From the IMG/VR virus record IMGVR_UViG_3300045988_147489, positions 20,848 to 84,847 of that record: a stretch of 64,000 nucleotides of DNA, one strand, 5' to 3'. Each line of letters opens with the position of its first letter. Positions within the stretch are counted from its first letter, which is position 1. Of this stretch, positions 1 to 64,000 are shown one piece after another. This DNA is from a virus. Its lineage: Duplodnaviria > Heunggongvirae > Uroviricota > Caudoviricetes. Below the pieces are notes generated by a model. The model saw only the letters and a list, made by a program, of their open reading frames with translations. It made no database searches and was not told the origin of the DNA. The position numbers and the translations under genes were made by a program.

Positions 1-37
1 TGTTTTATTAGAACCGCAATTTTCCGGTTATTCGGGA

Positions 38-418
38 ATGCTGTGCGGCGTTCAGTTCGAGAACGGGGTGTCCGTAGCGGAGTTGCCTTTTATCGATCAG
101 CAAAGGATTTGTGCCTCAATGCGAGCATCAACAGTCGAGGGCAAAAATGTTTCTCCGTCTGCCGCATACAGTGATCGTGGCGAGTTGACCGCAGACCTGA
201 TTACCGAGCCAGCAGCACCTGGCATTGTGCCAATGAAACGTGGGACACCAGATGAACCGGCCAAACAGATCCAGACTTTCACACGAGAAGAGTTGGAGTC
301 AATTGCAGACAATGAAGGCATTGCCGGTCTACGTGTGATTGGTAATCAGGTTGGTGTCAAAGCGAAAGGAATTGTCGAGATGATTGAAGGCATCCTGAAA
401 GCACAAGGCGGTGAGTAA
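38..418 (+). CDS. hypothetical phage structural protein; the frame is open to the window edge, so it may be the 3' part of a longer gene
   Basis: ORF in track; same frame has no stop between nt 2 and 38; sits directly upstream of the tail module. Confidence 0.4.
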   Translation: MLCGVQFENGVSVAELPFIDQQRICASMRASTVEGKNVSPSAAYSDRGELTADLITEPAAPGIVPMKRGTPDEPAKQIQTFTREELESIADNEGIAGLRVIGNQVGVKAKGIVEMIEGILKAQGGE

Positions 419-1251
419 TGGCGCAGATCGACTCGTATCGTAGCGGTGAAGCTGTTTCCCTTTCATTTGCCTTCAACGTGCTGGATATCGAATCTGCTAC
501 CTACACAGTAAAGGACAGCACCGGGGCTATTCTCGTTGATGGCGAGCCGCTAGAAATTACCAGCGGTCAAATGTCGATTCCGGTTGTCGTGTCGGCTGAA
601 TATAACCAGCTCTCTGAGAAAGAGCGAGATCTGCGGTACGTCATTGTGAAGGCTGTTGCATCGGGTCTGACGCATGAAGAGCGGCAAATGTATGTTCTGC
701 TGAATAGTTTTGAACTGTCGATACCAGAACAGTCGTTTGCAACTGTCGCTGATGCTCAAATGCAGGCGATCGATATGCTGAATGGGGACACTTTGCTGTC
801 GGATGGTGAAGGCTTAATGCGCAAGCGTCTCATTGAGGCTACCAGACGAATTAAAACTTTACCGTTCTCAATCCGCAAAATTCTACGTATCGACTTTGAC
901 CGATACGATCGCCCTCAAAATATGCTGAATGTGTATGACATTCCGTGGGGAGCAGATGGAGCGTACCGGCATGATTTAGTCGATTGGGAAAAGATGACGC
1001 AGGAGAAGTTTGAAGAGTTCCCTGACTACTTCAAAGAAGCGTTGATGCTTGCCGTTGTCAACGAAGCGTGTGAGATCGCAAATGGCAATGATGTAGCCGC
1101 AGCACGAGAGGATGGCATTTTGTCAGAGTCCATCGGTGAAACAACCAACATGTACCGTACCGGTAAAGCTGCAAACGTGCATGTGGCTCGCAGTACCTGG
1201 CGCTTGCTGGTCAGTTACATCAACAACCGTATGATTGTTCGCCGTGCGTAA
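418..1251 (+). CDS. hypothetical phage protein (head-tail region)
   Basis: 277-aa ORF tightly packed with neighbours on + strand; no motif recognised. Confidence 0.45.
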   Translation: MAQIDSYRSGEAVSLSFAFNVLDIESATYTVKDSTGAILVDGEPLEITSGQMSIPVVVSAEYNQLSEKERDLRYVIVKAVASGLTHEERQMYVLLNSFELSIPEQSFATVADAQMQAIDMLNGDTLLSDGEGLMRKRLIEATRRIKTLPFSIRKILRIDFDRYDRPQNMLNVYDIPWGADGAYRHDLVDWEKMTQEKFEEFPDYFKEALMLAVVNEACEIANGNDVAAAREDGILSESIGETTNMYRTGKAANVHVARSTWRLLVSYINNRMIVRRA

Positions 1252-1330
1252 CGCCAGTCGCATTATTTACTTTTGGTCGAAAGGGTTTTTGGCCAGTAAT
1301 GAGAGCGACCGACAACAACAGGGAGAGAGC

Positions 1331-1675
1331 ATGAATATTTCATGGCAAACAGAAATTGCGATCTACCGCTTTGGCGCAAAGAACGTTTACGGCGAGGCGC
1401 AATTACAATTCGTCAGGAAGACGAATGTCGGCGTGGTTAAGTTCGAACAGAGTAATGAGAAATCGTCAGTTCGTGCTGATAGCTCTGGTAGTCGTGGTAA
1501 GGCGAGTCTGGAGCTGTTTGATGCTGTGTTAGTTGTCCCTTTAGAAGCGGCTGTACAACTTGATGATGTGCTGATCCTTGAAGGTCAAAAATTAAAGGTG
1601 TCCAGTGTTCATCGCCGCTGGGGGCTACGAGGAAGACCTGGGCATCTTGAAGTGGGGGCGAATATATGGGTCTGA
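1331..1675 (+). CDS. putative head-tail joining / neck protein
   Basis: ATG at 1331 preceded by GGGAGAG; about 115 aa; position before tail genes; function assigned by synteny only. Confidence 0.35.
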   Translation: MNISWQTEIAIYRFGAKNVYGEAQLQFVRKTNVGVVKFEQSNEKSSVRADSSGSRGKASLELFDAVLVVPLEAAVQLDDVLILEGQKLKVSSVHRRWGLRGRPGHLEVGANIWV

Positions 1676-2139
1676 AATACGATGCGCATCAGTTCAAACG
1701 TGCGGGGAATAGACTCAATAACAGCCAGAAAGCATTTAAGCGATATCTTATTCGGGACATGGAAAAGCTGGCGCGTTTGGTTGAGCGTCTCAGCCGTGCA
1801 ATGGCCCCGCTGGAAACCGGATCTCTGGAGACAGCCATCTTTGCCAGGGTGATTAAAGAAGGTTATTCAGGGCTGCGTATTGAGCTTTCTGTGTCTGGAG
1901 CAAAACCACGTCAGGGGCATCCGGGCGTAGAAGTCGGTGACTATGCTAAGTACATGGAGCTGGGTAAATACCGACTCGGTTATCTTTCTCGAATGAAGAA
2001 CGTGACAAACCCACCAATTGCCGGTGTTAAACCTCGTGTTGGGCCACACTTTCTGGAAAGAGCGGTGGAAATTAGCGAGAAGCAGTTCTCAGAAGCGATT
2101 CTTGAGGCTGCCAGAAAAGCCGGTTTTACGAGAGGTTAA
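1666..2139 (+). CDS. putative neck/tail-completion protein (HK97 gp10-like size and position)
   Basis: 157-aa ORF overlapping the previous stop; synteny. Confidence 0.4.
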   Translation: MGLKYDAHQFKRAGNRLNNSQKAFKRYLIRDMEKLARLVERLSRAMAPLETGSLETAIFARVIKEGYSGLRIELSVSGAKPRQGHPGVEVGDYAKYMELGKYRLGYLSRMKNVTNPPIAGVKPRVGPHFLERAVEISEKQFSEAILEAARKAGFTRG

Positions 2140-2140
2140 T

Positions 2141-2524
2141 GTGTTTATTGAAGCGTTTGCAAGTTTGATGCAGAAGGCAAAGATTGGCACGGTCGGGACT
2201 GACATTTTCTGTCACTACTTGCCTGCCAATGTGAAATCTGGCGTCCTGCTTATTAACCCAAATACCGGTATCAGCATCGATCATGAGCTACAGGGCTTTT
2301 ACCACGAATCATTCACAATAATTGTGCGTGGTTCGTCAATTACTACGACGGTTGAGAAAGCCAATAAAATCATTGAGATGTTTCCAGTAGAGGAAACGGA
2401 ATCTGGTGGTGTTTATTTTCGACTGGTACGACCGATGGCGATGCCAATCATTTATCCCAAAAATGATGGGGCATTAATAGAAGCAGGCATTCCTATTGAA
2501 TTTGCTGGCTATTTATTGAATTAA
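2141..2524 (+). CDS. putative tail terminator (gpU-like position)
   Basis: GTG at 2141 immediately after the upstream stop; about 127 aa; directly precedes the major tail protein gene. Confidence 0.35.
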   Translation: MFIEAFASLMQKAKIGTVGTDIFCHYLPANVKSGVLLINPNTGISIDHELQGFYHESFTIIVRGSSITTTVEKANKIIEMFPVEETESGGVYFRLVRPMAMPIIYPKNDGALIEAGIPIEFAGYLLN

Positions 2525-2598
2525 CTCAATTGGTAAGTATATACTTACTATTAGCGCAATGAATGCGTAGAATTAACGGAAAAAGGAGTTTTCCATCA

Positions 2599-3345
2599 AT
2601 GTCTAATACCCATGTAAAAAACATCAAACTTGGTGCCTGTAAGGTGTCGTTTGGTGGTGTGGATTTGGGTTACACCAAAGGTGGTGTTCAGGTTGAAATC
2701 GCAACCGAAACGCTGAAAGTGACCGTAGACCAGCTGGGCCAGACCACGATCTCCGAGCTGATCCAGGGCCGCAACATCACCATTACTGCGCCGCTGGCTG
2801 AATCCGTGTTGAAAAACATGGTCGATCTGATGCCAGGTTCCACGCTGAGTTCTGGCGAAGATACCGTAACCATCACGTCTGCGCAGGGAGTGAACCTGAT
2901 CGACGTTGCGAAAGAGTTGGTGCTGACCCCGCAGGATGCGACGGATTATGTTCTGACCATCCCTAAAGCAGCAACCGCGGGTAACTTCACCATGACCTAC
3001 CAGTCTGACGACGTTCGCGTGTTCTCAGTTGAGTTTTCCGCTTACCCGGACGACGCTGGCGTGTTGGGGAAAATGAGCCTCCCAAAGCCGGTTGAGAGCG
3101 TCACGCTGACCCCGTCTTCACCGACCGTAAAAGTGGGCACTAAAGTTCAATTGAGCGCAACCTTCACCCCGGCCGATGCAACCAATAAGACTGGCGTGTG
3201 GAGCTCTGATGCGACTGATAAAGCGACCGTAGATCAGAACGGACTGGTAACTGGTAAAGCTGTCGGTTCAGCCAATATCACCTTCACAACTAATGACGGT
3301 GCCAAGAAGGCGACCAAAGCCGTCTCTGTAACTGCCGCAAGCTAA
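2599..3345 (+). CDS. major tail protein with C-terminal Ig-like (Big_2-type) domain
   Basis: AAGGAG RBS then ATG at 2599; C-terminal segment VTLTPSSPTVKVGTKVQLSATFTPADATNKTGVWSSDATDKATVDQNGLVTGKAVGSANITFTT is a typical bacterial Ig-like fold signature; position before chaperone/tape measure. Confidence 0.8.
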   Translation: MSNTHVKNIKLGACKVSFGGVDLGYTKGGVQVEIATETLKVTVDQLGQTTISELIQGRNITITAPLAESVLKNMVDLMPGSTLSSGEDTVTITSAQGVNLIDVAKELVLTPQDATDYVLTIPKAATAGNFTMTYQSDDVRVFSVEFSAYPDDAGVLGKMSLPKPVESVTLTPSSPTVKVGTKVQLSATFTPADATNKTGVWSSDATDKATVDQNGLVTGKAVGSANITFTTNDGAKKATKAVSVTAAS

Positions 3346-3359
3346 ATTGTGATAACCCA

Positions 3360-3381
3360 AGAGGCCCATGGATGGGCCTCT
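3360..3381 (+). terminator. hairpin downstream of major tail gene
   Basis: AGAGGCCCA-TGGA-TGGGCCTCT perfect 9-bp stem. Confidence 0.45.
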
Positions 3382-3406
3382 GTATGAGTTTAAAAGGATT
3401 TAAACC

Positions 3407-3724
3407 ATGACCAAATTACTCGATCTCGACTCCATTCTGCCGCCGAAAAAAAGCATCAAATTTGGTGGCAAAGAATATCCCATCGTTGAAATGACCGTCG
3501 GCCTCTTTGTTTCCATCAAGCAGATGGAAGGCAAAGATCTCATGAACATGTCTCCTGTTGAGCAAGTGACAGCTTATGCAGATCTGGTTCGTAAGGTTAT
3601 CCCTTCAGTACCTGACGAAGTTCTTGAAAAACTGACTGTTCCGCAACTCCAGCAGATCTTCACCTTCGCTATGGAAGTGATTGATGAAGAAAACGAAAAA
3701 GCGGCTGGCGAAGGGGCAAAGTAA
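3407..3724 (+). CDS. tail assembly chaperone (gpG-like)
   Basis: 105-aa acidic ORF immediately upstream of tape measure gene. Confidence 0.65.
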   Translation: MTKLLDLDSILPPKKSIKFGGKEYPIVEMTVGLFVSIKQMEGKDLMNMSPVEQVTAYADLVRKVIPSVPDEVLEKLTVPQLQQIFTFAMEVIDEENEKAAGEGAK

Positions 3725-4074
3725 TTTCCCGCGATGAATCCGGGACAAGGACCGTCTCAATAGATCTCGGATTCTATTTCAGTCGTGTAGTTGCTCACTA
3801 CGCCGTGTCGCCATTAGAGCTACTGAACGTTCCTCTCACGATGTTCTGGATGCTCAGTCGCAATATAGACCGTCTGCGTGCGGAAGAGGATGTCCGCAAC
3901 TTACAAGTCGCTCGTGCGTCCCAGGCGGATGGCGAGGCTGTGAAGGCGTTCATGGAGGGTTTGCAACTCAGGATTGGAAGACCAGTCGTAACAGATAAAG
4001 TCTACGATCCAAGCCAGGATAAGGCAGACCCTGACGCCAAAGAGCAACTGATGCAAATATTTGGCAGAGGATGA
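3688..4074 (+). CDS. gpT-like extension, probably expressed as a G-T fusion by -1 frameshift
   Basis: -1 frame relative to the G-like ORF is open from 3688 to the TGA at 4072-4074; A-rich GAAAAAG at 3695-3701 lies in the overlap. Confidence 0.5.
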   Translation, partial: RKRKSGWRRGKVISRDESGTRTVSIDLGFYFSRVVAHYAVSPLELLNVPLTMFWMLSRNIDRLRAEEDVRNLQVARASQADGEAVKAFMEGLQLRIGRPVVTDKVYDPSQDKADPDAKEQLMQIFGRG

Positions 4075-4081
4075 CAAGGGA

Positions 4082-7000
4082 ATGTCACAAAACGTAGAGT
4101 TTATCCTGTCGCTGGAAGACAAACAGTTTACAGCGTCAATCGATCGTGCGGGGAAACTGCTTACTCGATTTGGTGAGCAGGTAACAAAGCCTGCTCAAAA
4201 AATCCAAACCTTTGAACGCTCTTTGGGTTCGGTCGCCCGTATCATTGGCGTTCTGGAAAGCAAGCTCGATTCTACGGCAGATAAACTACAGGATGTAGCT
4301 GCCGGTTTTGAGCTTGCTTCAGATGCTACGCGTAAAATGCGTGGCAACATCACCAGCCTCAATTCTGGTCTTAAAGCCCTGATTGAGCGCGTCGATACGA
4401 CAACTTCTTCAGTAGATAAACTCACCGCGTCATTACGTAAAGTGCAATCAGAGCTAAATGATTTCTCTGATTGGGCGACCTATGCAAGCAAAAGCGCAAG
4501 CCGCTTTGGTACGGAGGTCAAAGAAGCCTCTGCGTCCGTGAGTGGCATGAATACGCGCCTTAATACCACGACGAAGCGACTCAGTAATTGGGGTGTCACA
4601 ACGAGTCAGGCTGCCGAGGGACTGAAAAAGGTTCGTGAGCAGATGGACGAAGTTATCGGACGTCAGCAACTGATTAGCAAGCCGGTACGCGTTCGTACAT
4701 CTGGAAGTGGCGATGGTGGCAGCGGGCGGCGTAGCGGCTCTGGCCATAGCGGTAAAAGTAACGAAGGAGGTATGTTCTCTGGCCTTCGTGGCAACATTTT
4801 CCTGCTTGGCGAGATCGGAGATGCAGCCAGAACGGTTACTGACATCATGTTTGGATGGCAGAAGCCTATTGTTGAAGCTGCGGCCGAAATGGAACGTATG
4901 CGGGTGATGCTTCGTGGGTTGAATAAGGAGAAGTCTAACCCTGGCCAGGCTGCCGCCGATGACATGAAGTACATCGTAGACATGGCTCAAAATGCGCCGT
5001 TCGCGATGCAGGCGTTAACAGACTCCTTCGTGAAGTTTCGTTCTGCTGGCTTAGATCCAACCGATGGTTCTCTGAAGGCGCTGGTGGACTCCGTTGCTCG
5101 TTTTGGTGGTGATAGTGAGCTGTTGAAACGTGCGGCTGTGGCCGTTCAGCAGATGTCCGGTAAGGGCGTCGTGTCAATGGAAGAGCTACGTCAGCAATTA
5201 GGTGAAGCCGTTCCTAACGCGATGCAGGCAATGGCAGACGCCGCAGGCATCACTATGGGGGAACTGACTAAAGCCGTTGCCAGCGGTACGGTTGAGGCAA
5301 AACAGGCGTTGTCTCTGATGTTTGTTGGTCTGCGTGCGGAGAATGAGAACGCAGCGAAAGACATGATGCAAACCTACACAGGTGCGCTGGCGCAACTTCA
5401 GACGTCATTCACGTTATTTGCTGATCGGGTTGGTCAGGCCGGATATCTGGATTCTCTATCGAAGGGGATGAAAGAACTGGCTTCAATCATGAATAGCGCC
5501 GAAGGGATTTCGTTTGCCAATTCTTTAGGTTCGGGGTTAACAACGGCAATCGATGGGTTGCGTCAGCTTGCTCAATGGTTAGCAAAGAACCAAGAGCTGG
5601 TAATTAATCTCGGTAAGGTCGTGGCCGCGATGGTTGCGTTCAAACTGATGCGAGCAGGGATCATGGGGGTAGTTGGCGCTGGGAGCCAGATGGTTAGCAC
5701 CTTTGCCACGATGGCGACCGCCATACAGACTCCATTTAACCTCGGCGCTACAGCAGTAACTCGATTCAATCGTGCGGCACGTATGGGGCTGGCTCCGATC
5801 CCCTCTCTTATTTTCGCCATCCGTGGGGCGATTACGGGGCTTAAAGGCGCTTTTGCTGGATTAACGGCGTTTATTGCAGCAAACCCTATAGGGGCAGCAT
5901 TTACAGTTGCCACTGTAGCTGTTGCTGGCCTAATCACGTACATGACCATGCTCCGCAGCGAAACTTCAAAGGTCGTTGACGAGATTAGGAAAATACCAGA
6001 AGCGATGACAGCGGCCAAACGTGCACAAATGGCCGACCGCGCAGAAAAGCTCGAAAATCAGATTCTTGCTGATCAACGAGCATTAAAAACTGGTGAGGGT
6101 GTTAATTACGTATCTAACTCTGCCGGTGTTATTACTCACAAAGAGTCGAAGGCTGACATCGAAGCACGCCTGAAAAAAAATCAGGAAGAGTATCAAAAGA
6201 TAACCGGCACGATAGCTCTTGGTGACGGCGCTGTAGCAAAGCGTTTGGCTAAAGAGGCTGCCGAATCTCAGATTGAGAAAATTCGAGCGGAAAACCAGAT
6301 TTTCGCGGCAACATTCGTGAAAGCCCGGCAGGAGGCTCTGGATAAGATCCAGAAAATCAATGATGACGGTTCACTTTCAGATGATGAAAAGAACAAGCTA
6401 TTGGCACCGTTACGTGAAACGGTAAACAAAAGCTATCTTGAGCCTGCGCAAAAACTGGTTGATTCACTTTCTTCTCGTAAGAATGCGACCGAGAAGCAAA
6501 TCGCGACTCTTAATGATCAGCTTGAAAAAGCCAAAAAGGATGGAAATACCGAGCAGATCCAGAAACTGCAAGGCAGTATTCGTGGTTATCAGGAGCATTT
6601 GGAAGCCGTTGCTCAGGAGCTGACTCAGGCAGAGTTCGAGAGAGATAACGCGGCCAAAACTGGTAAGGGCGTAATGTCAAACCAGGGGACTGTTCTTGGG
6701 TTAGGTACAACTGATAAAGCTGCTCAGAAGGCGCTGGCGCAATATATGCGAAACCAGATGGATTCTGCGACTTATCAACGTACTTTGCCTGACGGCACTC
6801 CGATGATGGACTTCGAAGGTAAGCCGATTATTGGGCCTAAACAACTCAAGACGCAGCTTAATTTGCAGAAAGCATCCAGTGCCAGCTCTCTGGAGAAAAT
6901 GAGCGATGAAGAGCGTGCCGCAGCCATTGCTGCACTGACTAAAGCTCGTGAACAGGATGCAGCAGCCGCCGAGAAAGCAGCCCAACGATCAGCTAACGCC

Positions 7001-8602
7001 TCGCAGCGTGCGGCCAAGAAGGAACAGGCAGCGCAACAGAAGCTGGCTGCCGGCTACCAGAAGGCTCTGGATAAAGCTGATCAGCTCATGGGGCAAATGG
7101 GCGAAAGTTCAAAGGCTACTGTGTCGTTTGATCAGTCGCTGCGTGATGTCACCAAGTCACTAACCGATCTTGCAAACGCCACGCCTAACGAGTTTATCTC
7201 GCAGGAGATGGTTGACCAGGCCAAAAAACGTCTCGCGGATTTGAGGAACGCTACCCCCGAATACCGTGAAATGTTTAATCGCCGCAACGTCGAGCAAATG
7301 ATCAGCGCTTGGGCGCCGGAATCGGATTCGATTATCAGCGCAGGCTTGATGCAAAGCCATGAGGAGAAGGCTGCCGAGTTTTCGGATACCTACAATCGCA
7401 ATCTTAAGGCGCTGATCGAGCTGCGTGATAAGGCGACTGACCCGAAAATCATCTCGCTTTACAACAAGCAGCTTAATCAGCTGGTGGCCGCTGGCAACAA
7501 TGCGCTGATTAAGCAAACAGGTACAGCGACCCAGCAGTTGGCTCTGGAGTATGAGAACCTGGCTGAACAGATTGAGGGCACATGGACAGATCTGTTTAGC
7601 GGCTTAACTGACACGCTTACTGACTTTGTTGTTAACGGGAAGATGATCTTCTCCAGTCTGGCCACATCGATCCTTAAAGACATCACCAACATGGTCGTGA
7701 AGACCCAGATCACTCTGCCTCTCATGAATATGTTGGGAATGGGAACGACAAACGCCGGCAATGCACAAAGTGGAAATCTCATGAATGGCGTAGCGTCTGC
7801 GATCGCTAATCAAGGGGTTCAGCTCGGTAATTCTGGTGGGGCGGTGGCCAATGGGGATAAATCTGTCGGCGAGGCCACTAAGGAGACAGCCTCCGGCGTG
7901 AATTCGATGGGGCAAGCGTCTCAGAATGCGGCCAGTGGTTTAAGTCAGGCGGTGAATGGCGTCTGGGACTGGACTAAGTCATTGTTCACCGGTACTGACG
8001 CTACGAAAGATCAAACCAAAGCGGTTAACAGCAGCATCCTCAGTATGGGGAATCTATCTACCGCGGCTGGGGCGCTGGCAGCTACATTCGCCATGGTAGG
8101 TGCTTCGTCGTCGAGTTCGTCCAGCCGTTGGCTGAATTTCGGTCTGTCACTGGCCAGTACCGCAGTGTCCGCCTGGGCTGGGTCTTCGACGCCATCAGGC
8201 TCAAAGCCAAATGTGAAGAAGCACGCCAATGGCGGCATCTTTGGCAGGGAAGGGGTTGTGCCTCTGAGAGCTTATCAGAAAGGCGGAATTGCCACCTCAC
8301 CACAGTTGGCGATGTTTGGCGAGGGCTCAATGAACGAGGCTTACGTTCCGTTGCCAGATGGTCGAACCATTCCAGTCACACTTTCTGCAGAGTCGGCTGG
8401 AAAGAGCACGGGTAACGCGGTGTCCCCTGTCTCGATTCAGATCAATGTAACCAAGGATGGCCGAACCAGCGAGAGCAGCAGTGGAAGCGAGAGCAGTCTC
8501 TGGAACGGCGCAGCACGGCAAATCAAGTCGATTGTGCTTGAGACGATTGCCGAAGAGAAACGTTCTGGTGGTTCACTTAATCCGCATACCACCAGAGGGT
8601 AG
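4082..8602 (+). CDS. tail tape measure protein
   Basis: about 1500-aa ORF, long coiled-coil-rich, Gly/Ala hydrophobic segments, position after G/T pair. Confidence 0.85.
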   Translation: MSQNVEFILSLEDKQFTASIDRAGKLLTRFGEQVTKPAQKIQTFERSLGSVARIIGVLESKLDSTADKLQDVAAGFELASDATRKMRGNITSLNSGLKALIERVDTTTSSVDKLTASLRKVQSELNDFSDWATYASKSASRFGTEVKEASASVSGMNTRLNTTTKRLSNWGVTTSQAAEGLKKVREQMDEVIGRQQLISKPVRVRTSGSGDGGSGRRSGSGHSGKSNEGGMFSGLRGNIFLLGEIGDAARTVTDIMFGWQKPIVEAAAEMERMRVMLRGLNKEKSNPGQAAADDMKYIVDMAQNAPFAMQALTDSFVKFRSAGLDPTDGSLKALVDSVARFGGDSELLKRAAVAVQQMSGKGVVSMEELRQQLGEAVPNAMQAMADAAGITMGELTKAVASGTVEAKQALSLMFVGLRAENENAAKDMMQTYTGALAQLQTSFTLFADRVGQAGYLDSLSKGMKELASIMNSAEGISFANSLGSGLTTAIDGLRQLAQWLAKNQELVINLGKVVAAMVAFKLMRAGIMGVVGAGSQMVSTFATMATAIQTPFNLGATAVTRFNRAARMGLAPIPSLIFAIRGAITGLKGAFAGLTAFIAANPIGAAFTVATVAVAGLITYMTMLRSETSKVVDEIRKIPEAMTAAKRAQMADRAEKLENQILADQRALKTGEGVNYVSNSAGVITHKESKADIEARLKKNQEEYQKITGTIALGDGAVAKRLAKEAAESQIEKIRAENQIFAATFVKARQEALDKIQKINDDGSLSDDEKNKLLAPLRETVNKSYLEPAQKLVDSLSSRKNATEKQIATLNDQLEKAKKDGNTEQIQKLQGSIRGYQEHLEAVAQELTQAEFERDNAAKTGKGVMSNQGTVLGLGTTDKAAQKALAQYMRNQMDSATYQRTLPDGTPMMDFEGKPIIGPKQLKTQLNLQKASSASSLEKMSDEERAAAIAALTKAREQDAAAAEKAAQRSANASQRAAKKEQAAQQKLAAGYQKALDKADQLMGQMGESSKATVSFDQSLRDVTKSLTDLANATPNEFISQEMVDQAKKRLADLRNATPEYREMFNRRNVEQMISAWAPESDSIISAGLMQSHEEKAAEFSDTYNRNLKALIELRDKATDPKIISLYNKQLNQLVAAGNNALIKQTGTATQQLALEYENLAEQIEGTWTDLFSGLTDTLTDFVVNGKMIFSSLATSILKDITNMVVKTQITLPLMNMLGMGTTNAGNAQSGNLMNGVASAIANQGVQLGNSGGAVANGDKSVGEATKETASGVNSMGQASQNAASGLSQAVNGVWDWTKSLFTGTDATKDQTKAVNSSILSMGNLSTAAGALAATFAMVGASSSSSSSRWLNFGLSLASTAVSAWAGSSTPSGSKPNVKKHANGGIFGREGVVPLRAYQKGGIATSPQLAMFGEGSMNEAYVPLPDGRTIPVTLSAESAGKSTGNAVSPVSIQINVTKDGRTSESSSGSESSLWNGAARQIKSIVLETIAEEKRSGGSLNPHTTRG

Positions 8603-8645
8603 TAAAGCAGGCCGCCTTAACGGGCGGCCATCACAAGGAAGTGAT

Positions 8646-8981
8646 ATGTCGAGGAAAGTATTTAATTGGTATCCAGATTATGAGTCTGAGAAAACCGTAA
8701 AGCCTAACGTGACCGTGCTGAACTACGGCGACGATTACGAGCAGCGCCAGTCGCAGGGGCTCAATCGGATTAAAGAAGAGTGGTCTCTCACGTTCACCCG
8801 TAGCCATGACGTGGTAAACGACGTTGATGACTTTTTGACTGCCCGCGCTGGGGTGGAGTCATTCATTTGGACTAACCCAAGAGGCAAAGCAATTATCGTG
8901 GTTTGTGACAGCCATACGGTAAAGCGTTACCCCGGTTATCAAGTGCTTACGGCAACATTTAGACAGGTTTTTGAGTCTTAA
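8646..8981 (+). CDS. minor tail protein (lambda gpM-like)
   Basis: AAGGAAG RBS, about 111 aa, order M-L-K-I-J as in lambda. Confidence 0.75.
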   Translation: MSRKVFNWYPDYESEKTVKPNVTVLNYGDDYEQRQSQGLNRIKEEWSLTFTRSHDVVNDVDDFLTARAGVESFIWTNPRGKAIIVVCDSHTVKRYPGYQVLTATFRQVFES

Positions 8982-9067
8982 CTTGCGACTATAGATAAGT
9001 AATCACTTATCTATTATCATATATCAACACCACAGGATGTGACGTTGAGTTTTTCAAGGATGAAGTG

Positions 9068-9766
9068 ATGGGTATTAGAGCTGATATTCAGAGTTTATCG
9101 CCTTCTGCGCTCATTGAGTTGTTCGAGTTGGATATGTCGGTGACAACCTCCGGCGGCAAGTTGTATTTCCATGCCGGCACCAACGGGCTTAGCCAGCCAA
9201 TTGTCTGGCAGGGAGTTTCCTATGAGCCGTGGCCAATTAAAGCGTCTGGCTTTGATAAAAGCGGTCAGGGAACACTTCCTCGTCCAAAGATTCAGGTTTC
9301 CAACTACGACGGTGTAATTTCTGCCGAGCTGCAGGCCAATGACGATCTGATTGGCTGCAAAATCATTCGCAAGATGACGCTGGCACGTTTTCTGGACGCG
9401 GTGAACTTTCCGGATGGAAACCCGACTGCAGACCCAAGTCAGCATTTTGCTGATGAAATGTGGTTCGTCGAACAGAAGACCCTGGAGACGCACCAGTATG
9501 TCGAATTCGAGCTGTCCAGCGTCTTAGATCTGATGGGCGTTCAACTGCCGTATCGTCAGATCATCAAAAACAGCTGCCCGTGGAAATATCGCGGAACAGA
9601 GTGTGGTTACACCGGCCCCTATTTCGACAAAAACAACCAGCAAACCTCTTTGGCCGGCGCCGACTACTGCACCAAGCGTTACGACGCCTGTAATGCTCGC
9701 CGCAACTACTTCGCGAATGGCGTTATTCATTTTGGCGGATTTATTGGGGCGACACGATATGAGTAA
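9068..9766 (+). CDS. minor tail protein (lambda gpL-like)
   Basis: contains ARFLDAVNF and WKYRGTECGYTGP, which match my recollection of conserved gpL segments. Confidence 0.8.
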   Translation: MGIRADIQSLSPSALIELFELDMSVTTSGGKLYFHAGTNGLSQPIVWQGVSYEPWPIKASGFDKSGQGTLPRPKIQVSNYDGVISAELQANDDLIGCKIIRKMTLARFLDAVNFPDGNPTADPSQHFADEMWFVEQKTLETHQYVEFELSSVLDLMGVQLPYRQIIKNSCPWKYRGTECGYTGPYFDKNNQQTSLAGADYCTKRYDACNARRNYFANGVIHFGGFIGATRYE

Positions 9767-10556
9767 CCAGACGTTACCTGAGCTGGGCTCAGAAGTCATG
9801 CAGGATATCTATCGCTGCGCTATCCAACGTTACCCGAATGAAGCGTGTGGCTTTCTTGTGCGCACACAGGGTGAGAAATATCGCTTTATGGAAGCGATGA
9901 ATGTCTCTGAAACGCCACGTGAGGATTTTGTCATGCGTGCCAGCGACATTATTGCGGCCGAAGATGCTGGGGAAGTGATCGCTATTTGGCACTCTCACGT
10001 TGAGCGCAGCGCAGAGGCGTCAGACCCGGATCGCTCCGGGTGCGAGGCGACGGAACTACCGTGGATGATTCTGGCAATTCGCAAAAATGTGGAAAGCGAT
10101 ATGCCATTCCACTTTAGCGAAATGAACGTCATTTATCCGTGTGGTTTTGAGATGCCCTACCTCGGGCGCCCATACGTATTCGGTGTGTTTGATTGCTGGA
10201 TGCTGTGCCGCGATTACCTAAAGCGTGAATTTGACGTTGAGCTGAATGCAAACGCCCACCTGCATATTCCTTCTTGGTACACGGGGGACAACGACATCCT
10301 CGACCAGAACTACCGAAATGAAGGACTTGTCCGCATGGCGCCGGGGACGGAACCCCAGCGCGGCGACATCTTCTTCATCCAGTACGGGAAAATGCCAGAT
10401 CACTGCGCGGTATACATCGGCGACGGCATGATCATGCATCACCAGATCGACCGTCTCAGCTGTCGGGCTTATTACGGTGGGATGTATCAGAAGCACACGA
10501 CGCATCACCTGCGTCACAGGGATTTACTCAAGGGAGACGAGACGTGTCTGAATTAG
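9759..10556 (+). CDS. tail assembly protein (lambda gpK-like), JAMM/MPN plus NlpC/P60 domains
   Basis: ATG overlaps gpL stop (ATGAGTAA); HSHVERSAEASDPD is a JAMM metal motif; C-terminal Cys/His region (FDCWMLCRDY). Confidence 0.75.
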   Translation: MSNQTLPELGSEVMQDIYRCAIQRYPNEACGFLVRTQGEKYRFMEAMNVSETPREDFVMRASDIIAAEDAGEVIAIWHSHVERSAEASDPDRSGCEATELPWMILAIRKNVESDMPFHFSEMNVIYPCGFEMPYLGRPYVFGVFDCWMLCRDYLKREFDVELNANAHLHIPSWYTGDNDILDQNYRNEGLVRMAPGTEPQRGDIFFIQYGKMPDHCAVYIGDGMIMHHQIDRLSCRAYYGGMYQKHTTHHLRHRDLLKGDETCLN

Positions 10557-11155
10557 TTCATGTTCAGCTCGGCGGTGCGATGGCAAAGAACTTTGGCCGC
10601 CACTGGAAATTGAAGGTGCGCAACACCAAACAAGCCATCGATTTGATTGAGGCGAATCGCCCGGGCTTTAAAGCCTGGATTAAGCGTAACCGTAACCACT
10701 TCGATAAGTACCACATCCAGGTCACAAATAAGCAGGGCCACAAGTGGTCAATGGACGACACCGAATACCAGATGATGGGCGAGTCGGAAAATATCGTAAA
10801 AATCCGCATTACTCCCGTACCACGTGGCAGCGGTGGTAAGGCGTTTGGGTGGTTCCAGACTTTCGTGGGCGCCGCGATGATCGCTGTCGGCGCTCTGGCC
10901 TCTGGGCTGACTTTTGGTGCGTCTTCCGCGCTGGTGATGGGAGGGATGTCATTGATGATGGGCGGTGTGTCCATGCTGATTTCGCCGCAGGCATCAAATG
11001 CGTCTGTCAGACAGGCGGATAACACGGATTCGTTTTACTTCGATGGGCCTCAAAACACCAGCAACCAGGGAAACCCGGTTCAGCTTAATTACGGCGAGGA
11101 AATTTTAGTTGGCTCACAGATTGTGAGTTCTTCAATCACCATAGACCAACTGTAA
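10544..11155 (+). CDS. tail assembly protein (lambda gpI-like)
   Basis: GTG start after GGGAGA; Gly/Ala-rich hydrophobic middle and C-terminal pattern like gpI; synteny. Confidence 0.7.
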   Translation: MSELVHVQLGGAMAKNFGRHWKLKVRNTKQAIDLIEANRPGFKAWIKRNRNHFDKYHIQVTNKQGHKWSMDDTEYQMMGESENIVKIRITPVPRGSGGKAFGWFQTFVGAAMIAVGALASGLTFGASSALVMGGMSLMMGGVSMLISPQASNASVRQADNTDSFYFDGPQNTSNQGNPVQLNYGEEILVGSQIVSSSITIDQL

Positions 11156-11171
11156 GGGAAGTTTTTTGAAC

Positions 11172-14100
11172 ATGGATCAGTTCAAGAAAAAGAGATTGCC
11201 CCTCCTGATTGCGGGAGCGGGCGGCAAAAAGAGCTCAGGCTCAAGCCGTACACCAGTTGAAGCGGATGATACCGTTAATTCGCGGGCCATGGCGTCTATC
11301 CTCGATCTGCTCGGGGAAGGTGTTGTTGGTGGGCTTATTAACGGTGCTAAATCTATCTTCATCGATGGCGTGGCGCTGGAGAACGAAGACGGATCATTCA
11401 ACTATTCCGGTGTAACCTGGGATTTCCGGGATGGTTCACAAGACCAAAGCCCGATGCCTGGTTTCGATTTTGTCGAAACGCCAAAGGCCGTTAACACACA
11501 GCTGAAAACCACAAACGCGGTTACGGTCGCCATCGATAACGACGACGCTGATCGTGTCCGAGTGATCATGAAGTTCCCGTCGCTGCGTAGCATTGACAAG
11601 AAAACAGGGGACACAAACGGTACTTCTGTCCAGTTTAAGTTCCAGCTGGCCAATGGCAATGGCTCTTTCTATGACGTGATTGCTACAGGTGAGAGCAGCT
11701 CTGACGTGAAGCTGACTGCGAAAAAGACTGGTGTCTACTACCGCAGTTACGAAATCCAACTTCCAAAGCCTGGGCGCGCCTATAAAGTGCGCGTGCTTCG
11801 TCTCTCCGCCGACAGCAACGATCAGTATCTCTTTAACGATACCTGGGTCGACTCTATCGGTGAGATCGTTGACACCCCAATGAACTACCCGAACTCCGTT
11901 CTGGTTGGCCTTAAGGTTAACTCTGAGCAGTTTGGTAGCTCTATGCCGTCACGTTCGTATCTTATCCGTGGCCTCAAAATCCGTGTGCCTTCGAATTATG
12001 ATGAAAATACGAACACTTATAACGGCGTTTGGGATGGAACCTTTAAGCTTCTGTCGTCTTCCAACCCTGCCTGGATTCTGTTCGATCTGCTGACCAATGC
12101 TCGTTATGGCCTCGGCAAATTTGTTTCGGAGTCAATGATTGACCTTGGTCAGCTTTATCAGATCGGTCGCTACTGCGACGAAGAGGTTGATGATGGCTTT
12201 GGCGGCAAAGAAAAACGCTTTGCAATCAACACCCAGATCACCAGTCGTCAGGACGCTTATCGTCTGATTCAGGATATTGCCGGCGCTTTCCGTGGCATGG
12301 TTTTCTGGGCTGGTGGCATGGTGAATATCATGCAGGACAGCCCGTCTGACCCTGTCATGCTGTTTACCAACGCAAACGTAAAAGATGGCCTGTTTACCTA
12401 TAAAGGCTCAGCTCGAAAAGACCGGCCGTCCGTAGCGTTGATCACTTATAACAACAAACAAGACGGCTATAAGCAGAACGTTGAGTATGTTGAAGATCAG
12501 GAAGCGATGGCCCGATACGGGGAGCGCAAGACCGAGGCCGTTGCGTTCGGATGCACCAGCCGAGGTCAGGCTCATCGTGTAGGTTTGTGGCTGCTCTATA
12601 CCGCGCGTATGGAGTCAGACATGATCACCTTTACCGCGGGCCTGGACGCCTCGTTCCTGATGCCGGGCGAAACCGTTCTGATCCAGAACAAATATCGTGC
12701 CGGCAAACGCAATTCCGGTCGCATTGTCTCTTTCACCAAAAACAGCATCACCCTCGATGCACCTGTCTCTCTGAAAAAGAGCGGTAGCTTCATCCGTATC
12801 ATCAATCAGGAAGGCAAAATCGTTGAGCGAGACATCAACGAGACCGGCGACAACATCACTAAAGTTACCTTCAAGACGGCGTTGGCCACAGCCGAACAAC
12901 CAGTAGCGAATGGCGTCTGGACGATCACCGAACCAGACCTTGTTCCAATGCGGGCGCGCGTTGTCGCTATCGCGCAAGGTGAAACCCCGGGGTCGTTTGA
13001 TATCACGGTGGTGCAGAACAATGCATCTAAGTACCAGGCGATTGATAACGGGGCCGCGCTCGTTCCAGAAAATACGACGGTTCTTGATCCCACATATTCC
13101 AAACCGAGCAATCTGGTCATCTCAGAAGGCACCTATCTGTCCAGTCCGGGCAACTTGTCCGTGAAGCTGATGCTTGCCTGGGAAGGTAAATCACCAGAAT
13201 ACTGGGTCAGCTGGCGCCGCTCCGACGAGGGCAACGTCTCCAACTGGCAATCTGCCCGCGCCACGGAAGAACAATATGAAATCGTCAATGTTGCCGAAAA
13301 TGGGCGATATGACTTCCAGCTGTATTCCGTTTCCTTCGGCGGCAAAAAATCCGAGATCATTACTGCTGTCTATCAGGTAAAAGGCACGATGACGCCGCCA
13401 GGGGCGCCCACATCACTCACCGCGGTGGGGGATTATCGTAACGTGGTATTGAATTGGGTTAACCCTGATTCAGTCGACCTCGCGCAGATCAACGTGTATG
13501 CGTCCAAAACAAATAAGCTGGACACCGCAACACTCATTGCTCAGGCTGCAACAACGACTTTCACTCACGCTGGCCTGGGTGACAACGAGACCTGGTATTA
13601 CTGGATTCGTGCGGTAAACAAACGTGGGATGGTAGGCCAGCCGAACTCGAACCTCGGTACAGAGGCCACCACTCGCGACGTATTGTCTTTCCTGAAAGAT
13701 AAGATCACATCTTCTGAACTCGGCAAGGAGCTGCTCGACGAAATCGACAGCAAAGCCACTCAGGAGGCGGTAGACAACGCCATTGGAGAGGTTCAGAACT
13801 CAGTCAACGAGTCTATCCAGCAAGTTGAAAACGATCTGGCGCAAACCTCCTCCGAAATTAAGGCGCAGGTTGACTCTGTCAATCAGTCGCTGAAAGAGGA
13901 TATAAAGACCGTCAATCAGACGATTGTTGACAACATCGATGCCGTCAACCAGACGATCAATACCAACATCTCCAACGTAAACAGCCAAATTGAAGCTGCA
14001 AAACAGTCTATTAAAGACGGCGACGCGGCTCTGTCGCAGGAGATTAAGAATGCGCAGTCATCACTGACAACGTCGCTGTCCCAGACCAGCAAAGATCTGA

Positions 14101-17100
14101 CTGCGGCCATTCAGAAAGAGACGAATGACCGTATTGCAGATGTTAATGACGCAGCCAAGCAAGCGGCCGACCAACTGCTGAGCGCGAAGAATGAGCTGAA
14201 AACCTCTATCGATAGCTTGTCTGAGGTTGTGACCTCCGGTGACGAAAACCTCGCGCGACAGATCTCGCAGATTGCCGCTGGCACAGGGGAACAGTTTGAC
14301 TCTCTGAAAATCTGGTATTTCGACCAGGACGCTGAAGGCTGGACGGAAGATGATAATGGCTACACGCCAATGAGCGTCACCAGCGATGGCTGGCTGAAAG
14401 CGAACAATCCGACCTCAACCTGTCGTTCCCCTAACGGCTTGACGATCGATGCCCATGCTTATCGTTTCATTAAGATGCGCATTAAAAAGGTTGGCAACCC
14501 AACCTGGAACGCCAAAATGTTCTGGATCGGCGCTGATGAAACCGGCTGGAATGCTGGTCGCTCCGTGGTTATCAATGAACCGGAATACGATGACAAGGGT
14601 ATTGCGATTCTGACCCTGCACGACCTTGAGTGGCGAGATTCGACAACGATTCGTCGTTTCCGCTTCGATTTCACTTCAGGTCAGGATACGGACAATTACC
14701 TGTTATTCGACTGGATTGCTGTCGGTCGACCGACGCCGGGCGCAGGCATGGCCGCGTTACAGGAAGAGCAGCAGGCTCGTGCGAATGCAGATACCGCCGA
14801 AGCGCAGGCGCGCAGCACATTGGCTGCACAAATCCGCGGTTCATCTGAAAGCGGAAATCTGGACGACATTCGTTCTGGCCTGATCTATCAGGAGAAAAAT
14901 GCTCGTATCACCGCCGATGCTGCGGAAGCGAGTGCGCGTGAATCCCTGCAGACTGAATTCAACAGAAACAAAGCCTCTGTTGCAGAAGAGCTGCATACGC
15001 TGTCCACTGAACAAGCTTCCCAGGCAAGCAAGATTACCGGGTTGCAAACAAGCCTTGGCCAGAAGGCCGATGCCAGTGCAGTACAGACAATTTCCCAGAA
15101 GGTTGAAGAGCAGGGCAACACCCTTAAATCACAAGGTGCGGCATTGTCTACGCTGGATAATCGCGTAGGAAGTGTTGAGTCTGGTGTATCTGCGAATAGC
15201 AAGGCGATCACGGGTCTGCAGTCGACCGTAACCCAGCAGGATAAAACCCTTAGCAGCCAGAGTGAAAGCATCACCACCCTGAATAACTCGCTGAGCGATA
15301 TCCAGAGCGATACCGATACTGCCAAAAGCAACCCGAGTAATTTGCTGGTTAACGCCTCCTTTGAGCGTGACCTGGCAGGGTGGTCTGCAGGGAACAGCGT
15401 ATCCAATGTTATCAAAGCGAGCGCGCCCCATTCTGGTAGCAAAATTCTTGTTTGCGCCGCTGGCACGGTGCAAATCACGCAATCTGTAAGCGTCGTCGAA
15501 GGGCGGACATACAAGCTGTCCTCTTTTGTGCGGTGCACCACTGATGCGGTGATCAGCAGCCCTGGCAACAACAAACTGCGTATTGGCGCGGCTACGTTGC
15601 TCAAAGAGATTCCGATCCGTCCGGAGAATCTGCCCAAAGATGAAACATGGAAGGAGGTCTCTGATACCTGGAAGGCGACGCTGACCGGTAAAGTTGACGT
15701 ATCGATCATGTCTTCTCTCAAAACCGGTTCTCAGTACTTCGATGATGTTGGTTTTGTTGACGTCACTGATGCTCTGGCGATTGAGGCGAACGCCAGTGCC
15801 ACCAATGCTTTGACCTCTCGGGTATCGTCTGTTGAGGGCACCATCACAAGTCAGGGGCAACAGATCACTTCGATGCAGAACAGTATCAAGAACAAAGCTG
15901 ACGCCTCAGCTGTGACTAATCTGGCAAACCGCGTAACTGCTGCCGAAAATCAGATCTCCAGCCAGTCCCAGAGCATCACCAGCCTGTCAAATTCGCTGGA
16001 TAACGCCAATGCTGATGCGGATGCCTCGAAAGCGATCATCGGCAACATGCTCAAAAACAACTCTTTTGAACGTGGTTTCGAAGGTTGGGAGTATGTTGGT
16101 TGGACTCTGCTGGAGGCCCAAAACCCCAAATCGGGGAAATACATCATCCAGGCGGGCAAACTGGCCTCTGGCGGTGACTCGGGCTGCAACCAAACGATCG
16201 AGCTGCAGGCTGGCAAGACTTATCGTATCGGCGCATGGGTTCGCAAATCCGCTGACTTCGCGATTAATAATGCCGGCAACAACAAAATTAGCCTTCGAAA
16301 CGCAGATCTTACGCCAATAAAGGATATCCCGATCACTGGCGCCGGGCTGTCGACGAACTGGGCGCTTATTAGCGGCGAGTATACGCCAGCCAAAACCGCG
16401 AGCGTGGTTGTGTCTCTGCGCGCAAGTGTCGCTTCAGGCTATATGTATCTCGATGACGTCTTCTGCGTTGACGTGAGCAATGAGAAAGCGATTGATGCGA
16501 CGTCCAATGCGTTATCAACCCTCAACAGCACCGTGACCCAGCAGGGAAAAGACATTACGTCTAACTCCAACAGCATCACTTCGCTGTCAAACCAGATGGT
16601 TAACGGCCGCCAGAACATGTGGGTGCGTAGCGTATACAACGTACAACTGGCGAACAATACCACTGAGCCGACCTTTAGCGATATCAACGGTAAGGCGCCA
16701 ATCTCGATCGATGAGGTTCCTGACGCGGCAAAACTGGACTTTGCGAGCGCCGGCAGTTACGTGATCGCGCATTACAAAGCCTTCGTGAAAGTCAATGCTG
16801 ATACCACCATCACTATGGCACCAGGGTCTCGTGTTTTTGATGATACGGGCGCCGTGTACGTGAACGGTGTTAGGGTTGCCTTTGGTAATGCGAGCTGGAA
16901 TACGGTTAGCTTTGATCTGAAAGCTGGCTGGAGCACGGTTGAGTTCTTGGTGAACCAATGGACTGGTCAGGCTTACATTAACCTCGGCTTTAAACTGTCC
17001 GAGAAGGTAGCCCAGCTGAATTCTGCTCTTGGGATGAACGCGCTTTCGAATGCCATTAGCGCCGTCACCTCAAACGTCAGCACCGTAGGTGATCGCGTCA

Positions 17101-20100
17101 CGAGCACCTCGCAGAGCGTTACTGATCTGCGAAACAGCCTCGAACAGACCAACGCTAATCTGGCGAATAAGGCAGATGCACAGGCGCTGTCTACGCTGCA
17201 AAATACGGTCTCCAAGCAGGGGGATACGATTTCCAGCCAGGGTAACAGCATCACGAACCTGAATAACACCCTGACCGCTGCCAGAAACTCCGGTGACAAC
17301 CTGATCCCGAACTACGATTTCCTGCAGGGTGCAACTGCGTGGGATATCCAGTATCCGGCGGGCGTCGCTTTCGGCAACTTCGGTGATGGTAAGGCTGGGG
17401 TTAAACTGAACCGGACGACCACTACCAGCCCAGGCATCTTCTCCAACAACAACAAGCCGCTGCCGCTTAATGGTCAGCGCAAATATCGTGTTGTGGTTAA
17501 AGCCAAGGGCGTGTCCGGGGCGATGAACATGTTGATCCGGCGCCAGAACAAAATCGGCCAGACCGACAGCAATTATGAAGATAAAAACGTCACACTCACC
17601 AGTGAGTGGCAGACCATTACCTGGGAAACTGGGCTTACTGCCTCTAACGCTGATGGTCAGAACTTTAAGCTTTATGCGCACCCGGCTAATGCCGAAATCT
17701 GGGTTGATACCTTTAAGGTCTTTGATATCACGGATGAGGTGAAGATCAAGGCTAATAGCGATGCGCTGTCTACGTTGTCGAGCACGGTGACACAGCAGGG
17801 TGACAAGATCACCAGCCAGGGCAACAGCATCACTAAGTTGACCAATGACCTCGAGGCCGCTGACGCAAACATCGCGAAAAAGGCCGATCAGTCGGCAGTC
17901 ACTACGCTGACAGGTCGGGTAGAGAAGACGGAGTCCGGTCTGACGGCGGCGAACAGCAACATTACGTCGCTTAGCAGCTCTCTGAGCCAGCAATCCAAAC
18001 GCGGCGCTAATCTGCTTCCTGATGGCACTTTTGAAAGCTACGCGGTTGGCCATAATCTATCAAATAATCGCGTTATCGTTACCACTGATGACTCTCACGG
18101 TGGAAATAAGTGCATCCGTGTGACGCGTCCGAACGACTACAACGCCAACGCAACAGATAACAGCGATAACCATATTTTTAGCGGATTTCAGGTTCGCGAT
18201 AACGCAGTGTTCTACATGGAGTGCTGGGTTAAGCTGGATGCCAATAGCACAGCCATGGCCGAGAACACGCAGATCTCTATCGGTTTGTCGCTCCAGTATC
18301 AGGATAACTCGTGGCAGTGGCCGGCAGTAACTAAAGCTGCGAAAGATCTGTCTACAGCTCAATGGACGAAGGTTTCTGGTTACCTGAAATCAACGAAGAG
18401 CGGTATTAAGCAGGCAATGGTGAGGATTTCTATTCCTAACGTTAGCAGCGTTAAGGCGGGAAACTCATTCCTTATTGATGACCTGGTCATTACCGAAGTA
18501 ACTGATGCCTACAATGCGCAAAGTACAGCAGATGCTAACGCCAATGCGATTTCGACACTGGACTCGACCGTTTCCCAACAGGGCGACCAGATCACCAGTC
18601 AGGGTAACAGCATCACCAAACTGACAAATGACCTGGCAACGACCAATAACAACGTCAGTAAAAAAGCGGATCAGAGCGCTTTAAGCGTGTTGTCCGGGCG
18701 CGTCGATCAAACAGAATCGGGCTTATCCTCTGCGAATAGCAGTATCACTGCGCTTAATTCATCTGTACGCGCAGGGAATGCGACAAGTGGCGATTTGATT
18801 AGCAACCCGACATTTGACCCAGAGTTTAGTCAGATGGGCTTCACTGTGGTTCCCAGCTCGTCTGAGGGCGTGCCAGCCAATTGCCCATACGCTTATGTTG
18901 CACGCATTGCGGCTCGCGACCATCACCCAAATTTTGCTGCTATTCCGGCGACATTGGGGGATGTCTATGAAATGTCTGCTCTCGTCGCGTGTGGCACTGG
19001 CTCCGCTGATTTCAACCTGTATCTCGGAACCGCAACACGGCCAAGCGGCAGCGTGGGCGCGCCTCTGTCATCTGGCGGCAACCGCAAGGCGTCGGCCACA
19101 TGGCAGCGAGTAACCTGGCGTTTCAAAATTACTCAGGGGATTGTCGATCGCGGCTTCTTCCGTCCATTCCTGCAAATCAACCAGTCCAGCCCGTTCGGCA
19201 CCGTCTGGTATGTGACCGACTGGCATCTGCGGAACGTAACCGACTCCTCCAAAGTTCAGGATTCTCTCGATGCTACGGCGAAAGCGGTTGATTCGCTGAC
19301 CTCTACGGTAAATCAGCAGGGGGAGAATATCTCCAGCATTGGTACACGTACTACCAATCTTGAGAATAATTTGAGAACAACAAATGCAAACGTTGCTCAA
19401 AAAGCGGACGCCAATGCTCTGACGGCACTGACCAACCGTGTTACCCAGACCGAAAAAGACATTAACTCAACGAGTTCTTCTGTCACGAATCTGAACAACA
19501 AGGTTGATGCAATTTCTGTCGGCGGTACAAACCTGATCAAGAACTCCGGCGATATGACCGGCTGGTCGAACGTTGTCAGCGATACGTATCGTGGTAACGC
19601 GGTAATTGGCGCAACTGTAAAAGCCGGCTCCGGTTACAGGGATTTGCGGGAAATCACGCTTGAGTCGCCGGTCGATGCAGGTGAGTACGTTTACAGCTTC
19701 TATGCGAAAGGCGGTGTTGCTGGCCAGATTATGACGGCGTTCTTCTACAATCCGAACACTACAACGTCTATCGAGACCAGCCAGGGTGCGAAGGGTAACA
19801 ACAGTGATGGCCGTGCGCAGTTCACGCTGACCACTTCATGGGCCCGCTATTGGGTTAAGTGGAAACAGACACCTACCACGAGTACCAAGCGCCTGATTCT
19901 GTGTCGTATCGAGAGCAATACCTCCAAAGACCAGACGGTGTACATCAACAGTCCGAAGTTTGAGGTAGGTAACGTTGTTTCCGACTGGAACGAGTCTCCG
20001 TCTGATAGTGCCAGTGCGTCGGCTGTGGACTCGCTGACAACGAAAGTGAATCAGCAGGGCACTTCCATTAGCTCTATCGGAAATCGCACCACATCGTTGG

Positions 20101-23100
20101 AAAACGGGTTATCGACAGCTCAAAACAACATTGCCAAGAAGGCTGATGCTTCTGCATTGCAGGATCTCCGGAACACGGTGACATCTCAGGGTGATGATTT
20201 AACCGCGGCGAACAGCAGCATTACCAGCCTGCATGCCTCGATGAACCGTCGCACTGTGTTTACTGTCACTGCACGGGGTAATGGCAACAGCGTTACCCAT
20301 GGGGTGTTTGATGAAAGCGGCAAGAATCTGTTTACCCCTGGTCGCAGCTGGGCGCTGGTCACTTTTGCAAAACACAGCGACGGATCAACGGTGATTGCGA
20401 CCTCCAAAACATACGATGTCTTTGGCAGCGCGAATAATGGCGCCACGATGTCGGCTGATATCGAGGCACTGGCCAGTGGGACTTACGTTTGCGTCCTGAC
20501 ATTCGATGAGCCAACTGGCAACCGAGGTAAGGTGTTGTCTGCCCTGGAATCTCTTGGTGGCACTTCCGAAGTCGTTAACTCTCTGCCGTATCGTGGCGCC
20601 TACATTCTCCTTGGCCGCAAAGGTATGAAGCCGGGCGATGGTCTGGAACTGCGTGCGCCAACCGGTGGCGACGGCACCGCCCACATTTCGACCTCAGTCG
20701 AGTTTGTGAACGGGGTAATGATGGGGCTGGGCGCCGCTGGTGGTGTGATGATGAAGGCTGATGCGAACGCATCTGCAATTACCACGCTCCAGAATACAGT
20801 GAAGACCCAAGGGGATAATATTGACTCCCTGAGCTCCTCGACAACAGCGCTGGAAAACAGCCTTGCGTCCAGTAACGCCAGCGTGGATGCAGCAAGCCAG
20901 ATCCCCGGTAACCTGATCGTAAACCCGTCTTTTGAGCGTGGTACGGAGGGCTACACTGGTTGGAGCGGTATTGCCACGGTGGCAACGCTGCAGGTTCCAC
21001 ATCTTGGCACCAAAGCCGCCAAACTAGCGGCGGGTGGTTCTGCAGGCGTGGGCCAGAAGATCTCCTTCAAAAAGGATCGGTCGTACAAAATTGGTATTTG
21101 GGCAAAGCAGGACCCTAATACCACCATTCAGTCGACCGACAACACAAAATTCCGTGTGGCTGACGGTACTGGCCTGATTGCAAGTAAGGTTTATGGTCCG
21201 TTCACCTCGAACTGGCAGGAGGTGTCATGGACATGGAAGGCGACAAAGGATGTCCTTGCTGACGTTCAGTTCACTGCTTTCTTGTCAGCCGGCGCGATGT
21301 ACTTTGATGATTTTTACGTCGTCGATGTGACCGACTCAGTTGAAACTCAGGCGAACTCGAGTGCGATCACGAAGCTCGATAGTCGTGTGACCAAGACAGA
21401 GAATGACATCACCAGCCAGGGCAGCCAGGTTACGCAACTTAAGAATGACCTTGCTACCACAAACACAAATGTTTCGAAGAAAGCGGATGCAGCTGCGTTA
21501 ACGGCATTAACGAACCGCGTCACGCAGAATGAGAAAGAAATTGGAACCCAGAGCAGCCAGACAACTTCGCTCAAAAACTCTTTGAGCACTGTTCAGGCAA
21601 TGGGAAGCAACCCGTGGTTTGATGGTTCTCTGGAGACGTACTCCGAAAACCAGCAGATCAGCGGCTCGCGCGCGGTCGTCGTCAGCTCTCAGAAACGAAG
21701 CGGAACGAAGTCGTTGCGTGTTTCCCGCGGCGCCGGTGAGGGCGGAAACAGCGATAAAACCATCGGTAAGTGGATTGCTCTGCGTGAAAATGCGGTATTC
21801 CGCATTGAACTCTGGGCGATGATGCCGGCAGATCAGTCGCCATCATCCGGGTGGTCAACGCTCGTTGGTTTGCAGACCCAAAACGCTGCCAACAACAATA
21901 ACTGGCCGACGGCAATCACTATCAATGAAGCCGCATTGGGTGCAAGAGGCGCATGGAAGAAATTCACCGGTACGCTCCGTGTAGCCGCTGGCCACACTCG
22001 CGGCGCATTTTGGGTATCTACCCGCGGCACAACTGGCACTGGTACACCGGGGTATGATCTGTATATCGATGACGTTGTTGTCACCGATATCACCGACGCA
22101 AAAGAGGCTCAAGATTCGGCTAATTCGAACGCATCCGCGCTCACCAGCCTTACCTCACGTGTTACCAATGTAGAAGGGCAGGTGACATCCCAGGCGTCTC
22201 AGCTGTCCTCTTTGACGTCCCAGGTGAATGATGCGTCTTCGAAGGTTGATCAGATGGCGCAAACCATCACCAACAACGAGAAAACGCAGTCGTCGCTGAA
22301 TACCAGCTTGCAGTCGCAAATTGATGCGCAGGCATCGGCAAACATCAAGAACCAGACGGAGTTGAATAACGCCACCACTTCGATGGCGGCAATTAAATCA
22401 ACTCAGCAGACTCAGGCCACAACGATTAGTGCACTGTCTCAGCAGCAAACGAATTTAACGGCCCAGGTAGGAGGCCAGTCAGCCGAGCTGCAGGAGCTGA
22501 AGAAAACGGTTGTTGAAAACGGCAACGTTAACAGCACCTGGATGGTCAAAATGGAAACCAACAGCAACGGTAAAAAGTATGCTGCTGGTATAGCTTTAGG
22601 TATCGATGGCAAAAATTTGCAGAGCCAGTTTCTGGTTCAGACTGATCGCTTCGGCTTAATCAACACCTCTAACGGGAATACGACTACACCTTTCGTTATC
22701 GAAAATGGCGTTGCGTATATTAATGCCGCTGTCATTAAAGATGGCTCGATCACCAATGCGAAAATTGGAGGCGAAATCCGTTCTGACAATTTCGTTAATG
22801 GTTCAAATGGCTGGAGAATTGGAAAAGACGGTAGTTCACAGTTCAACAATGCGATATTCAGAGGTCATATTGAAGCGCGCAGTGGTACGTTCAAAGGAAC
22901 CCTGGAAGCTCAAAACTTTATTGGTGATATCGCTGTAGCTCGGCGTTATGCGGGTTTATCGTTCCGTCGTAACAACACCGTACAGCGTGATGGTCGTTAC
23001 CAGAACCGCGGATACGGTATGACTATTGTGCTAAGTTGCACCCTGATATATCAGGTTACTGGGGGGAATGAGGATCGTAACGGTTATATTGTTGAAATGA

Positions 23101-23330
23101 CATTTAACGTTGGCGGTCAGGAGGCAACTCGCAGTTTCCCGATCAACCCGCGAATGAATATGGGCTCCTACTCGATGGAGTTTCGTTTTGCAGCGGATAT
23201 TCCAGGCAACTATGACAACGTCCCGTTCTTTGTAAGAGCACGTGGTCGGGATGCTACTTGGAACTACCAGTGTTATGTAGAAAACATCACTGCCACTGCT
23301 TTCCGTACAAACAGCAACTCATTCAGCTAA
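11172..23330 (+). CDS. giant host-specificity / central tail fibre protein (gpJ-like N-terminus with repeat-expanded extension)
   Basis: single ORF of about 4050 aa; N-terminal about 800 aa has gpJ-like layout including an FN3-like segment; rest is repeated modules; TTG at 11166 is an alternative start. Confidence 0.85.
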   Translation: MDQFKKKRLPLLIAGAGGKKSSGSSRTPVEADDTVNSRAMASILDLLGEGVVGGLINGAKSIFIDGVALENEDGSFNYSGVTWDFRDGSQDQSPMPGFDFVETPKAVNTQLKTTNAVTVAIDNDDADRVRVIMKFPSLRSIDKKTGDTNGTSVQFKFQLANGNGSFYDVIATGESSSDVKLTAKKTGVYYRSYEIQLPKPGRAYKVRVLRLSADSNDQYLFNDTWVDSIGEIVDTPMNYPNSVLVGLKVNSEQFGSSMPSRSYLIRGLKIRVPSNYDENTNTYNGVWDGTFKLLSSSNPAWILFDLLTNARYGLGKFVSESMIDLGQLYQIGRYCDEEVDDGFGGKEKRFAINTQITSRQDAYRLIQDIAGAFRGMVFWAGGMVNIMQDSPSDPVMLFTNANVKDGLFTYKGSARKDRPSVALITYNNKQDGYKQNVEYVEDQEAMARYGERKTEAVAFGCTSRGQAHRVGLWLLYTARMESDMITFTAGLDASFLMPGETVLIQNKYRAGKRNSGRIVSFTKNSITLDAPVSLKKSGSFIRIINQEGKIVERDINETGDNITKVTFKTALATAEQPVANGVWTITEPDLVPMRARVVAIAQGETPGSFDITVVQNNASKYQAIDNGAALVPENTTVLDPTYSKPSNLVISEGTYLSSPGNLSVKLMLAWEGKSPEYWVSWRRSDEGNVSNWQSARATEEQYEIVNVAENGRYDFQLYSVSFGGKKSEIITAVYQVKGTMTPPGAPTSLTAVGDYRNVVLNWVNPDSVDLAQINVYASKTNKLDTATLIAQAATTTFTHAGLGDNETWYYWIRAVNKRGMVGQPNSNLGTEATTRDVLSFLKDKITSSELGKELLDEIDSKATQEAVDNAIGEVQNSVNESIQQVENDLAQTSSEIKAQVDSVNQSLKEDIKTVNQTIVDNIDAVNQTINTNISNVNSQIEAAKQSIKDGDAALSQEIKNAQSSLTTSLSQTSKDLTAAIQKETNDRIADVNDAAKQAADQLLSAKNELKTSIDSLSEVVTSGDENLARQISQIAAGTGEQFDSLKIWYFDQDAEGWTEDDNGYTPMSVTSDGWLKANNPTSTCRSPNGLTIDAHAYRFIKMRIKKVGNPTWNAKMFWIGADETGWNAGRSVVINEPEYDDKGIAILTLHDLEWRDSTTIRRFRFDFTSGQDTDNYLLFDWIAVGRPTPGAGMAALQEEQQARANADTAEAQARSTLAAQIRGSSESGNLDDIRSGLIYQEKNARITADAAEASARESLQTEFNRNKASVAEELHTLSTEQASQASKITGLQTSLGQKADASAVQTISQKVEEQGNTLKSQGAALSTLDNRVGSVESGVSANSKAITGLQSTVTQQDKTLSSQSESITTLNNSLSDIQSDTDTAKSNPSNLLVNASFERDLAGWSAGNSVSNVIKASAPHSGSKILVCAAGTVQITQSVSVVEGRTYKLSSFVRCTTDAVISSPGNNKLRIGAATLLKEIPIRPENLPKDETWKEVSDTWKATLTGKVDVSIMSSLKTGSQYFDDVGFVDVTDALAIEANASATNALTSRVSSVEGTITSQGQQITSMQNSIKNKADASAVTNLANRVTAAENQISSQSQSITSLSNSLDNANADADASKAIIGNMLKNNSFERGFEGWEYVGWTLLEAQNPKSGKYIIQAGKLASGGDSGCNQTIELQAGKTYRIGAWVRKSADFAINNAGNNKISLRNADLTPIKDIPITGAGLSTNWALISGEYTPAKTASVVVSLRASVASGYMYLDDVFCVDVSNEKAIDATSNALSTLNSTVTQQGKDITSNSNSITSLSNQMVNGRQNMWVRSVYNVQLANNTTEPTFSDINGKAPISIDEVPDAAKLDFASAGSYVIAHYKAFVKVNADTTITMAPGSRVFDDTGAVYVNGVRVAFGNASWNTVSFDLKAGWSTVEFLVNQWTGQAYINLGFKLSEKVAQLNSALGMNALSNAISAVTSNVSTVGDRVTSTSQSVTDLRNSLEQTNANLANKADAQALSTLQNTVSKQGDTISSQGNSITNLNNTLTAARNSGDNLIPNYDFLQGATAWDIQYPAGVAFGNFGDGKAGVKLNRTTTTSPGIFSNNNKPLPLNGQRKYRVVVKAKGVSGAMNMLIRRQNKIGQTDSNYEDKNVTLTSEWQTITWETGLTASNADGQNFKLYAHPANAEIWVDTFKVFDITDEVKIKANSDALSTLSSTVTQQGDKITSQGNSITKLTNDLEAADANIAKKADQSAVTTLTGRVEKTESGLTAANSNITSLSSSLSQQSKRGANLLPDGTFESYAVGHNLSNNRVIVTTDDSHGGNKCIRVTRPNDYNANATDNSDNHIFSGFQVRDNAVFYMECWVKLDANSTAMAENTQISIGLSLQYQDNSWQWPAVTKAAKDLSTAQWTKVSGYLKSTKSGIKQAMVRISIPNVSSVKAGNSFLIDDLVITEVTDAYNAQSTADANANAISTLDSTVSQQGDQITSQGNSITKLTNDLATTNNNVSKKADQSALSVLSGRVDQTESGLSSANSSITALNSSVRAGNATSGDLISNPTFDPEFSQMGFTVVPSSSEGVPANCPYAYVARIAARDHHPNFAAIPATLGDVYEMSALVACGTGSADFNLYLGTATRPSGSVGAPLSSGGNRKASATWQRVTWRFKITQGIVDRGFFRPFLQINQSSPFGTVWYVTDWHLRNVTDSSKVQDSLDATAKAVDSLTSTVNQQGENISSIGTRTTNLENNLRTTNANVAQKADANALTALTNRVTQTEKDINSTSSSVTNLNNKVDAISVGGTNLIKNSGDMTGWSNVVSDTYRGNAVIGATVKAGSGYRDLREITLESPVDAGEYVYSFYAKGGVAGQIMTAFFYNPNTTTSIETSQGAKGNNSDGRAQFTLTTSWARYWVKWKQTPTTSTKRLILCRIESNTSKDQTVYINSPKFEVGNVVSDWNESPSDSASASAVDSLTTKVNQQGTSISSIGNRTTSLENGLSTAQNNIAKKADASALQDLRNTVTSQGDDLTAANSSITSLHASMNRRTVFTVTARGNGNSVTHGVFDESGKNLFTPGRSWALVTFAKHSDGSTVIATSKTYDVFGSANNGATMSADIEALASGTYVCVLTFDEPTGNRGKVLSALESLGGTSEVVNSLPYRGAYILLGRKGMKPGDGLELRAPTGGDGTAHISTSVEFVNGVMMGLGAAGGVMMKADANASAITTLQNTVKTQGDNIDSLSSSTTALENSLASSNASVDAASQIPGNLIVNPSFERGTEGYTGWSGIATVATLQVPHLGTKAAKLAAGGSAGVGQKISFKKDRSYKIGIWAKQDPNTTIQSTDNTKFRVADGTGLIASKVYGPFTSNWQEVSWTWKATKDVLADVQFTAFLSAGAMYFDDFYVVDVTDSVETQANSSAITKLDSRVTKTENDITSQGSQVTQLKNDLATTNTNVSKKADAAALTALTNRVTQNEKEIGTQSSQTTSLKNSLSTVQAMGSNPWFDGSLETYSENQQISGSRAVVVSSQKRSGTKSLRVSRGAGEGGNSDKTIGKWIALRENAVFRIELWAMMPADQSPSSGWSTLVGLQTQNAANNNNWPTAITINEAALGARGAWKKFTGTLRVAAGHTRGAFWVSTRGTTGTGTPGYDLYIDDVVVTDITDAKEAQDSANSNASALTSLTSRVTNVEGQVTSQASQLSSLTSQVNDASSKVDQMAQTITNNEKTQSSLNTSLQSQIDAQASANIKNQTELNNATTSMAAIKSTQQTQATTISALSQQQTNLTAQVGGQSAELQELKKTVVENGNVNSTWMVKMETNSNGKKYAAGIALGIDGKNLQSQFLVQTDRFGLINTSNGNTTTPFVIENGVAYINAAVIKDGSITNAKIGGEIRSDNFVNGSNGWRIGKDGSSQFNNAIFRGHIEARSGTFKGTLEAQNFIGDIAVARRYAGLSFRRNNTVQRDGRYQNRGYGMTIVLSCTLIYQVTGGNEDRNGYIVEMTFNVGGQEATRSFPINPRMNMGSYSMEFRFAADIPGNYDNVPFFVRARGRDATWNYQCYVENITATAFRTNSNSFS
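13680..22520 (+). repeat. internal tandem modules within the J gene (about 11 copies of coiled-coil segment plus CBM-like beta-sandwich domain)
   Basis: recurrent peptide blocks such as STVTQQGDKITSQGNSITKLTNDL...KKADQSA and domain starts such as NASFERDLAGW, NNSFERGFEGW, NPSFERGTEGYTGW; matching DNA repeats e.g. CAGGGTAACAGCATCAC at about 17235, 17818, 18603; coordinates approximate. Confidence 0.7.
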
Positions 23331-23333
23331 CAT

Positions 23334-23352
23334 GGCGCCCCTTTGGGGCGCC
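23334..23352 (+). terminator. GC-rich hairpin after J gene
   Basis: GGCGCCCC-TTT-GGGGCGCC. Confidence 0.5.
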
Positions 23353-23386
23353 CACTAAACCGTATTAACTCAAGGAAGAGTAAATT

Positions 23387-24826
23387 ATGGCAATGTATGA
23401 AGTTGGCACCATAACGGGTGCTGCAAACCAGGCAAAGGTTACAGGTATTTCCACTAAGTGGTCGGAGACCGCCCTGGGTATTCAAGAGGGTTCGATTCTT
23501 GTCATTTATCGCAATGGAAGTGCCGATCTGTATGCCATCAAATCCGTTAATAACGACACTCAACTGACCCTGACGAGAAACATTACAACAGCTTTTTCTG
23601 GTGCGAAATATGGAATTATCACATCAGAAACAGCCAGCACATCGTCTTTTGCTAATCAACTCGCCAGTGCATTCACTCTGTGGCGTAATGTTGTCCAGGG
23701 GTGGTCTACAGCACTAACAGGTAGTGGCAATATTACAATAACAGACCCTTTAACGGGTGTATCTGTGACTGTTCCAGCAATTTCAGGAATGGCGAAAGCG
23801 TCCGATCTCACAGCACTTAGCAACTCGCTGAAAGATGTAGCGAAGACTACAACGGCAAACACATGGACGCAGGCGCAGACGTGGAACGCAGCATCTACGT
23901 TTAAAAATAACCTTACGGTGAACGGCACTTTTACAGTAAATGGGAATTTCTACGGCAAGCAGCTTGCTGGAGGCCACATAGAGTTAACAGGGGCGACCCC
24001 TTATATCGACTTTCACCACGGCAACACCACAACAGACTACACACATCGAATTATTACTGAGAATGGGGCATTGGCTGTTTATCCGGGCTTACGCGTCCGT
24101 GGTGGATTGGGGATTTATGGTGTAGCTACGCAATACGGAGATCAGTACGGGCAGGGATTTATCACCCGTCTTAACACAGATCCAGGTAACGTAGCTAACG
24201 GCACAATCATTGCCTCTCCACGCGTCACAACTAGGTTCAACACTCGCGGCAGTGACACAAATGTTGACGGCGGACAGGGGGCCATGTGGTTTGAGGAGCA
24301 GGTGGGGACGAACCATAGGCTGGTATTCATGCTTGGTGGTTTCAGTCAGCCTGTCCAATATTGGCACCACTTGCCTGATGGGCGGATCTATAGTAGTTCT
24401 CGCGGCGATGTTGCATTTAACGGGACGTCCGACGAACGGTTGAAACATAGTATAGAACCGACTGACGGCCATTTGTCAGTCGATCGCATTCGTCAGCTTG
24501 AGCTGGTGACGTTCGTCTATAACGATGACGAGCAGGAACGAGTACGCCGCGGGATTATTGCGCAGCAGGCTCAGCTGGTCGACAAACAGTATGTTAAGCA
24601 GATTAACACATCGTATATTCTCAACGGTGAGAAAGTGGACGATGACCGTCTGCAACTCGATAATAACGTTATTCTAATGGATACATTGGCGGCGGTTAAA
24701 GTACTGATTCAGCGAGTTGAAGAACTTGAGAATAAACTTAACTCATCAGAAGGGAGCGACGCCATAAATACAAACCAGAATACCTTCGATACAGGCGTGG
24801 CCATGAGAAGTGAGCAATCAAATTAA
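23387..24826 (+). CDS. side tail fibre protein with C-terminal intramolecular chaperone (peptidase S74-type) domain
   Basis: AAGGAAG RBS; C-terminal NGTSDERLKHSIEP matches the autoproteolytic chaperone signature as I recall it. Confidence 0.7.
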   Translation: MAMYEVGTITGAANQAKVTGISTKWSETALGIQEGSILVIYRNGSADLYAIKSVNNDTQLTLTRNITTAFSGAKYGIITSETASTSSFANQLASAFTLWRNVVQGWSTALTGSGNITITDPLTGVSVTVPAISGMAKASDLTALSNSLKDVAKTTTANTWTQAQTWNAASTFKNNLTVNGTFTVNGNFYGKQLAGGHIELTGATPYIDFHHGNTTTDYTHRIITENGALAVYPGLRVRGGLGIYGVATQYGDQYGQGFITRLNTDPGNVANGTIIASPRVTTRFNTRGSDTNVDGGQGAMWFEEQVGTNHRLVFMLGGFSQPVQYWHHLPDGRIYSSSRGDVAFNGTSDERLKHSIEPTDGHLSVDRIRQLELVTFVYNDDEQERVRRGIIAQQAQLVDKQYVKQINTSYILNGEKVDDDRLQLDNNVILMDTLAAVKVLIQRVEELENKLNSSEGSDAINTNQNTFDTGVAMRSEQSN

Positions 24827-24916
24827 TTCAATTCGTATGTAAGTGCTTACCTACAATTAGTTTCTAATTTATGATATAAATCTGCCATCCGATTTGACTT
24901 ATTCATGGAGGAAGAC

Positions 24917-25240
24917 ATGTCAAACGAGATGGCAGGCGTGACGCCAGAGCAGGTGGAGCGCATTGCCGCAATTGTTGCGCGAGAAGTCGTAGGAAAATTA
25001 AGTAAGGAGCTTCGCGATGATATTGGCCAGGAGGTCAACGATCAGCTGCGAACCTACTTTGGCGATATGACTCCGGCGCAACATAGCATTCAGCATTCCA
25101 ACCTGGACAAACTTCTTAATCGGCTCGACACGATTTCAAGCGGGTTCTTTGGAGGCATTATTTCCAAGATTACCTCGTTCCTGATCACCGTGCTGCTTTT
25201 GGGTTTGGCCGCTTATGGCGTGAAAAATGGACTGCAATAA
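24917..25240 (+). CDS. small membrane protein, possible holin
   Basis: GGAGGA RBS before ATG 24917; single C-terminal transmembrane helix; position at head of lysis cassette. Confidence 0.35.
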   Translation: MSNEMAGVTPEQVERIAAIVAREVVGKLSKELRDDIGQEVNDQLRTYFGDMTPAQHSIQHSNLDKLLNRLDTISSGFFGGIISKITSFLITVLLLGLAAYGVKNGLQ

Positions 25241-25253
25241 CAGGAGAACAAGG

Positions 25254-25946
25254 ATGAGTACTCCAAGAGGCATTCGTAACAACAACCCTGGCAACCTGGA
25301 TAAAGGGTCGCCGTGGCAAGGGTTAGTAAACAACCCGTCGGAACCGCGGTTCTGTACTTTTAAAGACCCCGTATGGGGGATTCGAGCACTGACAGTAACG
25401 CTCATCACCTACCATGATAAGCGCCGTGCAAAAGATGGCTCCAGCATCGATACGATCCGCGAAGTCATCGAGCGTTGGGCGCCGCCACACGAAAACAACA
25501 CCGCCGCCTATATCAATGAGGTTTCTAAAGCCGTTGGCGTGACGCCGGACATGATCATCGATCTGCATGACTACAATACTATGCGGCCGCTGGTGGAGGC
25601 GATTATTCGTCATGAGAACGGTCGTGGCCCTTTGAAAACACTCAACAGCTGGTATTCGGCCGAAGTTATTGACGAAGGTATGCGTCGCGCCGGCGTCGTT
25701 AAACCGGTAACTGCAGTGAAAGCCGTACCTGTCACGAAAGAAACTGCAGGCGCAACGGTGACTGCAGGTATCGGTATTGCGCAGCTGGCGGACGTAATGC
25801 CGCAGATCTCCGTTGCGATGGATAAGGCCCAGGGACATATTACCAGCGGGGATACCGTTCGCATTATCTTCGGTATTGCGACCATTGTTGTCGCCGGCTT
25901 TATTGCCTGGTCGCAAGTTCGTAAGCATCAGGCAGGAGTGGTGTAA
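25254..25946 (+). CDS. putative lysis protein (endolysin candidate) with C-terminal membrane anchor
   Basis: globular N-terminal domain starting MSTPRGIRNNNPGNL; C-terminal hydrophobic helix IIFGIATIVVAGFIAW; sits between holin-like gene and Rz/Rz1 pair; enzymatic class not established. Confidence 0.35.
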   Translation: MSTPRGIRNNNPGNLDKGSPWQGLVNNPSEPRFCTFKDPVWGIRALTVTLITYHDKRRAKDGSSIDTIREVIERWAPPHENNTAAYINEVSKAVGVTPDMIIDLHDYNTMRPLVEAIIRHENGRGPLKTLNSWYSAEVIDEGMRRAGVVKPVTAVKAVPVTKETAGATVTAGIGIAQLADVMPQISVAMDKAQGHITSGDTVRIIFGIATIVVAGFIAWSQVRKHQAGVV

Positions 25947-25948
25947 CC

Positions 25949-26200
25949 ATGAACGGCAGCCTGCTTTCAAAGGTCAAATCGACCATCATGACTTTGGCTG
26001 CCGTCTTCTCTGTGCTCGTTGGGGCGTACACCTGGGGTGGACGTGCTGCCCGGCGGGCCATGGAAGAAAAGGCGCAGAGAGAAACCAACAAACGGCTTCA
26101 AGGCACAGTGGATGTGAAAAATGAGACGATTAATGAAGTCAGGACTAAGGATGCTTCTGCCGTTCATCGCGAGCTTCGCGATAAGTGGATGCGTGATTAA
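25949..26200 (+). CDS. Rz-like inner-membrane spanin candidate
   Basis: N-terminal TM helix followed by charged helical region; overlapped by lipoprotein ORF in another frame. Confidence 0.5.
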   Translation: MNGSLLSKVKSTIMTLAAVFSVLVGAYTWGGRAARRAMEEKAQRETNKRLQGTVDVKNETINEVRTKDASAVHRELRDKWMRD

Positions 26201-26348
26201 ACCCCAGACCGTGGGCGTACAATTCTGCGATGGGGCTAACCCTATCTACATCAGCAAGGACGACGCCCTGACAGAAGAAACTGAGAGGGAAATCCTGATC
26301 CACAACACGCTGGGTGAGCGAATCTGTGATTGGGGGAAAGGTACATAA
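26121..26348 (+). CDS. Rz1-like outer-membrane lipoprotein spanin candidate
   Basis: signal peptide with lipobox ISGC; starts inside 3' end of the Rz-like gene in +1 frame; alternative ATG at 26133. Confidence 0.5.
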   Translation: MRRLMKSGLRMLLPFIASFAISGCVIKPQTVGVQFCDGANPIYISKDDALTEETEREILIHNTLGERICDWGKGT

Positions 26349-26360
26349 GGAACTGACGTA

Positions 26361-26400
26361 AGATGCGCTTGCGTTGATGTGAGGCGCATCTGTTTCTTCT
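26361..26400 (+). terminator. terminator-like hairpin after lysis cassette
   Basis: AGATGCGC...GCGCATCT stem followed by T-rich tract. Confidence 0.45.
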
Positions 26401-26428
26401 ATCTGTAATCGAGTAAATGCCGTCATCC

Positions 26429-26460
26429 AAGTTCACCGAACTTGATTATTCTTCACCGAA
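26429..26460 (+). promoter_or_regulatory. two direct repeats TTCACCGAACTT spaced 20 bp, upstream of gene at 26590
   Basis: exact 12-nt direct repeat in intergenic region. Confidence 0.3.
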
Positions 26461-26589
26461 CTTCACTCAAGGTAATCTTGAATCATCCTGCTTAATGATG
26501 TAGATTTAACCAACAGCTGACGATGTCGTCAGCCGTTAGACCTGAAAAGGTGCCGCAATGACACTTGTGTTAACGGCTAAGGTGGATAT

Positions 26590-27009
26590 ATGCTAAATTA
26601 TCATGACAATACGCGTTCTATGCAGACGATCCGCACCAATACTGCGGTTATCGACAGCTTTCCTATGCGTATTCACAACAGTGAAGACGCAGTAGAAGTG
26701 CGACGTATGTTGTGCCGTGAATCAGCTAACCGCCAGCACTTCATCGTCACTTTTAAGAGCGATGTGGCGCGTGCCGAAAAGATCTCTAATTCTACGTCAC
26801 TGGTTAAACCGTTGGCCGAGGTTGTCACTAACGGTAAACGAACCTCTTTTGTTTTAGATGTTGCTGAACAATATCCTGACTTGAAGTGTTTAGATCGTGA
26901 TATTTCTTCACGAATCAAACAAGTTGTAGAGTCTTTTATGAAGAAATTCTGTAAAATCGATGATATGGAACCATCAACGGCACAGAATACTTCATGGCAC
27001 CATCTCTAA
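26590..27009 (+). CDS. hypothetical protein
   Basis: ORF from track; no motif recognised. Confidence 0.4.
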   Translation: MLNYHDNTRSMQTIRTNTAVIDSFPMRIHNSEDAVEVRRMLCRESANRQHFIVTFKSDVARAEKISNSTSLVKPLAEVVTNGKRTSFVLDVAEQYPDLKCLDRDISSRIKQVVESFMKKFCKIDDMEPSTAQNTSWHHL

Positions 27010-27767
27010 TTGGTCAGGCGAACAGATTAATCCCTGAAATAGAAGACTACAGCAAGGTCTTGTCTGAAATGCCGAGAGCGACGAGAATTATCGCTCTCGG
27101 TGAGTTCTATTTTATCTCCCGAGGTTTCGATCTAATTCGATTTACCGAATACGAGCTTGTTGATTCGGCCTATGAACGCTGTATTGTTGGCGAGTGTCTT
27201 GAGTCATGTGATCCTGATTACCAAGAGCAGGAAGTTAAGCGACTCAAACGTGCTGGTTACACACCTCTTGAGATAGGAGCAGAAATTGAATCCTACAAGT
27301 TGCATGTGGGGCAGCCAGTCCAAACAGTCTTCCGCGTGGCCTACTGCGAGTTTCCAATCAAGGATAAATCTGGAGTAAAAGTCAGCGCCAAGCAGATTAG
27401 AGGGGTTTTTACTCATGCTGATTATATGGGATTAGGCATCGCAAGTTTTGCTTACCTTTATCTCGTAGATAAGTATCAGTACTTGGTTTGCGATACGTTA
27501 CAGACGGTAAAAGGCGCAACTCTTTGGGCTGTGAGTATGCGCAAACATGGACTGGTCGAAATTTACGATACGAAGAACGAAAATTTTATAGAGGAATTGG
27601 GTGAGGATGCCTGTGGCGTAAGTGGTTTTATTCCGTGGGATATCGGTAAGTCTGACGGAGGCCAGATGCGAAGACGTGAAGAGTGGGGGACTAATAAAAT
27701 CAATCTCACCCCAGGTGCTTGTACTCATATAGTGAACATTCTGAGTAAACGATCTATGAATCAATAA
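26994..27767 (+). CDS. hypothetical protein
   Basis: ORF from track; followed by clear terminator. Confidence 0.45.
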   Translation: MAPSLIGQANRLIPEIEDYSKVLSEMPRATRIIALGEFYFISRGFDLIRFTEYELVDSAYERCIVGECLESCDPDYQEQEVKRLKRAGYTPLEIGAEIESYKLHVGQPVQTVFRVAYCEFPIKDKSGVKVSAKQIRGVFTHADYMGLGIASFAYLYLVDKYQYLVCDTLQTVKGATLWAVSMRKHGLVEIYDTKNENFIEELGEDACGVSGFIPWDIGKSDGGQMRRREEWGTNKINLTPGACTHIVNILSKRSMNQ

Positions 27768-27790
27768 ACCCGCTACGGCGGGTTTTTTGT
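27768..27790 (+). terminator. rho-independent terminator
   Basis: ACCCGC-TACG-GCGGGT followed by TTTTTTGTT. Confidence 0.7.
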
Positions 27791-27915
27791 TATTAAGCCC
27801 ACCTATGTACCTATCATTAAACCTTTACACCGCAGCCGTAGGCATTTAGGCTATATCACATATAAGAAAACAAGTTGTTTCAGACGATAATTATATACGC
27901 AAAGGGAACTCTCCA

Positions 27916-28584
27916 ATGACCAAGATCTTTGTGGTTGGCGGCACAAAGGGCGGGCCTGGCAAATCCACCGTTGCCCAGCAAATTGCCGTTTGCCTGAAAG
28001 TCAAAAAGAAGAAGAAGGTTTATATTACCGATATAGATATTCAGCGCACGACAACGAGCTGGTGTGAAGACCGTCGACAGAACGAAGACCTTGAGCTGAT
28101 TCCTTTTGCATACGTTCAGGATGACATCATTAAGCACCTAAAATCGCTTCAGGGTAGAGCTGAGTTTGTAGTGGTAGATGCTGGTGGCTTCGACTCCGAA
28201 ATTCAGCGACAAGCGATGCTGATGGCTGACGTTATCATTATCCCGCTGCGTCCTAAGCGTCGTGATTTGAAATCTTTACGTGACATCGATCCTATTATCG
28301 ACAATGTTCGCAATGTAAACGATAAAGTGAAGGTCCGCGCGGTCATGAACCAGTGCCCGGCTTTGCCATCACAAGTGTCTCGCATTCTGGCGGCTAAAGA
28401 GATTGTTGAGACGTTTGGCATCGAGTCTGCGCCAGTCAATCTATATAACCGCAACGTCTATGATGATGCGGAAGAGTCTGGTCGCTCTATCTTTGAAATG
28501 ACCGGTAGCGAGCGCGACAAAAAGGCGGAAGCCGAGTTTGAAGAATTTGTAGATTATCTGTTGAGTCTGGAGGAAGAAGAATAA
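27916..28584 (+). CDS. parA: ParA-family partition ATPase
   Basis: N-terminal deviant Walker A GGTKGGPGKST; size and following small partner gene typical of type I partition loci. Confidence 0.8.
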   Translation: MTKIFVVGGTKGGPGKSTVAQQIAVCLKVKKKKKVYITDIDIQRTTTSWCEDRRQNEDLELIPFAYVQDDIIKHLKSLQGRAEFVVVDAGGFDSEIQRQAMLMADVIIIPLRPKRRDLKSLRDIDPIIDNVRNVNDKVKVRAVMNQCPALPSQVSRILAAKEIVETFGIESAPVNLYNRNVYDDAEESGRSIFEMTGSERDKKAEAEFEEFVDYLLSLEEEE

Positions 28585-28943
28585 TGTCCATGAAAATGGG
28601 TGACCTAGCAAAGCGCAAAGAGCCTGATGCACCGGCTAAGAACACAACTCCTTTGCGCCAACCAGTCAGACCACAGGGACGCCCGACTCGTGGCAAAGAG
28701 AAAATTAAAAGCCGCACAATGTCACTGGAGGACGAATACTTCGAACTGCTGGAGATGATGAAGTTCATCCCTCGCTTCGAGAAGTTCACTCGTTCTGACG
28801 TGATTCGAGCAGCCATTTTCCATCTGGCAGAGAAGTCACCGCAGGAAATCGAGGACATCGTGAAATTGAATGAGGCGATCACCGCTGCCGATGTCACGAT
28901 GCGTACCGATGAAATCAAACGAGAGTTGATGAAGAAAGGTTAA
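28584..28943 (+). CDS. small partition partner (ParB/ParG-like DNA-binding protein)
   Basis: start overlaps parA stop (TAATG); basic N-terminus; position. Confidence 0.5.
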   Translation: MSMKMGDLAKRKEPDAPAKNTTPLRQPVRPQGRPTRGKEKIKSRTMSLEDEYFELLEMMKFIPRFEKFTRSDVIRAAIFHLAEKSPQEIEDIVKLNEAITAADVTMRTDEIKRELMKKG

Positions 28944-28948
28944 AAATC

Positions 28949-28979
28949 ATGCATTGGCGCGTACATTGCGCCAATGCAT
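28949..28979. repeat. 12-bp inverted repeat ATGCATTGGCGC / GCGCCAATGCAT, possible centromere-like site or bidirectional terminator
   Basis: perfect palindromic arms with 7-nt spacer between convergent genes. Confidence 0.4.
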
Positions 28980-28995
28980 AACTACAGTGTCAGCT

Positions 28996-29763
28996 TTATG
29001 CCGCGCTAACACTATGTTCAGTCCTAACCACCCCAACCTTCACAAAAGGGCTACCGTAGCTTGGTGGCTTCTTGATTAATTTGCCTACATACAGTTTTCT
29101 AATATGCTCATCGGCTATTCTGCCAACAAATTCATAACGTTTTGTGTCGGGGCCAAGAGCTATATCCCTTGTAAAGTACTGCTGAGAACCGGCTTTGACC
29201 CAGCATTCAATCTGATAAACTTCCATTATCAGCCCACCATATGTAGCGTAGGCATATTTGAGATTCTCGTCTCTTGGAACCTTTGCCCATACGCCACGCG
29301 TAGCTTCATATAATGCCAGAGCGGACATTCCTGACTTGTAGGTGCTGTTTAGCAGGAAGGCAAGACCGGCGTGCTCAGGAGCAATTTCAGTTTCCTCTTG
29401 CAGCACTAAGTGATGGTAGGCGTCCAGTGATATTCTGCCCATCATGGAACCACTTCCTCGTACCTTATTCGTAAGCTCTCCGACCCCCATAAGGTCGATG
29501 CATGTCGCCTCAACAAGTTTGGCTGTGGTTTCATCCATACCATGACGAAGTATATCTATGCCTAATTTTTTATTAGCCAAAAGTTCTTTGATCCGCATGG
29601 ATTTGGGAGAGTCATCGGGATACTTGATGTGATCGAGACAACGAGTCGATTTGCCTTTTCCTATGTAAAACGGTCTTTTCATCTTGTCTTCTGTATCATA
29701 GAGACAGTAAACATAGTATTTAGCCTTATCCAATGATCTCGCGTATACCGATAAATCGTCCAT
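28996..29763 (-). CDS. GIY-YIG nuclease domain protein
   Basis: N-terminal YYVYCLYD...PFYIGKGKSTR matches GIY-YIG motif. Confidence 0.6.
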   Translation of the reverse strand: MDDLSVYARSLDKAKYYVYCLYDTEDKMKRPFYIGKGKSTRCLDHIKYPDDSPKSMRIKELLANKKLGIDILRHGMDETTAKLVEATCIDLMGVGELTNKVRGSGSMMGRISLDAYHHLVLQEETEIAPEHAGLAFLLNSTYKSGMSALALYEATRGVWAKVPRDENLKYAYATYGGLIMEVYQIECWVKAGSQQYFTRDIALGPDTKRYEFVGRIADEHIRKLYVGKLIKKPPSYGSPFVKVGVVRTEHSVSAA

Positions 29764-29874
29764 TATTGCATCTCTTTGCTACTGACTAATGCGTTCTATT
29801 TTACACATAAGTTTTTAATCAATTTAACAGGCTCAAAGTGTAGAGCTTCTGGGCGTCTAAGACGACAAGTTATG

Positions 29875-29929
29875 CCTGCTTCTGTATATATAAATAATAA
29901 GTAACTTATTAAATATATACGGAAGCAGG
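29875..29929. promoter_or_regulatory. about 55-bp near-perfect palindrome in divergent promoter region
   Basis: CCTGCTTCTGTATATAT...AATAAGTAACTTATT...ATATATACGGAAGCAGG (one mismatch in 17-bp arms). Confidence 0.5.
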
Positions 29930-30045
29930 TCTTTTAAAAGACACCACCAGAACAACTCCCTTCCGTTTCCACTTCCAAAAACTGCCACCAGTCGCTATCA
30001 TCCGCTCATTGTGATAAGTAAGTAACTACCTACCAGGTGAGCCAC

Positions 30046-30786
30046 ATGAGCCAAATCTTTTTCGATACCATCGACAACGACCAGTACGACTTCATGACAG
30101 AGTGGAATACCGCTGTTATGGACAAGTGGGTCGCTGAAAACATTGGTTTGTCGCGCTGTAAAGACGAGGCTGAACTCTTCGAGACGAAGTGGTTTGATTA
30201 CCGCGACATGCATCCTCTCATGGCCACCTGTCTTTTTACGGAGGCATACAAACGTCAGTACTCAAATATCATGCTGACGCACGGTCGCGAACACTTTGAA
30301 ACAGCTCCGTTCACCACCGGGTTAAAACGCCTGCCTTATCAGGAGTTGTCGACTGCCAATAAAACGTCGCTATGGAAAGCACGCCAGTTTGCGGATCGCT
30401 ATTGCTGCTCATACGACTACTTTATCTCCACCGTTCTTTCCGCAGCTGCACGACGGCTGTGGGACAAGCTGCCGCGCCCACAGCATTTATGGCAGCCAGA
30501 ACTGATTGAGATATTTGAAGAGAAATTAGCCAGACGCGCAACAACCCGTCTGGATGACTCTCTGGTTAGCTTTAAGCATATGGGAGACATGCAGTTCAAC
30601 CCGATTCAGGAAAGCTATTTTGAGTGGATTCTGGAGCGTTTGCGCACCATCCCTCGCAGCAAGCGCATACGCGCAATTTTCTCCGCTATCTGGCTAATGG
30701 AAATCGTTCCAGAGCGCCTTATTTCCGCCCACTTTCCAGAAGAACTGGAAGAAGCACGGCGGTTTATTGATCCCCTATCTAATTAA
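30046..30786 (+). CDS. hypothetical protein (replication module)
   Basis: AGGTGA RBS before ATG 30046; GTG at 30037 alternative. Confidence 0.45.
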   Translation: MSQIFFDTIDNDQYDFMTEWNTAVMDKWVAENIGLSRCKDEAELFETKWFDYRDMHPLMATCLFTEAYKRQYSNIMLTHGREHFETAPFTTGLKRLPYQELSTANKTSLWKARQFADRYCCSYDYFISTVLSAAARRLWDKLPRPQHLWQPELIEIFEEKLARRATTRLDDSLVSFKHMGDMQFNPIQESYFEWILERLRTIPRSKRIRAIFSAIWLMEIVPERLISAHFPEELEEARRFIDPLSN

Positions 30787-30829
30787 CTAATACTAGAAAA
30801 CAATTTGTTTAAAAAACAAAGGAAAGCAC

Positions 30830-32170
30830 ATGACCGAACTTTGCCATACAGGACGCGGGCTGTCCGAAGAGTTTGATGAAGATTTCCAGAACAGACTGAC
30901 GGCATATTTTTGTCGTGATCACGAGTTTCTTACTCGTGCGGGAGATCTGGTTGTGCCTAGCCAGTTTGCCAATGCGGCCAATGCCATATTGGTTAATATG
31001 GTTTCGGGCTATTACCGTATGTACAAGAGCGCGCCCTCTTCATCTGCAATTCTGGATATGCTTAAGCGTGCGAAACGCGATAAGACTATCCGTGAGGAAC
31101 TATTCGCCGATGTTGTTGCTGCGTTTAAGCGCATTCTTGCAGAAAAATTGTCCGATACCTCGTACATGGTTGACCAGGTATCAACCTTCGCAAAAAGTGT
31201 AGCGTTTGATGATGCTCTGATTAAGGCTGCTGAACTGAAAGAGAAAGGCGACTTTCAGGGGGCGATGGCAATCATGGCCAAGGTTCAGCAGATTGGATCG
31301 AACGAAGCGACCGGAATCTATGACTACTACACCTCCGCAAGTGAGCGATTGAAAGCGCGTGAATATGAGGCTTCAGAGGAGTATGTACCAAACAGTATTA
31401 CAACTGGACTCCCTCTTCTCGATAGGTTGCTGTACCAAAAAGGCTGGGCAAAGCGCGAAATGGTGCTCTTCATGGGGTTCGCTAAATCCGGTAAATCGAC
31501 CGCAATGGGTGAGTTTTCCATAAACGCAACGCTTGCTGGCTACAATGTTCTGTATCTCTCGCTGGAGGTTCACACCACCATTTTATCCGACCGTTTTGAT
31601 GCAAGATTGTCGGAGACAGAAATGTCCAAGCTGGTGGAACGGCGCGATGAGGTTCATCGTAAGTTGGCAGAGTTGGGAGCCACGAAGGGGATTGGTAGTT
31701 TGTGGGTGGTTGAGCGTCCGTCAGGAAGTATGTCACCGGCAGATCTGGACCGTATGCTTAACAGCATGAAAGCCAACGGCATGGTGCCTGACATGGTTGT
31801 TGTCGACTACGCAGATTTGATGCGTGCCAGTTATGACCTTCGTGATGATCGCGCCAACATTCGTAGCATCTACACCGATTTACGTGCTCTTTATGACAAG
31901 CATAACGTTGCTGGGATCACGGCATCGCAGACAAACCGTGAAGGTGGCGCGTCAGAAGTTGCCACAATGATGCACGCTGCCGACAACATCGAAAAAGTAC
32001 GTATTGCTGACCTGGTAATAACGATCAACAAAACCGAAGAAGAAGAAGCGAAAGGAGAGGCTCGTCTCTACTTTGCCGGTTCACGTAACCAGCAGGGAGG
32101 GATCAGCATTCGCGTTAAACAAAACCTCGAACAAATGCGCTTCATTGAGCGAATCTTAGACGTTACCTAA
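30830..32170 (+). CDS. DnaB-like replicative helicase
   Basis: RecA-fold ATPase with Walker A FMGFAKSGKST, Walker B VVVDYADL, and ITASQTNREGG resembling the DnaB-family arginine-finger region; adjacent to primase. Confidence 0.65.
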   Translation: MTELCHTGRGLSEEFDEDFQNRLTAYFCRDHEFLTRAGDLVVPSQFANAANAILVNMVSGYYRMYKSAPSSSAILDMLKRAKRDKTIREELFADVVAAFKRILAEKLSDTSYMVDQVSTFAKSVAFDDALIKAAELKEKGDFQGAMAIMAKVQQIGSNEATGIYDYYTSASERLKAREYEASEEYVPNSITTGLPLLDRLLYQKGWAKREMVLFMGFAKSGKSTAMGEFSINATLAGYNVLYLSLEVHTTILSDRFDARLSETEMSKLVERRDEVHRKLAELGATKGIGSLWVVERPSGSMSPADLDRMLNSMKANGMVPDMVVVDYADLMRASYDLRDDRANIRSIYTDLRALYDKHNVAGITASQTNREGGASEVATMMHAADNIEKVRIADLVITINKTEEEEAKGEARLYFAGSRNQQGGISIRVKQNLEQMRFIERILDVT

Positions 32171-32251
32171 AAAATAAGCGTGGAGAACACCTCCACGCTT
32201 GATTCATTGGTGAAACAACTTTTCTTTTGCCAAACCACAAAAGAAAAACAC

Positions 32252-33433
32252 ATGAACCTTTATATTATATCAACATTTAGGTTGGTCACAATATTGCCTG
32301 TTAAAAGTGGAATTATCGTGAGCGAGCTGAAAGAGCTAATTACCGAATTAGATTTTGAACAATGGTTGGATACTGAAGGTATCGTTTATCGACGTGGAGG
32401 CGTGAGTACTCGCGGTCGTGAAGTGAATATCAAGGAGTGTCCGGTATGCGGCAGCTCCAACTGGAAGGTATATTTCAATCTGACCAGTGGCGTCGGTAAA
32501 TGCTTCGCTGGTGATCATCCCGAAGAGATTCAGTTCAATAAGCTGGTCTTCCTCAAGCACTACAGCGGCAAATCACGACGACAGTTCGAGGAATATGTGC
32601 AGAACGCCCTTCTTTCCCAGGGGTGGGCACCAAAGAAAGAAGAGCTAGTGCTTGCAAGCACAGTCGAGTTAGAGGAGCCAGTTGCACTCCCTCGTCATTA
32701 CGAGCTTCCTATAGATGGCCGTCTTCCAGACTATCTGGTTGAACGAAACATATCGCCTGAAATGGCAAAGTATTTTGACCTACGATACTGCGTCGAAGGC
32801 AAGCACGCCTATGTAGATCCGTATACAGATCAGGTTAAAGGACAGATATTCGATATGCGAATACTGATACCGGTTTACGATCTGGATGGGGTAATGAAGA
32901 CATTTCAGGGACGAGACATTACCGGTACAGCAGAACGCCGCTACCTCTTTCCTATGCAACTTCCAGCTTCAGGTAAGTTTCTCTACAACGGCCATAATGC
33001 AGTCGGCAAACAGACTGTAGTTGTCTGTGAGGGGGCGTTCGATGTTATGGGGGTTAAACGAGCTATTTTTGACGAAGAAACATTACGTGATTACGTGGAA
33101 CCAATAGGAACGTTCGGGATGCATCTATCTGGTAACACCACTCAGGATGCAGAAGATCAGTTAGGCGCGTTCCTGACGCTCAAGGCGCGTGGGTTACGTA
33201 ATGTGATCATGATGTGGGATAGTGAAAAGCAAGCTATACGCAACACGATGGCCGCAGCCAGGCGACTGACCAGTATTGGTCTTAATGTCAAAGTGGCGTG
33301 TTTGGGCGAGGAAGGACTCGACCCGGGCGATGCAACGCCAGAGCAAATCATCAAAGCCTATTATCGGGCAAAACCGTATACCAAACAGTTGGAGTTGCAA
33401 AGCAAGGTTTTGGGCATTAAGGCTCTATCATAA
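32252..33433 (+). CDS. DNA primase (zinc ribbon plus TOPRIM)
   Basis: CPVCGSSNW...GKCFAGDH zinc-binding region; TOPRIM-like VVVCEGAFDVMGV; ATG 32252 carries the conserved AAAGAAAAACACATG cassette; upstream in-frame start at 32180 possible. Confidence 0.65.
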   Translation: MNLYIISTFRLVTILPVKSGIIVSELKELITELDFEQWLDTEGIVYRRGGVSTRGREVNIKECPVCGSSNWKVYFNLTSGVGKCFAGDHPEEIQFNKLVFLKHYSGKSRRQFEEYVQNALLSQGWAPKKEELVLASTVELEEPVALPRHYELPIDGRLPDYLVERNISPEMAKYFDLRYCVEGKHAYVDPYTDQVKGQIFDMRILIPVYDLDGVMKTFQGRDITGTAERRYLFPMQLPASGKFLYNGHNAVGKQTVVVCEGAFDVMGVKRAIFDEETLRDYVEPIGTFGMHLSGNTTQDAEDQLGAFLTLKARGLRNVIMMWDSEKQAIRNTMAAARRLTSIGLNVKVACLGEEGLDPGDATPEQIIKAYYRAKPYTKQLELQSKVLGIKALS

Positions 33434-33508
33434 CAATCACCTTTAAAATAAGTAGATGATTACTTATCTTTCTGTGAGAATACTTTCATCTGTTAGCTAG
33501 GAGTTGGT

Positions 33509-34291
33509 ATGAAAGACGAAATTCAGAAATTAGCCTGCGACATCATTGATAAAACTGGTTTAGAAATCAGCGAGAGCAATCGGCTAGACATCATTGAAAA
33601 AGCCGTAAAAACAGCAATGGATCATATCGCCACTCGTTTGGTCGAGATCCCGCTACCGGGGCTACCTTATCTGAAGGTTAAGTTACACGTATGGGGTGAA
33701 CCTTCTTGTGCACGGCGTTCTGCATTAGTTGTTTTTATTAGCAAAGAAAACCCGATCAGTCTTAAAGTGCAGGTTGGGGCATGGATGGATGGCAAAGTGA
33801 TCTACACAAATACCGTTTTTTGTGCGTCAAATGACAGTATTATTGAAGAGGCTATTCAAGAATCACTTCTAACTATGCATAGCTTATTTTTGCTGGAAGA
33901 CAAGCAAAACTACGAAGAGTACTTACGGTCGATAAAAGGTGAGAGAACATTGTCACTTAAAGCCGATTTCGTTACCCCGACAAACCTGTTGGAAGTCTTG
34001 CTTAATAAAGGGGCTAATGATGCCGTAAATGTAATCAGAGAGAGTGAGTATGCGTCTCTTTGCGACATGTGCAAAAGCCAGTTGGATCTGGTGCATATCG
34101 TTATTGATGCTGGGAAGGCATGTGATGGCGTAATGGCGGAGTTTGCTGGGAAGATGGTCAGGATTGCTAACGAATTACCGATGATAGAGCAAGAGGCTAA
34201 ATCATACGCCACCAATCATGTCACAGAGCTTCTTGTCCCCTATCGCTTAGAAAGCGATCAGCGCAAGATGATTAGCTGGGGAAGTTGGTAA
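33509..34291 (+). CDS. hypothetical protein
   Basis: ORF from track. Confidence 0.45.
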   Translation: MKDEIQKLACDIIDKTGLEISESNRLDIIEKAVKTAMDHIATRLVEIPLPGLPYLKVKLHVWGEPSCARRSALVVFISKENPISLKVQVGAWMDGKVIYTNTVFCASNDSIIEEAIQESLLTMHSLFLLEDKQNYEEYLRSIKGERTLSLKADFVTPTNLLEVLLNKGANDAVNVIRESEYASLCDMCKSQLDLVHIVIDAGKACDGVMAEFAGKMVRIANELPMIEQEAKSYATNHVTELLVPYRLESDQRKMISWGSW

Positions 34292-34346
34292 TCTCTCCGC
34301 GCGTCGTTTTTTACGCAAATAACGATAGGTAAGTACAAGATTATTT

Positions 34347-34829
34347 ATGGCGGTAGTTGTGAAAGCTGATTTGTCAAAAATCCCCTCTATTTCAGGAAAT
34401 AATGGTTATTCACTTCGTTGTGAGGAAGTAAAGATAAACGGTGAGTCGGCATATTGCAGCTACTCCGTTTGCCAGCACACCATTCTTGCCTTCAAAGAAA
34501 ACCGTCTTCCTCGAACTTCATTCCAGTCGTGCGCAACCGCTATCAAAGCAGGCAAATGCAAGGCGTTAAAAATGATGGTTGAAGAGATTCGTAAAGGAGA
34601 ATCTCTGTATTTCGAAGATATGACCGCGCTCATTAAGGAGGTTGAAGAACGGAATAAACAAGCCAGAACTTTAAAACGAAAACGTGACAGTGTAACGATT
34701 AATAGCATGGTTAAGAAGAGCGCCACATCACAAACAGCGATCACTGACGTGTATGCGGCGTTGCTTGAAGAAACAACAAAAGAAACACATGAGCAAATCG
34801 ATCAACATATGGAGGCAAAACAACAATGA
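34347..34829 (+). CDS. hypothetical Cys-containing protein
   Basis: ORF from track; stop overlaps ligase start. Confidence 0.4.
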   Translation: MAVVVKADLSKIPSISGNNGYSLRCEEVKINGESAYCSYSVCQHTILAFKENRLPRTSFQSCATAIKAGKCKALKMMVEEIRKGESLYFEDMTALIKEVEERNKQARTLKRKRDSVTINSMVKKSATSQTAITDVYAALLEETTKETHEQIDQHMEAKQQ

Positions 34830-36148
34830 AAAAGTTGATCGCACTTAAGCATAAGCTGGACGAAATGAAAGCTATGGGAACCAATGCAAAAAAAGAGGCA
34901 TTGGCCAACATGGATGACTTTGAACAAAGCATGGTTTCATTGATGCTCAACCCTTTCATCCGTTTTGGGGTAAAGAAATACAAAGTGGCAAAGCCGCTTA
35001 GTGAGTCCGTCCCAAGTGACGAAAAAGCCATTGATGTACTGAATAAGCTGGCCTCTCGCGAGCTGACGGGGAACGCAGCAATAGCAGCTGTTGAGTCTAT
35101 CGTGGCGTCAATGTGCGCCGATGGGCAGGACGTGTTCCGTCGTTTCCTCTTAAAAGACCCGAAAGCAGGTGTTGGGATTAGCCTATGCAACAAGGTTTTT
35201 GAAAATCCCATTCCGAAATTCGAGGTGCAGCTGGCGTCACCGTATAAAGAAAAAGGCGACAAATACCCCTTCAAGCCAAATCCTAAAGCAAAATGGCCGA
35301 TGATTGGCAGTCTTAAGCTCGATGGTTTGCTAGTAATTTGCGAGGTTATTGTTGACGAGGAAGAGGTTAACTTCCTTTCTCGTACTGGTAATCCAATCAC
35401 GTCTCTCGATCACCTAAAGCCAGCAATGCTCGAATTAGGCAAACTTTCAGGCCACAAACACATCTTCTTCGATGGTGAAGGAACAGCCGGTTCATTTAAC
35501 CAGTCCGTATCTGCATTGCGCAAAAAGAACGTGCAGGCAATTGGCGCTATTTATCATGTTTTCGACTTCTTCCTACCGGAATGGCGAGCACAGGCTAAAT
35601 CCAAAGAGTATGCAAAGACAGGTATGAAGCTGAAAGAGCGCCTGGCTATTCTCGTGGCGTTGTTCAAAAACGATCGCAGTGAAGGCTACACACAAGACAT
35701 TCACCTGCATCCGTTCTATATCATCCATAGCCACGAAGACCTCATCGAACGCTTCATGAAACGCCTGGACGATAACGAAGAAGGGGAGATGGGTAAAGAT
35801 CCGAACTCTGTTTACGAGTTTAAACGCACCCGCAGCTGGTGGAAGTTAAAAGACGAAGATTCAGAAGATGGTGAAATTATCGATTTTGAGCCGGGCGATC
35901 CGGACTCTGGTTTTGCCAACACGCTTGGAAAAATTGTTATTCGTCTTGAAAACGGCGTCATCGTGCGTGCGAGCGGCATTAAGCATAAATATCTGGACGA
36001 GATCTGGAACAACAAAGAGAAGTACCGTGGTCGTATTGTTGAGGTTCATTGTCACGAGAAAACACCGGATGGCAGCTTACGCCACCCACGACTGAAATGG
36101 CCGCGTTGCTTACGCGATACAGAAGATCGAATCGGAGATAAAGAATGA
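34826..36148 (+). CDS. ATP-dependent DNA ligase
   Basis: adenylation motif MIGSLKLDGLLV (KxDG); further nucleotidyltransferase-like motifs (FDGEGT, WWKLK). Confidence 0.75.
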   Translation: MKKLIALKHKLDEMKAMGTNAKKEALANMDDFEQSMVSLMLNPFIRFGVKKYKVAKPLSESVPSDEKAIDVLNKLASRELTGNAAIAAVESIVASMCADGQDVFRRFLLKDPKAGVGISLCNKVFENPIPKFEVQLASPYKEKGDKYPFKPNPKAKWPMIGSLKLDGLLVICEVIVDEEEVNFLSRTGNPITSLDHLKPAMLELGKLSGHKHIFFDGEGTAGSFNQSVSALRKKNVQAIGAIYHVFDFFLPEWRAQAKSKEYAKTGMKLKERLAILVALFKNDRSEGYTQDIHLHPFYIIHSHEDLIERFMKRLDDNEEGEMGKDPNSVYEFKRTRSWWKLKDEDSEDGEIIDFEPGDPDSGFANTLGKIVIRLENGVIVRASGIKHKYLDEIWNNKEKYRGRIVEVHCHEKTPDGSLRHPRLKWPRCLRDTEDRIGDKE

Positions 36149-36324
36149 TGCTCGGCTGGATGATTGCATTTTTAGCAGTTGGTTTTTTCATCGGTATTGT
36201 GGTGATGTCCAGTTGCATTAATGACTACATTAAAAACGGTGTTATAGAAAGACGCGGTCGTATTTATCGCATTGTAGAAATAACCAACACCCTGAAGGAG
36301 ATTAAGGATGATCGTATTAAGTAA
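36145..36324 (+). CDS. small membrane protein (59 aa), paralogue 1
   Basis: not in ORF track (under 60 aa); ATG overlaps ligase stop; translation MMLGWMIAFLAVGFFIGIVVMSSCINDYIKNGVIERRGRIYRIVEITNTLKEIKDDRIK. Confidence 0.4.
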   Translation: MMLGWMIAFLAVGFFIGIVVMSSCINDYIKNGVIERRGRIYRIVEITNTLKEIKDDRIK

Positions 36325-36523
36325 ACGGGAGAAGGAAACGCTTCATGAAATCAGTAAGTGGCCGGAGTTCCCTGAGTACTGGAAGCCTAAAACGCGAGCT
36401 AAGTTAGAGCGTTTAGGGTTGGTTGCAAACGTTTCTGAAACGAAGTGTTCGGCCAACTACCAGTTAACTGATAAAGGGAAAGTATTGCTACAGCAATTAG
36501 TAGAATCAGGAGTGTTAAAATGA
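36308..36523 (+). CDS. hypothetical small protein
   Basis: 71-aa ORF, start overlaps previous gene. Confidence 0.35.
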   Translation: MIVLSKREKETLHEISKWPEFPEYWKPKTRAKLERLGLVANVSETKCSANYQLTDKGKVLLQQLVESGVLK

Positions 36524-36672
36524 TTCCATACATCTCATTAGCTTTTATGGGTGGCTTCCTTATCGGCTTCGGCATCTGTCGTGATTTAATTAAGCAGGAA
36601 CTTAAAACCAAAACACTGTGCATCGGAAAGCGTGTGTATCGGGTAGTTCATGAAACAAAGGTTAAAAAATGA
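36520..36672 (+). CDS. small membrane protein (50 aa), paralogue 2
   Basis: not in ORF track; translation MIPYISLAFMGGFLIGFGICRDLIKQELKTKTLCIGKRVYRVVHETKVKK; same TM plus G(K/R)R.YR.V pattern as paralogue 1. Confidence 0.4.
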   Translation: MIPYISLAFMGGFLIGFGICRDLIKQELKTKTLCIGKRVYRVVHETKVKK

Positions 36673-36959
36673 GCAATTTAACTTCTTGGGACTGGTGGTT
36701 GGCCACCTATTTCTTAGCGGCCGGAGTCGCATTCGCCTTTTACGTAGGTCAGTTAGTCGTAAAACTGTTGCTGATTAAATTTGCTAGTCATAAACGTATC
36801 GATGATGGTCTGTGGCGTCTTGGCACCCTGGTGGAAACTCGCTACGGGCAACTTAAGGAGAACGAAACCATTACTATCCAGGCGAAACGATTCACTGCCA
36901 CCATCACAAGAACACCTAGTCGTAGAGTGGCCTTGATCAAAAAAGTCACAACCGAATAA
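36669..36959 (+). CDS. small membrane protein (96 aa), paralogue 3
   Basis: N-terminal TM helix then basic region; start overlaps previous stop (ATGA). Confidence 0.4.
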   Translation: MSNLTSWDWWLATYFLAAGVAFAFYVGQLVVKLLLIKFASHKRIDDGLWRLGTLVETRYGQLKENETITIQAKRFTATITRTPSRRVALIKKVTTE

Positions 36960-37195
36960 AAACATCATGATAAGTATTTACTTACTTATCTTTTATGTAT
37001 AAGATGACTTTGTTTTCGTTGAGACGCGACTGTTTGAACTTAAATACAAGTGCAAACGAAGAAGTCTATCTGGCAGTAGCCTAATAAGCCAAACACCAGC
37101 GAGGTCAGTTTCCAGCCTCGTTACCGAAATGGGACACACTGAGCGAGTGTGATTGCAGAACGCAGGAGGGAACATTCATGTTCCCTCCGATGAAG

Positions 37196-37273
37196 TAACA
37201 GAATGGGCGGTTGGTATATTTTCAACTCCATATGACTCCCGGATTCTTAGCCTCTGACCGCCCATCCTGTTAC
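37196..37273. repeat. long-range inverted repeat A (about 17-bp arms, 2 mismatches)
   Basis: TAACAGAATGGGCGGTT ... GACCGCCCATCCTGTTA. Confidence 0.5.
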
Positions 37274-37347
37274 GTCATTTTGTTCAATTATGTCGTTTAT
37301 ACTGGGTTAAAAAGCGGCGACGTAGCCCGGCTGGTATGGTTAGCCAG

Positions 37348-37471
37348 CACACAACGTTGAGGCCATTACATTTTTATCAATTCTAAGGTTCTATTCACAG
37401 AGATACCGGCGAGCGTTGATATGTAACATGTTGGGCAAACATTCAATCGGAGTAGTGGCCTCAACGTTGTG
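37348..37471. repeat. long-range inverted repeat B (16-bp perfect arms, 92-nt spacer)
   Basis: CACAACGTTGAGGCCA ... TGGCCTCAACGTTGTG. Confidence 0.6.
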
Positions 37472-37737
37472 AAGACAGGATTGTTGTGTAGGTTTAACCA
37501 CTGTTGCCATTGGTGCCTGTTTTCACAACAAATGATTCCATACATCACATTGTATAAATTACAAAGTAGGTGCTGTCCTCAGAAACATCATCTACTTAAA
37601 GATTTTGCCTTCTACTATTGAGCGAAGTCGAAAGCGTCTGGCACTAACGAAAAGTGCAAGTAGCGGTGCGTTTCCTGGCAGAAACTAAACCGTCGCGATT
37701 GGCACTGTTGAGTAATAAATACTGGCAGTGCTGAATT

Positions 37738-37812
37738 GATGGTGTAGCTCAGCGGTAGAGCAGTTGGCTGTTAACCAACTGGTCGGTGGTTCGAATCCAC
37801 CCACCATCGCCA
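37738..37812 (+). tRNA. tRNA-Asn (anticodon GTT)
   Basis: cloverleaf folded by hand: 7-bp acceptor GATGGTG/CACCATC, anticodon loop CTGTTAA, T-loop GGTTCGAATCC, CCA end. Confidence 0.8.
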
Positions 37813-37817
37813 ATTTA

Positions 37818-37904
37818 GGGGAGTTAGTCCGTAGAGGTAGCGGTGTAGACTGTAAATCTACTGTCATGGCGACTCGGGTGGTTCGACTCCATCACTCCCC
37901 ACCA
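37818..37904 (+). tRNA. tRNA-Tyr (anticodon GTA), long variable arm
   Basis: acceptor GGGGAGT/ACTCCCC, anticodon stem-loop GTAGA-CTGTAAA-TCTAC, T-loop GGTTCGACTCC, CCA end. Confidence 0.75.
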
Positions 37905-37908
37905 AATT

Positions 37909-37984
37909 GCCGGTTTAGCTCAGTTGGTAGAGCGCCTGCCTTGTAAGCAGGATGTCAGCGGTTCGAGTCCGTTAACCGGCACCA
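37909..37984 (+). tRNA. tRNA-Thr (anticodon TGT)
   Basis: acceptor GCCGGTT/AACCGGC, D-arm GCTCAGTTGGTAGAGC, anticodon loop CTTGTAA, T-loop, CCA end. Confidence 0.8.
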
Positions 37985-37992
37985 ACATAATA

Positions 37993-38073
37993 TTGAGAAC
38001 ATTGGCGTAACGGGTTCATATCCCAATTTATGAATATAATGTTGCGTTGCAGCGTGACAACCAGTGTTCTCAA
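37993..38073. repeat. long-range inverted repeat C immediately 3' of tRNA-Thr
   Basis: TTGAGAACATTGG ... CCAGTGTTCTCAA (1 mismatch). Confidence 0.5.
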
Positions 38074-38278
38074 CATTGTGGTGAATGCACAGGCTGATGT
38101 GCGACGTAGAAGCAAGCGGATGAACTGCCTGAAGGCCGCTAACGTAGGCAATGCCGGAGATCAGCACCGGCCATCACAATTTGGCTCTCTTGCAACAGCA
38201 TAACGCTGAAATACGTCCAACCTGGTGCGGTCTGATCACCCGCCGTTAGCTCCACGAAACGGAGCACACAACACAATT

Positions 38279-38365
38279 GGAGAGTAGGGAGCATGGTGCT
38301 CAAGCGGTCTTGAAAACCGTCCCATTGTGCAAACGATGATGGTTCGATTCCATTACTCTCCGCCA
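38279..38365 (+). tRNA. tRNA-Ser (anticodon TGA), long variable arm
   Basis: acceptor GGAGAGT/ACTCTCC, anticodon stem-loop GCGGT-CTTGAAA-ACCGT, T-loop GGTTCGATTCC, CCA end. Confidence 0.65.
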
Positions 38366-38367
38366 GA

Positions 38368-38445
38368 CACAGCGTTGAGCGGTTTGGCCTTTTAATCAAC
38401 CAGATTAAGACTCCGCTAACATAAACCAGACCGCTCAACGCTGTG
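38368..38445. repeat. long-range inverted repeat D immediately 3' of tRNA-Ser (16-bp perfect arms)
   Basis: CACAGCGTTGAGCGGT ... ACCGCTCAACGCTGTG; arm sequence resembles repeat B. Confidence 0.6.
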
Positions 38446-38499
38446 ATAGACAATTACGGCAGACGTTCTTAACCATAGCTTGCTAACATCCTAGCAACA

Positions 38500-38542
38500 C
38501 TTTTTTCAGCGCAAAATTCAAAGGGGCTTCGGCCCCTTTTTT
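38500..38542 (+). terminator. terminator-like element; also copy 1 of a direct repeat flanking the lipoprotein gene
   Basis: TTTTCAGCGCAAAATTCAAAGGGGCTTCGGCCCCTTTTTT. Confidence 0.55.
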
Positions 38543-38658
38543 GATTTGTTGACACTTAGTTATATTCACGTATCGTTTTATCGCTTTGATCCGAGGCAGC
38601 GTTAGACTGCCTTCATGTTCCTGATTAGATCGCAGCAGTTAAACATGGAGACAAATTA

Positions 38659-39213
38659 ATGAAGAAGTGCCATCTCAATATTTTCGCATCTCTAATAATT
38701 GCGTTAACACTAACAGGGTGTAACGAATCTGAAATAGATGAATTAACGTTAATAGGCAAAGATAAAAGTGAACTTGAACAAAATTATAAAGCCCAATTCA
38801 AGAAGCTAACACAAAATGTTGAAGTGTTTATTCTTCAAGATAAAAATAGTCCGACTGAAAAAGAACCGCATACGAATGGCAACCTGATCGACGGAAAAGT
38901 CGAAATGTCATTAACCAGTAATGTTGGTAAGTATACATTCATCCAGATAAGTGAAATGCTGACAAAGGAGTACGGAAAACCCGTTGCTACAAAAGATCGT
39001 GTTTTTAACAGAGAAGCAGTATCTGGCATGGACTGTATTGAAACTAAAACTTGTGGAGCTGGTAAATATTATGAAATCTTTCGAGGGAAGGATAGATTGA
39101 TTATGGTGTCAAACGGTGCCGGTCTTTTACACGAAAAGGAAGGTGTAACACTACTCACCATCACCGATAAACAATTTAAATTTTCTCGTTTAGAAGAAGA
39201 TAAAATAAAATAA
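38659..39213 (+). CDS. putative lipoprotein (AT-rich cargo gene)
   Basis: signal peptide ending in lipobox LTGC; visibly AT-rich codon usage unlike neighbours. Confidence 0.5.
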   Translation: MKKCHLNIFASLIIALTLTGCNESEIDELTLIGKDKSELEQNYKAQFKKLTQNVEVFILQDKNSPTEKEPHTNGNLIDGKVEMSLTSNVGKYTFIQISEMLTKEYGKPVATKDRVFNREAVSGMDCIETKTCGAGKYYEIFRGKDRLIMVSNGAGLLHEKEGVTLLTITDKQFKFSRLEEDKIK

Positions 39214-39420
39214 TGACAGGGGCGTATACGCCCCTATCTAAAATTTGACATTAAACATATATTGCATCTGGTATCAGCAATTTTTGTGCGCTATGTAAGT
39301 CCTTACCTGCAATCAGTCTCATAAATATCGGATTTTACGTAGCGTACCATCGTTACAGCAAGCATCAAATTATTCACTGACATTTATGCGCTGAAAACAG
39401 CGTTACTTACCGTAAAATAA

Positions 39421-39455
39421 CAATTTTCAGCGCAAAATTTAAAGAGGCTTCGAAT
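39421..39455 (+). repeat. copy 2 of direct repeat (degenerate version of 38500-38530)
   Basis: CAATTTTCAGCGCAAAATTTAAAGAGGCTTCGAAT versus TTTTTTCAGCGCAAAATTCAAAGGGGCTTCGGCC. Confidence 0.5.
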
Positions 39456-39464
39456 CTGCACAAC

Positions 39465-40793
39465 CTATTGTGCGTACTCGCCCAATTTTAATGTTTCACG
39501 CTTATATTCATCAACTATCTCACATGATTTAATATAGATATGGCACAATAGGTTATCACTATCATCATTATCGTTTATTGCCATAAGTGCCAACTTTTTC
39601 TCATATTCATCGATCGCATCACTCAACTGATCACCTGTAATTACATCTGACTCACTCGAGAAATATAACTGCCCAAGATTTACCGCATTTTTTCCAGTTT
39701 TTCTTTGCTCTATGTAATTTTTAATCATATCCTTCACATCCTTTTCACTACTCAGTATTTCACTTTCGAAATGGACATGCTCTGAAATCGACGCGACTCT
39801 GCAACCGATCAAACGATGAATATAGTCATCAATAGACGTAACACTATCATTAGCTTTTTTTAGTGCTTCATCAAAAATGCTCTTTACCTCATTTGGCAAA
39901 TTTTTAAAATAATCATCAATTAAACCAGATAATGGTGTTTGGTAGTTCATTAATACCGATGAAGCAACTTGCGGACGACGAGCCACCCAGATTTCTTTGA
40001 CTTCAACTTGAGAATAATATTCCTTAATCACGTTCCAAAAGTATTTTAACATCTTGGTTTTAAATATTTTATCAAATCTATCCTTTATAAATAGCTCTAC
40101 TTCAGGCATGCTTGAATAAGCATCATCAAAGAATATTTCATCTTTGAAAAAATCATATTTATTTAATAAAGCATACAGTTTTTTTGAATCCAGCGGTTCA
40201 CGAGAATCGATGTCCAATCCAAAAACTGCAATAACCAACTTCATTTGCGGTGGTATTTTTCCACTCAATTGAATAATATATTCCATTTTTTCATCAAAAC
40301 AATTTCCATCTATGTAAAATCGGTTATCTACATAGACTAATATATTGGTAATATGTTTTATGTACTGAATAACCTCATGCTTTCTTACCAATGGATAAAA
40401 AAACGAATGCATTTCATTTTTATTAAATTGTTTTTTTGTCTGTTCAATGATTGGTATGACATTATTGTACAACTCATCATGCTGATTTAATAAAGTGTCA
40501 AACCATTCTTTGAAAGAATTTTTTCTCATCTCAATCAATGAATCGGTAGTTATCCTAACGGCCTCCAGTGCTGCCTTTGCACTTTTTCTTGCTTCATAGG
40601 CGTTCCACGCTGTTGCACAAAAAGCCGCTGTCGTTATAAAACTACTCAATACAGCAATTTGGTCTGTAACCTTCCAATCTTGAAATGGCTCAAGTAGTAA
40701 ACCTAAAAACAAAATTATTATGGAAAACATTAGAATTGCAACAGAAATAAAAACAGGCATGTATGCTCTCGTACTTACCATTGTTAGTTGCAT
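39465..40793 (-). CDS. 442-aa membrane protein of unknown function (two N-terminal TM helices plus large cytoplasmic domain); candidate accessory/defence gene
   Basis: long ORF on opposite strand to surrounding genes; strongly AT-rich; no catalytic motif recognised. Confidence 0.5.
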   Translation of the reverse strand: MQLTMVSTRAYMPVFISVAILMFSIIILFLGLLLEPFQDWKVTDQIAVLSSFITTAAFCATAWNAYEARKSAKAALEAVRITTDSLIEMRKNSFKEWFDTLLNQHDELYNNVIPIIEQTKKQFNKNEMHSFFYPLVRKHEVIQYIKHITNILVYVDNRFYIDGNCFDEKMEYIIQLSGKIPPQMKLVIAVFGLDIDSREPLDSKKLYALLNKYDFFKDEIFFDDAYSSMPEVELFIKDRFDKIFKTKMLKYFWNVIKEYYSQVEVKEIWVARRPQVASSVLMNYQTPLSGLIDDYFKNLPNEVKSIFDEALKKANDSVTSIDDYIHRLIGCRVASISEHVHFESEILSSEKDVKDMIKNYIEQRKTGKNAVNLGQLYFSSESDVITGDQLSDAIDEYEKKLALMAINDNDDSDNLLCHIYIKSCEIVDEYKRETLKLGEYAQ

Positions 40794-40932
40794 TAAATAT
40801 TAACTAAATTAAGTTGTGATTAACAGGCAAGTTTACGATGTATTGCAGACATTAAATAGGTTTTTACTTACCTATCTTTTATAGTAATATTTATTTTCTG
40901 GTTAAGTAACACATAATTATTATGAGGTAAAC

Positions 40933-41178
40933 ATGACTATCGTTATCTACGGACGAGATAACTGCTCATATTGCAAACGTGCGGTCGAGCTGGCGAAACA
41001 ACTAAAGGGACACGGCTATGGTGATTATGAGTACATCGACATCACCACTGCCGGTATCGATAAGGAAAAACTTAGCGAAATTGTTGGCAAACCGGTAGAG
41101 ACTATCCCCCAGGTACTGATCGATGGCCAACCGATTGGCGGATACACAGAACTGGCTGCATACGTCACCACTCTCTAA
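40933..41178 (+). CDS. glutaredoxin-like protein
   Basis: N-terminal CSYC active-site motif in thioredoxin-fold context (VIYGRDNCSYCKRA); 81 aa. Confidence 0.7.
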   Translation: MTIVIYGRDNCSYCKRAVELAKQLKGHGYGDYEYIDITTAGIDKEKLSEIVGKPVETIPQVLIDGQPIGGYTELAAYVTTL

Positions 41179-41183
41179 TTTTA

Positions 41184-41208
41184 ACGGCTCACAGGAGCCG
41201 TTTTTGTT
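41184..41208 (+). terminator. rho-independent terminator
   Basis: CGGCTC-ACAG-GAGCCG followed by TTTTTGTT. Confidence 0.65.
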
Positions 41209-41388
41209 CCCACCAAACTCACGCTTGGTTCCCTTAAAATTCAAAAAACAACGGCTAAATGATTCCATACCTACTATGTATGGAATCATTACTGAAAATG
41301 AGTTACTTTTACTCTTGATCCTATAAGAATCTATGCCTAATATACTGTTTACTTATACAGTGAATCGGCGTAACTCGGTGATTGTCAT

Positions 41389-42492
41389 ATGAAAAATAGC
41401 TTTGACAGAGCACGCGCTGCGGAGAACACCTCAAAAGAGGCGATTGAGTATCTCGAAAGAGCATCTCAAATGCAGGCCGTTATGATCTCGCAGGTCAGCA
41501 ATGACATGAGATTCTCGGACGCATTCATGTTATTCACTCGCTTATCTCTGCTGATAACAAGACGTCGGCCAGAGATCGCTGTTCATTGTATTTTGATACA
41601 TGTTTTGCCGCACATTGCCGATGTAAAAGTAAGTGACATTAATAGGTTCATGGTGAACCAACTGGTCAACCCACTAATACTGGATGGCAAAATTGTTATG
41701 GGCCGCCGCGTTTTCTCTCTGATGAAGCAGTTCCTTAGCTGGTGCGCCTTCCAGGGGATGATAGACGTGTCACCGTTAAACGATATGTCACTAAACAAAG
41801 TTGCCGGTGGCGCAAAGCCTACACCTCGCGAGCGGAAGCTGACCGACGCAGAGGTATGGGTGTTCTGGAATATATGGGACTACTTCAATGTGTGCGCTGG
41901 TACAAAATGGGCGGCCAGGCTGTGTCTTGTATCCGCAAGACGACCTGACGAAGTACTGCGGGCTAAAAAAAGTGAGTTCAATCTTAAGCGTGGGGTTTGG
42001 AATCAAGGCAAGAGGAACAAATCTGCCCGTGAGCATTCTCTGCCTTTAAGCTCATTAATGCGCACTTGTATTGAAGAGTTGTTCGAATATGGTAAAGACA
42101 GCCAGTGGCTCGTGCCTTCGAATAAAAAAATCGGGAAAGACCTTCCTATGTCTAAAGTGGCAATAGCCCAGGCATTACGTCGTATTCTGGAACGACCAGA
42201 ACTGATGGAGCTTGAGCCATTTACACCCCGAGATTTGCGCCGTACTGCGCGTAGTTACTTCCCAGCATTAGGCATAAGCCAGGAGGTATCACGTAAAATC
42301 ATGAACCACAGTCTTGAGGGGATAGATCGGGTCTACGACCGGCACGATTATATGGACGAGATGCGAGACGCCTTAGAAAGTTTCTCGACGTACATCGCAT
42401 CAATCGTAGAGCAACCGGATTTAGACGAAATTGACCACAAATTTAAGGGAGATCGTCTATCAACAGAGCTTATTCGTGTAAATTTTTCATAG
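41389..42492 (+). CDS. tyrosine recombinase / phage integrase family protein
   Basis: C-terminal catalytic-domain pattern with conserved Arg/His/Tyr (LRRTARSYF, HSLEGIDRVYDRHDY). Confidence 0.75.
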   Translation: MKNSFDRARAAENTSKEAIEYLERASQMQAVMISQVSNDMRFSDAFMLFTRLSLLITRRRPEIAVHCILIHVLPHIADVKVSDINRFMVNQLVNPLILDGKIVMGRRVFSLMKQFLSWCAFQGMIDVSPLNDMSLNKVAGGAKPTPRERKLTDAEVWVFWNIWDYFNVCAGTKWAARLCLVSARRPDEVLRAKKSEFNLKRGVWNQGKRNKSAREHSLPLSSLMRTCIEELFEYGKDSQWLVPSNKKIGKDLPMSKVAIAQALRRILERPELMELEPFTPRDLRRTARSYFPALGISQEVSRKIMNHSLEGIDRVYDRHDYMDEMRDALESFSTYIASIVEQPDLDEIDHKFKGDRLSTELIRVNFS

Positions 42493-42873
42493 AGACTTTA
42501 TGGCCTCAACAACCTTTTGTGATGCGCCTTTCTCTTTACCGAATCGCTCGTTATATGCAGCAAGAACCTGTTTTTCGTCCTCGTTAAGAGGAGCAGTGCC
42601 TTCTTTGTATAAAAATGCTGCGAGTTCGGGTTGGCGTTCTTCCAGCACCATCATCATAAGACGACTTGGCTCAATGCCCAGTGCCAGCGCCAGCGGACGA
42701 ACCTTATCGATAGGCAAAGGAATTTTGCCGCTTTTAATTAAAGAAAGGTTGTTGGCGTTTTTATACCCAATTGTTTTGGCTATCTGGGCCTGGCTCATAG
42801 GTGAGGATTCAATCAACCCTGCGATAAAAGCAGCATAGCGACTTTCTATAAATTCAATCTTGTTGTCAGACAT
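42487..42873 (-). CDS. HTH (XRE/Cro-CI-like) transcriptional regulator
   Basis: helix-turn-helix signature QAQIAKTIGYKNANNLSLIKSGK; 3' end overlaps integrase 3' end by 6 bp. Confidence 0.6.
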   Translation of the reverse strand: MSDNKIEFIESRYAAFIAGLIESSPMSQAQIAKTIGYKNANNLSLIKSGKIPLPIDKVRPLALALGIEPSRLMMMVLEERQPELAAFLYKEGTAPLNEDEKQVLAAYNERFGKEKGASQKVVEAIKSL

Positions 42874-43123
42874 TGTTACAACCTTTGCGCGTTCAATTCT
42901 CTCTGGTAAGTGCTTACCGATATTACATCAAAGGTTAGGGTTGTAAAGCTATTATCATTTTTTCGATAGGCACTTAAAAGACCGGTTAAAGGCCATTGCA
43001 CGGAGAAAAATTGGCCCAAAACAGGTAAGAAAATTAACTTGCATATGATATGAATGTATTCAGTATTGATATAAATTTTAGTAGTATTCCTTACCATAGT
43101 ATAAGTTAGAATGGATTGATTGA

Positions 43124-43336
43124 ATGAACACCACTATTTCCAGCCTAATCGCTCTTGAGATCGGACACGTACAGAAATTAGCTGATGAGTGTGTAGCTGA
43201 CATCCTCACCGATCTACCGAATGAGCAGATTCAGGTTGGTGTGAATGACACAACTGGCTTTATATTCGAACTTAACAACAAACGCTTCACGCTTCTCAAT
43301 ATCGGCTCCGGGTCTTTAGCCGTCAGAATCTGTTAA
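43124..43336 (+). CDS. hypothetical small protein
   Basis: 70-aa ORF; followed by 9-bp-stem hairpin CTGCGCGAA...TTCGCGCAG at about 43350-43383. Confidence 0.3.
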   Translation: MNTTISSLIALEIGHVQKLADECVADILTDLPNEQIQVGVNDTTGFIFELNNKRFTLLNIGSGSLAVRIC

Positions 43337-43434
43337 CCCCTCTTCTCCCTGCGCGAATGGCTTAGTTCCCTGTTCGCGCAGTGCTACATTAAACACACTA
43401 GTAAATAATTTGTTTTCATAACAAAGGATTAGCC

Positions 43435-45543
43435 ATGTCTAAAAAACGTTCCATCAAAGAGGTTCAGGACTTCCGTGACAGTGTAAAACGAGTAGTCGCT
43501 CTCCTTTCAGGTAAAAACATCCCTGTTGCAGAACGAGGGGACGACGCTTATGTACGCTATAACGATGATGGAGAGCCAATTCTCGTAAACATCCCATCAA
43601 TCCCGGATAACGCAACACCGGCATTGATGAATGCTGTGCGCGGATTTCTCGATCATGAGGTTGCTCACATTTTGTTTACCGATATTCGTGTGTCCAACAA
43701 AATGAGAGAAAAAGGACGCGTTCCTTCCTGGTCGCTATGGAATGCCTTAGAAGACGTGTTCATCGAGCGAAAAATGGGTCAGGTCTTTAACGGAACAAGA
43801 CGTAATCTGATGGCAACTCAGCGCCTTATAATCGAAAAAGTCTTTAAACCAAAGGCTTCAGAGGCTATTGCTTATTGTGGCAAAGATCAGCGCGCGCTTT
43901 TTCTAAACTTCTTTCTCTGTCCGGTTGTAAGAGCCTGGGATGGCCAAGCACCGTTCGTAGATTTCATGGATGAATACTGGCCTGTCATTGAGAAACCAAT
44001 TTCATTATTAAAAGAACATGGTATCGATGTGGCCGTGCGTAACATGTCTTGCACCGAGGATTGTGTAAAGGTGGCTGCGACCATAGCTAAGATCCTCAAA
44101 GACACTGAAAGTGAAAGCAAAGGTAAGGAGTCAGCTCCGGGAAAAACTTCCGATCCTTCAGACGCTGACCAGACGGATGCCTCTGGAGAAAACAATGAAG
44201 ACAACGAAGATCATGAGACACCCTCATCGTTAGATAATCACAAATCTATCGAATCAGAATCACATAGTAAGCACAAACATGATAATAACGACAGCGATGA
44301 TTCAGATAATTCTGAATCATCAGAAACAATATTCGATGATACAGAAAATGATAAAGAGGTATCAGATTCTGATGCTTCTGATAACGCGGCGTCAGAATCA
44401 TTAACCGCTGACCACGAAAAAAGAAAAACGACAGAAGACGGCTCTTCAGATATCCCAACTCCGTCAAAAATGAGTCTGGAAGAGGCTTTAGAGGAGCTGG
44501 ATAGCATAGAAGATGAAGTCGGAGGCATGACAGAAGATGCTCTATCCGAAACGATTAAAAGCGAGTTAACAGAAAGCTCGAAAAGCGAATACAGGCCATA
44601 CAATCGCTCATACGACTTCATCGGCTCGATTGATCAGGCAGAAGCCCATATCAAACGGCTTATTAAAACATTCTCCGATATTGATTTGGGAGGATATCCA
44701 ATCAGCCGCTATCGCATCGTTCCTGAAGGCAACCAGCTCTTCGACAAATATATTGAAAAGCATCTTTCGTCAGGTGTTTCGTCGACGCTGGCAAAAGACC
44801 TGGAGCGAGCAATAGCAAGCAGAAACAGAGTTCAGTTTATACCGGGCCAGCGTCGGGGGCGCATTCATGGTTCTAGTATCTACAGATTAGCAATGAATGA
44901 TGCTCGCGTGTTTCGTAAAAAAGAAGAATCTAAAGCCGTTAACGCCTGTGTTCAACAAGTGATTGATTTATCAGGTTCAATGAGTGGTATAACGATTAAA
45001 CTGGCTCTTGCAAGTGCATATACCATCGCCGATGCCCTTGATCGAATAAATGTTCCCAACATTATCACCGGCTTCACTACATTTGGTAGTCATATGGCGG
45101 CAGGAGAACTTAAGGCTGTCAAGTATGAGTTCTCTCGCTTTGAATCTTTAATGCTACCTATCATCAAAAATTGGAATGAAAAGGTAAATTCTCGCGAAGT
45201 TCGCTCACGTATGGGGTGCGTAGGCTACACATTCCCACTTCTTAATAACGTGGATGGTGAAAGCATAGCCAGCCTTGCATCGTTATTTTCCGGTCGCTTG
45301 GAGGACAGGAAGATCATGCTTGTTCTGAGTGATGGCGCGCCGTGGGCTGTTGGGAGAGGTTTTGACGCTCATTTGCGTTCAGTTGCGAAGCAAATTGAAA
45401 CGCAGACTGATATTGATTTGATGGCAATTGGCATCATGACTGACGCACCGGAGAGATTTTACTCAAATCATGCCCTGGTAACGAGCGTTGATAGTCTTGG
45501 TTCATCTGTAGTTACTGAACTATCTCGTATCATTTTAAAGTGA
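43435..45543 (+). CDS. von Willebrand factor A domain protein with long acidic Ser/Asp-rich linker (CobT-like architecture)
   Basis: MIDAS motif VIDLSGSMSG; low-complexity acidic region about aa 230-370. Confidence 0.65.
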   Translation: MSKKRSIKEVQDFRDSVKRVVALLSGKNIPVAERGDDAYVRYNDDGEPILVNIPSIPDNATPALMNAVRGFLDHEVAHILFTDIRVSNKMREKGRVPSWSLWNALEDVFIERKMGQVFNGTRRNLMATQRLIIEKVFKPKASEAIAYCGKDQRALFLNFFLCPVVRAWDGQAPFVDFMDEYWPVIEKPISLLKEHGIDVAVRNMSCTEDCVKVAATIAKILKDTESESKGKESAPGKTSDPSDADQTDASGENNEDNEDHETPSSLDNHKSIESESHSKHKHDNNDSDDSDNSESSETIFDDTENDKEVSDSDASDNAASESLTADHEKRKTTEDGSSDIPTPSKMSLEEALEELDSIEDEVGGMTEDALSETIKSELTESSKSEYRPYNRSYDFIGSIDQAEAHIKRLIKTFSDIDLGGYPISRYRIVPEGNQLFDKYIEKHLSSGVSSTLAKDLERAIASRNRVQFIPGQRRGRIHGSSIYRLAMNDARVFRKKEESKAVNACVQQVIDLSGSMSGITIKLALASAYTIADALDRINVPNIITGFTTFGSHMAAGELKAVKYEFSRFESLMLPIIKNWNEKVNSREVRSRMGCVGYTFPLLNNVDGESIASLASLFSGRLEDRKIMLVLSDGAPWAVGRGFDAHLRSVAKQIETQTDIDLMAIGIMTDAPERFYSNHALVTSVDSLGSSVVTELSRIILK

Positions 45544-45638
45544 ACAAAACAGCCTTAATGATAAGTTACTACTTACGATAGATGATGATATATTTATATA
45601 AGAAGTTGAACGCTCATTAGAGAACAAAGGAAAAACGC

Positions 45639-46874
45639 ATGACGACTACTGCACTGCAAAATGAAAAAAATCCTTCTGATTACCTTGTTTGCAAGTGGTG
45701 CGGCAAATCATTTCACTATTTTAAGTCCCATGTAGCCAATGGTAATTGCGAGGGCATTCCTGAGTCAGTAAAAGATGCCGATCCTGACACCGTACTGAAA
45801 ATGTACACAACGCAGTTTCCAGATGAACCAACGCTATCGAAAAAGGCACTTGATGCAATTCAAGCTAAACGTGCCGAGCAAAAAAGCGAAATGGCCAAAT
45901 CTTCTGGCTTGACCAGTAGCCCTGGCTACACAGGCACAGTTGAGTACAAGATGGATCTGGTCGCAGCTCACGAACTGCTAAACGTAACGGTGGAAGAACT
46001 CGGAACAAAACGTGGGACGCCGCTCATGGTTAGCGTCAACGTCAATACGCCGTATCCAGAGTTCGTTCCCGAAGTGAAGAAAGGCTACGTATATGGCGAC
46101 TTCGAACTGATCAAAGATATTTTCATGATGCTTGAACTTGGCATACCTGGCTATTTGTGGGGTCATGCAGGAACAGGCAAATCGTCATTGCCTACACAGC
46201 TATGTGCTTTGCTCAATCGTCCGTTGATCCGTGCCCAACATACAGCATCAATGGAAGAGGCACATGTTACGGGGCAAATTCTGGCGCGTGATGGCTCTAC
46301 GTATTTCGAACCTGGCTTGCTTGCGCTCGCAATGAAGCATGGCTGGGTTTACCTCGCGGATGAATACGACTTTGCGTTTCCACAAATTCTTGGCGTGTAT
46401 CAGCCAGTGCTGGAAGGTGAAGCGTTGGTCATCAAAGAGGCAACTCCAGAATGGCGTCGCATTACTCCGCATGAACGGTTTGCTTTCATTGGCACTGGCA
46501 ACACGAACGGATCTGGTGATGAAACCGGCTTGTACCAGGGTACAAACATCCAGAACGCCGCGAACTTTTCGCGTTTTGGCATCGTTTCGAATGTGAAATA
46601 CATGAGCAAAGACGCAGAGATCAACATGTTGACAAATGCAGGCATCGTGGATGAATACGCTGAAAAGATGGTTAAGTTTGCCGGTATCGTTCGCGATGGA
46701 TACGAAGAACACCTTATTAGTCAGCCAATTGGCCCTCGTGAACTTTTGTTGTCGGCCAAGATTGGAATGATGCGAGGCGACTTTGTGACAGGTATTGAGC
46801 GTTCTTTCATTAACAAACTCCCTTCAGCTTCTGCACAAGCGGCTCGTGAAGTTGTTCAAAAAATATTTGGTTAA
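45639..46874 (+). CDS. AAA+ ATPase (MoxR/CobS-like) with N-terminal Cys cluster
   Basis: Walker A GHAGTGKSS, Walker B VYLADEYDF; CxxC...C..C near N-terminus. Confidence 0.65.
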   Translation: MTTTALQNEKNPSDYLVCKWCGKSFHYFKSHVANGNCEGIPESVKDADPDTVLKMYTTQFPDEPTLSKKALDAIQAKRAEQKSEMAKSSGLTSSPGYTGTVEYKMDLVAAHELLNVTVEELGTKRGTPLMVSVNVNTPYPEFVPEVKKGYVYGDFELIKDIFMMLELGIPGYLWGHAGTGKSSLPTQLCALLNRPLIRAQHTASMEEAHVTGQILARDGSTYFEPGLLALAMKHGWVYLADEYDFAFPQILGVYQPVLEGEALVIKEATPEWRRITPHERFAFIGTGNTNGSGDETGLYQGTNIQNAANFSRFGIVSNVKYMSKDAEINMLTNAGIVDEYAEKMVKFAGIVRDGYEEHLISQPIGPRELLLSAKIGMMRGDFVTGIERSFINKLPSASAQAAREVVQKIFG

Positions 46875-46876
46875 TC

Positions 46877-47080
46877 GTGCGTAAAGGATGTTTCGGCTCT
46901 CTTATCGCTGCTTCTGAAACTGGTAAGGCTTGTCTGGTGTGTCCAGACAAGCCCGATTGTCACCAATCAGCAAAAGAAGTTGCGATTTCGATGCATGGGA
47001 AGTTCGTAGGCTTCCCCAATGACAAAATCAAAAAAACCAGAAAGGTAAAAACACATGAAGGCACTGATGGTTCGAACTGA
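46877..47080 (+). CDS. small Cys-rich hypothetical protein
   Basis: 67-aa ORF with GTG start, overlaps polymerase start; weak. Confidence 0.2.
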   Translation: MRKGCFGSLIAASETGKACLVCPDKPDCHQSAKEVAISMHGKFVGFPNDKIKKTRKVKTHEGTDGSN

Positions 47081-50000
47081 CTTCTCACTTGGGGAGTCGG
47101 CTTTAAAAGCAGAAAACGCGGTGAAGATTGCCAGAGAAGCTGGCTACACCGCTGTAATTTCAGCAGATAGCATGAATATTGCGAGCGTTATTCCACTACA
47201 ACGTGCCGCTGGTGACGACATGGCGGTTATTTGTGGTGTGAAACTAAACATTGTTGATGATCCCACATACGAGCACCGGGTTAAACTTGCTAAAGAATCT
47301 ATGAGATGTATGGAATCATTAGAGCGGGGACGTAACTACTCGTTTACCGCTCTAATTAAAAATGAGCAAGGATATCGCGACATCTGCGAACTAATGACGG
47401 TGGCCAACACACGAGAACAGTTCTACTTTGTACCGCGTCTCTCGCTCGAACAGTTGGTTTCTACATATGCCAAAGGCAACATCATCCTGCTCACTTCCGA
47501 CATCGATAGCGTGTTCCAACGCAACGATTTTGCAAAAATCACAAGCTCACTGATTACAGCGGGCGGGAAAGACAACTTCTATAGCGTGGTTTATCCGCAC
47601 CCTACCCCATTCTACGACCAGATTAACGTCCGGGCGATGAAAGTCGCCAGCGCATTGAAAATAGAGCCAGTGGCGTTCTATCCCGCTTATTACGAATCGA
47701 TCGACGATGCAGACATTAAAGACATTGCGCACATGGTTACGAACAACATAAAAATCGACCAGCCGCATCGTCTGCGTATCCCCCACCAGCGAGATAACGC
47801 CATCAATGGTCGTCGCCATCTCCTTGAGGCGCTTAAAGCCTTCTCCATTCGCATGGATGTGCCGGTAACAGCTGCAATGGCCTCAACAACGCAGGATACC
47901 ATTATCGATGCCTGCACATGGCGCTGGCATGAATTGCCACCAGCACTGCCCAAGATGGCAGACGACGAACCTGCAACGCTGATGAAACTGGCTGTTGCAG
48001 GGCTGCGTAAACGTCTTACCACAAAAGAGTTTGGATACACACCACCTGCTTCTGAGAACAGGGTTTATGTTGAGCGGCTAAAGTACGAAATGGACACGCT
48101 GACTCGCCTGGGATTCTGTGGTTACTTCCTGATGGTGCGCGATCTGATGAATCATAGTCGTGAAACTGGCATTCCCGTTGGGCCTGGTCGTGGTTCCTCT
48201 GCCGGTTCTCTGGTGGCGTGGTGCATAGGCATAACCAACGTCGACCCAATCCGTCACGGTCTTCTGTTTGAGCGTTTCATCAACCCTGAGCGTCTCGACT
48301 TGCCGGATGCGGACTTGGACTTCAGCCAGGCACGTCGCCATGAGGTGATCGAGTATCTGAATGAACGCTACGGCGAAGATTACGTTGCAGGCATTCCGAA
48401 CTTCACCTACCTGGGCGCAGCCTCTGCACTACGTGACACCGCTCGTATTTATGGTGTGGAGTCCGCAGATATGGCGGTATCAAAAGAACTGAAGAACGTC
48501 GAGGATGATAGCCTTCCATTGGAAGAGCTGCGCGAACAACTGGCAAGTCTCGACAAATACGCAACAAAATATCCTGATGCATTCAATGCAGCCTGCAAGT
48601 TACAAAGCCTTATGCGTGGCTTTGGTAGACATGCGGCAGGGATGATCGTAGCAGGTGTTCCTCTGACAGAACGTACACCGGTTGAGCGCCGTGGTGACGC
48701 GCGTTGTATCGCATTTGACAAGCGTTACTGCGAGGCTATGGGCCTAATTAAGCTGGACGTACTTGGTCTGGCAACTCTCGATTTGCTCGATAGTGCAAAA
48801 CGCTACATAAAAGAGAACACAGGTGAAGATATCAATCTTGATGCCATTTCTCTTGAAGATCGCAAGGTGCTGGATGGTTTTGCTGCTGGGTACACTCAAG
48901 GTGTTTTCCAGCTTGAATCAGGCCCAATGCGCAAGCTGCTTAAAGATTTAGGTGGTGGAATTGAGCCAATGAGCTTTAAAACGGTTGTTGCTACGACTGC
49001 GCTCTTCCGGCCGGGGCCAATTCAGTCAGGCATGTTGGATGACTATGTTTCTGTAGCCAAAGGCTTTATGACGCCGGAATCATTACACCCCGTTCTTGAT
49101 GAACTTACCGCAGAAACAAATGGCGTGATTCTCTATCAGGAACAGACGATGAACGCGACTCGATTGCTTGCTGGCTTCACAATGGCTGAAGCTGACGGCG
49201 TTCGTAAAGCGATCGGCAAAAAAGACATGGAAAAAATGAAGAGCATGGGCGAGAAGTTCATCGTTCAGGCTCAAGCTGGCTGGATAGACGTTGAGCTGGA
49301 AGATGGCACTACACAGCGCATTCACCGTGCGGAACATTTTAAATGCGAAGACGGAACTCTGAAAACTGTCGAAGAGGCACTTGAGTACGGCGCAAAACTA
49401 CCTATAAACGCAGTACGCGTTACAGCGTCACATCCAGGGCTATCAGAGATGAAAGCGAAGGAGATCTGGACCGCATTCGAAAAGAATGGTGCCTACCAGT
49501 TCAACAAATCACACTCTGTTGCTTACTCCTTAATCAGTTATCAATCTATGTGGTTGAAAATTCATTATCCCGCGGAGTTCTTCGCTGCTGCTCTCACTAT
49601 TCTTGGCGAAGATAAACACCAGGGGCTGGTTAAAGATGCGCTGACCTATGGTATTCGCGTATTGCCACCAGACGTTAACGTGTCATCTAACCGAATCGAG
49701 ATCCGCACGCTTGAAGATGGCAGCCAGGTGCTGTATGCGCCCTTCTCTGCTGTGAAAGGGTGTTCTGAGAATGGCTGCCAAGCCATCATGAGAGCGCGAG
49801 AAAAAGTTGGCGGCAAATTCGAGTCACTGGCGCAATTCGAAGAAGCTGTCGAGAAACGTGCCTGTAATAGTCGAGTGCGCGAATCGCTGCAAAAAGTAGG
49901 GGCGTTTGCATCCATCGAGCCAGGCAGTCTGCCAGCAACTGATCCAGAGCGCCTACGCGACCAGGCTGAATTGATGGGAAACCTTGTCATAGACGCAGTT

Positions 50001-50573
50001 AAAGCCTCACGTCCGTTTGAGATGAACCCCAAACGTTCGGCTGAAATTAACGTACTCATGACGCGGATGGCGGCTGAAATGGGCTTAGGTGATGAACTAA
50101 TCCGCCCCAGCATTGGTATTAAGCCGAAAATCATGATCATTCTGGACAATGCGAACGGCAATGATGCTCGAACCGGTTACTTTATGGAGAACGGATACGA
50201 CGACTTTAAGGCCAAGCTATTGACGGCTGGAGATTTACGCATGGGCGATCTCTATGTCACAGGTGTTTGCAAGAAGGTTAAAGACAAAGAAAAAGACTAC
50301 ACCAAAGACGAGATCGGCCAGTTCACCGACTTTATGCGTGAAGAGATCAATCTGGTGCGTCCGACCTATGTGCTGACGTGTGGCAGCCGGGCAACTTCAT
50401 TGTTTAACAACAAAAACAAGCCATCCGATTTGGTCGGCAGGAAGGAGTATCTTCCAGACCTTGACGTTACTGTCTTTTACGGGTTTAACCCCAACATTCT
50501 TTACTTCAGACCTGAAGAGGGAGAACGACTAGAAGCGATATTAACCGACGTAGCAGAAACTATTAAGTCGTGA
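47055..50573 (+). CDS. DNA polymerase III alpha subunit (DnaE-like, with PHP domain)
   Basis: palm-domain signature GPGRGSSAGSLVAWCIGITNVDPIRHGLLFERFINPER...LPDADLDF; length 1172 aa. Confidence 0.85.
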   Translation: MKALMVRTDFSLGESALKAENAVKIAREAGYTAVISADSMNIASVIPLQRAAGDDMAVICGVKLNIVDDPTYEHRVKLAKESMRCMESLERGRNYSFTALIKNEQGYRDICELMTVANTREQFYFVPRLSLEQLVSTYAKGNIILLTSDIDSVFQRNDFAKITSSLITAGGKDNFYSVVYPHPTPFYDQINVRAMKVASALKIEPVAFYPAYYESIDDADIKDIAHMVTNNIKIDQPHRLRIPHQRDNAINGRRHLLEALKAFSIRMDVPVTAAMASTTQDTIIDACTWRWHELPPALPKMADDEPATLMKLAVAGLRKRLTTKEFGYTPPASENRVYVERLKYEMDTLTRLGFCGYFLMVRDLMNHSRETGIPVGPGRGSSAGSLVAWCIGITNVDPIRHGLLFERFINPERLDLPDADLDFSQARRHEVIEYLNERYGEDYVAGIPNFTYLGAASALRDTARIYGVESADMAVSKELKNVEDDSLPLEELREQLASLDKYATKYPDAFNAACKLQSLMRGFGRHAAGMIVAGVPLTERTPVERRGDARCIAFDKRYCEAMGLIKLDVLGLATLDLLDSAKRYIKENTGEDINLDAISLEDRKVLDGFAAGYTQGVFQLESGPMRKLLKDLGGGIEPMSFKTVVATTALFRPGPIQSGMLDDYVSVAKGFMTPESLHPVLDELTAETNGVILYQEQTMNATRLLAGFTMAEADGVRKAIGKKDMEKMKSMGEKFIVQAQAGWIDVELEDGTTQRIHRAEHFKCEDGTLKTVEEALEYGAKLPINAVRVTASHPGLSEMKAKEIWTAFEKNGAYQFNKSHSVAYSLISYQSMWLKIHYPAEFFAAALTILGEDKHQGLVKDALTYGIRVLPPDVNVSSNRIEIRTLEDGSQVLYAPFSAVKGCSENGCQAIMRAREKVGGKFESLAQFEEAVEKRACNSRVRESLQKVGAFASIEPGSLPATDPERLRDQAELMGNLVIDAVKASRPFEMNPKRSAEINVLMTRMAAEMGLGDELIRPSIGIKPKIMIILDNANGNDARTGYFMENGYDDFKAKLLTAGDLRMGDLYVTGVCKKVKDKEKDYTKDEIGQFTDFMREEINLVRPTYVLTCGSRATSLFNNKNKPSDLVGRKEYLPDLDVTVFYGFNPNILYFRPEEGERLEAILTDVAETIKS

Positions 50574-50580
50574 TCCAATA

Positions 50581-50610
50581 AACATGGCCTCTATGGCCAT
50601 GTTTTCTCTT
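50581..50610 (+). terminator. terminator-like hairpin
   Basis: AACATGGCC-TCTAT-GGCCATGTT then TTCTCTT. Confidence 0.5.
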
Positions 50611-50698
50611 ATCCCCTCATATCCCCTATCCTCGAACTCCTTGCCTTATCATCACAATGATATAATCAATATAAGATGATAAGTCAAAAGGAAAGCAC

Positions 50699-51130
50699 AT
50701 GATCACCGATATTTACGAGAAAATAATGTCTGATCTCGAGTTTGACCGAGACAATCTGGAGGAAGTCTGGCGTAGACAACCCCGCCTTTTAATGGAGTAT
50801 GGCTCAAAACTCGCTCATGCAGAAAGAAGTGTCGCAGAGGCAAAACTTAACCTTGAAGCTGTTGAAGCAAAGCTATACGACACAGAGCGTAAGAACTTGA
50901 GTATGAACGGTATTAAGTTCAACGAGTCTGTACTGGACGCTAAGGTTAAAACAAACCCACAGTATCTGTCTAAACGGCAGAAGTTGGATGAAGCACGGCA
51001 CATCGCAGACATATACAAACATGCTGTCGCCGCCTTTTCGCATCGCCGAGACATGATCGTTCAGGCGTCAAAGATGGCCATCGTTGAATTAGAGCGATTA
51101 GGCTCTGAACGCTTTATTACTCCCCGTTGA
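50699..51130 (+). CDS. hypothetical coiled-coil protein
   Basis: ORF with conserved RBS cassette. Confidence 0.45.
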   Translation: MITDIYEKIMSDLEFDRDNLEEVWRRQPRLLMEYGSKLAHAERSVAEAKLNLEAVEAKLYDTERKNLSMNGIKFNESVLDAKVKTNPQYLSKRQKLDEARHIADIYKHAVAAFSHRRDMIVQASKMAIVELERLGSERFITPR

Positions 51131-51247
51131 TTTTTGATAGATAATAAGTAAGTACTGATCTATCATTTAACAGCTCGAAAGAGCCACGAATGAACGAAAG
51201 CCCAACGCGCATAGCGCCATCGGCCAAATCACAACAAGGAGAAACAC

Positions 51248-52276
51248 ATGTCTAAGACATTACTTGATTTGCTTAACAAAACTCGTGAAGACATTGCCGC
51301 CAAACGTGGTAACAACGTTGATCTGACTCGCTTAAAAGACGGCGTCAACTATATCCGCATCTTCCCGAATAAAGACGACCCAAACGGTAAGTTCTTCCAG
51401 ACTTTCGGTATGCACTACGTTAAGTATCAGAACGAGGAAGGTAAAGAAGCAACCAACGCTTATATTTGTGAGCAACATACTCACGGTCGCGCTTGTCAGC
51501 TATGCGAAATGGTGATGGAAGGTCGCGCTCGTCACAAGGGTAACAAAGCAATGGAAGAACGCATCGGTCAAATGCGTGCCACTCCTCGCTACCTGGTCAA
51601 CGGCATTCTTTCTGCTCGTGAGGATTTCGCAGATGCTGAGAAATGCCAGTTAATCGAGCTGCCGTCTACTGTATTCGATGATATCTGCAAAGCAATCACC
51701 GAAGACATCGCTGATGATATCGGCAATCCACTGAGCAAAGAGGAAGGCTACGCATTCCTGATTAAACGTACTGGCTCTGGTCGCGATACCAAATATGACG
51801 TCTCGCCTAAGCGTAAAGTCTACAAAGGCGATATCGAAGATAAATTCTGGAATACCCAGCATGATCTGATCGCATACGCAAATCAGGCTGATGAAACTCG
51901 TCTTCTGTCGACAGTTCGCACTATGGGTCGTCTGATTGGCATCGCTGCACCAACTGCCGCAGCATCTGCACCAGCAATTTCCTCAACCGCGAAAACATCG
52001 GCTGCGGCACTACCTGGATTTGGCTCTGTCACTGGTCATACGGAGGGTGCGACTGCTGTAGCTACCGCTCATACCCCAGCTTCTGAACCAACCAGTCTGG
52101 TTGATGAAGAAATCCTCCGTGCCGTTGAAACTGAATTTAAACCAGAAGCAAGTCCCGCTGCCGTTGCAGTATCAGTCAAAGAGTCTGAAGCAGTCGCAGC
52201 GACATCTGTAGCAGCCGCATCTGCGACGGAAGATGAAGGTCTGGATGACCTACTGAGAGAGCTGGACTCTCTGTAA
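51248..52276 (+). CDS. ssDNA-binding protein (T4 gp32-like) with acidic C-terminal tail
   Basis: His/Cys cluster CEQHTHGRACQLCE in an N-terminal segment (IRIFPNKDDPNG) that resembles my recollection of the gp32 zinc-binding core; Ala-rich linker; acidic C-terminus EDEGLDDLLRELDSL. Confidence 0.55.
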   Translation: MSKTLLDLLNKTREDIAAKRGNNVDLTRLKDGVNYIRIFPNKDDPNGKFFQTFGMHYVKYQNEEGKEATNAYICEQHTHGRACQLCEMVMEGRARHKGNKAMEERIGQMRATPRYLVNGILSAREDFADAEKCQLIELPSTVFDDICKAITEDIADDIGNPLSKEEGYAFLIKRTGSGRDTKYDVSPKRKVYKGDIEDKFWNTQHDLIAYANQADETRLLSTVRTMGRLIGIAAPTAAASAPAISSTAKTSAAALPGFGSVTGHTEGATAVATAHTPASEPTSLVDEEILRAVETEFKPEASPAAVAVSVKESEAVAATSVAAASATEDEGLDDLLRELDSL

Positions 52277-52293
52277 TCCCATTACGTGACCAG

Positions 52294-52322
52294 TAAGGCG
52301 TCTACGGACGCCTTACTTTTTG
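52294..52322 (+). terminator. rho-independent terminator (member of a repeated terminator family)
   Basis: TAAGGCGTC-TACG-GACGCCTTA then CTTTTT. Confidence 0.7.
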
Positions 52323-52336
52323 GAAGGAATGTACCG

Positions 52337-53281
52337 GTGAATTATCTCTTCGTAGATGGCAATAGCCTGGGTTATTACCACCAACAATCTGACAAATTGC
52401 ACAACGGCGAAATGGAAGTACAGGCTGCTTTCGGCTTTGTTAAGAACGTCCGTCGTTATGCCTCCATCCTCCATGCCCGACCTATGATTCTTTGGGATGG
52501 ATTTAGTGACAAGCGTCGCGACTTTTACCCGGACTACAAAGCAAATCGCGACGACGATCCTGATATGAAAAAGATGAAGGAAGGCTTTGCTATCCAGAAG
52601 CCATACATCCTCAAAATGATGACCGCGCTTGGAGTTACCCAACTCATTGCAAAAGATGCAGAAGCGGATGATCTGGCCGGGCTGCTGGTAGCCAGCATTG
52701 CACCGCAGCCAATCGTTGAACACATCTATCTGTTAACAGGCGATAGCGACTGGCTTCAGTTAGTTCGCGAAAACGTAAGCTGGGTAAGCCTGCGCGAAGA
52801 CGCCAAAAACAAGCAGGTTAATTTTGAGCAATTTGCGGAGCTGACAGGATTCGCTACTCCTCGCGCATTTTTGGAAGCAAAAGCATTACAAGGCGATAAA
52901 TCGGACAACATTAGCGGTGTTGGTGGCATTGGTGCTGGCGGTGCGAAAGAGCTGCTGCATGAATGGGGAAGTGTCGCAACGATGGTACGCGGCATCAACG
53001 ACGGCTCAATCGTGGTTGACAAAGGACGCCATAAGACCGCCTTCAACAAACTAGCGAAGAATGCCTTCAACGAGAAAACAGGCTGTCGAATGCTCGAAGC
53101 GTTCAAGAGAAACATCACGCTAATGAACCTGATTGAGACGAAGTTTCCGCCTACCGAAATCGAAACAATCAAAGGCAATCGTGACGTGAAAGCATTCGAG
53201 CAACTGTGCTACGAGCTGAATTTCCGTTCGTTCCTTGAAGACCTTGAAGTGTTTGTTCTTCCATTCGAAAGGTATTGCTAA
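52337..53281 (+). CDS. 5'-3' exonuclease / flap endonuclease (FEN-like)
   Basis: N-terminal NYLFVDGNSLGYY, LTGDSD, helix-3-turn-helix GVGGIGAGGAKELL; GTG start placed after the terminator with GGAAGG RBS. Confidence 0.7.
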   Translation: MNYLFVDGNSLGYYHQQSDKLHNGEMEVQAAFGFVKNVRRYASILHARPMILWDGFSDKRRDFYPDYKANRDDDPDMKKMKEGFAIQKPYILKMMTALGVTQLIAKDAEADDLAGLLVASIAPQPIVEHIYLLTGDSDWLQLVRENVSWVSLREDAKNKQVNFEQFAELTGFATPRAFLEAKALQGDKSDNISGVGGIGAGGAKELLHEWGSVATMVRGINDGSIVVDKGRHKTAFNKLAKNAFNEKTGCRMLEAFKRNITLMNLIETKFPPTEIETIKGNRDVKAFEQLCYELNFRSFLEDLEVFVLPFERYC

Positions 53282-53547
53282 TGCTTAAATCGATTATCAA
53301 TGGCGCTACAACCACCCCTGCCCAACTGGCAAAAGAGATTGTCTTTTATCACGGTGAGTACGCTGTCATCGCACTGCCGTCAATTCTAGGCGCTGCCGGA
53401 ATGAAAGCGACAGATCGCGAGTTTGGATTAGTCAGCGAGCAGGTCGTAAAAATCCTCGCTCGTGTATCCAGACTCCTTAACCACGATGCGATTATATTCG
53501 ACGAATCCGCCGCTTTAAAACGAATCAACGAAACAAAAGGAGCCTGA
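53275..53547 (+). CDS. hypothetical small protein
   Basis: 90-aa ORF between exonuclease and recA-like gene. Confidence 0.35.
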   Translation: MLMLKSIINGATTTPAQLAKEIVFYHGEYAVIALPSILGAAGMKATDREFGLVSEQVVKILARVSRLLNHDAIIFDESAALKRINETKGA

Positions 53548-53549
53548 TC

Positions 53550-54623
53550 ATGGCAAAAGGAAAATCCGCACTGGCACTTGCTCTGAAAAAGAAAATCGGT
53601 AGCAACGACGAAATTCAGAAAGTAACTCATTGGATTGATACAGGCTTTCCACCGTTAAACAAAGCTATTTCTGGTCGTTACGATGGCGGCTTCCCATGTG
53701 GTCGTATCGTCGAAGTATTCGGTCCTCCAAGTGCAGGGAAAACGTTCCTTGCAACAGCAGCGATGATCTCCGCTCAAAAACAAGATGGTCTGGCGGTATT
53801 CCTCGATCATGAAAACAGTTTTGACGTTGGCCTGGCTGTAGCCAATGGCCTGAACGCAGATGAGGATGACGGTCAGTGGGTATACAAGCAGCCTGATACC
53901 TTCGAAGACTCTGTAGAGTTGATCGGCACAATTCTTAAATTGGTACGTGATGAAGAGCTTATTCCTGAATCAGCACCTATCTGTATCGTGGCTGACTCAC
54001 TTGCGTCTATGGTTCCGAACTCCAAAGCCGAGAAGTTCGAAAAGATGGCTGAAGGCACTGCCAAAGACAAAGATCAGCTAAACATGAACGACAATACGGC
54101 ACTGGCTCGTGCGACAAGTGCGAACTTCCCTACTCTGGCTTTGTGGGCACGCAAATACAACGCCTGCATCATCTTCTTGAATCAGGTTCGCACAAAAATC
54201 GGTGTAATGTTTGGCGACCCTACTACGTCTCCAGGTGGAGATTCACCGAAGTTCTACGCTTCTGTACGTATCCGTCTTGGTGCATCGGTGATGAAGGATG
54301 GTAAAGAGAAGATCGGCCAGGACGTAGGCGCAGAATGCATCAAAAACAAAGTTGCACCACCGTATGGCAAATGCACCTGGAAATTCTACTTCGATCCTAC
54401 TCGTGGCCTCGACGTTATCGAATCGCTCGTCGAGTACATGCTGGAAGAAGGATACCTGCCAAAGAACGCCAGCGGGCGAGTTGAAATTGGTGACAAGAAA
54501 TACACCAAATCGCAGATCGTCGAGATGTATCGGGAGAAGCCACTGGCTGAAATCATTGCGGCTTTGCAGGCAATCGACGACCGAAGAGCAAAAGACAACC
54601 CAACCGAGTCAGTAGAAGAGTAA
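53550..54623 (+). CDS. RecA-family recombinase
   Basis: GGFPCGRIVEVFGPPSAGKTFLATAAM parallels the RecA Walker A region; AAAGGAG RBS. Confidence 0.8.
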   Translation: MAKGKSALALALKKKIGSNDEIQKVTHWIDTGFPPLNKAISGRYDGGFPCGRIVEVFGPPSAGKTFLATAAMISAQKQDGLAVFLDHENSFDVGLAVANGLNADEDDGQWVYKQPDTFEDSVELIGTILKLVRDEELIPESAPICIVADSLASMVPNSKAEKFEKMAEGTAKDKDQLNMNDNTALARATSANFPTLALWARKYNACIIFLNQVRTKIGVMFGDPTTSPGGDSPKFYASVRIRLGASVMKDGKEKIGQDVGAECIKNKVAPPYGKCTWKFYFDPTRGLDVIESLVEYMLEEGYLPKNASGRVEIGDKKYTKSQIVEMYREKPLAEIIAALQAIDDRRAKDNPTESVEE

Positions 54624-54628
54624 ACACA

Positions 54629-54653
54629 AGGCGTCCACAGGACGCCTTTTTTA
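54629..54653 (+). terminator. rho-independent terminator (repeated family)
   Basis: AGGCGTCC-ACAG-GGACGCCT then TTTTTT. Confidence 0.75.
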
Positions 54654-54715
54654 TCTCTTGAAAATATATAAGTACTTACTTATTATTTTCGCATAACAAC
54701 CACATAGGAAAACAC

Positions 54716-54916
54716 ATGATCAAAATCTATCTATTGGCAGTAGCCACAGGCGTTTCAGTGGCTCTCATCTACGGTTTACTGGTTCCGTCGCTGATTTCTA
54801 CCAAGAGTGATTTAGCCGTCATGTTTGGAGTTATCGTTGGTTTTGGTGCTCCTGTAATCGGTCTTATTGCTGGTCGTAAGTTTATCAACTCATTAATCAA
54901 AGCAAAGGGGAAATAA
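54716..54916 (+). CDS. small two-TM membrane protein (partner of SPFH protein)
   Basis: 66 aa, hydrophobic; conserved RBS cassette. Confidence 0.45.
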   Translation: MIKIYLLAVATGVSVALIYGLLVPSLISTKSDLAVMFGVIVGFGAPVIGLIAGRKFINSLIKAKGK

Positions 54917-54919
54917 GTA

Positions 54920-55750
54920 ATGAAGAAAGGTTTACTTGCAGTTGCTCTGGCGGCTATTTGCACAATGGGTCTTACTGGCTGTGATCGCGTGGAGCCTGGA
55001 TACGTTGGCATCAAAGTAAACAAATTAGGTGAAGACAAAGGGATCGGTGAAGTGGTTGGCGTTGGTCGCCAATGGACAGGTCTTAACACCGAACTTTACG
55101 TATTCCCGACCTTCAAACAAATGAAGACCTACGACGAACCGTTCACATTCCAGATGAGTGACGGTACTGCTATTGGTCACAAAATTGGCGTTGCGTATCT
55201 GGTTAATCGTGACAAGGTAACGACGGTGTTCCAGACCTATCGCAAAGGCGTAGACGATATCACCGAATCAGATCTGCGTCAGAAAATTGCCGACTCTCTA
55301 AACCGTTTGGCCAGCCGTATGACCACTGACTCATTTATCGACGGTGGTAAGGCGCAATTGCTGGACAACGCACTGAAAGACATTCAGAAAGAGATGTCTC
55401 CGGTTGGTATTGAGGTACTGAGCCTGTCATGGGTTGGAAAGCCTGATTACCCAAAAACCGTCATTGAATCTATCAACGCCAAAGTAACGGCTAACCAGCG
55501 TACTCTGCAACGTCAGCAGGAAGTTGAACAACGTAAAGCTGAGGCGAATATGCTACGTGAACAGGCTAATGGTGAAGCTGATGCTATCCGTGCTCGTGCT
55601 CAAGCAGAAGCAGACGCCATTCGTCTGCGCGGTGAAGCTCTGCGTCAAAACCCGAACGTTATGGAACTGGAAGCCATCAATAAATGGAATGGCCAGTTAC
55701 CGCAGTACATGACTCAAGGGGCTAACACTCCTTTCATTACAGTGAAATAA
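54920..55750 (+). CDS. SPFH/band-7 (prohibitin/stomatin-like) lipoprotein
   Basis: signal peptide with lipobox LTGC; band-7-like core; C-terminal Ala/Glu/Arg-rich coiled coil. Confidence 0.65.
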   Translation: MKKGLLAVALAAICTMGLTGCDRVEPGYVGIKVNKLGEDKGIGEVVGVGRQWTGLNTELYVFPTFKQMKTYDEPFTFQMSDGTAIGHKIGVAYLVNRDKVTTVFQTYRKGVDDITESDLRQKIADSLNRLASRMTTDSFIDGGKAQLLDNALKDIQKEMSPVGIEVLSLSWVGKPDYPKTVIESINAKVTANQRTLQRQQEVEQRKAEANMLREQANGEADAIRARAQAEADAIRLRGEALRQNPNVMELEAINKWNGQLPQYMTQGANTPFITVK

Positions 55751-55766
55751 CTCCCCTAAAAAGTTC

Positions 55767-55792
55767 AGGCGTCCAGTTGGACGCCTTTTTTA
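55767..55792 (+). terminator. rho-independent terminator (repeated family)
   Basis: AGGCGTCC-AGTT-GGACGCCT then TTTTTT. Confidence 0.75.
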
Positions 55793-55841
55793 TCGCAATT
55801 ATCTTATTAAGAAAACAATTTGTTTAAAAGGATAAGAAAAC

Positions 55842-56267
55842 ATGACAGTTATTAAGAAACTCTACGATGCCGCAAACGTGGCTCTGGATGTTATTGATGA
55901 TGAAGTAGCAAAAGGCTTTCCTGAACCTGATTGGGCGCATCAGCTACGAAACGCTATCGCAGAAATGACCCCACCAGATCCAACCCCCGACGAGACAGAC
56001 TGGCAGCGATTCATCCGTATGTACGCTCAGGAAATAGGTCCAACGCCAACGGCAGAGCAGGCAATGCTGCTGAAATACTTCAAAGAGGCGGGAGAGGATT
56101 TACCAATTGATGACTCAGCATATTGGTTCCACTGCGCATGGCGTAAGTATGACGTGATATACACACAAGGCATGGGAAGCAAAGATATGGTTGTGTGGCA
56201 TCTACTCCATATAGACACAGCCGTTGACAGAGTTATTGAACAGTTTTTCCCTAACCAAGAAGATTGA
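55842..56267 (+). CDS. hypothetical protein
   Basis: ORF from track. Confidence 0.45.
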   Translation: MTVIKKLYDAANVALDVIDDEVAKGFPEPDWAHQLRNAIAEMTPPDPTPDETDWQRFIRMYAQEIGPTPTAEQAMLLKYFKEAGEDLPIDDSAYWFHCAWRKYDVIYTQGMGSKDMVVWHLLHIDTAVDRVIEQFFPNQED

Positions 56268-56322
56268 TCGCCTATTCATAACTAACAAAATAAGTAAACA
56301 CTAACCACAAAAGGAAAAACAC

Positions 56323-56598
56323 ATGAGAGTTTTAGTTCGAATCGTTACCAGCACTGTCTATGACGTGTTTCCGCTTTTTATGGTCAAAGTCGATGGCCTT
56401 AACGATGAAGAAACTGACGCGCTGATCCAGCGTACTCTTGTTGAATATACAGGTCATGACGCTGATTCAGTGATGGTTGATGATGATGGTGTTTGTTGGC
56501 ATAACGGCAACTGTTGGTACGTAGAAGAGACTCAACAAATCAGTAATGAAGATGCTGAACATCTTGAGCGTATTTTAAGCATCAGCACTTTTGAGTGA
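56323..56598 (+). CDS. hypothetical protein
   Basis: ORF with conserved RBS cassette. Confidence 0.45.
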   Translation: MRVLVRIVTSTVYDVFPLFMVKVDGLNDEETDALIQRTLVEYTGHDADSVMVDDDGVCWHNGNCWYVEETQQISNEDAEHLERILSISTFE

Positions 56599-56813
56599 GT
56601 TTACAGTAAAGTTTATATAAGTTAGTATCTACCTATCATGAAGATTTTTATTGAATACTTGTTACTCATCGTTTCAATAGCTTTTGTCATCGACTGCATT
56701 TTCACTGGTGTCATTCGTAAAGTCTTTTCCCCGGTGCACGACGTAGTCATAAACGCTTTGGCTATCGTGCTCGTATTTAATTCAGCATTTGATGTAATCA
56801 AAGAGGTGGCAGC

Positions 56814-57149
56814 ATGAAGACCATCCCATTCGCGCTGTTGTTTCTTTCTTCGATCGTTGTGGCCGACACCACTGTTTATCAGTGTGAAATGTCTGTAGCC
56901 GACGTTAAGAATGGCGCTCTTACCGACGTCATAAAAGCACCATATGGAGCGATGGTCGTAGACAGCGGCGACCAGTTCTATGTTGTGCGTGACGATCGAG
57001 TGTTGTCATCCCCATATCTCACAAATCGTAATGGCAAATTAACCGGCGTCGGAGAAGACCACTTCGTATACAACAAATACAAGGGCTTCTATGGCGTTCA
57101 CGCTTCTCAGCAAAGCTACCTTTTCGATGACTGCAAGGAGGTTGGGTAA
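56814..57149 (+). CDS. small secreted protein (signal peptide)
   Basis: N-terminal hydrophobic signal-like segment MKTIPFALLFLSSIVVA. Confidence 0.4.
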   Translation: MKTIPFALLFLSSIVVADTTVYQCEMSVADVKNGALTDVIKAPYGAMVVDSGDQFYVVRDDRVLSSPYLTNRNGKLTGVGEDHFVYNKYKGFYGVHASQQSYLFDDCKEVG

Positions 57150-57361
57150 TGGCATTAACACTGGCAGGTCTGGAAATCGAGAAAACAAGCGGCTACTGGC
57201 GTGCTAAGGGTTTCAAGCAGCATGGCATTCTTGAGCGTCTGGAACGTGAAGATGGGTATATCGTCCACCAGCGGCGTGAATGGCGTATGTACGATCCAGA
57301 AACAGGAAAACTGACTACAAAAGCCGGAACACTTTGGGGTCTGTTAAAGAAAATACACTAA
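57149..57361 (+). CDS. hypothetical small protein
   Basis: ORF overlapping previous stop. Confidence 0.35.
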   Translation: MALTLAGLEIEKTSGYWRAKGFKQHGILERLEREDGYIVHQRREWRMYDPETGKLTTKAGTLWGLLKKIH

Positions 57362-57407
57362 ATGCAAACTGACTGCGGCACGTTCCGCAGTCATATTTCA
57401 TAGTCGT

Positions 57408-57941
57408 CACCGCTGACAGCATACACAATCAACTACCGCTGATAGCATATCGAGAGTCTATCTCACCGCTCACAGCATACTTTACTCGATTTTTTACCGC
57501 TGACAGCATACTTAAGAAATTGCATGAATAATGTGTCCCGGTATGGGTATAACCAGAACAAAATTACCGCTGGCAGCATACGAATGTCTGACATATACCA
57601 TTAATTACCGCTGATAGCATATCCAAACAAAAATTCCTCAATAAAACACCGCTGACAGCATACGTTCTATCAGGGAGTAGCAGGCAATAAATGCCTTTCA
57701 CTACAAGCAATCAGCGCAATAGCAATAGAATGTTAGTGAGCGCAAACCTATATGGAATGCACTCTTCGAGGTTAGTAACCACTGGGGAGGTATGACAGAG
57801 CATTGAGTGGTGATAGATGATTTACCGCTCACAGCATACGTTCATCTCACTATACCGCTGGTAGCATATCTTTAACCGTTCACAGCATACTTTTCAGAAA
57901 AATAGCCGCTGATAGCATACATTTCACCGCTGACAGCATAT
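57408..57941 (+). repeat. iteron array downstream of repA (incA-like control locus): 12 copies of about 17-bp repeat, consensus (T/C)ACCGCTGACAGCATAC
   Basis: copies at about 57408, 57434, 57464, 57495, 57565, 57606, 57647, 57823, 57853, 57874, 57904, 57925; same orientation; two clusters separated by about 160 bp. Confidence 0.8.
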
Positions 57942-59035
57942 CAAAGCAGTTTGAGACTATTGGAAAGGATCTCAATCATCTTGATATTTTCAGGCGTCAA
58001 ATTCTGCGAAAGTTCGGTTATCTTGTTGATAATGTTCTGTTTGGCATCAATTTCCCCAGCTTTCTCATCTGGTTTTTTGGGTTCGATGTCTTCAGGTTTT
58101 GGCGGTGCGACTTTGAGTTTTGGATTGCGGCTGTGAATCTGGATATAGATCGACCGCCCACGCTTAATCTCGCTGTATTCGAGATAGCCCAAATCTTGGA
58201 GAGCTTTTAAGCCGTTACGTATAGTCTGATTCTGCGAGCTGACATTCCTGCTACTCAAATTGAGTCGCGCACGCAATCGAGCAAGCGATACCGGCGCAGG
58301 CTTGGTAGGAAGACTTTCGATGAAGGTGTACAGAGCCTGTGCTGTTTCTTTGCGTGGTAGCTTATTGATAACCTTTAACTGCAAAAGAACCTTATGGTCA
58401 AAGCGATATAGTTCGGCCAGCTTCGGTTCTGCATAGAACACCACCGTATCTTTCTGCTCGTTGTAGTCCACGCTATTGATGAGGTGCACCATCAGAAGCG
58501 AGATCTTGTTAGAGCCGTCGACGTTCTTTTCTTCATACGTTCTCTGGAAAGACAGAGTTGTACGCATGATCTTCAAAAGACTGTTTGTAAGCCGGTCGCG
58601 GAGTGTTTTGCGGATCTGTGACGATGGATAGCCACAAAACTTAGCAAATTTCGTGATGCTTAACTCGACACGACCGTTAGGTTCGCCGTATTCTGCCAGC
58701 GAACGCACAACGCCCACCCACGTTTTGAAATCATGATCCATGTCGAGACGAGGACCGGTTATCTTGATATCGGAATAGCCTTCAGAACGGGCTACTTCGA
58801 GCTGGACAAGCTCCTTTGAAGCATCAATCTCATTTGGCTTGTTACGTTTACTGTATTTTGTTCCCTTAAGCGTGGGGACGAACAACCCCAGTCGCATCAA
58901 CGCAATTGGTTGGACTGTATTGTTGCTATTAGGGACAAGTTCCCCTGTGTACAATTCAAGGGAACCTTCTTCAAAGTTGTCGATGTTATCTTCTACTTCT
59001 TTGTTATTTTTACCTTTTTTATTTTTTGTGGACAT
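57941..59035 (-). CDS. repA: plasmid replication initiator RepA (iteron-binding)
   Basis: gene bracketed by iterons; start set at the internal ATG (MSTKNKKG...) because the upstream extension is translated from iteron DNA; AAAGG RBS. Confidence 0.7.
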   Translation of the reverse strand: MSTKNKKGKNNKEVEDNIDNFEEGSLELYTGELVPNSNNTVQPIALMRLGLFVPTLKGTKYSKRNKPNEIDASKELVQLEVARSEGYSDIKITGPRLDMDHDFKTWVGVVRSLAEYGEPNGRVELSITKFAKFCGYPSSQIRKTLRDRLTNSLLKIMRTTLSFQRTYEEKNVDGSNKISLLMVHLINSVDYNEQKDTVVFYAEPKLAELYRFDHKVLLQLKVINKLPRKETAQALYTFIESLPTKPAPVSLARLRARLNLSSRNVSSQNQTIRNGLKALQDLGYLEYSEIKRGRSIYIQIHSRNPKLKVAPPKPEDIEPKKPDEKAGEIDAKQNIINKITELSQNLTPENIKMIEILSNSLKLL

Positions 59036-59044
59036 GTGGACACC

Positions 59045-59147
59045 TTTGTCATTCAACCGCTGACAGCATACTTGATTTGCCGCTGACAGAATACCAAAAA
59101 CAGTTGGCAGCATACGGTGAACCGCTGACAGACTATCAATTACCGCT
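59045..59147 (+). repeat. origin iterons upstream of repA (4 full copies plus one partial)
   Basis: AACCGCTGACAGCATAC, TGCCGCTGACAGAATAC, partial TTGGCAGCATAC, AACCGCTGACAGACTAT, TACCGCTGACAGCATAC. Confidence 0.8.
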
Positions 59148-59196
59148 GACAGCATACATGAACATGGCTTCAGACCAGTCGTGGCGCGGCTTACAG

Positions 59197-59273
59197 CGAT
59201 CGGGGATCTTATTTGATCTATACAAGGATCTATCTATGGATCTCTTTATTAGGATCTATCCTGTGGATATGTG
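59197..59273. promoter_or_regulatory. origin-associated GATC cluster (six sites, mostly in GGATCT heptamers) plus DnaA-box-like TGTGGATAT
   Basis: GATC at about 59197, 59205, 59216, 59227, 59239, 59253; TGTGGATAT at 59263-59271; layout resembles P1 oriR. Confidence 0.55.
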
Positions 59274-59356
59274 AATAATTAAAACAGGCATTTACTACCT
59301 TCGGCGCACCTGGTGGGTTATCGTTGCCTCGGCTAACAATCACAGAAAAATGACAT

Positions 59357-60001
59357 ATGGATCTAAAACGCACGCGCTGGGTTCGTCGTCTTGAAGACGG
59401 CTCCTACACTATCGAATCAAATTCCAACCTGAATAAGCAGAAGTTGCTTTGTGACATCTGCGGTATAGCGGCGAAGTGCCCGATCTACGAAACCAGAATT
59501 AAACTTGATAAGGCTGGTGTGAATTTTCATTTAAACAGTTGCATCAGGTACGTTCCATTACTCGCATTTCGTAAACCGATCATCGGATTGGATGCTCCCT
59601 ACTTCAACACACTCCGTTCAGGTGTGACGTGGCGAGATCGTTTATCACCAGACAAGCTGATTTGCCTCGTATCCGCAGACACAGGGAAAATCATCCGTTT
59701 TGGGAAAGTAGACAAGGTTTACTCAGGCCCAGTAGACGAAATGTTGCGGAAACACAGCCGGTTTAATCATCTCTGTATGGGTGGTGAGAAAATCGAGAAG
59801 GTAGAAGAAGTGATCCGCAAATCCTACGGACACTTTCTGACCAAAGATAGCCTGCTCACCGCAATCTACATCAGACATGTAAAACGTGAGTTCGACCTCG
59901 AATACCACAGCGAAGAAGAGCTTAACCTTGTTGACCCACGTCCAAAAGCTGGCGTCATAAGCATAAACGCAGCGCGTAAAAAGCCCACTGACGCGCTGTA
60001 A
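59357..60001 (+). CDS. hypothetical protein
   Basis: ORF from track; followed by hairpin GGCGTAGAT...ATCTACGCC at about 60020-60040. Confidence 0.45.
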   Translation: MDLKRTRWVRRLEDGSYTIESNSNLNKQKLLCDICGIAAKCPIYETRIKLDKAGVNFHLNSCIRYVPLLAFRKPIIGLDAPYFNTLRSGVTWRDRLSPDKLICLVSADTGKIIRFGKVDKVYSGPVDEMLRKHSRFNHLCMGGEKIEKVEEVIRKSYGHFLTKDSLLTAIYIRHVKREFDLEYHSEEELNLVDPRPKAGVISINAARKKPTDAL

Positions 60002-60255
60002 CCCTCCAGATCGTATATTGGCGTAGATAGAATCTACGCCTCCTCAAAATAGCTCTCATAGCGTTCTACAGTGATCCTGTCTTATTTTTAGTCATACAGA
60101 CAAGCAAAGTTGCTCCACAATAAATAGGTATATACTTACTTATAAATTTTGTATATTAAGACGCTCGTTTCATTCCTAACATACCGTTATGCATAGTTGT
60201 TTACCTTCTCATTGCTCTTAAAATTTGTATCAAAATAACCACAAAGGAAAAACAC

Positions 60256-61341
60256 ATGACTTTGCCATACGGCGTCATTTCTGACTGCCACTACCACAAA
60301 TGGGATGCGTTCTCCACGACGAACGCAGAGGGGCTTAACTCCAGACTTGAAATACAGTTGGAAGCAACGAAAGAAGCAGCCATCGCCATGAAGAAGGCCG
60401 GTTGTAAGTACATGTTGGTTGCCGGTGATACATTTCACGTCCGAGGAACTGTGTCCCCTTCTGTTTTGCATTACGTAACTGAAACGTACAAGTGGATTAT
60501 CAACGAGCTTGATCTGACAGTAGTAATGCTGGCCGGTAATCACGATCTTGAAACCAACGATTCAGTATATAGCGCCAACGCAGCAGCATCGCTGAGTTCT
60601 ATCGGCGTGGTAATCGTATGTGGCAAACGCCCACACTCAATAAAAATTGGTGATGTGACTGTCCACCTGATTAGCTGGCGTAACAATCATGCGGAGCTTA
60701 TCAGCGATCTGAAAGCATTACGTAAGAGCGTAGAAGGTGATAATCATGACGTTGTTATCCATACATCCATTAACAAAGCCATTCCAACAATGCCTGACGT
60801 CGGTATCGATGCGCAGGAGTTAAAGGATATCGGCTTTCGTCTCGTGCTTAGTGGGCATTACCACAACCACAAAGAGGTCATTCCTGGAGTTATCAGTGTC
60901 GGTGCGCTGACCCATCAAAATTGGGGAGATGTTGGATCTCTGGCTGGTTACATGATCGTAAACCCGGACGGCAGTTTCAGTCACTACGAAACCAGTGCGC
61001 CTAAATTCATTAACCTGGAAGATTATGTTGCCGATGACCAAATTCGCGGCAACTACGTGCGTTTCCGCGCCGTAATTGAGAACGATGAAGAAGGCATTAA
61101 GTACCAGAACATCCTCAAAACAATGGGTGCAAAAGGTGTCGTGTGCAACTTCATCCGTAAGTCATCAATGATGGAAGGGACAGCAAGCACAACGGAAACC
61201 AGCAAAATCGATAGCCTGGGAGAGTCGGTATCTGCTTATTGCAAGATTGTCCACGATACTGACGGCGGATTTGATCTGAGCAAGTTGGATATTTTGTGTC
61301 AGGAAATCCTCACCGAAGCGGAGAGTTCGGAGGCTGTGTGA
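60256..61341 (+). CDS. SbcD/Mre11-like metallophosphoesterase nuclease
   Basis: calcineurin-like motifs: DCHYH, GDTFH, AGNHD, SGHYHNH. Confidence 0.7.
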   Translation: MTLPYGVISDCHYHKWDAFSTTNAEGLNSRLEIQLEATKEAAIAMKKAGCKYMLVAGDTFHVRGTVSPSVLHYVTETYKWIINELDLTVVMLAGNHDLETNDSVYSANAAASLSSIGVVIVCGKRPHSIKIGDVTVHLISWRNNHAELISDLKALRKSVEGDNHDVVIHTSINKAIPTMPDVGIDAQELKDIGFRLVLSGHYHNHKEVIPGVISVGALTHQNWGDVGSLAGYMIVNPDGSFSHYETSAPKFINLEDYVADDQIRGNYVRFRAVIENDEEGIKYQNILKTMGAKGVVCNFIRKSSMMEGTASTTETSKIDSLGESVSAYCKIVHDTDGGFDLSKLDILCQEILTEAESSEAV

Positions 61342-61385
61342 GGCAAAGTCGTTATGGGAGCTTTCGAGACTTTGCCATCACGATG

Positions 61386-61574
61386 AAAAGACTTGAACGA
61401 GGCCAGACGGTGATGTTTCACAAGCCCTACCCGCCACAAGGAAATCCCGTAGCGTTTTATCTTGGAAGGTTAACCAGAAAAGGCGTATTGAGGCGCAGAT
61501 CCTTCCCGGCGCATACGGAGTTCAGATTGAAAGAAGGTCAAAAGCTAACACACGGTATCAAAGGTGTTATATGA
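61386..61574 (+). CDS. small basic hypothetical protein
   Basis: 63-aa ORF between the nuclease and ATPase genes. Confidence 0.25.
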   Translation, partial: KRLERGQTVMFHKPYPPQGNPVAFYLGRLTRKGVLRRRSFPAHTEFRLKEGQKLTHGIKGVI

Positions 61575-63121
61575 AGTTTTTAAAGCTCCAGGTTGAGAAT
61601 TTTATGGCTATCGCCAGCGCGGAGGTCGAGTTAGATCAGCGTGGTTTAGTGCTCATTCAGGGTGTTAATAGTGATGATAGTTCCGCATCAAGTAATGGCT
61701 CTGGAAAGTCAACGCTAATGAATAGCCTGATGTGGTGTCTTTATGGCGAAACAGCTCATGGTGTGAAGGGTGACGATGTGTTGTCTACCGACCATGAAAA
61801 GAACTGTCGTGTTGCAGTAACCATCGAGGATGAAGGCAAGAGATATGCGATCATTCGTCACCGTAAACACAAAGAGTTCAAAAATCGGCTTATCGTTCGT
61901 GGTGAAGACGGCGATATGACGAAAGGCAAAGATGCGCTGACGCAAGAGTTCGTCGAGCGTCTGATCGGTGCATCTAAAGAGGTTTTCATGGCTTCCATCT
62001 ATGCGAGCCAAGAAGCTATGCCAGATTTACCTGGAATGTCCGACAAAAACCTCAAAACCATCGTAGAAGAAGCCGCTGGCGTTGACAGACTGACACGCGC
62101 CTACGCTATTGCTCGTGAGCGAGCTAATGCAGCTGCCGCACGTATGGATGTGGTTAAAACCAAATTGGAGTCGACAATCTCGACCATTGAGGCAACACAG
62201 TCAGAAATTGAGTCAGCGAAAGCCTCCTCTGAATCATGGGAGCAAGAGCGTTCTAAACGTTATGACGATGCCCTGGCTGGGCTGGCCAGTGCCGAAGTTG
62301 AGTTAACGGAAGTTGAACTTGAGATCCGCACTCTTCCCGAACAGATCCGTGATACCGAGAAGGCAATCGAAAGTGAGCGCAAAAAGTTAGCCTCAAAAGA
62401 AGAACATGACGCCAAGTTGCTCAAAGTTCGTGGTGCGATAACTGATATTCGGGCAAGCATCAAAGCTACAGAAAATAGTCAGGCTGATGCAATGAACCGC
62501 GCGCGTAATTTTAAGACTAAAGCAGAAGAGGTTGGTACTAAAGTGGGATCACCATGCCCTACTTGTGGCAAAGCCTACTGCGAAGAAGATCTATCAACGG
62601 TGAAGGAGAATTTCATTGAACAAGCACGTCAGGAAATTGGTCAGGCGAAGACACTTGCAGAGGCAATGGCTAAACACAAAACGAATCTTGAGAAAGCGTT
62701 AAGCATTGAGTCTGCCCTTGTTAAAACGACACCTGATGTAACGGCTATCATTGCCCGGATTGAAGAGCTTACGAAACAACTCTCATCTTTGCGTCATCGT
62801 GAGAAGGAGGTTGTTGCTATTGAGTCTCTTGTGACTCGTGCTCGTACTGAGGTCGATCGTATATCAAAAGAGATTAATCCGTTTATTGCTCTTATCGCCA
62901 GACACGAAGATAACCTGGTATCCAGTAAGTCTACCTTCAAGTCCTTAAAAGATGAGTTGAAGGCTATTCAGGAACAAACGTTGCTATTGGAAAAAGCTCG
63001 TCAGGTCTACTCTCCTGCCGGGGTGCGTTCTCATATTTTGACGTCTGTTACGCCTTTCCTGAATACACGCACTGCCGAGTATCTCAATACGTTGTCTGAC
63101 GGGAATATTACTGCTGAGTGA
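61571..63121 (+). pseudogene. SbcC/Rad50-like ATPase truncated by IS insertion (N-terminal ATPase head, coiled coil, zinc hook present; C-terminal ATPase half missing)
   Basis: Walker A NGSGKSTLMNSL; CPTCGK zinc-hook-like CxxC mid-protein; ORF stops at the TGA formed by the first bases of the IS (63119-63121); no signature motif, Walker B or D-loop before the stop. Confidence 0.6.
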
Positions 63122-63190
63122 AGTGGTTTACTGAATTTGGCCACCTGAACAGAGGTGATATGCTCACCTCAGAACAACACAGGTGCCATA

Positions 63191-64000
<810 letters not shown>

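What the first reader, a model, noticed from the sequence alone, without database searches (positions are those of the whole stretch)
2533..60145. Recurring palindromic motif (ATAAGTA-N-TACTTAT and the ATAGGTA/TACCTAT variant) upstream of many genes
Near-palindromic AT-rich sites occur in intergenic regions just upstream of start codons. Examples: 2533-2548 (GTAAGTATATACTTAC, perfect), 8993-9012, 24838-24849, 29895-29910 (centre of a 55-bp palindrome), 30013-30033, 33447-33467, 36969-36990, 40858-40879, 45560-45585, 51139-51167, 54667-54684, 56612-56635, 60125-60145. The spread across structural, lysis and replication modules suggests a shared operator for a phage-encoded regulator or a phage-specific promoter element.
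Basis: seen in the sequence. Interest (0 to 1): 0.6.

Follow-up and report, generated by a model that had tools for sequence, protein, structure and literature searches.

The report
Dispersed operator of phage-plasmid repressor
A 20-bp palindrome recurs about 16 times in the gaps between lytic genes of this SSU5-like E. coli phage-plasmid, and is most likely the binding site through which the element's own helix-turn-helix repressor keeps those genes silent while it lives as a plasmid.

Summary
The window is an SSU5/pSLy3-type E. coli phage-plasmid, 97-98% identical to phages CMS-2020a and Cyrano. The recurring unit is a 20-bp palindrome, ATARGTAAGT|ACTTACYTAT, built of NTAN tetramers.

All 14 hits at >=16/20 are intergenic, none lies in 59 kb of coding DNA, and 0.03 are expected from intergenic composition. 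About 30 sites per genome sit at orthologous gaps in Salmonella SSU5, Klebsiella pJN2-26 and Y. pestis pMT1. Positions are kept even in a relative with about 50% protein identity.

Half-site positions vary independently, so this is a DNA site for a dimer, not an RNA hairpin. One site overlaps the start of the promoter of the HTH gene (42487-42873) in every lineage checked. An Acinetobacter relative with a changed recognition helix uses GTCA tetramers instead of GTAA, with three copies between its HTH and cro-like genes. A second E. coli lineage shows a similar but less clean shift.

Some sites fill the 17-bp spacer of near-consensus sigma-70 promoters that published RNA-seq shows to be silent in a lysogen.

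Best reading: dispersed operators of an XRE-type immunity repressor. This resembles P1 C1 operators and mycobacteriophage stoperators. No binding has been demonstrated. A P1 Lpa-like activator box remains the main rival.

The parts
2529..2552 (.). Site between the tail-completion and major tail genes: ATTGGTAAGT|ATATACTTAC (16/20). It contains the perfect 16-mer at 2533-2548.
   Evidence: Orthologous sites at SSU5 9067, pJN2 47136 and Cyrano 9018, and in the distant contig L037 at 6622.
8991..9014 (.). Site after the tape-measure / gpM genes, in two overlapping registers (17/20 each): ATAGATAAGTAATCACTTATCTAT.
   Evidence: Orthologues at SSU5 15589, pJN2 53621 (19/20) and L037 2016.
24835..24854 (.). 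Site between the tail fibre gene and the holin gene: GTATGTAAGT|GCTTACCTAC (16/20).
   Evidence: Orthologues at SSU5 27474, pJN2 69442 and Cyrano 26657.
30014..30033 (.). Site 12 nt upstream of the first gene of the replication module: ATAAGTAAGT|AACTACCTAC (18/20).
   Evidence: Orthologues at SSU5 33600, pJN2 74983 and Cyrano 31296. The downstream gene CYRAN_31 is at background in the lysogen.
33448..33467 (.). Site after the primase gene: ATAAGTAGAT|GATTACTTAT (17/20).
   Evidence: Orthologues at SSU5 38178, pMT1 and Cyrano 34730.
34325..34344 (.). Site 3 nt upstream of ORF 34347: ATAGGTAAGT|ACAAGATTAT (16/20). The left half is strong.
   Evidence: Orthologues at SSU5 39087, pJN2 80738 and Cyrano 35607.
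36970..36989 (.). Site ATAAGTATTT|ACTTACTTAT (18/20). It is followed by TATAAG and a conserved 750-nt non-coding stretch, then the tRNA cluster.
   Evidence: Orthologues at SSU5 41773, pJN2 83366 and pMT1.
39291..39310 (.). Weak site CTATGTAAGT|CCTTACCTGC (15/20), between ORF 38659-39213 and ORF 39465-40793.
   Evidence: Not examined in relatives.
40856..40875 (.). Site upstream of the glutaredoxin gene: ATAGGTTTTT|ACTTACCTAT (17/20).
42902..42921 (.). Immunity-region site TCTGGTAAGT|GCTTACCGAT (15/20; core GGTAAGTGCTTACC). It overlaps the -10/+1 of the HTH gene promoter.
   Evidence: The same site lies 46-56 nt upstream of the HTH ATG in about 75 IMG/VR loci whose HTH is 56-100% identical, and also in pMT1.
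42920..42947 (-). Sigma-70-like promoter of the HTH gene: TTTACA-16-TAATAT.
   Evidence: Both hexamers are conserved in Klebsiella pJN2-26.
42487..42873 (-). Candidate binder: a 128-aa XRE/Cro-CI-type HTH protein. The recognition helix is N41-K47, preceded by K38-N39-A40.
   Evidence: - Pfam HTH_19 E=7.8e-4, below the curated cut-off; PHROG 8 'transcriptional regulator' 1.3e-11.
- AlphaFold2 model pLDDT 81. Nearest folds are C.BclI, C.AhdI, HigA, lambda and 434 repressors.
- Found in 865 plasmids, almost always beside the integrase.
- Expressed in the LF82 lysogen at 96 against a median of 9.8.
43124..43336 (+). Divergent 70-aa cro-like ORF at the head of the CobT/CobS/PolIII early operon. Possible second ligand of the same sites.
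   Evidence: phrog_2627, function unknown. Conserved position in pHCM2, pMT1, Serratia and Acinetobacter elements. Rises from log2 4.3 to 10.8 in macrophages.
45557..45580 (.). Degenerate site between the CobT-like and CobS-like genes: ATAAGTT-AC-TACTTAC (13/14 as 7-2-7; 14/20 as 20-mer).
   Evidence: Orthologues at SSU5 45124, pJN2 93368, pMT1 and Serratia L275 13128.
51144..51163 (.). Site upstream of the gp32-like SSB gene: ATAAGTAAGT|ACTGATCTAT (18/20).
   Evidence: It lies inside the promoter-like TAGATA-17-TATCAT at 51138-51166.
54658..54686 (+). Near-consensus sigma-70 promoter TTGAAA-17-TATTAT. Its spacer and the first half of its -10 are the palindrome 54664-54683 (ATATATAAGT|ACTTACTTAT, 18/20). 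It follows a terminator at 54628-54648.
   Evidence: The Cyrano equivalent is TTGAAA-17-TATCAT. Its gene CYRAN_56 is at the read-count floor in LB and rises to log2 7.6 in macrophages, while the upstream gene stays at about 4.
56290..56309 (.). Weak site, essentially a left half-site only: ATAAGTAAAC|ACTAACCACA (14/20).
56612..56639 (+). Promoter-like TTTATA-16-TATCAT enclosing palindrome 56617-56636 (ATAAGTTAGT|ATCTACCTAT, 18/20). The palindrome ends 1 nt before the ATG at 56638.
   Evidence: In Cyrano expression steps up at this site in macrophages (CYRAN_59 4.8 -> CYRAN_60 8.8).
60124..60143 (.). Site upstream of the SbcD-like gene: ATAGGTATAT|ACTTACTTAT (18/20).
   Evidence: Orthologues at SSU5 63080, pJN2 343 (19/20) and Cyrano 63199.

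Best explanation
The motif is the operator of a phage-encoded, two-fold-symmetric DNA-binding regulator. That regulator is most probably a dimer of the 128-aa XRE-type HTH protein encoded at 42487-42873, the immunity repressor of this SSU5-like phage-plasmid.

Each half-site reads ATARGTAAGT. About 16 copies lie in this window and about 30 in a whole genome. They sit in the gaps between lytic transcription units (head, tail, lysis, replication, recombination, nucleotide metabolism) and are absent upstream of the plasmid-maintenance genes.

**Proposed mechanism, all inferred**
- In the plasmid-prophage state the repressor occupies these sites.
- Where the palindrome fills the 17-bp spacer of a sigma-70 promoter (54658-54686, 51138-51166, 56612-56639), binding excludes RNA polymerase.
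- At the repressor's own promoter it covers -8..+12 and gives negative autoregulation.
- At sites with no recognisable promoter it may act as a roadblock or as a looping/cooperativity partner.

**Shown here:** the sites, their enrichment, symmetry, conservation and lineage-specific variation, and their position in promoters.

**Inferred:** who binds, and that binding represses.
For: 1. **A real, specific element.**
2. **A DNA site, not RNA.** Pair 4/17 gives G-C 16, A-T 16, A-C 16, G-T 12, which is independent assortment. Overall G-T/T-G total 60 against A-C/C-A 47. Three of five strong sites fold no better than shuffles as RNA.
3. **Deep conservation.** About 30 sites per genome at orthologous gaps in SSU5, pJN2-26, Cyrano and pMT1, with diverged flanks. 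The terL|portal, pre-major-tail and post-tape-measure positions are kept in a contig sharing only 37-58% protein identity, which uses the variant TTAAGTAAGTACTTACTTAA.
4. **Link to the HTH gene.** A site overlaps the -10/+1 of its promoter in the window, pJN2, pMT1 and about 75 IMG/VR loci. In the Acinetobacter element three sites lie between the HTH and cro-like genes.
5. **Co-variation.**
   - E. coli, Klebsiella, Yersinia/Salmonella and Serratia (46% identity) keep K-N-(A/P)-N-N and the GTAA motif.
   - Acinetobacter (48% identity) has K-R-P-N-V and ATCAGTCAGT|ACTGACTGAT, with 11 hits >=16/20 in 47 kb.
   - An E. coli lineage with K-Y-Q-N-Q-V shows GTATGTAT/ATACATAC enrichment, 7 intergenic vs 0 coding in 20 kb. 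Same host, different motif, which argues against a host factor.
   - The varying residues 39, 40 and 42 flank or start the modelled recognition helix 41-47.
6. **Repressor geometry.** The palindrome fills a 17-bp spacer of good promoters. In Acinetobacter the equivalent is TTGAAA/TTTAAA-17/18-TATACT.
7. **Published LF82/Cyrano RNA-seq (PMC9928086, S1 table).**
   - The HTH gene is expressed at 96 against a median of 9.8.
   - 19 of 20 genes immediately downstream of sites are at background in LB. This includes CYRAN_56, behind TTGAAA-17-TATCAT, which is at the floor (4.99).
   - In macrophages at 6 h, step-ups occur exactly at sites 57446, 59399, 9018 and 3527.
   - The 14 lysogen-expressed genes (toxin-antitoxin pairs, par-linked genes and others) and repA (133) have no strong site.
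8. **SSU5.** It lacks the HTH gene but is a clean 7.5-kb deletion of the immunity region relative to pHCM2, with flanks 95-97% identical. This parallels lytic D29, described as a deletion derivative of a temperate parent (PMC5712189).
Against: - No binding data exist.
- Only 3 of about 16 window sites, and 2-4 per genome, lie in a promoter that a consensus scan recognises.
- Several sites sit in very tight gaps or just before terminator-like hairpins, where repression of initiation makes no sense and a roadblock role is only conjecture.
- The window's immunity region has one clear site rather than a lambda-like operator triplet, and none is obvious at the presumed cro-like promoter.
- In the E. 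coli 'KYQNQV' lineage the site next to the HTH gene stays GTAA-like, and the genome-wide shift affects mainly left halves. That co-variation event is therefore not clean.
- Co-variation rests on two lineage events, and orthologous sites are not independent samples.
- Silence in the lysogen fits an absent activator as well as a bound repressor.
- The HTH signal in Pfam is below the curated threshold.
Confidence: 0.6

Rival explanations
1. The palindrome is an activator box of lytic or late promoters, as in phage P1. There Lpa acts on promoters made of a -10 hexamer plus a 9-bp inverted repeat at about -22, with no -35. An unidentified SSU5-family activator would bind the palindrome and recruit RNA polymerase to the TATNAT formed at its 3' end.
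For: - Most sites lack a -35 but have a -10-like hexamer starting at palindrome position 18 (36/66 with >=4/6, A2 and T6; 21/66 with >=5/6).
- The P1 record annotates '-22 region' boxes, and LPhot is AAGTTACTT, which has the same AAGT..ACTT core.
- P1 has 11 such late promoters (PMC10695390).
- Site positions in the structural module are conserved over deep divergence, as expected for promoters.
- Canonical sigma-70 promoters are scarcer than in shuffles in this DNA.
- Silence in the lysogen and step-ups at sites on partial induction fit this model too.
Against: - -10-likeness is identical on the non-coding strand (36 vs 36), so it is part of the palindrome rather than a directional promoter signal.
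- No Lpa homologue is found in any SSU5-like genome (tblastn E>1).
- Sites precede early as well as late genes.
- One site covers the +1 of the repressor promoter, which is a repressing position.
- Where a -35 exists it is near-consensus with a 17-bp spacer, and such a promoter needs no activator.
- Several sites leave no room for a leader, or are followed at once by a terminator.
Confidence: 0.2
2. The sites are operators, but the ligand is another conserved phage protein. Candidates are the divergent 70-aa cro-like product, the 71-aa CYRAN_37-like protein, or a ParB-N protein acting like KorB. The XRE protein would not be the binder, or would only share the sites.
For: - SSU5 keeps well-preserved sites without the HTH gene.
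- The cro-like ORF is always paired with the HTH gene.
- A site precedes the ParB-N operon (Cyrano 105107, SSU5 99798).
- The 71-aa and Cra-like proteins are conserved in SSU5.
Against: - The SSU5 loss is a recent deletion that also removed the cro-like gene, so SSU5 does not discriminate between HTH and Cro.
- Pfam detects no DNA-binding domain in the 70-aa or 71-aa proteins.
- The helix-3 / motif co-variation points to the XRE protein.
Confidence: 0.12
3. The palindrome is the site of a host transcription factor. From memory it resembles NarL/RcsB/EvgA-type half-sites (TACYYMT heptamers; RcsAB box TAAG-N6-CCTA).
For: The motif is identical in elements of E. coli, Salmonella, Klebsiella and Yersinia, and differs in Acinetobacter. 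The resemblance to the heptamers is recalled, not tested.
Against: - An E. coli lineage with a different HTH helix shows a shifted motif in the same host species.
- The arrangement is everted relative to NarL 7-2-7 sites.
- A site is embedded in the phage immunity switch.
Confidence: 0.04
4. The element acts in RNA, as a hairpin in polycistronic transcripts. It would serve as a processing site or as the target of a translational repressor, for example the FljA-like protein.
For: - Nearly all sites are transcribed in one direction and lie close to ribosome-binding sites.
- A full-length FljA homologue (PF03614, 1e-80) is conserved in the family. FljA-type proteins block fliC mRNA translation (PMC2652032).
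Against: - There is no covariation: A-C is as frequent as G-C, A-U and G-U at the variable pair.
- Predicted hairpins are weak or absent (-0.2 to -2.5 kcal/mol, not better than shuffles) at three of five strong sites.
- No Rfam family is hit.
- Specific bases are conserved, rather than pairing.
Confidence: 0.03

Closest known systems
Phage P1 C1 repressor and its dispersed operators
   Same: A plasmid-prophage in which one immunity repressor controls many operators scattered over about 100 kb, including its own promoter region. The P1 record annotates several C1 operators around c1/coi/lpa.
   Different: P1 operators are asymmetric 17-mers bound by a large C1 protein. No C1 or Coi homologue is present here. 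This motif is a 20-bp palindrome, and the candidate repressor is a small XRE-type HTH protein.
Cluster A mycobacteriophage (L5/Bxb1) repressor 'stoperators'
   Same: Tens of repressor sites lie in short intergenic gaps throughout the genome, including inside late operons where no promoter is evident (PMC9283540 abstract). A lytic relative that has lost the repressor by deletion also exists (D29, PMC5712189; compare SSU5).
   Different: Stoperators are 13-bp asymmetric sites, oriented with transcription and bound by a monomer with two domains. The sites here are symmetric, and no elongation block has been shown.
Lambda/434 CI-Cro switch and restriction-modification controller C-proteins (XRE family)
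   Same: - Predicted XRE fold.
- Divergent repressor / cro-like gene pair.
- Palindromic operator overlapping the repressor's own promoter.
- Three operators between the two genes in the Acinetobacter relative.
   Different: About 30 operators genome-wide instead of 6. There is no peptidase (S24) domain for RecA-mediated cleavage. The half-site is an unusual tetranucleotide repeat with a TA step every 4 bp.
P1 Lpa-dependent late promoters
   Same: An inverted repeat with an AAGT..ACTT core lies between where a -35 would be and a -10 hexamer. It is repeated in front of many lytic operons.
   Different: No Lpa homologue is present. The repeat here is 20 bp, symmetric with respect to the -10-like ends, present before early genes too, and located at a repressing position on the HTH promoter.
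KorB/KorA global regulon of IncP plasmids
   Same: A plasmid-encoded regulator with a dozen or more palindromic operators at or near many promoters of the same replicon (from my own knowledge, not tested here).
   Different: KorB is a ParB-family CTPase. The ParB-N proteins of this family were not linked to the motif beyond one upstream site.

Membership tests
XRE/Cro-CI-type repressor-operator system | The regulator has an XRE-type helix-turn-helix domain. | tested here: met
   - Pfam HTH_19 E=7.8e-4, below the gathering score.
- PHROG 8 'transcriptional regulator' 1.3e-11.
- PDB profile hit 2kpj, E=0.066.
- AlphaFold2 model pLDDT 81 with helices 28-35 and 41-47.
- Top Foldseek hits are all XRE proteins (C.BclI, C.AhdI, HigA, lambda, 434), with TM-to-target 0.6-0.8 but E only about 1e-2.
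- Source names for homologues read 'XRE family transcriptional regulator'.
XRE/Cro-CI-type repressor-operator system | Two-fold symmetric operator, with half-sites that vary independently. | tested here: met
   20-bp palindrome. 479 of 660 half-site pairs are Watson-Crick. Positions 4 and 17 assort independently. Flanks are symmetric, A-rich on one side and T-rich on the other.
XRE/Cro-CI-type repressor-operator system | An operator overlaps the repressor's own promoter, or lies between divergent repressor and cro genes. | tested here: met
   Site 42902-42921 overlaps the promoter at 42947-42920. This is conserved in pJN2, pMT1 and about 75 IMG/VR loci. Three sites lie in the Acinetobacter HTH-cro gap.
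XRE/Cro-CI-type repressor-operator system | The protein binds the operator and represses transcription. | not testable with these tools
   Only indirect evidence is available: helix-3 / motif co-variation and silence of site-bearing promoters in a lysogen.
P1 C1 operator network | A C1-family repressor and an asymmetric 17-bp operator. | tested here: not met
   tblastn of P1 C1 and Coi against six SSU5-like sequences gives E>6. The motif here is palindromic.
P1 C1 operator network | Many operators dispersed over a plasmid-prophage genome. | tested here: met
   About 16 sites in the window and 29-31 sites >=15/20 per complete genome.
Mycobacteriophage stoperators | Numerous repressor sites in short intergenic gaps, including inside operons. 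| tested here: met
   Examples are the terL|portal gap (the site overlaps the terL stop codon in Cyrano and ends 10 nt before the portal ATG), and the gaps at 30014, 34325 and 56617.
Mycobacteriophage stoperators | Asymmetric site in one orientation relative to transcription, with termination of elongation. | tested here: not met
   The site is symmetric. Elongation block cannot be tested here.
P1 Lpa-type late promoter | A -10 hexamer plus an inverted repeat in place of the -35, at fixed spacing and directional. | tested here: inconclusive
   A -10-like hexamer lies at palindrome position 18 in 36/66 sites, but it is equally frequent on the opposite strand. The AAGT..ACTT core is shared with LPhot.
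P1 Lpa-type late promoter | An Lpa homologue is encoded by the phage. | tested here: not met
   tblastn best E = 1.3.
Structured RNA element (processing site or translational operator) | Compensatory changes and a stable hairpin. | tested here: not met

The most novel reading that the evidence does not exclude
The palindrome is a dual-use 'promoter-core operator' that defines every lytic transcription unit of the SSU5 superfamily. Its symmetric TAT-YAT ends would serve as -10 elements, and its body would serve as the docking site both for the immunity repressor during lysogeny and for a still unidentified lytic factor.

In this reading its AAGT..ACTT core is evolutionarily related to P1's Lpa box. 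It would then reveal a common late-promoter logic shared by unrelated enterobacterial phage-plasmids. Immunity specificity would be re-programmable by one base per NTAN tetramer (GTAA, GTCA, GTAT).
Probability: 0.15. Interest if true: 0.7.

Novelty: new variant of a known kind. Interest (0 to 1): 0.5.

Why it matters
SSU5-like phage-plasmids include pHCM2 of S. Typhi, pMT1 of Y. pestis, the pKpn plasmids of Klebsiella, pSLy3/Cyrano of E. coli and the AB group of Acinetobacter. They are common in clinical isolates and carry resistance genes. I found no description of their lysis-lysogeny control in the papers I could search.

If the reading is right, this motif gives three things:
- the complete regulon map of the immunity repressor;
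- a prediction of immunity groups (GTAA, GTCA and GTAT types, tied to residues 39, 40 and 42 of the repressor);
- an explanation of why phage SSU5 behaves as a lytic phage, namely deletion of its immunity region.

It would also extend the 'many operators, some inside operons' strategy beyond P1 and the Cluster A mycobacteriophages, to a small XRE-type repressor in Gram-negative plasmid-prophages. All of this is directly testable with EMSA, ChIP-seq and reporter fusions.

Tried and rejected
1. **EM motif search.** My first EM search drifted to generic AT-richness and was discarded.
2. **'Palindrome + 8 nt + -10' architecture.** It was suggested by 36970, 60124 and 40856, but it is not general. 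No -10 peak appears at offsets 27-30 over 66 sites.
3. **RNA hairpin / FljA-like translational operator.** Rejected on lack of covariation and weak folds.
4. **'HTH cannot be the binder because SSU5 lacks it'**. Withdrawn after finding the protein in 865 plasmids and showing that SSU5 is a deletion derivative of pHCM2.
5. **P1 Lpa/C1/Coi homologues.** None found.
6. **ParB-N proteins as KorB-like binders.** No evidence beyond one upstream site.
7. **Host-factor resemblance (NarL/RcsB/EvgA/Fur).** Recalled from memory only. The arrangement is everted, and the motif shifts within E. coli.
8. **Searching for the HTH of the distant contig 2713896750_000003.** The searches returned only close relatives. 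The genome-contig scan gave 5 loci. The divergent one, from Photorhabdus, was not a complete element and showed no clear motif.
9. **Remote HTH paralogues** (P0067, P0069, P0071, P0079). These lie in unrelated chromosomal contexts and were uninformative.
10. **Literature search for the motif sequence.** It returned only unrelated hits that were not examined. The P1 genome paper PMC523184 is not held.

Full report
**What the window is.** The window has 47.6% G+C. It is 97-98% identical to Escherichia phages CMS-2020a and Cyrano (the pLF82 phage-plasmid), about 80% identical to Salmonella phage SSU5, and about 77% identical to Klebsiella phage-plasmids. It runs from head-tail genes through tail, lysis, partition, replication and recombination genes to the RepA replicon. 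Almost all genes lie on the + strand. In the classification reviewed in PMC11652158 and PMC7969092 it belongs to the SSU5 supercommunity, most likely the pSLy3 group.

- All listed coordinates carry the sequences described.
- 7-mers such as TAAGTAA (15 intergenic vs 3 coding) and ATAAGTA (13 vs 3) are concentrated in the 8% of the window that is intergenic.
- Scoring [AG]TA[AG]GTA-Nx-TAC[CT]TA[CT] for every spacer shows a sharp preference for x=2: 43 hits, 33 of them intergenic. There is an echo at x=6. Other spacers give 12-24 hits that are mostly coding.
- The echo shows the real unit: a 20-bp palindrome ATARGTAAGT|ACTTACYTAT made of NTAN tetramers, with a TA step every 4 bp.
- At >=16/20 the window has 14 hits. 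All are intergenic, and none occurs in 59 kb of ORFs. An order-2 Markov model of the intergenic DNA expects 0.028.
- The pattern tool finds 10 matches at <=3 mismatches against 0.00 in shuffles.
- The ATAGGTA/TACCTAT 'variant' is the R/Y degeneracy at positions 4 and 17.
- The example at 29895 is a separate 55-bp palindrome that recurs three times per genome.
- The site at 45560 is degenerate. Three sites (34325, 39291, 42902) were missed.

**Conservation.** Complete genomes of SSU5, Klebsiella pJN2-26 and Cyrano each carry 29-31 collapsed sites >=15/20. Several in pJN2-26 match 20/20. Sites lie at orthologous gaps while the flanks diverge. A 40-kb segment of Y. pestis pMT1 carries 10.

An IMG/VR contig sharing only 37-58% protein identity with SSU5 has the variant TTAAGTAAGTACTTACTTAA. 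It occurs at the same places: the terL|portal gap, before the major tail gene, and after the tape-measure gene.

**DNA or RNA?** Over 66 sites, the variable pair 4/17 shows G-C 16, A-T 16, A-C 16 and G-T 12, which is free assortment. Overall G-T/T-G total 60 against A-C/C-A 47. As RNA, three of five strong sites fold no better than shuffles, and Rfam finds only tRNAs. The flanks are also symmetric, AAWR on one side and YWTT on the other. This is the signature of a DNA site for a symmetric dimer.

**Relation to promoters.**
- A -10-like hexamer (TAT + 3 nt) starts at palindrome position 18 in 36/66 sites. The mirror hexamer on the other strand is equally frequent at 36/66, so this is part of the symmetry.
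- No -10 peak exists further downstream.
- With the tool's criteria, only 2-4 sites per genome sit in a sigma-70-like promoter reading in the gene direction: 11 on the top strand against 4 on the bottom.
- In the window these are 54658-54686 (TTGAAA-17-TATTAT), 51138-51166 (TAGATA-17-TATCAT) and 56612-56639 (TTTATA-16-TATCAT). In each the palindrome fills the spacer.
- A 17-bp spacer with good hexamers needs no activator. A protein bound there should block RNA polymerase.
- Other sites lie in very tight gaps. One overlaps the terL stop codon and ends 10 nt before the portal ATG in Cyrano. Others lie directly before terminator-like hairpins.

An AlphaFold2 model (pLDDT 81) has helices at 28-35 and 41-47. 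Its nearest solved folds are XRE proteins: C.BclI, C.AhdI, HigA, and the lambda and 434 repressors.

Its promoter on the minus strand (TTTACA-16-TAATAT, 42947-42920) is overlapped from -10 to about +12 by site 42902-42921. This arrangement is conserved in pJN2-26, in pMT1, and in about 75 IMG/VR loci whose protein is 56-100% identical.

The protein is absent from SSU5 but present in 865 plasmids, almost always beside the integrase. SSU5 is a clean 7.5-kb deletion relative to S. Typhi pHCM2. The deletion removes int, the HTH gene and the cro-like gene.

**Co-variation.**
- A syntenic Acinetobacter phage-plasmid has an HTH 48% identical, with K-R-P-N-V in place of K-N-A-N-N. It lacks the GTAA motif and instead has ATCAGTCAGT|ACTGACTGAT, with 11 hits >=16/20 in 47 kb. 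Three copies lie between the HTH and cro-like genes. Several have a right end of TATACT, 17-18 bp from TTGAAA or TTTAAA.
- A Serratia element is equally diverged (46%) but keeps N-P-N-N, and it keeps GTAA sites.
- An E. coli lineage with K-Y-Q-N-Q-V shows GTATGTAT/ATACATAC enrichment (7 intergenic, 0 coding in 20 kb) at orthologous gaps. Its HTH-proximal site stays GTAA-like, and mostly left halves changed.
- The changing residues (39, 40, 42) flank or start the modelled recognition helix.
- This argues for a phage-encoded specificity and points to the XRE protein. It rests on two events, one of them untidy.

**Expression data.** The S1 table of PMC9928086 gives RNA-seq of the LF82 lysogen.
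- The HTH gene (CYRAN_45) is expressed at 96 against a median of 9.8.
- 19 of 20 genes just downstream of sites >=16/20 are at background. CYRAN_56, behind TTGAAA-17-TATCAT, is at the floor (4.99).
- After 6 h in macrophages, expression steps up exactly at sites: CYRAN_55 4.1 -> CYRAN_56 7.6; CYRAN_59 4.8 -> CYRAN_60 8.8; CYRAN_11 6.0 -> CYRAN_12 8.5.
- Genes expressed in the lysogen (toxin-antitoxin pairs, par-linked genes, repA and others) have no strong site.
- A near-consensus promoter that is silent in the lysogen and inducible fits repression. It does not exclude an activator.

**Comparison with known systems.** The closest analogues are P1's C1 operator network and the Cluster A mycobacteriophage stoperators (PMC9283540). 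The molecular type is a lambda/434-like XRE repressor with a divergent cro-like gene.

Membership in the P1 C1 family and in the stoperator family fails on defining features: there is no C1 homologue, and the site is symmetric rather than asymmetric and oriented.

P1's Lpa late-promoter box (AAGTTACTT at LPhot) shares the AAGT..ACTT core and a similar place in the promoter. No Lpa homologue exists in these genomes, and the element here is not directional, so this stays the main rival at about 0.2.

**Verdict.** The finding is a genuine, conserved and strongly non-random regulatory DNA element. The best explanation, with confidence 0.6, is a dispersed operator set for the XRE-type immunity repressor encoded at 42487-42873. 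Binding and repression are inferred, not shown. I found no description of the motif or of the SSU5-family switch in the searchable literature. I rate it a new variant of a known kind, with interest 0.5.

Noticed in passing
window 29875-29929: 55-bp near-palindrome (CCTGCTTCTGTATATAT ... ATATATACGGAAGCAGG) whose centre is AAGT-A-ACTT. It has three copies per SSU5-like genome. One sits at the ends of the linear SSU5 and Cyrano records, just upstream of terS. It could be a pac/cos-linked, centromere-like or origin-like element.
   Followed up: partly
window 36990-37740: About 750 nt without a convincing ORF, between the strong site 36970 and the tRNA cluster. It is 78-81% identical to SSU5 and pJN2-26, as conserved as the neighbouring ligase gene. 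It may be a non-coding RNA or a lytic origin. Rfam at gathering thresholds finds nothing there.
   Followed up: partly
window 37738-38365: Phage-borne tRNA genes Asn(GTT), Tyr(GTA), Thr(TGT) and Ser(TGA). In relatives the variable int/HTH segment begins shortly after this cluster.
   Followed up: partly
window 30797 and 55812: A second recurrent palindromic motif, AAAACAATTTGTTT(AAAA), lies about 20-30 nt upstream of the helicase gene (30830) and ORF 55842. There are three copies per genome in Cyrano, SSU5 and pJN2-26.
   Followed up: partly
window 57404-57921 and 59217-59260: Ten iterons ACCGCTGACAGCATAC lie 3' of repA (57941-59155, minus strand). GGATCTAT (GATC-containing) repeats lie 5' of it. 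This is a P1/IncFIB-like plasmid replicon layout.
   Followed up: partly
window 43046-43087: Two tandem 21-bp repeats (TGATATGAATGTATTCAGTAT / TGATATAAATTTTAGTAGTAT) lie upstream of the cro-like ORF. They could be a second kind of operator or the cro promoter region. They are poorly conserved in pJN2-26.
   Followed up: partly
SSU5 42643-42672 vs pHCM2 (L269): Phage SSU5 lacks a 7.5-kb block present in S. Typhi pHCM2 (phoH, gp49-like, grxA, integrase, HTH, cro-like). The flanks are 95-97% identical. SSU5 therefore looks like an immunity-deletion derivative, analogous to mycobacteriophage D29.
   Followed up: yes
Cyrano 100780-101301 (L009 36090-36611), SSU5 96897-97343, pJN2-26 31722-32252: A full-length homologue of the flagellar phase-1 repressor FljA (PF03614, E about 1e-80) is conserved in the family, outside this window. 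It is probably a lysogenic-conversion gene acting on host fliC mRNA.
   Followed up: partly
window 54699, 56304, 60238: A conserved translation-initiation context, ACCACA(N1-4)GGAAAA(A)CACATG, is shared by three genes that each lie downstream of a palindrome site. It also occurs in Cyrano and twice in SSU5.
   Followed up: no
window 28000-64000: Sigma-70 consensus-like sites are fewer than in dinucleotide shuffles: 20 vs 33.5 +/- 5.5, and 14 vs 23.6 +/- 5.9. This suggests selection against spurious promoters in this long co-directional genome.
   Followed up: no
window 38549-38576 and ORF 38659-39213: The best canonical promoter in 28-47 kb (TTGACA-16-TATCGT) precedes a 184-aa ORF with a lipoprotein-like N-terminus. 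Cyrano encodes a 184-aa protein, CYRAN_43, in the same region but annotated on the opposite strand. If it is the homologue (not tested), it is by far the most expressed gene in the LF82 lysogen, at 7084 against a median of 9.8.
   Followed up: partly
IMG/VR loci L062 7163-7230, L019, L065, L012 2372/4475, L021 11624/11679: Perfect (GTAA)2GTAC(TTAC)2 palindromes also occur in unrelated low-GC viral contigs. In L062 they lie beside a second palindrome, ATCAGTCAGCACTTACTGAT, directly upstream of an 86-aa Cro-like HTH gene and an antirepressor-like gene. In L012 they lie near the terminase genes. Tetranucleotide-repeat operators may be more widespread.
   Followed up: partly
window 11166-23330: A single 4054-aa ORF sits in the tail-fibre position. 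It is matched by a 12-kb 'putative tail fiber' gene in Klebsiella pJN2-26, whereas Cyrano and SSU5 have a 4-5 kb J-like gene plus a separate fibre gene.
   Followed up: no

Follow-up and report, generated by a model that had tools for sequence, protein, structure and literature searches.

The central tail fibre of phage lambda, gpJ (TipJ, 1132 aa), is encoded in the gene order TMP-M-L-K-I-J and comprises a hub or core (residues 3-837), a straight fibre (residues 856-1004) and a small terminal receptor-binding domain. Longer proteins of this type are found in Klebsiella phages. Gp21 from phiKO2 (3433 aa), annotated as 'similar to lambda J protein', joins the N-terminal core and an FN3 domain to a series of globular modules between coiled coils and ends in a tip domain. 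Casjens and colleagues are said to have pointed out in 2004 how exceptionally long it is for a central tip tail fibre. The first receptor-binding protein of the Klebsiella S8 phages (VLCpiS8a, 2309 aa; PMC9989827) is also a J homologue, which holds carbohydrate-binding modules (CBMs), and lacks a depolymerase fold; a second receptor-binding protein, which carries an endosialidase-chaperone domain, comes after it. These broad-range phages form no haloes and show little depolymerase activity, which is weak and strain-dependent; Beamud et al. 2023 recognised two to three CBMs in the S8 protein and suggested a polyprotein (PMC9989827).

Related building blocks are known from more distant systems. 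In Gram-positive siphophages, CBM-type jelly rolls on tail-tip proteins such as Tuc2009 BppA and the 'evolved' Dit and Tal bind saccharide (PMC7291167), with one or few of them per protein in compact baseplates. The megatron of R4C and RcGTA (8gtc), a J-like tail-tip protein, carries one carbohydrate-binding domain in a compact baseplate without a coiled-coil rod. Long modular fibres are also found on bacterial surfaces: the trimeric autotransporter OMP100 from Actinobacillus has an alpha/beta coiled-coil stalk with KAD beta-layers, and the RTX ice-binding adhesin from Marinomonas a PA14 sugar-binding domain. Neither is a virion part, and their resemblance to the fibre described below is one of building blocks, not of family.

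The present fibre is encoded on a pKpn/SSU5-type phage-plasmid of Klebsiella and Escherichia coli, in a 64,000-nt stretch analysed as a whole (the window). A single unbroken reading frame on the plus strand (11166-23330), whose first ATG at 11172 is the same codon as the start in annotated relatives, gives 4052 aa, in agreement with the giant gpJ-like central tail fibre of about 4050 aa of the preliminary description. The genes for the tape measure, M, L, K and I precede it (Pfam TMP_3, Phage_min_tail, Phage_tail_L, JAB plus NlpC/P60), an order shared with lambda and identical in the annotated relatives. The tail fibre gene that comes next parallels the second receptor-binding protein of the S8 phages.

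4061..11155, plus strand: upstream tail-tip genes, namely tape measure (1513 aa), M, L, K (JAB and NlpC/P60) and I
11172..23330, plus strand: whole CDS of the giant TipJ/gpJ-type central tail fibre, 4052 aa
23387..24826, plus strand: second tail fibre, 479 aa, the partner receptor-binding protein at this locus; contains a Peptidase_S74 intramolecular-chaperone domain

By sequence, both ends of the giant protein are homologous to gpJ/TipJ. Its residues 20-860 are homologous to gpJ 3-837 (8iyk_J, E 1.7e-119), with Pfam scores for the whole protein of 107.6 bits for FNIII-A_GpJ and 111.1 bits for Phage-tail_3, and its PHROG match is 'central tail fiber J'. Residues 3783-3927 are in turn homologous to gpJ 856-1004 (E 1.3e-11), and the C-terminal straight-fibre domain Phage_Tail_Tip (PF09327) scores 140-147 bits. 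The two homologous regions are separated by an insert of about 2920 aa, at a position that about 20 residues span in lambda. A conserved N-terminal core followed by modules had been foreseen, the latter at about 3300 aa; the modular insert is there, but the core extends to residue ~860 and the insert is shorter. Like gpJ, the protein ends in a small putative receptor-binding domain, unrelated in sequence to that of lambda.

11229..13751, plus strand: N-terminal hub/core, aa 20-860, with FNIII-A_GpJ, Phage-tail_3 and FN3 (aa ~741-832)
22497..22889, plus strand: Phage_Tail_Tip domain (central straight fibre), homologue of gpJ 856-1004, by Pfam and homology
22890..23327, plus strand: C-terminal putative receptor-binding domain, in a version found only in E. 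coli plasmids

When 150-aa fragments are compared with the whole protein by BLASTP, off-diagonal self-matches are abundant between residues 1250 and 3720 (best E 1e-32), and their limits set the boundaries of 12 coil segments and 11 globular domains between them. The roughly 11 modules first proposed are therefore borne out, also in being significantly similar to one another by fragment BLASTP and hhalign. The coils, which run uninterrupted from one domain to the next, show heptad or hendecad periodicity and contain not a single Pro, Trp or Cys in 1202 residues. All nine KAD motifs of the insert are confined to them, 1.2 being expected, in the context [IVL]-x-[KNQ]-KAD-x-x-A-[LV] and with a shift of +2 in the hydrophobic register past the motif. 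This is the pattern of the beta-layer nonad (a-b-c-KAD-e-f-g within heptads, register shift of two), also present in the OMP100 stalk. Crystal structures show that KAD nonads form beta-layers in trimeric coiled coils, one of them from a prophage tail fibre (PMC4786415). The heptad segment initially assigned to each module is thus a coiled coil, but its heptads are broken by KAD nonads and hendecad stretches.

13662..14291, plus strand: cc0, aa 831-1040, 11/3 (hendecad) coil with an Apolipoprotein-like Pfam match
14742..15320, plus strand: cc1, aa 1191-1383, heptad coil, KAD at aa 1298
15780..16028, plus strand: cc2, coil, KAD at aa 1575
16488..16592, plus strand: cc3, short heptad coil, 35 aa
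17016..17282, plus strand: cc4, coil, KAD at aa 2000
17742..17993, plus strand: cc5, coil, KAD at aa 2237
18516..18776, plus strand: cc6, coil, KAD at aa 2498
19248..19508, plus strand: cc7, coil, KAD at aa 2744
20016..20240, plus strand: cc8, coil, KAD at aa 2990
20754..20897, plus strand: cc9, short heptad coil, begins with KAD at aa 3195
21348..21590, plus strand: cc10, coil, KAD at aa 3437
22107..22496, plus strand: cc11, long regular heptad coil, 130 aa, periodicity z = 15.5

The globular domains are more diverse than the coils that separate them.

14292..14741, plus strand: D0, aa 1041-1190, relative of the carbohydrate-binding domain in the megatron protein of roseophage R4C (8gtc_M residues 491-617, E 1.5e-8)
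15321..15779, plus strand: D1, aa 1384-1536, CBM_4_9 class A, Pfam 34.4 bits
16029..16487, plus strand: D2, aa 1620-1772, CBM_4_9 class A, Pfam 38.5 bits
16593..17015, plus strand: D3, aa 1808-1948, PA14-fold lectin-like domain
17283..17741, plus strand: D4, aa 2038-2190, CBM_4_9, Pfam 27.0 bits; missing from pKp_SB612_3
17994..18515, plus strand: D5, aa 2275-2448, CBM_4_9-like class B, 22.1 bits (below cut-off), hhalign 97%
18777..19247, plus strand: D6, aa 2536-2692, divergent CBM_4_9-like, hhalign 91-92%
19509..20015, plus strand: D7, aa 2780-2948, CBM-type jelly roll, divergent CBM_4_9, resembles BppA and CBM4-2
20241..20753, plus strand: D8, aa 3024-3194, ILEI/FAM3-like domain
20898..21347, plus strand: D9, aa 3243-3392, CBM_4_9 class A, Pfam 38.9 bits
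21591..22106, plus strand: D10, aa 3474-3645, CBM_4_9 class B, Pfam 26.2 bits

Eight of the 11 can be classed as CBM_4_9-like from sequence and model: five (D1, D2, D4, D9 and D10) score above the Pfam gathering cut-off of CBM_4_9 (PF02018, 25.9 bits) and three are placed by profile or fold. D5, D6 and D10 are linked to CBM_4_9 domains by hhalign with 91-97% probability, while D6 and D7 have no direct Pfam match to CBM_4_9. The predicted model of D7 (pLDDT 95) matches the structures of CBM4-2, Tuc2009 BppA and CBM16/22/30/61, and is thus a CBM-type jelly roll; a structure prediction for one module had been among the checks suggested at the outset. Among 37 homologues of D7, CBM_4_9 is matched by 14 and the Pfam BppA domain by one. 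The N-x-S-F-E-R...G-W signature, which had been said to open the domains often, can be read letter for letter in D1, D2 and D9 and takes a degenerate form in D4, D5, D6, D7 and D10.

A single family for all 11 domains is ruled out, since hhalign shows no relationship of D0, D3 or D8 to the CBM class, and the original CBM4/9 assignment does not extend to these three. D0 is homologous to the megatron domain. D8 exceeds the ILEI (PF15711) cut-off of 27 bits, with 42.1 bits in the domain scan and 36.7 bits in the scan of the whole protein. D3 has a PA14 beta-sandwich fold, comparable to the domain in the Marinomonas adhesin; the alignment used for its structure prediction left out the plasmid-derived row. 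Pfam PA14/GLEYA scores stay below cut-off, with none for D3 itself and weak matches (E 0.013-0.033) in two to three of 17 homologues. The sole invariant columns of the D3 family, whose members are 22-74% identical, are Asp1890-Asp1891. Their context, FDDTGAVYVNG, is one that we take to be similar to VDDSAILSVGG of Flo5; in PA14 lectins, a calcium-binding Asp-cis-Asp motif serves sugar binding. Pfam searches at E<=1 with the whole protein and the separate domains gave no depolymerase beta-helix or other catalytic domain and no protease or cleavage-associated domain. With no catalytic family in these searches, the idea that the protein is a capsule depolymerase is rejected.

The order of Gp21 (N-core, FN3, D0, coil/lectin modules, tip domain) is also found in the window protein, as the profile maps illustrate (NF0CC3CCC78CCTR in the window, NF07CCC7CT in phiKO2, NF0CC7CT in VLCpiS8a). 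Gp21 has CBM-like and D7-class modules, seven modules in total against 11 here, and lacks a PA14-like or ILEI-like one, whereas VLCpiS8a has five and is half the size of the giant fibre. Their genomes differ as well: phiKO2 is an N15-like linear prophage and the S8 phages are ~48-kb siphophages from soil and water, while the giant fibre belongs to a circular phage-plasmid. The 4052-aa fibre is a large representative of a type already reported in Klebsiella phages, and literature searches found no account of its module map.

At least 80% of the gene is present at one place in 296 plasmid records, mostly as a single aligned piece with ~97% identity, and also in five phage records and 15 complete E. 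coli genomes. Of the 424 plasmid records that match, 406 are from Klebsiella, and Klebsiella phages make up 53 of the 61 records of module-bearing J proteins; the full-length representatives (n=44) carry 0-12 modules, and an Enterobacter-type N-F-T fibre without any has 1563 aa. In E. coli the giant fibre may be decaying, because nine of the 15 copies are split into at least two annotated features and the single copy looked into (L007) has a reading frame that stops early.

The comparison of relatives reveals how the module series changes. The coil starts are encoded by diverged direct repeats, whose spacings equal the lengths of the single-module losses observed (579, 738 or 783 nt).

16497..18634, plus strand: 101-nt direct-repeat family, copies at 16497, 17172, 17751 and 18534, 60-72% identity, encoding coil starts
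18533..20059, plus strand: 51-nt direct-repeat family, copies at 18533, 19271 and 20009

The spacings of 579 and 783 nt in the 101-nt family correspond to module deletions in relatives, and that of 738 nt in the 51-nt family to the deletion of D6 in pNCRE-61. D4 is absent from pKp_SB612_3 and D5 from the E. coli O9:H10 plasmid (L007), while in pJN2-26 D6 is replaced in a cassette swap. Each event removes or replaces one module and no more, and its junctions fall within the repeats that encode the coil starts, a pattern that upholds the proposal of repeat-mediated recombination. Tandem Repeats Finder gave just two trivial short arrays in the gene, so the repeats are old and diverged rather than a recent amplification. 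As for the suggestion that such recombination diversifies host range, modules are lost and swapped, but what changes most clearly with the host is the C-terminal receptor-binding domain, which is replaced, rather than the number of modules. The final ~130-160 aa differ wholesale between Klebsiella and E. coli elements, and no similarity is detectable between the window version and those from Klebsiella.

The preliminary interpretation is supported, each check that it suggested having given a favourable result. With moderate confidence, we interpret the protein as a central tail-tip fibre with a multivalent glycan-binding rod, terminal receptor engagement, and evolution by modules and tip. Three copies would join the tail-tip hub through residues 1-860, as homology to lambda suggests, with the lambda-like straight fibre and small terminal domain at the far end. 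The 1202 helical residues of the insert would most likely form a parallel trimeric alpha/beta coiled-coil rod of ~180 nm, interrupted eleven times by one lectin-type domain per chain, which could place up to 33 domains on a fibre, strung along a rod in contrast to the compact baseplates of Gram-positive siphophages. Judging from their folds, these domains may make weak, multivalent contacts with polysaccharide on the cell surface (capsule, O-antigen or other glycans). The cell would thereby be captured, and the flexible fibre could thread the polysaccharide layer without a depolymerase until the terminal domain engages an outer-membrane receptor and ejection is triggered as in lambda. Whole modules would be lost via unequal crossing-over between the diverged coil-start repeats, single domains exchanged as cassettes, and the terminal domain replaced on change of host genus. 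In favour are the concentration of module-bearing J proteins in Klebsiella phages, the matching architecture of the broad-range, halo-free S8 phages, and the lack of a depolymerase domain in Pfam searches of the protein.

A more specific form of this proposal is put forward tentatively and with some doubt. The fibre might be a multi-specific lectin 'rope' of ~200 nm, acting as a depolymerase-independent device for capsule recognition and crossing in temperate Klebsiella phage-plasmids, prophages and their E. coli derivatives, in which gain, loss and swap of modules by unequal crossing-over tune length and glycan repertoire and host genus is determined by the terminal domain. No recognisable depolymerase is present in temperate Klebsiella phages even though they are specific to capsule type (PMC7784688), and such a rope, if real, would answer how these depolymerase-poor phages are capsule-dependent. 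The glycan-binding interpretation as a whole has to accommodate several contrary observations. The Foldseek TM-scores of D7 are only 0.46-0.60, and S8 phages gave clearer spots on acapsular mutants in four of six combinations (PMC9989827). The ~300 Klebsiella plasmids that share the fibre body at ~97% identity presumably come from strains of many capsule types, and this uniformity argues against capsule-type-specific binding by the modules. A further difficulty for the mechanism is that the tail tip, kept ~200 nm away from the end that binds the receptor, must somehow get to the membrane to eject DNA, and the possible decay of the fibre in E. coli also weighs against the interpretation.

The same conservation over many host strains suits a passive spacer, in which the rod gives reach through a thick capsule and the jelly rolls are hinges, trimerisation clamps or folding nodes that bind no sugar. 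CBM-type jelly rolls also have purely structural roles. Loss of single modules with the reading frame kept agrees with a spacer, as does the ability of S8 phages to infect acapsular mutants no less well (PMC9989827). We nevertheless consider it unlikely: four different lectin-type folds have been recruited (CBM_4_9, PA14, the megatron carbohydrate-binding domain and ILEI), the Asp-Asp pair of D3 is invariant across divergent homologues, and 11 globular domains of ~150 aa would be superfluous for pure length.

Adhesion to glycans outside the host cell is distinctly improbable. Lectin domains of such general folds, on elements from gut and clinical Enterobacteriaceae, might hold virions in mucus or biofilm matrix rather than serve cell entry, as in the proposal for Ig-like capsid decorations, but here they are placed in the receptor-recognising central fibre, between hub and receptor-binding tip, and most phages with this architecture infect Klebsiella, a heavily encapsulated host.

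Cleavage of the product into several proteins, or degradation of polysaccharide by one of its domains, has a very low probability in our view: the polyprotein suggested for the S8 homologues and the weak depolymerisation shown by S8 phages (PMC9989827) speak for it, and against it stand the Pfam searches described above, coils that continue between domains, and binding-type folds for 11 of 11 domains. An assembly artefact or dead gene, to which short-read assemblies broken inside the gene (87 of 87 database matches are fragments of <=1072 aa) and the split E. coli copies could point, is refuted for the window copy by the 12-kb frame, intact here and in the relatives examined, by the agreement of hundreds of independent assemblies (the 296 plasmid records, mostly one collinear piece), and by repeats only 60-72% identical, for which assembly collapse is not expected.

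The glycan-binding fibre that we favour matters for pKpn/SSU5-type phage-plasmids, which are very common in clinical Klebsiella, have a poorly understood host range, and include relatives reported with resistance genes (PMC9600943). Non-enzymatic multivalent glycan binding has already been raised for the S8 phages; the domain map offers exact constructs for studying non-enzymatic capsule crossing by siphophages, namely 11 bounded domains, natural single-module deletions and a swappable terminal domain. The coil-KAD-coil-CBM unit is also a possible scaffold for engineered phage fibres. Antisense reading frames are found within the giant gene as well, the longest of 327 aa, and are treated as by-products of composition.

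The fibre gene of the window is an uninterrupted open reading frame at 11166-23330 on the plus strand, and its first ATG, at 11172, yields 4052 aa, so that the giant protein of about 4050 aa in the preliminary description is single and intact. The start codon is the same in annotated relatives. Residues 20-860 align to residues 3-837 of lambda gpJ (E 1.7e-119), residues 3783-3927 align to gpJ 856-1004, and the Pfam matches are FNIII-A_GpJ, Phage-tail_3 and Phage_Tail_Tip. The alignments at both ends, together with Pfam, agree with the gpJ-like identity first proposed and indicate a gpJ/TipJ protein that carries, at a single point, an insert of about 2920 aa in place of the roughly 20 residues of lambda gpJ. 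The surrounding genes are those of a tail module:

Genes around the fibre gene
Upstream: tape measure (1513 aa), M, L, K (JAB and NlpC/P60) and I
11172-23330, plus strand: gpJ/TipJ-type giant fibre
Downstream: fibre of 479 aa with a Peptidase_S74 chaperone domain
After the 479-aa fibre: holin and endolysin genes, by the pJN2-26 annotation

The Klebsiella phage-plasmids vB_KpnS_p4727, vB_Kpn_1825-KPC53 and pJN2-26 (about 110 kb) are 97% identical over 96% of the gene, which they annotate as 'putative tail fiber protein'. In PLSDB, 424 plasmid records match it, of which 296 cover 80% or more of its length; they are nearly all non-mobilizable Klebsiella plasmids. An E. coli plasmid comes closest, with 99.8% over the full length. 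Among complete E. coli genomes the gene is found in 15 of 5426, plasmid-borne every time.

When 150-aa fragments were compared with the whole protein by BLASTP, internal similarity was dense between residues ~1250 and ~3720, with E values down to 1e-32. These comparisons, plus reading of the sequence, set the bounds of 12 coil segments (cc0-cc11) and, between them, 11 globular domains (D0-D10), in line with the predicted 'about 11 modules'.

Globular domains of the fibre (Pfam cut-off for CBM_4_9, 25.9 bits)
D0: related to the R4C megatron carbohydrate-binding domain, profile match
D1: CBM_4_9, 34.4 bits, above the Pfam cut-off
D2: CBM_4_9, 38.5 bits, above the Pfam cut-off
D3: PA14 fold
D4: CBM_4_9, 27.0 bits, above the Pfam cut-off
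D5: CBM_4_9-like, 22.1 bits, under the cut-off; also by profile-profile comparison
D6: divergent CBM_4_9-like, hhalign 91-92%
D7: CBM-type jelly roll, by structure model, fold matches and Pfam matches of homologues
D8: ILEI, 42 bits
D9: CBM_4_9, 38.9 bits, Pfam
D10: CBM_4_9, 26.2 bits, above the Pfam cut-off

Profile-profile comparison of the domain alignments grouped D4, D5/D10 and D6 with the class formed by D1, D2 and D9 at 91-97% probability, and did not join D0, D3, D7 or D8 to it. The model of D7, built with 37 diverse homologues, is all-beta (pLDDT 95, pTM 0.91) and matches a phi812 baseplate protein, CBM4-2, Tuc2009 BppA and CBM16/22/30/61 (E 9e-6 to 1e-3, TM 0.46-0.60); 14 of the 37 homologues match CBM_4_9 directly. 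In the D3 family, where Pfam PA14/GLEYA matches are sub-threshold, Asp1890-Asp1891 are the sole invariant columns of the alignment, in a context that presumably resembles the calcium-binding Asp-cis-Asp motif of PA14 lectins. The D0 profile matches residues 491-617 of the megatron protein of roseophage R4C (E 1.5e-8), whose residues 482-629 are described in the R4C megatron paper as a carbohydrate-binding domain. The proposal of CBM4/9-type modules thus stands for eight of the 11 domains, and D0, D3 and D8 are three other lectin-type folds. Pfam scans of the whole protein and its domains found no catalytic domain.

The coils total 1202 residues with a Ser/Thr/Asn/Gln content of 37-60%, and lack Pro, Trp and Cys entirely; the globular domains, 1743 residues in all, contain 62, 49 and 11 of these, respectively. 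Strong heptad periodicity marks cc1, cc3, cc9 and cc11, and cc0 has 11/3 periodicity. Coil segments of ~85 residues show a central register shift of two, centred on a KAD motif that occurs in nine copies (1.2 expected by chance), only in coils, in the context [IVL]-x-[KNQ]-KAD-x-x-A-[LV]. In crystal structures of trimeric coiled coils, Hartmann et al. showed nonads of exactly this kind (IEN-KAD-KAD) to form a beta-layer; one is listed there in a prophage tail-fibre hyaluronidase (PMC4786415). This likeness supports a parallel trimeric alpha/beta coiled coil, which would fit a trimeric J. The helical part would extend ~178 nm at 0.1485 nm per residue; the 1513-aa tape measure implies a tail of ~227 nm, taking the usual 0.15 nm per residue.

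The architecture is widespread. A search of 1.84 billion cluster representatives with aa 1808-2948 gave 884 matches, 151 of them under 1e-30 and many of 2000-4800 aa. Domain profiles revealed a shared grammar, N-FN3-D0-[modules]-Tip (N, gpJ-like core), with 0-12 modules in each of 44 full-length representatives; the members with a name are Klebsiella proteins called 'TipJ family phage tail tip protein'. In a phage collection, D1-coil-D2 is matched in 61 records, 53 from Klebsiella phages and the others from Xanthomonas, Pseudomonas, Brenneria and Enterobacter phages. In the first protein search none of the 87 matches was longer than 1072 aa; all were fragments, mostly 'partial' proteins from contigs of 1-3 kb. 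Assemblies from short reads routinely break in this gene, so that draft genomes will under-count its frequency and module content.

The fibre is a large example of a kind already published, as is the general working idea. The 2004 description of phiKO2 reportedly noted an exceptionally long central tip fibre. This protein, Gp21 (3433 aa, 'similar to lambda J protein'), maps as NF07CCC7CT (F, FN3; 0 and 7, D0 and D7; C, CBM-like; T, tip), whereas the window fibre has 11 modules, including D3 and D8. Prophage proteins of ~4200 aa homologous to gp21 were reported by de Sousa et al., who found temperate Klebsiella phages to be capsule-type specific though without recognisable depolymerases (PMC7784688). 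Beamud et al. described two receptor-binding proteins in the broad-range Klebsiella S8 siphophages: the first, of 2309 or 3201 aa, bears 2-3 CBMs, and the second bears an endosialidase chaperone. The same authors found no depolymerase fold, no haloes and weak capsule-type dependence, and proposed passage through the capsule without catalysis (PMC9989827). The 2309-aa protein of the S8 phage VLCpiS8a maps as NF0CC7CT, five modules against 11 in 4052 aa. Literature searches found no description, for such a fibre, of a full module map, KAD beta-layers, PA14-like, ILEI-like or megatron-like domains, crossover-sized deletions or a genus-linked terminal swap.

Relatives differ by whole modules:

Module content of related fibres
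pJN2-26: 4045 aa, in place of D6 a cassette that is 24% identical to it and weakly CBM-like
pKp_SB612_3: 3863 aa, without exactly D4
pNCRE-61: 3798 aa, without exactly D6
E. coli O9:H10 plasmid NZ_CP062854.1: split, without D5
pCAVP366-109: 4233 aa, mosaic with additional modules; D3 99% and D8 96% identical, remainder 18-83%
Enterobacter hormaechei SSU5-like plasmid: J of 1563 aa without lectin modules (no D0-D10)

The deletions, of 579, 738 and 783 nt, are all in frame, with junctions inside sequence common to the flanking coils. Two direct-repeat families (60-72% identity) that encode coil starts are spaced at these same distances, as unequal homologous crossing-over predicts, which supports the suggested repeat-mediated recombination. 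Modules move also between unrelated backbones: Klebsiella phage 48ST307, an N15/phiKO2-like linear phage in contrast to the SSU5/pKpn-type element of the window, shares ~3 kb from cc5 to D8 (gene nt 6708-9692, window 17879-20863; 48ST307 locus 1939-11520) at 92-93% nucleotide identity, and its fibre gene differs outside this stretch. This pattern suggests that unrelated phage-plasmid lineages have recently exchanged blocks of modules. In the Enterobacter plasmid (14001-22880), the place of the small S74-chaperone fibre after the 1563-aa J is taken by a separate 1374-aa 'phage tail protein' together with a tail-fibre assembly protein; a short J plus a large side fibre thus serves in related phage-plasmids where the window element has a giant J.

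The C-terminal domain is distinct, as first described: similarity to Klebsiella relatives ends at gene nt 11678 or 11739, no similarity to the Klebsiella versions is detectable over the last ~130 aa, and the last 481 nt are present only in seven E. coli plasmids. By these comparisons, the fibre combines a Klebsiella-type body with an E. coli-associated putative receptor-binding end. The annotation divides nine of the 15 E. coli copies into two or more features. In the one copy examined (NZ_CP062854.1, locus 13700-14481), a ~214-nt insert provides J with an alternative C-terminus (…VLRVRIGRL*), a GC-rich hairpin comes next, and a remnant of the window-type putative receptor-binding domain, lacking a start codon, persists downstream; the arrangement resembles the footprint of a 3'-end cassette replacement.

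The feature is real and its initial interpretation correct. The best reading is a trimeric rod of ~200 nm with up to 33 lectin-type domains per fibre, predicted to bind surface polysaccharide multivalently, so that no depolymerase would be needed for the terminal domain to reach an outer-membrane receptor. Points against this reading are the better performance of S8 phages on acapsular mutants in 4 of 6 cases (PMC9989827), the near invariance of the fibre body across many strains, and the difficulty that the hub must still get to the membrane after the far end binds. The main rival to this lectin-bearing rod is a passive spacer with structural nodes.

Antisense reading frames of 277, 243 and 327 aa lie inside the fibre gene (window 14888-18053, minus strand), the one at 17070-18053 beginning with ATG; they are most likely by-products of Ser/Thr/Ala/Gln-rich codon usage. 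Elsewhere, window 38000-42000 has a G+C of 0.385-0.395, against ~0.45-0.53 in the rest of the window, with reading frames of 184, 442 (minus strand) and 367 aa; it is possibly an accessory island acquired by the plasmid-maintenance region of the element.

Follow-up and report, generated by a model that had tools for sequence, protein, structure and literature searches.

A four-gene host-lysis module with a predicted Enc34/M4Lys-type endolysin and a putative overlapped spanin pair in an SSU5-like phage-plasmid

The interval 24917–26348 on the plus strand of the DNA analyzed here, a viral stretch of 64,000 nucleotides (the window), holds four genes that make up the host-lysis module of an SSU5-like phage-plasmid of Enterobacteriaceae, in which the gene for a small membrane protein is followed by that for a predicted cell-wall enzyme of the Enc34/M4Lys type and then by an overlapping pair of putative spanin genes. 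A sequence-only reading of this interval had proposed a lysis cassette with an atypical lysin candidate and an Rz/Rz1-like pair. That reading is correct, and the features it listed were all found where it had placed them, yet the cassette is already known: all of it has been described save for the function of the small first protein. The components of the module are as follows:

24917–25240, plus strand: 107-aa membrane protein, phrog_5093 (SD GGAGGA 5 nt upstream; PHROG profile matched end-to-end)
25254–25946, plus strand: predicted Enc34/M4Lys-type endolysin, 230 aa (PHROG 873, 7Q47 homology, alignments, AlphaFold model)
25254–25703, plus strand: predicted enzymatically active domain, residues 1–150, PHA02564/Enc34 ORF39 fold (phmmer, Foldseek, pLDDT)
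25728–25745, plus strand: conserved motif P159-V-T-K-E-T164, linking the enzyme domain to the membrane module (invariant positions P159, T161)
25749–25823, plus strand: weakly hydrophobic Gly/Ala/Ser/Thr-rich helix, residues 166–190 (Wimley-White, alignment, AF2)
25857–25916, plus strand: TM helix of the endolysin, residues 202–221, followed by the basic tail VRKHQAGVV (Wimley-White dG)
25949–26200, plus strand: putative i-spanin, 83 aa (N-terminal TM ~11–29, charged periplasmic tail of 52 residues, no Cys)
26121–26348, plus strand: putative o-spanin, 75 aa, or 71 aa from 26133 (lipobox ISGC at nt 26181–26192, PHROG 1275)
26370–26400, plus strand: terminator-like hairpin and T-rich tail at the operon end (stem 26370–26388 / 26376–26390, then TCTGTTTCTT)

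Shine-Dalgarno sites are present in the cassette, and its intergenic gaps measure 13 nt between the first gene and the endolysin gene and 2 nt between the latter and the i-spanin gene. The immediate upstream neighbor is a Peptidase_S74 tail-fiber gene, with a lambda-like tail module on the same side, and parA, replication genes and Rep3 lie downstream. At the nucleotide level the cassette is 97% identical to Klebsiella phage-plasmids and 99.9% identical to E. coli pECAZ155_2, and it is present in at least 439 PLSDB plasmids, most of them from clinical Klebsiella. The same four genes are annotated in SSU5 and pJN2-26 as holin, endolysin, (hypothetical) and Rz1. Scans of all four proteins against Pfam and NCBIfam gave no significant match because models for these families are missing from those libraries.

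By homology, the 230-aa protein is predicted to be a peptidoglycan glycosidase of the Enc34/M4Lys type. Its N-terminus reads MSTPRGIRNNNPGNL, and its start was placed at 25254 because AGGAG stands 7 nt upstream and homologues begin M-x-TPRG; the length of 239 aa given earlier belongs to an upstream ATG at 25227, which has neither a Shine-Dalgarno sequence nor support from homologues. The N-terminal segment RNNNPGN, previously singled out as conserved-looking, occupies residues 8–14, and the alignment bears its conservation out, with N11, P12, G13 and N14 invariant in a 34-sequence family alignment. Also invariant in the 34 homologues are W75, Y86 and E121, which align with Trp79, Tyr95 and Glu131 of the Enc34 endolysin, residues named as catalytically important in that enzyme (PMC8943055). 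Profile and structure searches agree in assigning the lysin candidate a muralytic, Enc34-type fold: the protein matches PHROG 873 ‘endolysin’ (E=5.6e-87), residues 2–153 match the crystallized Enc34 catalytic domain 7q47_A by phmmer (E=3.6e-56), and 7q47 gave the top Foldseek matches of the AlphaFold model (E=1e-15, TM 0.80, 60% identity), in which pLDDT is ~90 over residues 40–150. Among relatives, muralytic activity is known for the Enc34 domain and toxicity for the full-length Enc34 endolysin (PMC8943055), and M4Lys has N-acetylglucosaminidase activity and causes lysis that depends on its TMD and is independent of both the upstream gene and azide (PMC7143992).

The layout is indeed not that of a classical soluble lysozyme, as had been remarked, in that an N-terminal enzymatic domain is joined to a C-terminal membrane domain, an architecture known from Siskin, M4Lys and Enc34 (PMC6498227, PMC7143992, PMC8943055). 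The hydrophobic helix noted earlier near the C-terminus is single and strongly so, with a Wimley-White octanol dG of -7.2 kcal/mol for its best 19-mer; across the family the value averages -6.4 and is negative in 34/34 sequences. By the Wimley-White scale the proximal helix (residues 166–190) does not qualify as a TM helix in its own right, the best 19-mer averaging +4.7 kcal/mol and being positive in all 34 family members. The G/A/S/T fraction of this helix is 0.54, and AF2 places it, at low confidence, at 175–192. The basic tail at the C-terminus carries a net charge of +2 to +3, and 33 of the 34 family members have a tail with a net positive charge. Conservation in the membrane module as a whole matches that in the enzyme domain (invariant residues: P159, T161, A167, G174, A188, S198, G207 and Q221), and the module can be aligned with those of Redjac and SSU5. 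A derivation of the module from the small TM proteins that lie behind M15 endolysins was considered and set aside (hhalign probability ≤1.3%). The resemblance between the two is a positional analogy only.

The endolysin begins with a hydrophilic N-terminus, and no signal or SAR segment was found among the 19-residue windows starting within the first 45 residues (about the first 63), where KD19 reached at most 0.95. Since an N-terminal signal-anchor-release domain is absent and the sole TM helix is C-terminal, classification as a SAR endolysin was rejected. The distribution of charge, with a basic tail and an acidic loop, favors an N-out/C-in orientation, which would call for an export route for the 190-residue N-terminal part; the authors of the Siskin study predicted an N-in/C-in topology instead (PMC6498227). 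In the AlphaFold model of the full-length protein, the membrane module has pLDDT values of 37–69 and residues 156–201 fall below 50, so that a hairpin and a single pass are not discriminated. Our literature search for mechanistic work on endolysins with C-terminal TMDs or on ‘class IV’ holins found nothing later than the 2019–2022 papers.

The gene at 24917–25240, on which the sequence-only reading was silent, encodes the 107-aa protein, which the SSU5 and pJN2-26 annotations call ‘putative holin’ and which PHROGs lists as phrog_5093, ‘unknown function’. It is predicted to form three helices and carries a conserved YFGDM.P..H..QH motif with invariant G49, H56 and H60; a single C-terminal TM helix (~82–103, dG -8.6) is followed by the tail KNGLQ. 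AlphaFold returned helices only, with a pLDDT of 47.7. In its small size, its one TM helix and its position 13 nt from the endolysin gene, it agrees with the features by which holins are recognized, and comparison with described holin families in Pfam, NCBIfam and PHROG gave no similarity. Its tail is not of the charged hydrophilic kind. An apparent dual-start motif (M1/M5) was discarded, as Met5 is not conserved among homologues. The gene still adjoins the endolysin gene in the diverged relative L010, and in L009 two genes are inserted between them. In seven of nine look-ups, remote phrog_5093 relatives (23–43% identity) stand first in a cassette with a Peptidase_M15_3 endolysin, and one further look-up gave a cassette with a PHROG ‘holin’ and a PHROG 669 ‘endolysin’. 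Because its relatives head cassettes with three unrelated endolysin types, phrog_5093 appears tied to lysis, as a holin or a regulator; because they co-occur with other small membrane proteins, the role of the 107-aa gene may be that of a holin, an antiholin or something else.

The strongest alternative is that the 107-aa protein is itself the true hole-forming holin, of a new class with a single, C-terminally anchored TM helix, and that the endolysin module is a mere tether, holding the enzyme inactive in the membrane until the holin fires, in what would be a C-terminal counterpart of the SAR-endolysin/pinholin scheme. SAR domains are rich in Gly, Ala, Ser and Thr, and helix 1 of the endolysin module resembles them in this respect. 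A tether-and-release scheme was also speculated on by the authors of the Enc34 study (PMC8943055). The gene is the first of its cassette, as are lambda S and P2 Y, its product is the only membrane protein there besides the endolysin and the spanins, and its phrog_5093 relatives stand directly upstream of soluble Peptidase_M15_3 endolysins, which need a holin because they have no TM segment. However, the M15 and PHROG-669 cassettes carry another small protein with 1–4 TM segments, one of which matches PHROG 8226 ‘holin’, and the 107-aa protein has neither a charged C-terminal tail nor a conserved dual start, both of them typical of holins. Moreover, the first gene of BSPM4, which has the same position and is non-homologous, neither lysed cells nor released the soluble enzyme domain, and lysis by M4Lys took place in its absence (PMC7143992). 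We regard a holin role as possible, though somewhat improbable.

On balance, we lean toward a regulator or antiholin-like role for the 107-aa protein over that of sole hole-former. Fitting such a role are its C-terminal anchor, a helical domain predicted to be cytoplasmic and the invariant G-x6-H-x3-H, as well as the place of phrog_5093 as leading gene in cassettes whose endolysins are of the Enc34, Peptidase_M15_3 or PHROG-669 type. A bolder proposal, which we make tentatively and consider unlikely as a whole, is that the C-terminal module of the endolysin is the hole-former, making the protein a natural endolysin–holin fusion, and that phrog_5093 represents an unrecognized, widespread class of lysis regulators and not a holin.

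It is very improbable that the 230-aa protein serves infection as a peptidoglycan hydrolase of the virion (‘virion protein’ PHA02564) and is not a lysis enzyme. The domain does occur N-terminally in internal virion/ejection proteins of K1F-like podophages, and in tape-measure and tail-injection proteins (PHROGs 7182, 2276 and 992), and Gp29, a core protein of phage E1004 (PDB 9vvp), has it as well. Here, however, it belongs to a stand-alone protein with a C-terminal TM helix, whose gene is wedged, with gaps of only 13 and 2 nt, between those for a membrane protein and the spanin pair, and full-length homologues built in the same way, acting from inside the cell, either lyse E. coli or poison it. 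Nor was another endolysin found in the element. The window contains no second copy of the enzyme domain that we could find, and no other muralytic Pfam domain was detected in 30 window ORFs, which took in nearly all those of ≥150 aa outside the cassette, the sole related match being a lambda gpK-like NlpC/P60 tail protein. Likewise, the annotation of the 99.9%-identical plasmid pECAZ155_2 lists no lysozyme, transglycosylase or amidase over ~89% of the record, the remainder of which lies under the J-like tail gene. The earlier reservation, that the candidate might prove to have no muralytic fold and the true endolysin to lie elsewhere, thus finds nothing in its favor.

The evidence supports the assignment of the 83-aa and 75-aa proteins, by sequence and family, as a two-component spanin of the overlapped architecture, as had been proposed. 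The i-spanin matches PHROG 1026 ‘Rz-like spanin’ (E=1.7e-24) and the o-spanin PHROG 1275 ‘Rz-like spanin’ (E=5.2e-24), and the ‘Chi’ spanin family includes both SSU5 and Enc34 (Kongari et al. 2018). The N-terminal TM helix attributed to the 83-aa protein was recovered at residues 11–29 (dG -5.9), but its supposed coiled coil found no support in a simple heptad test of the 52-residue tail, in which the best a/d register was 0.40 hydrophobic versus 0.27 elsewhere. The gene for the lipoprotein lies in the +1 frame, starting, as previously described, inside the 3' end of the i-spanin gene and ending beyond it; the overlap is 80 nt from a start at 26121 or 68 nt from one at 26133, both starts being retained because homologues begin MKS (ATG 26133). 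Its lipobox is I21-S22-G23-C24, in agreement with the reported consensus [LVI][ASTVI][GAS]C, with Val and no Asp at +2, and the mature part of 52 aa has two further Cys. The periplasmic parts are thus short (52 + 52 residues), and the Cys count, none in the i-spanin and two conserved in the mature o-spanin, is the commonest combination reported and provides the periplasmic Cys expected for a homotypic disulfide. The i-spanin is 71% identical to that of SSU5 and 34% to that of Redjac, and the o-spanin is 61% and 48% identical, respectively, to the equivalent overlapped ORFs, with SGC and the two Cys invariant. That the 75-aa ORF arose by chance, beside an unrelated small membrane protein of 83 aa, is hardly credible: although PGAP does not list the ORF in pECAZ155_2, pJN2-26 is annotated with only a truncated 47-aa version and the i-spanin tail is very short and has no heptad pattern, both proteins match spanin PHROGs at E~1e-24, the +1-frame ORF is retained with its lipobox Cys and two other Cys in SSU5, Redjac and the metagenomic L010, and overlapped o-spanins are often under-annotated, 196 of 528 having been missed (Kongari et al. 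2018).

Taken together, the genes very probably form a late lysis operon of an SSU5-like phage-plasmid that acts on the three envelope layers in turn. The functional steps are transferred, for the endolysin from homologues at 54–60% identity and for the spanins by family membership. At the inner membrane, the enzyme, which has no N-terminal signal, would be held by its conserved C-terminal module, and this module (weak helix, true TM helix and basic tail) may itself give the endolysin access to the wall, by analogy with M4Lys; we take it as the route because in M4Lys the module is required and the upstream gene and SecA are dispensable. The 107-aa protein would be its partner in the membrane, one that fixes or holds back the moment of lysis. 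In the cell wall, the N-terminal all-helical domain of the 230-aa protein is expected, by homology, to cut murein, and once this has occurred the complex of i-spanin and o-spanin would disrupt the outer membrane.

As a discovery the cassette carries little weight: SSU5 already has it annotated, a crystal structure and biochemical work exist for the endolysin class, and the spanins belong to a catalogued family. The RefSeq pipeline calls the cassette genes ‘hypothetical protein’ and omits the o-spanin, an annotation that can be fixed. An inducible phage-plasmid in E. coli or Klebsiella would be a convenient genetic system for studying how a C-terminally anchored enzyme reaches the wall, and the link of phrog_5093 to lysis cassettes makes it a testable candidate for a new type of holin or antiholin.

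The closest known system is that of Salmonella phage SSU5 (SSU5_026-030, JQ965645), in which the four genes are identical in order and the proteins 95% (first gene), 90% (endolysin), 71% (i-spanin) and 61% (o-spanin) identical. Only the upstream neighbor differs, being the Peptidase_S74 tail fiber here and a cor-like gene in SSU5, and functionally there is no difference between the two cassettes. The same cassette occurs in the Klebsiella and E. coli SSU5-like phage-plasmids pJN2-26, vB_Kpn_1825-KPC53 and pECAZ155_2 at 97–99.9% nucleotide identity.

With the Enc34 ORF39/M4Lys/Siskin type the endolysin shares the catalytic Trp/Tyr/Glu, 60% identity to the solved domain (7Q47) and the succession of linker, weak helix, TM helix and basic tail; the proteins can be aligned over their full length (Redjac, 54% identity), and the endolysin gene likewise follows that of a small membrane protein and precedes overlapped spanin genes. 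The carrier here is a temperate phage-plasmid, whereas that type is found in chi-like flagellotropic siphophages; in addition, the window endolysin lacks the short Enc34 insertions PPKKNGVVENN and SPEDYDRAP, and the first gene with which it is paired is non-homologous. The putative ‘class IV’ holin of the chi-like phages (Siskin; Redjac, 108 aa; BSPM4 ORF_37) is also the first gene, with ~108 aa, one TM segment and, like the 107-aa protein, a helical soluble part of ~75 residues. The layout is mirrored, with the TM segment N-terminal in the chi-like protein and C-terminal in the 107-aa protein, and there is no sequence relationship; homology through circular permutation was considered and rejected (hhalign probability 0.2%). 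The Redjac first-gene protein is labeled ‘Rz-like spanin’ in PHROGs.

SAR endolysins that act with pinholins (P1 Lyz, phage 21 R21/S21) have in common with the window endolysin a tether in the inner membrane and a weak helix rich in Gly, Ala, Ser and Thr, and homologues of the window endolysin lyse cells without a holin when over-expressed. They differ in that the anchor is C-terminal here, with no N-terminal hydrophobic segment, and azide did not block lysis by M4Lys (PMC7143992); because the anchor is C-terminal, it cannot function as a Sec signal-anchor. Lastly, the i-spanin has 83 aa compared with 153 aa for lambda Rz, and the o-spanin gene is overlapped here and embedded in lambda. The architecture is that of the ‘Chi’ spanins and P2 LysB/LysC, an i-spanin with an N-terminal TM and a +1-frame lipoprotein gene that extends beyond it (Kongari et al. 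2018), and the canonical lipobox and the 0 + 2 periplasmic Cys are common to the ‘Chi’ spanins and the window pair.

The lysis cassette consists of four plus-strand genes set nearly without spacing, which follow a tail-fibre gene and run up to a terminator-like hairpin:

23387-24826, tail-fibre gene with a Peptidase_S74 chaperone domain, bordering the cassette on its 5' side
24917-25240 (+), first gene, 107 aa, SD GGAGGA
25254-25946 (+), endolysin, 230 aa, SD AGGAG, preceded by a 13-nt gap
25704-25946, linker and membrane module of the endolysin (residues 151-230)
25949-26200 (+), i-spanin, 83 aa, preceded by a 2-nt gap
26121 or 26133 to 26348 (+), o-spanin, 75 or 71 aa, in the +1 frame, overlapping the i-spanin by 80 or 68 nt
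26370-26390, terminator-like hairpin closing the cassette, then TCTGTTTCTT

The sequence-only reading of 24917-26348 had noted the lysin and the overlapping pair but left the first gene (24917-25240) undiscussed. Its coordinates and sequence features were correct apart from that omission and two further points: the lysin is 230 rather than 239 residues long, the larger figure counting from an upstream ATG that has neither a ribosome-binding site nor homologue support, and no support was obtained for the coiled coil ascribed to the 83-aa protein. The observation was confirmed and its interpretation as a lysis cassette is supported; the cassette is of an already-described type, found in hundreds of sequenced elements. 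A 215-aa ORF on the minus strand (25323-25970) spans nearly all of the endolysin gene; PGAP lists no gene at its position in the plasmid record pECAZ155_2, and codon composition is its most likely source.

The lysin matched no model in Pfam or NCBIfam. Profile and structure searches identified a muralytic fold in what had been called an atypical lysin candidate: residues 2-153 match, at E=3.6e-56, the catalytic domain solved by crystallography (PDB 7Q47) from the endolysin of Hafnia phage Enc34, the protein matches PHROG 873 'endolysin' (5.6e-87), and an AlphaFold model computed from 34 homologues, in which the enzyme domain is confident, had 7Q47 as its sole strong Foldseek match (E=1e-15, TM 0.80, 60% identity). 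Lysin residues E121, Y86 and W75 are invariant in the family alignment and are the counterparts of Glu131, Tyr95 and Trp79, which are catalytically important in Enc34, whose domain is muralytic and whose full-length protein is toxic (PMC8943055). The BSPM4 phage enzyme M4Lys acts as an N-acetylglucosaminidase and alone lyses E. coli, needing neither its upstream gene nor azide-sensitive Sec function; truncation of its C-terminal TM region abolishes lytic activity, and that region by itself is bacteriostatic (PMC7143992). This architecture of an enzyme with a C-terminal membrane region was first noted in phage Siskin (PMC6498227). The enzyme domain is found widely, in 802 phage records, among them some where it forms the N-terminus of K1F-like internal virion proteins. 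The full-length TM-bearing form was found in 182 phage records among the matches listed, and its protein clusters number well over 100.

The true endolysin does not lie elsewhere, a case that the sequence-only reading had named against itself, as searches of the window and of the pECAZ155_2 annotation yielded no rival. The domain profile detected no second copy in a six-frame translation of the window, Pfam detected no other muralytic domain in 30 window ORFs, a set that holds nearly every non-cassette ORF of 150 aa or more, and no lysozyme, transglycosylase or amidase is present in the PGAP annotation of ~89% of the pECAZ155_2 record, which includes all of its part beyond window coverage. The sole other peptidoglycan-related domain found in the window belongs to a lambda gpK-like tail protein (9603-10556; Prok-JAB and NlpC/P60), which is a virion tail component and not an endolysin.

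The overlapping pair had been read as a two-component spanin, and this holds: the 83-aa protein matches PHROG 1026 and the 75-aa protein PHROG 1275, both 'Rz-like spanin' (~1e-24), and each aligns with its counterparts in Salmonella phage SSU5 and Providencia phage Redjac. The o-spanin lipobox is indeed ISGC, which fits the consensus [LVI][ASTVI][GAS]C (Kongari et al.), and its Val at +2 is compatible with predicted sorting to the outer membrane. The o-spanin has two further invariant Cys and the i-spanin none, the commonest pattern in the survey of Kongari et al., which assigned both SSU5 and Enc34 to the 'Chi' spanin family. At 52 residues each in i-spanin and o-spanin, the periplasmic parts are short.

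Across the 34 homologues the C-terminal 70 residues of the endolysin are as conserved as the enzyme domain, with invariant P159 and T161 in the PVTKET linker followed by invariant A167, G174, A188, S198, G207 and Q221. Such conservation suggests that the linker and membrane module do something specific besides anchoring the enzyme. By the Wimley-White octanol scale, the last helix (residues 202-221) alone qualifies as a true TM segment, with a mean dG of -6.4 kcal/mol and negative values in 34/34 sequences; the helix before it is positive in 34/34, consists of Gly/Ala/Ser/Thr to 54% and contains a Pro that is nearly invariant. Its richness in Gly/Ala/Ser/Thr resembles SAR domains. The net charge of the tail behind the TM helix is positive in 33 of the 34, and the loop ahead of this helix is mostly net acidic. 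Based on these hydrophobicity and charge figures we favour a predicted single-pass N-out/C-in topology, for which an export route for the enzyme domain would be needed; the Siskin authors predicted instead a two-helix N-in/C-in hairpin (PMC6498227). The AlphaFold model (pLDDT <50 for residues 156-201) was of no help on topology. Comparison of the module with the small TM proteins of related cassettes showed no homology.

The first gene is the sole cassette part without a settled identity. Its N-terminal ~80 residues are predicted to be helical (low-confidence model), and a single C-terminal TM helix is followed by a five-residue tail. Close relatives occur only in SSU5-like elements (12 phage records, 31 protein clusters). 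Searched with a profile, 1.84 billion representative proteins yielded 58 relatives of ~100-140 aa at E<=0.001; all 37 that were scanned belong to phrog_5093 ('unknown function'), and none of these has a significant hit in Pfam. Common to these relatives are the C-terminal TM helix and the motif YFG(D/E)M.P..H..QH.R, with invariant G49, H56 and H60 (G-x6-H-x3-H). Among nine distant members whose neighbourhoods were looked up (23-43% identity), seven have a soluble Peptidase_M15_3 endolysin directly downstream, one lies upstream of PHROG 8226 'holin' and PHROG 669 'endolysin', and for the ninth the contig is too short to tell. Counting the Enc34-type cassettes, phrog_5093 therefore heads lysis cassettes of three unrelated endolysin classes, behaviour expected of a holin or antiholin. 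We lean towards a regulatory role, in which the endolysin's own membrane module would give access to the wall, because most phrog_5093 cassettes examined in detail hold another small protein of 1-4 TM segments and because M4Lys did without its own first gene, which is non-homologous to phrog_5093 (PMC7143992). In a Photorhabdus australis contig, two extra genes (107 and 220 aa; 4387-5372) separate the phrog_5093 gene from an Enc34-type endolysin, and a ParE toxin/DUF6290 pair lies just upstream. What the cassette still has to offer is the question of how this class of endolysin is exported, and the link of phrog_5093 to lysis.

Elsewhere in the window the gene content is consistent with an SSU5-like phage-plasmid: tape measure, M, L, K, I and a 4054-aa J-like protein form a lambda-like tail module, and there are genes for parA, a DnaB-like helicase, primase, ligase, a tyrosine recombinase, CobT/AAA_5, Pol III alpha, gp32, RecA and a Rep3 initiator. 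In the giant J-like tail tip protein (11166-23330), FNIII-A_GpJ, Phage-tail_3 and Phage_Tail_Tip domains occur together with an ILEI-like domain and with long coiled-coil-like inserts that match SlyX and Apolipoprotein. Amid the replication genes are a CobT-like VWA protein with its AAA_5 ATPase partner (43435-46874) and an SPFH/Band-7 protein (54920-55750). Two overlapping genes (139 and 257 aa; 26590-27767) without Pfam or NCBIfam match are located between the lysis operon and parA; pECAZ155_2 shares them, whereas other genes occupy the spot in pJN2-26 and SSU5, which marks it as a variable region.

Over the 1.65-kb cassette region, identity is 97% with phage-plasmids of Klebsiella (pJN2-26, vB_Kpn_1825-KPC53 and others) and 99.9% with two E. 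coli plasmids (~113-128 kb). In PLSDB the region is present in 439 plasmids, 309 of them from Klebsiella and nearly all typed 'non-mobilizable', and it is this cassette that the annotation gap concerns. PGAP labels the first gene, endolysin and i-spanin of pECAZ155_2 (NZ_CP019002.1) 'hypothetical protein' and omits the o-spanin; in pJN2-26 only a 47-aa Rz1 without signal peptide is annotated. SSU5 has the same four genes, annotated 'putative holin', 'putative endolysin', 'hypothetical' and 'putative Rz1'. Redjac has at 1656-1982 an unannotated first gene of 108 aa with an N-terminal TM helix and helical tail; kinship between such a chi-like first gene and ours was rejected, the two being unrelated. 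The Redjac gene is the equivalent of the Siskin 'class IV holin' but matches PHROG 7686 'Rz-like spanin' (E=2e-40), so that its functional label is inconsistent between sources.
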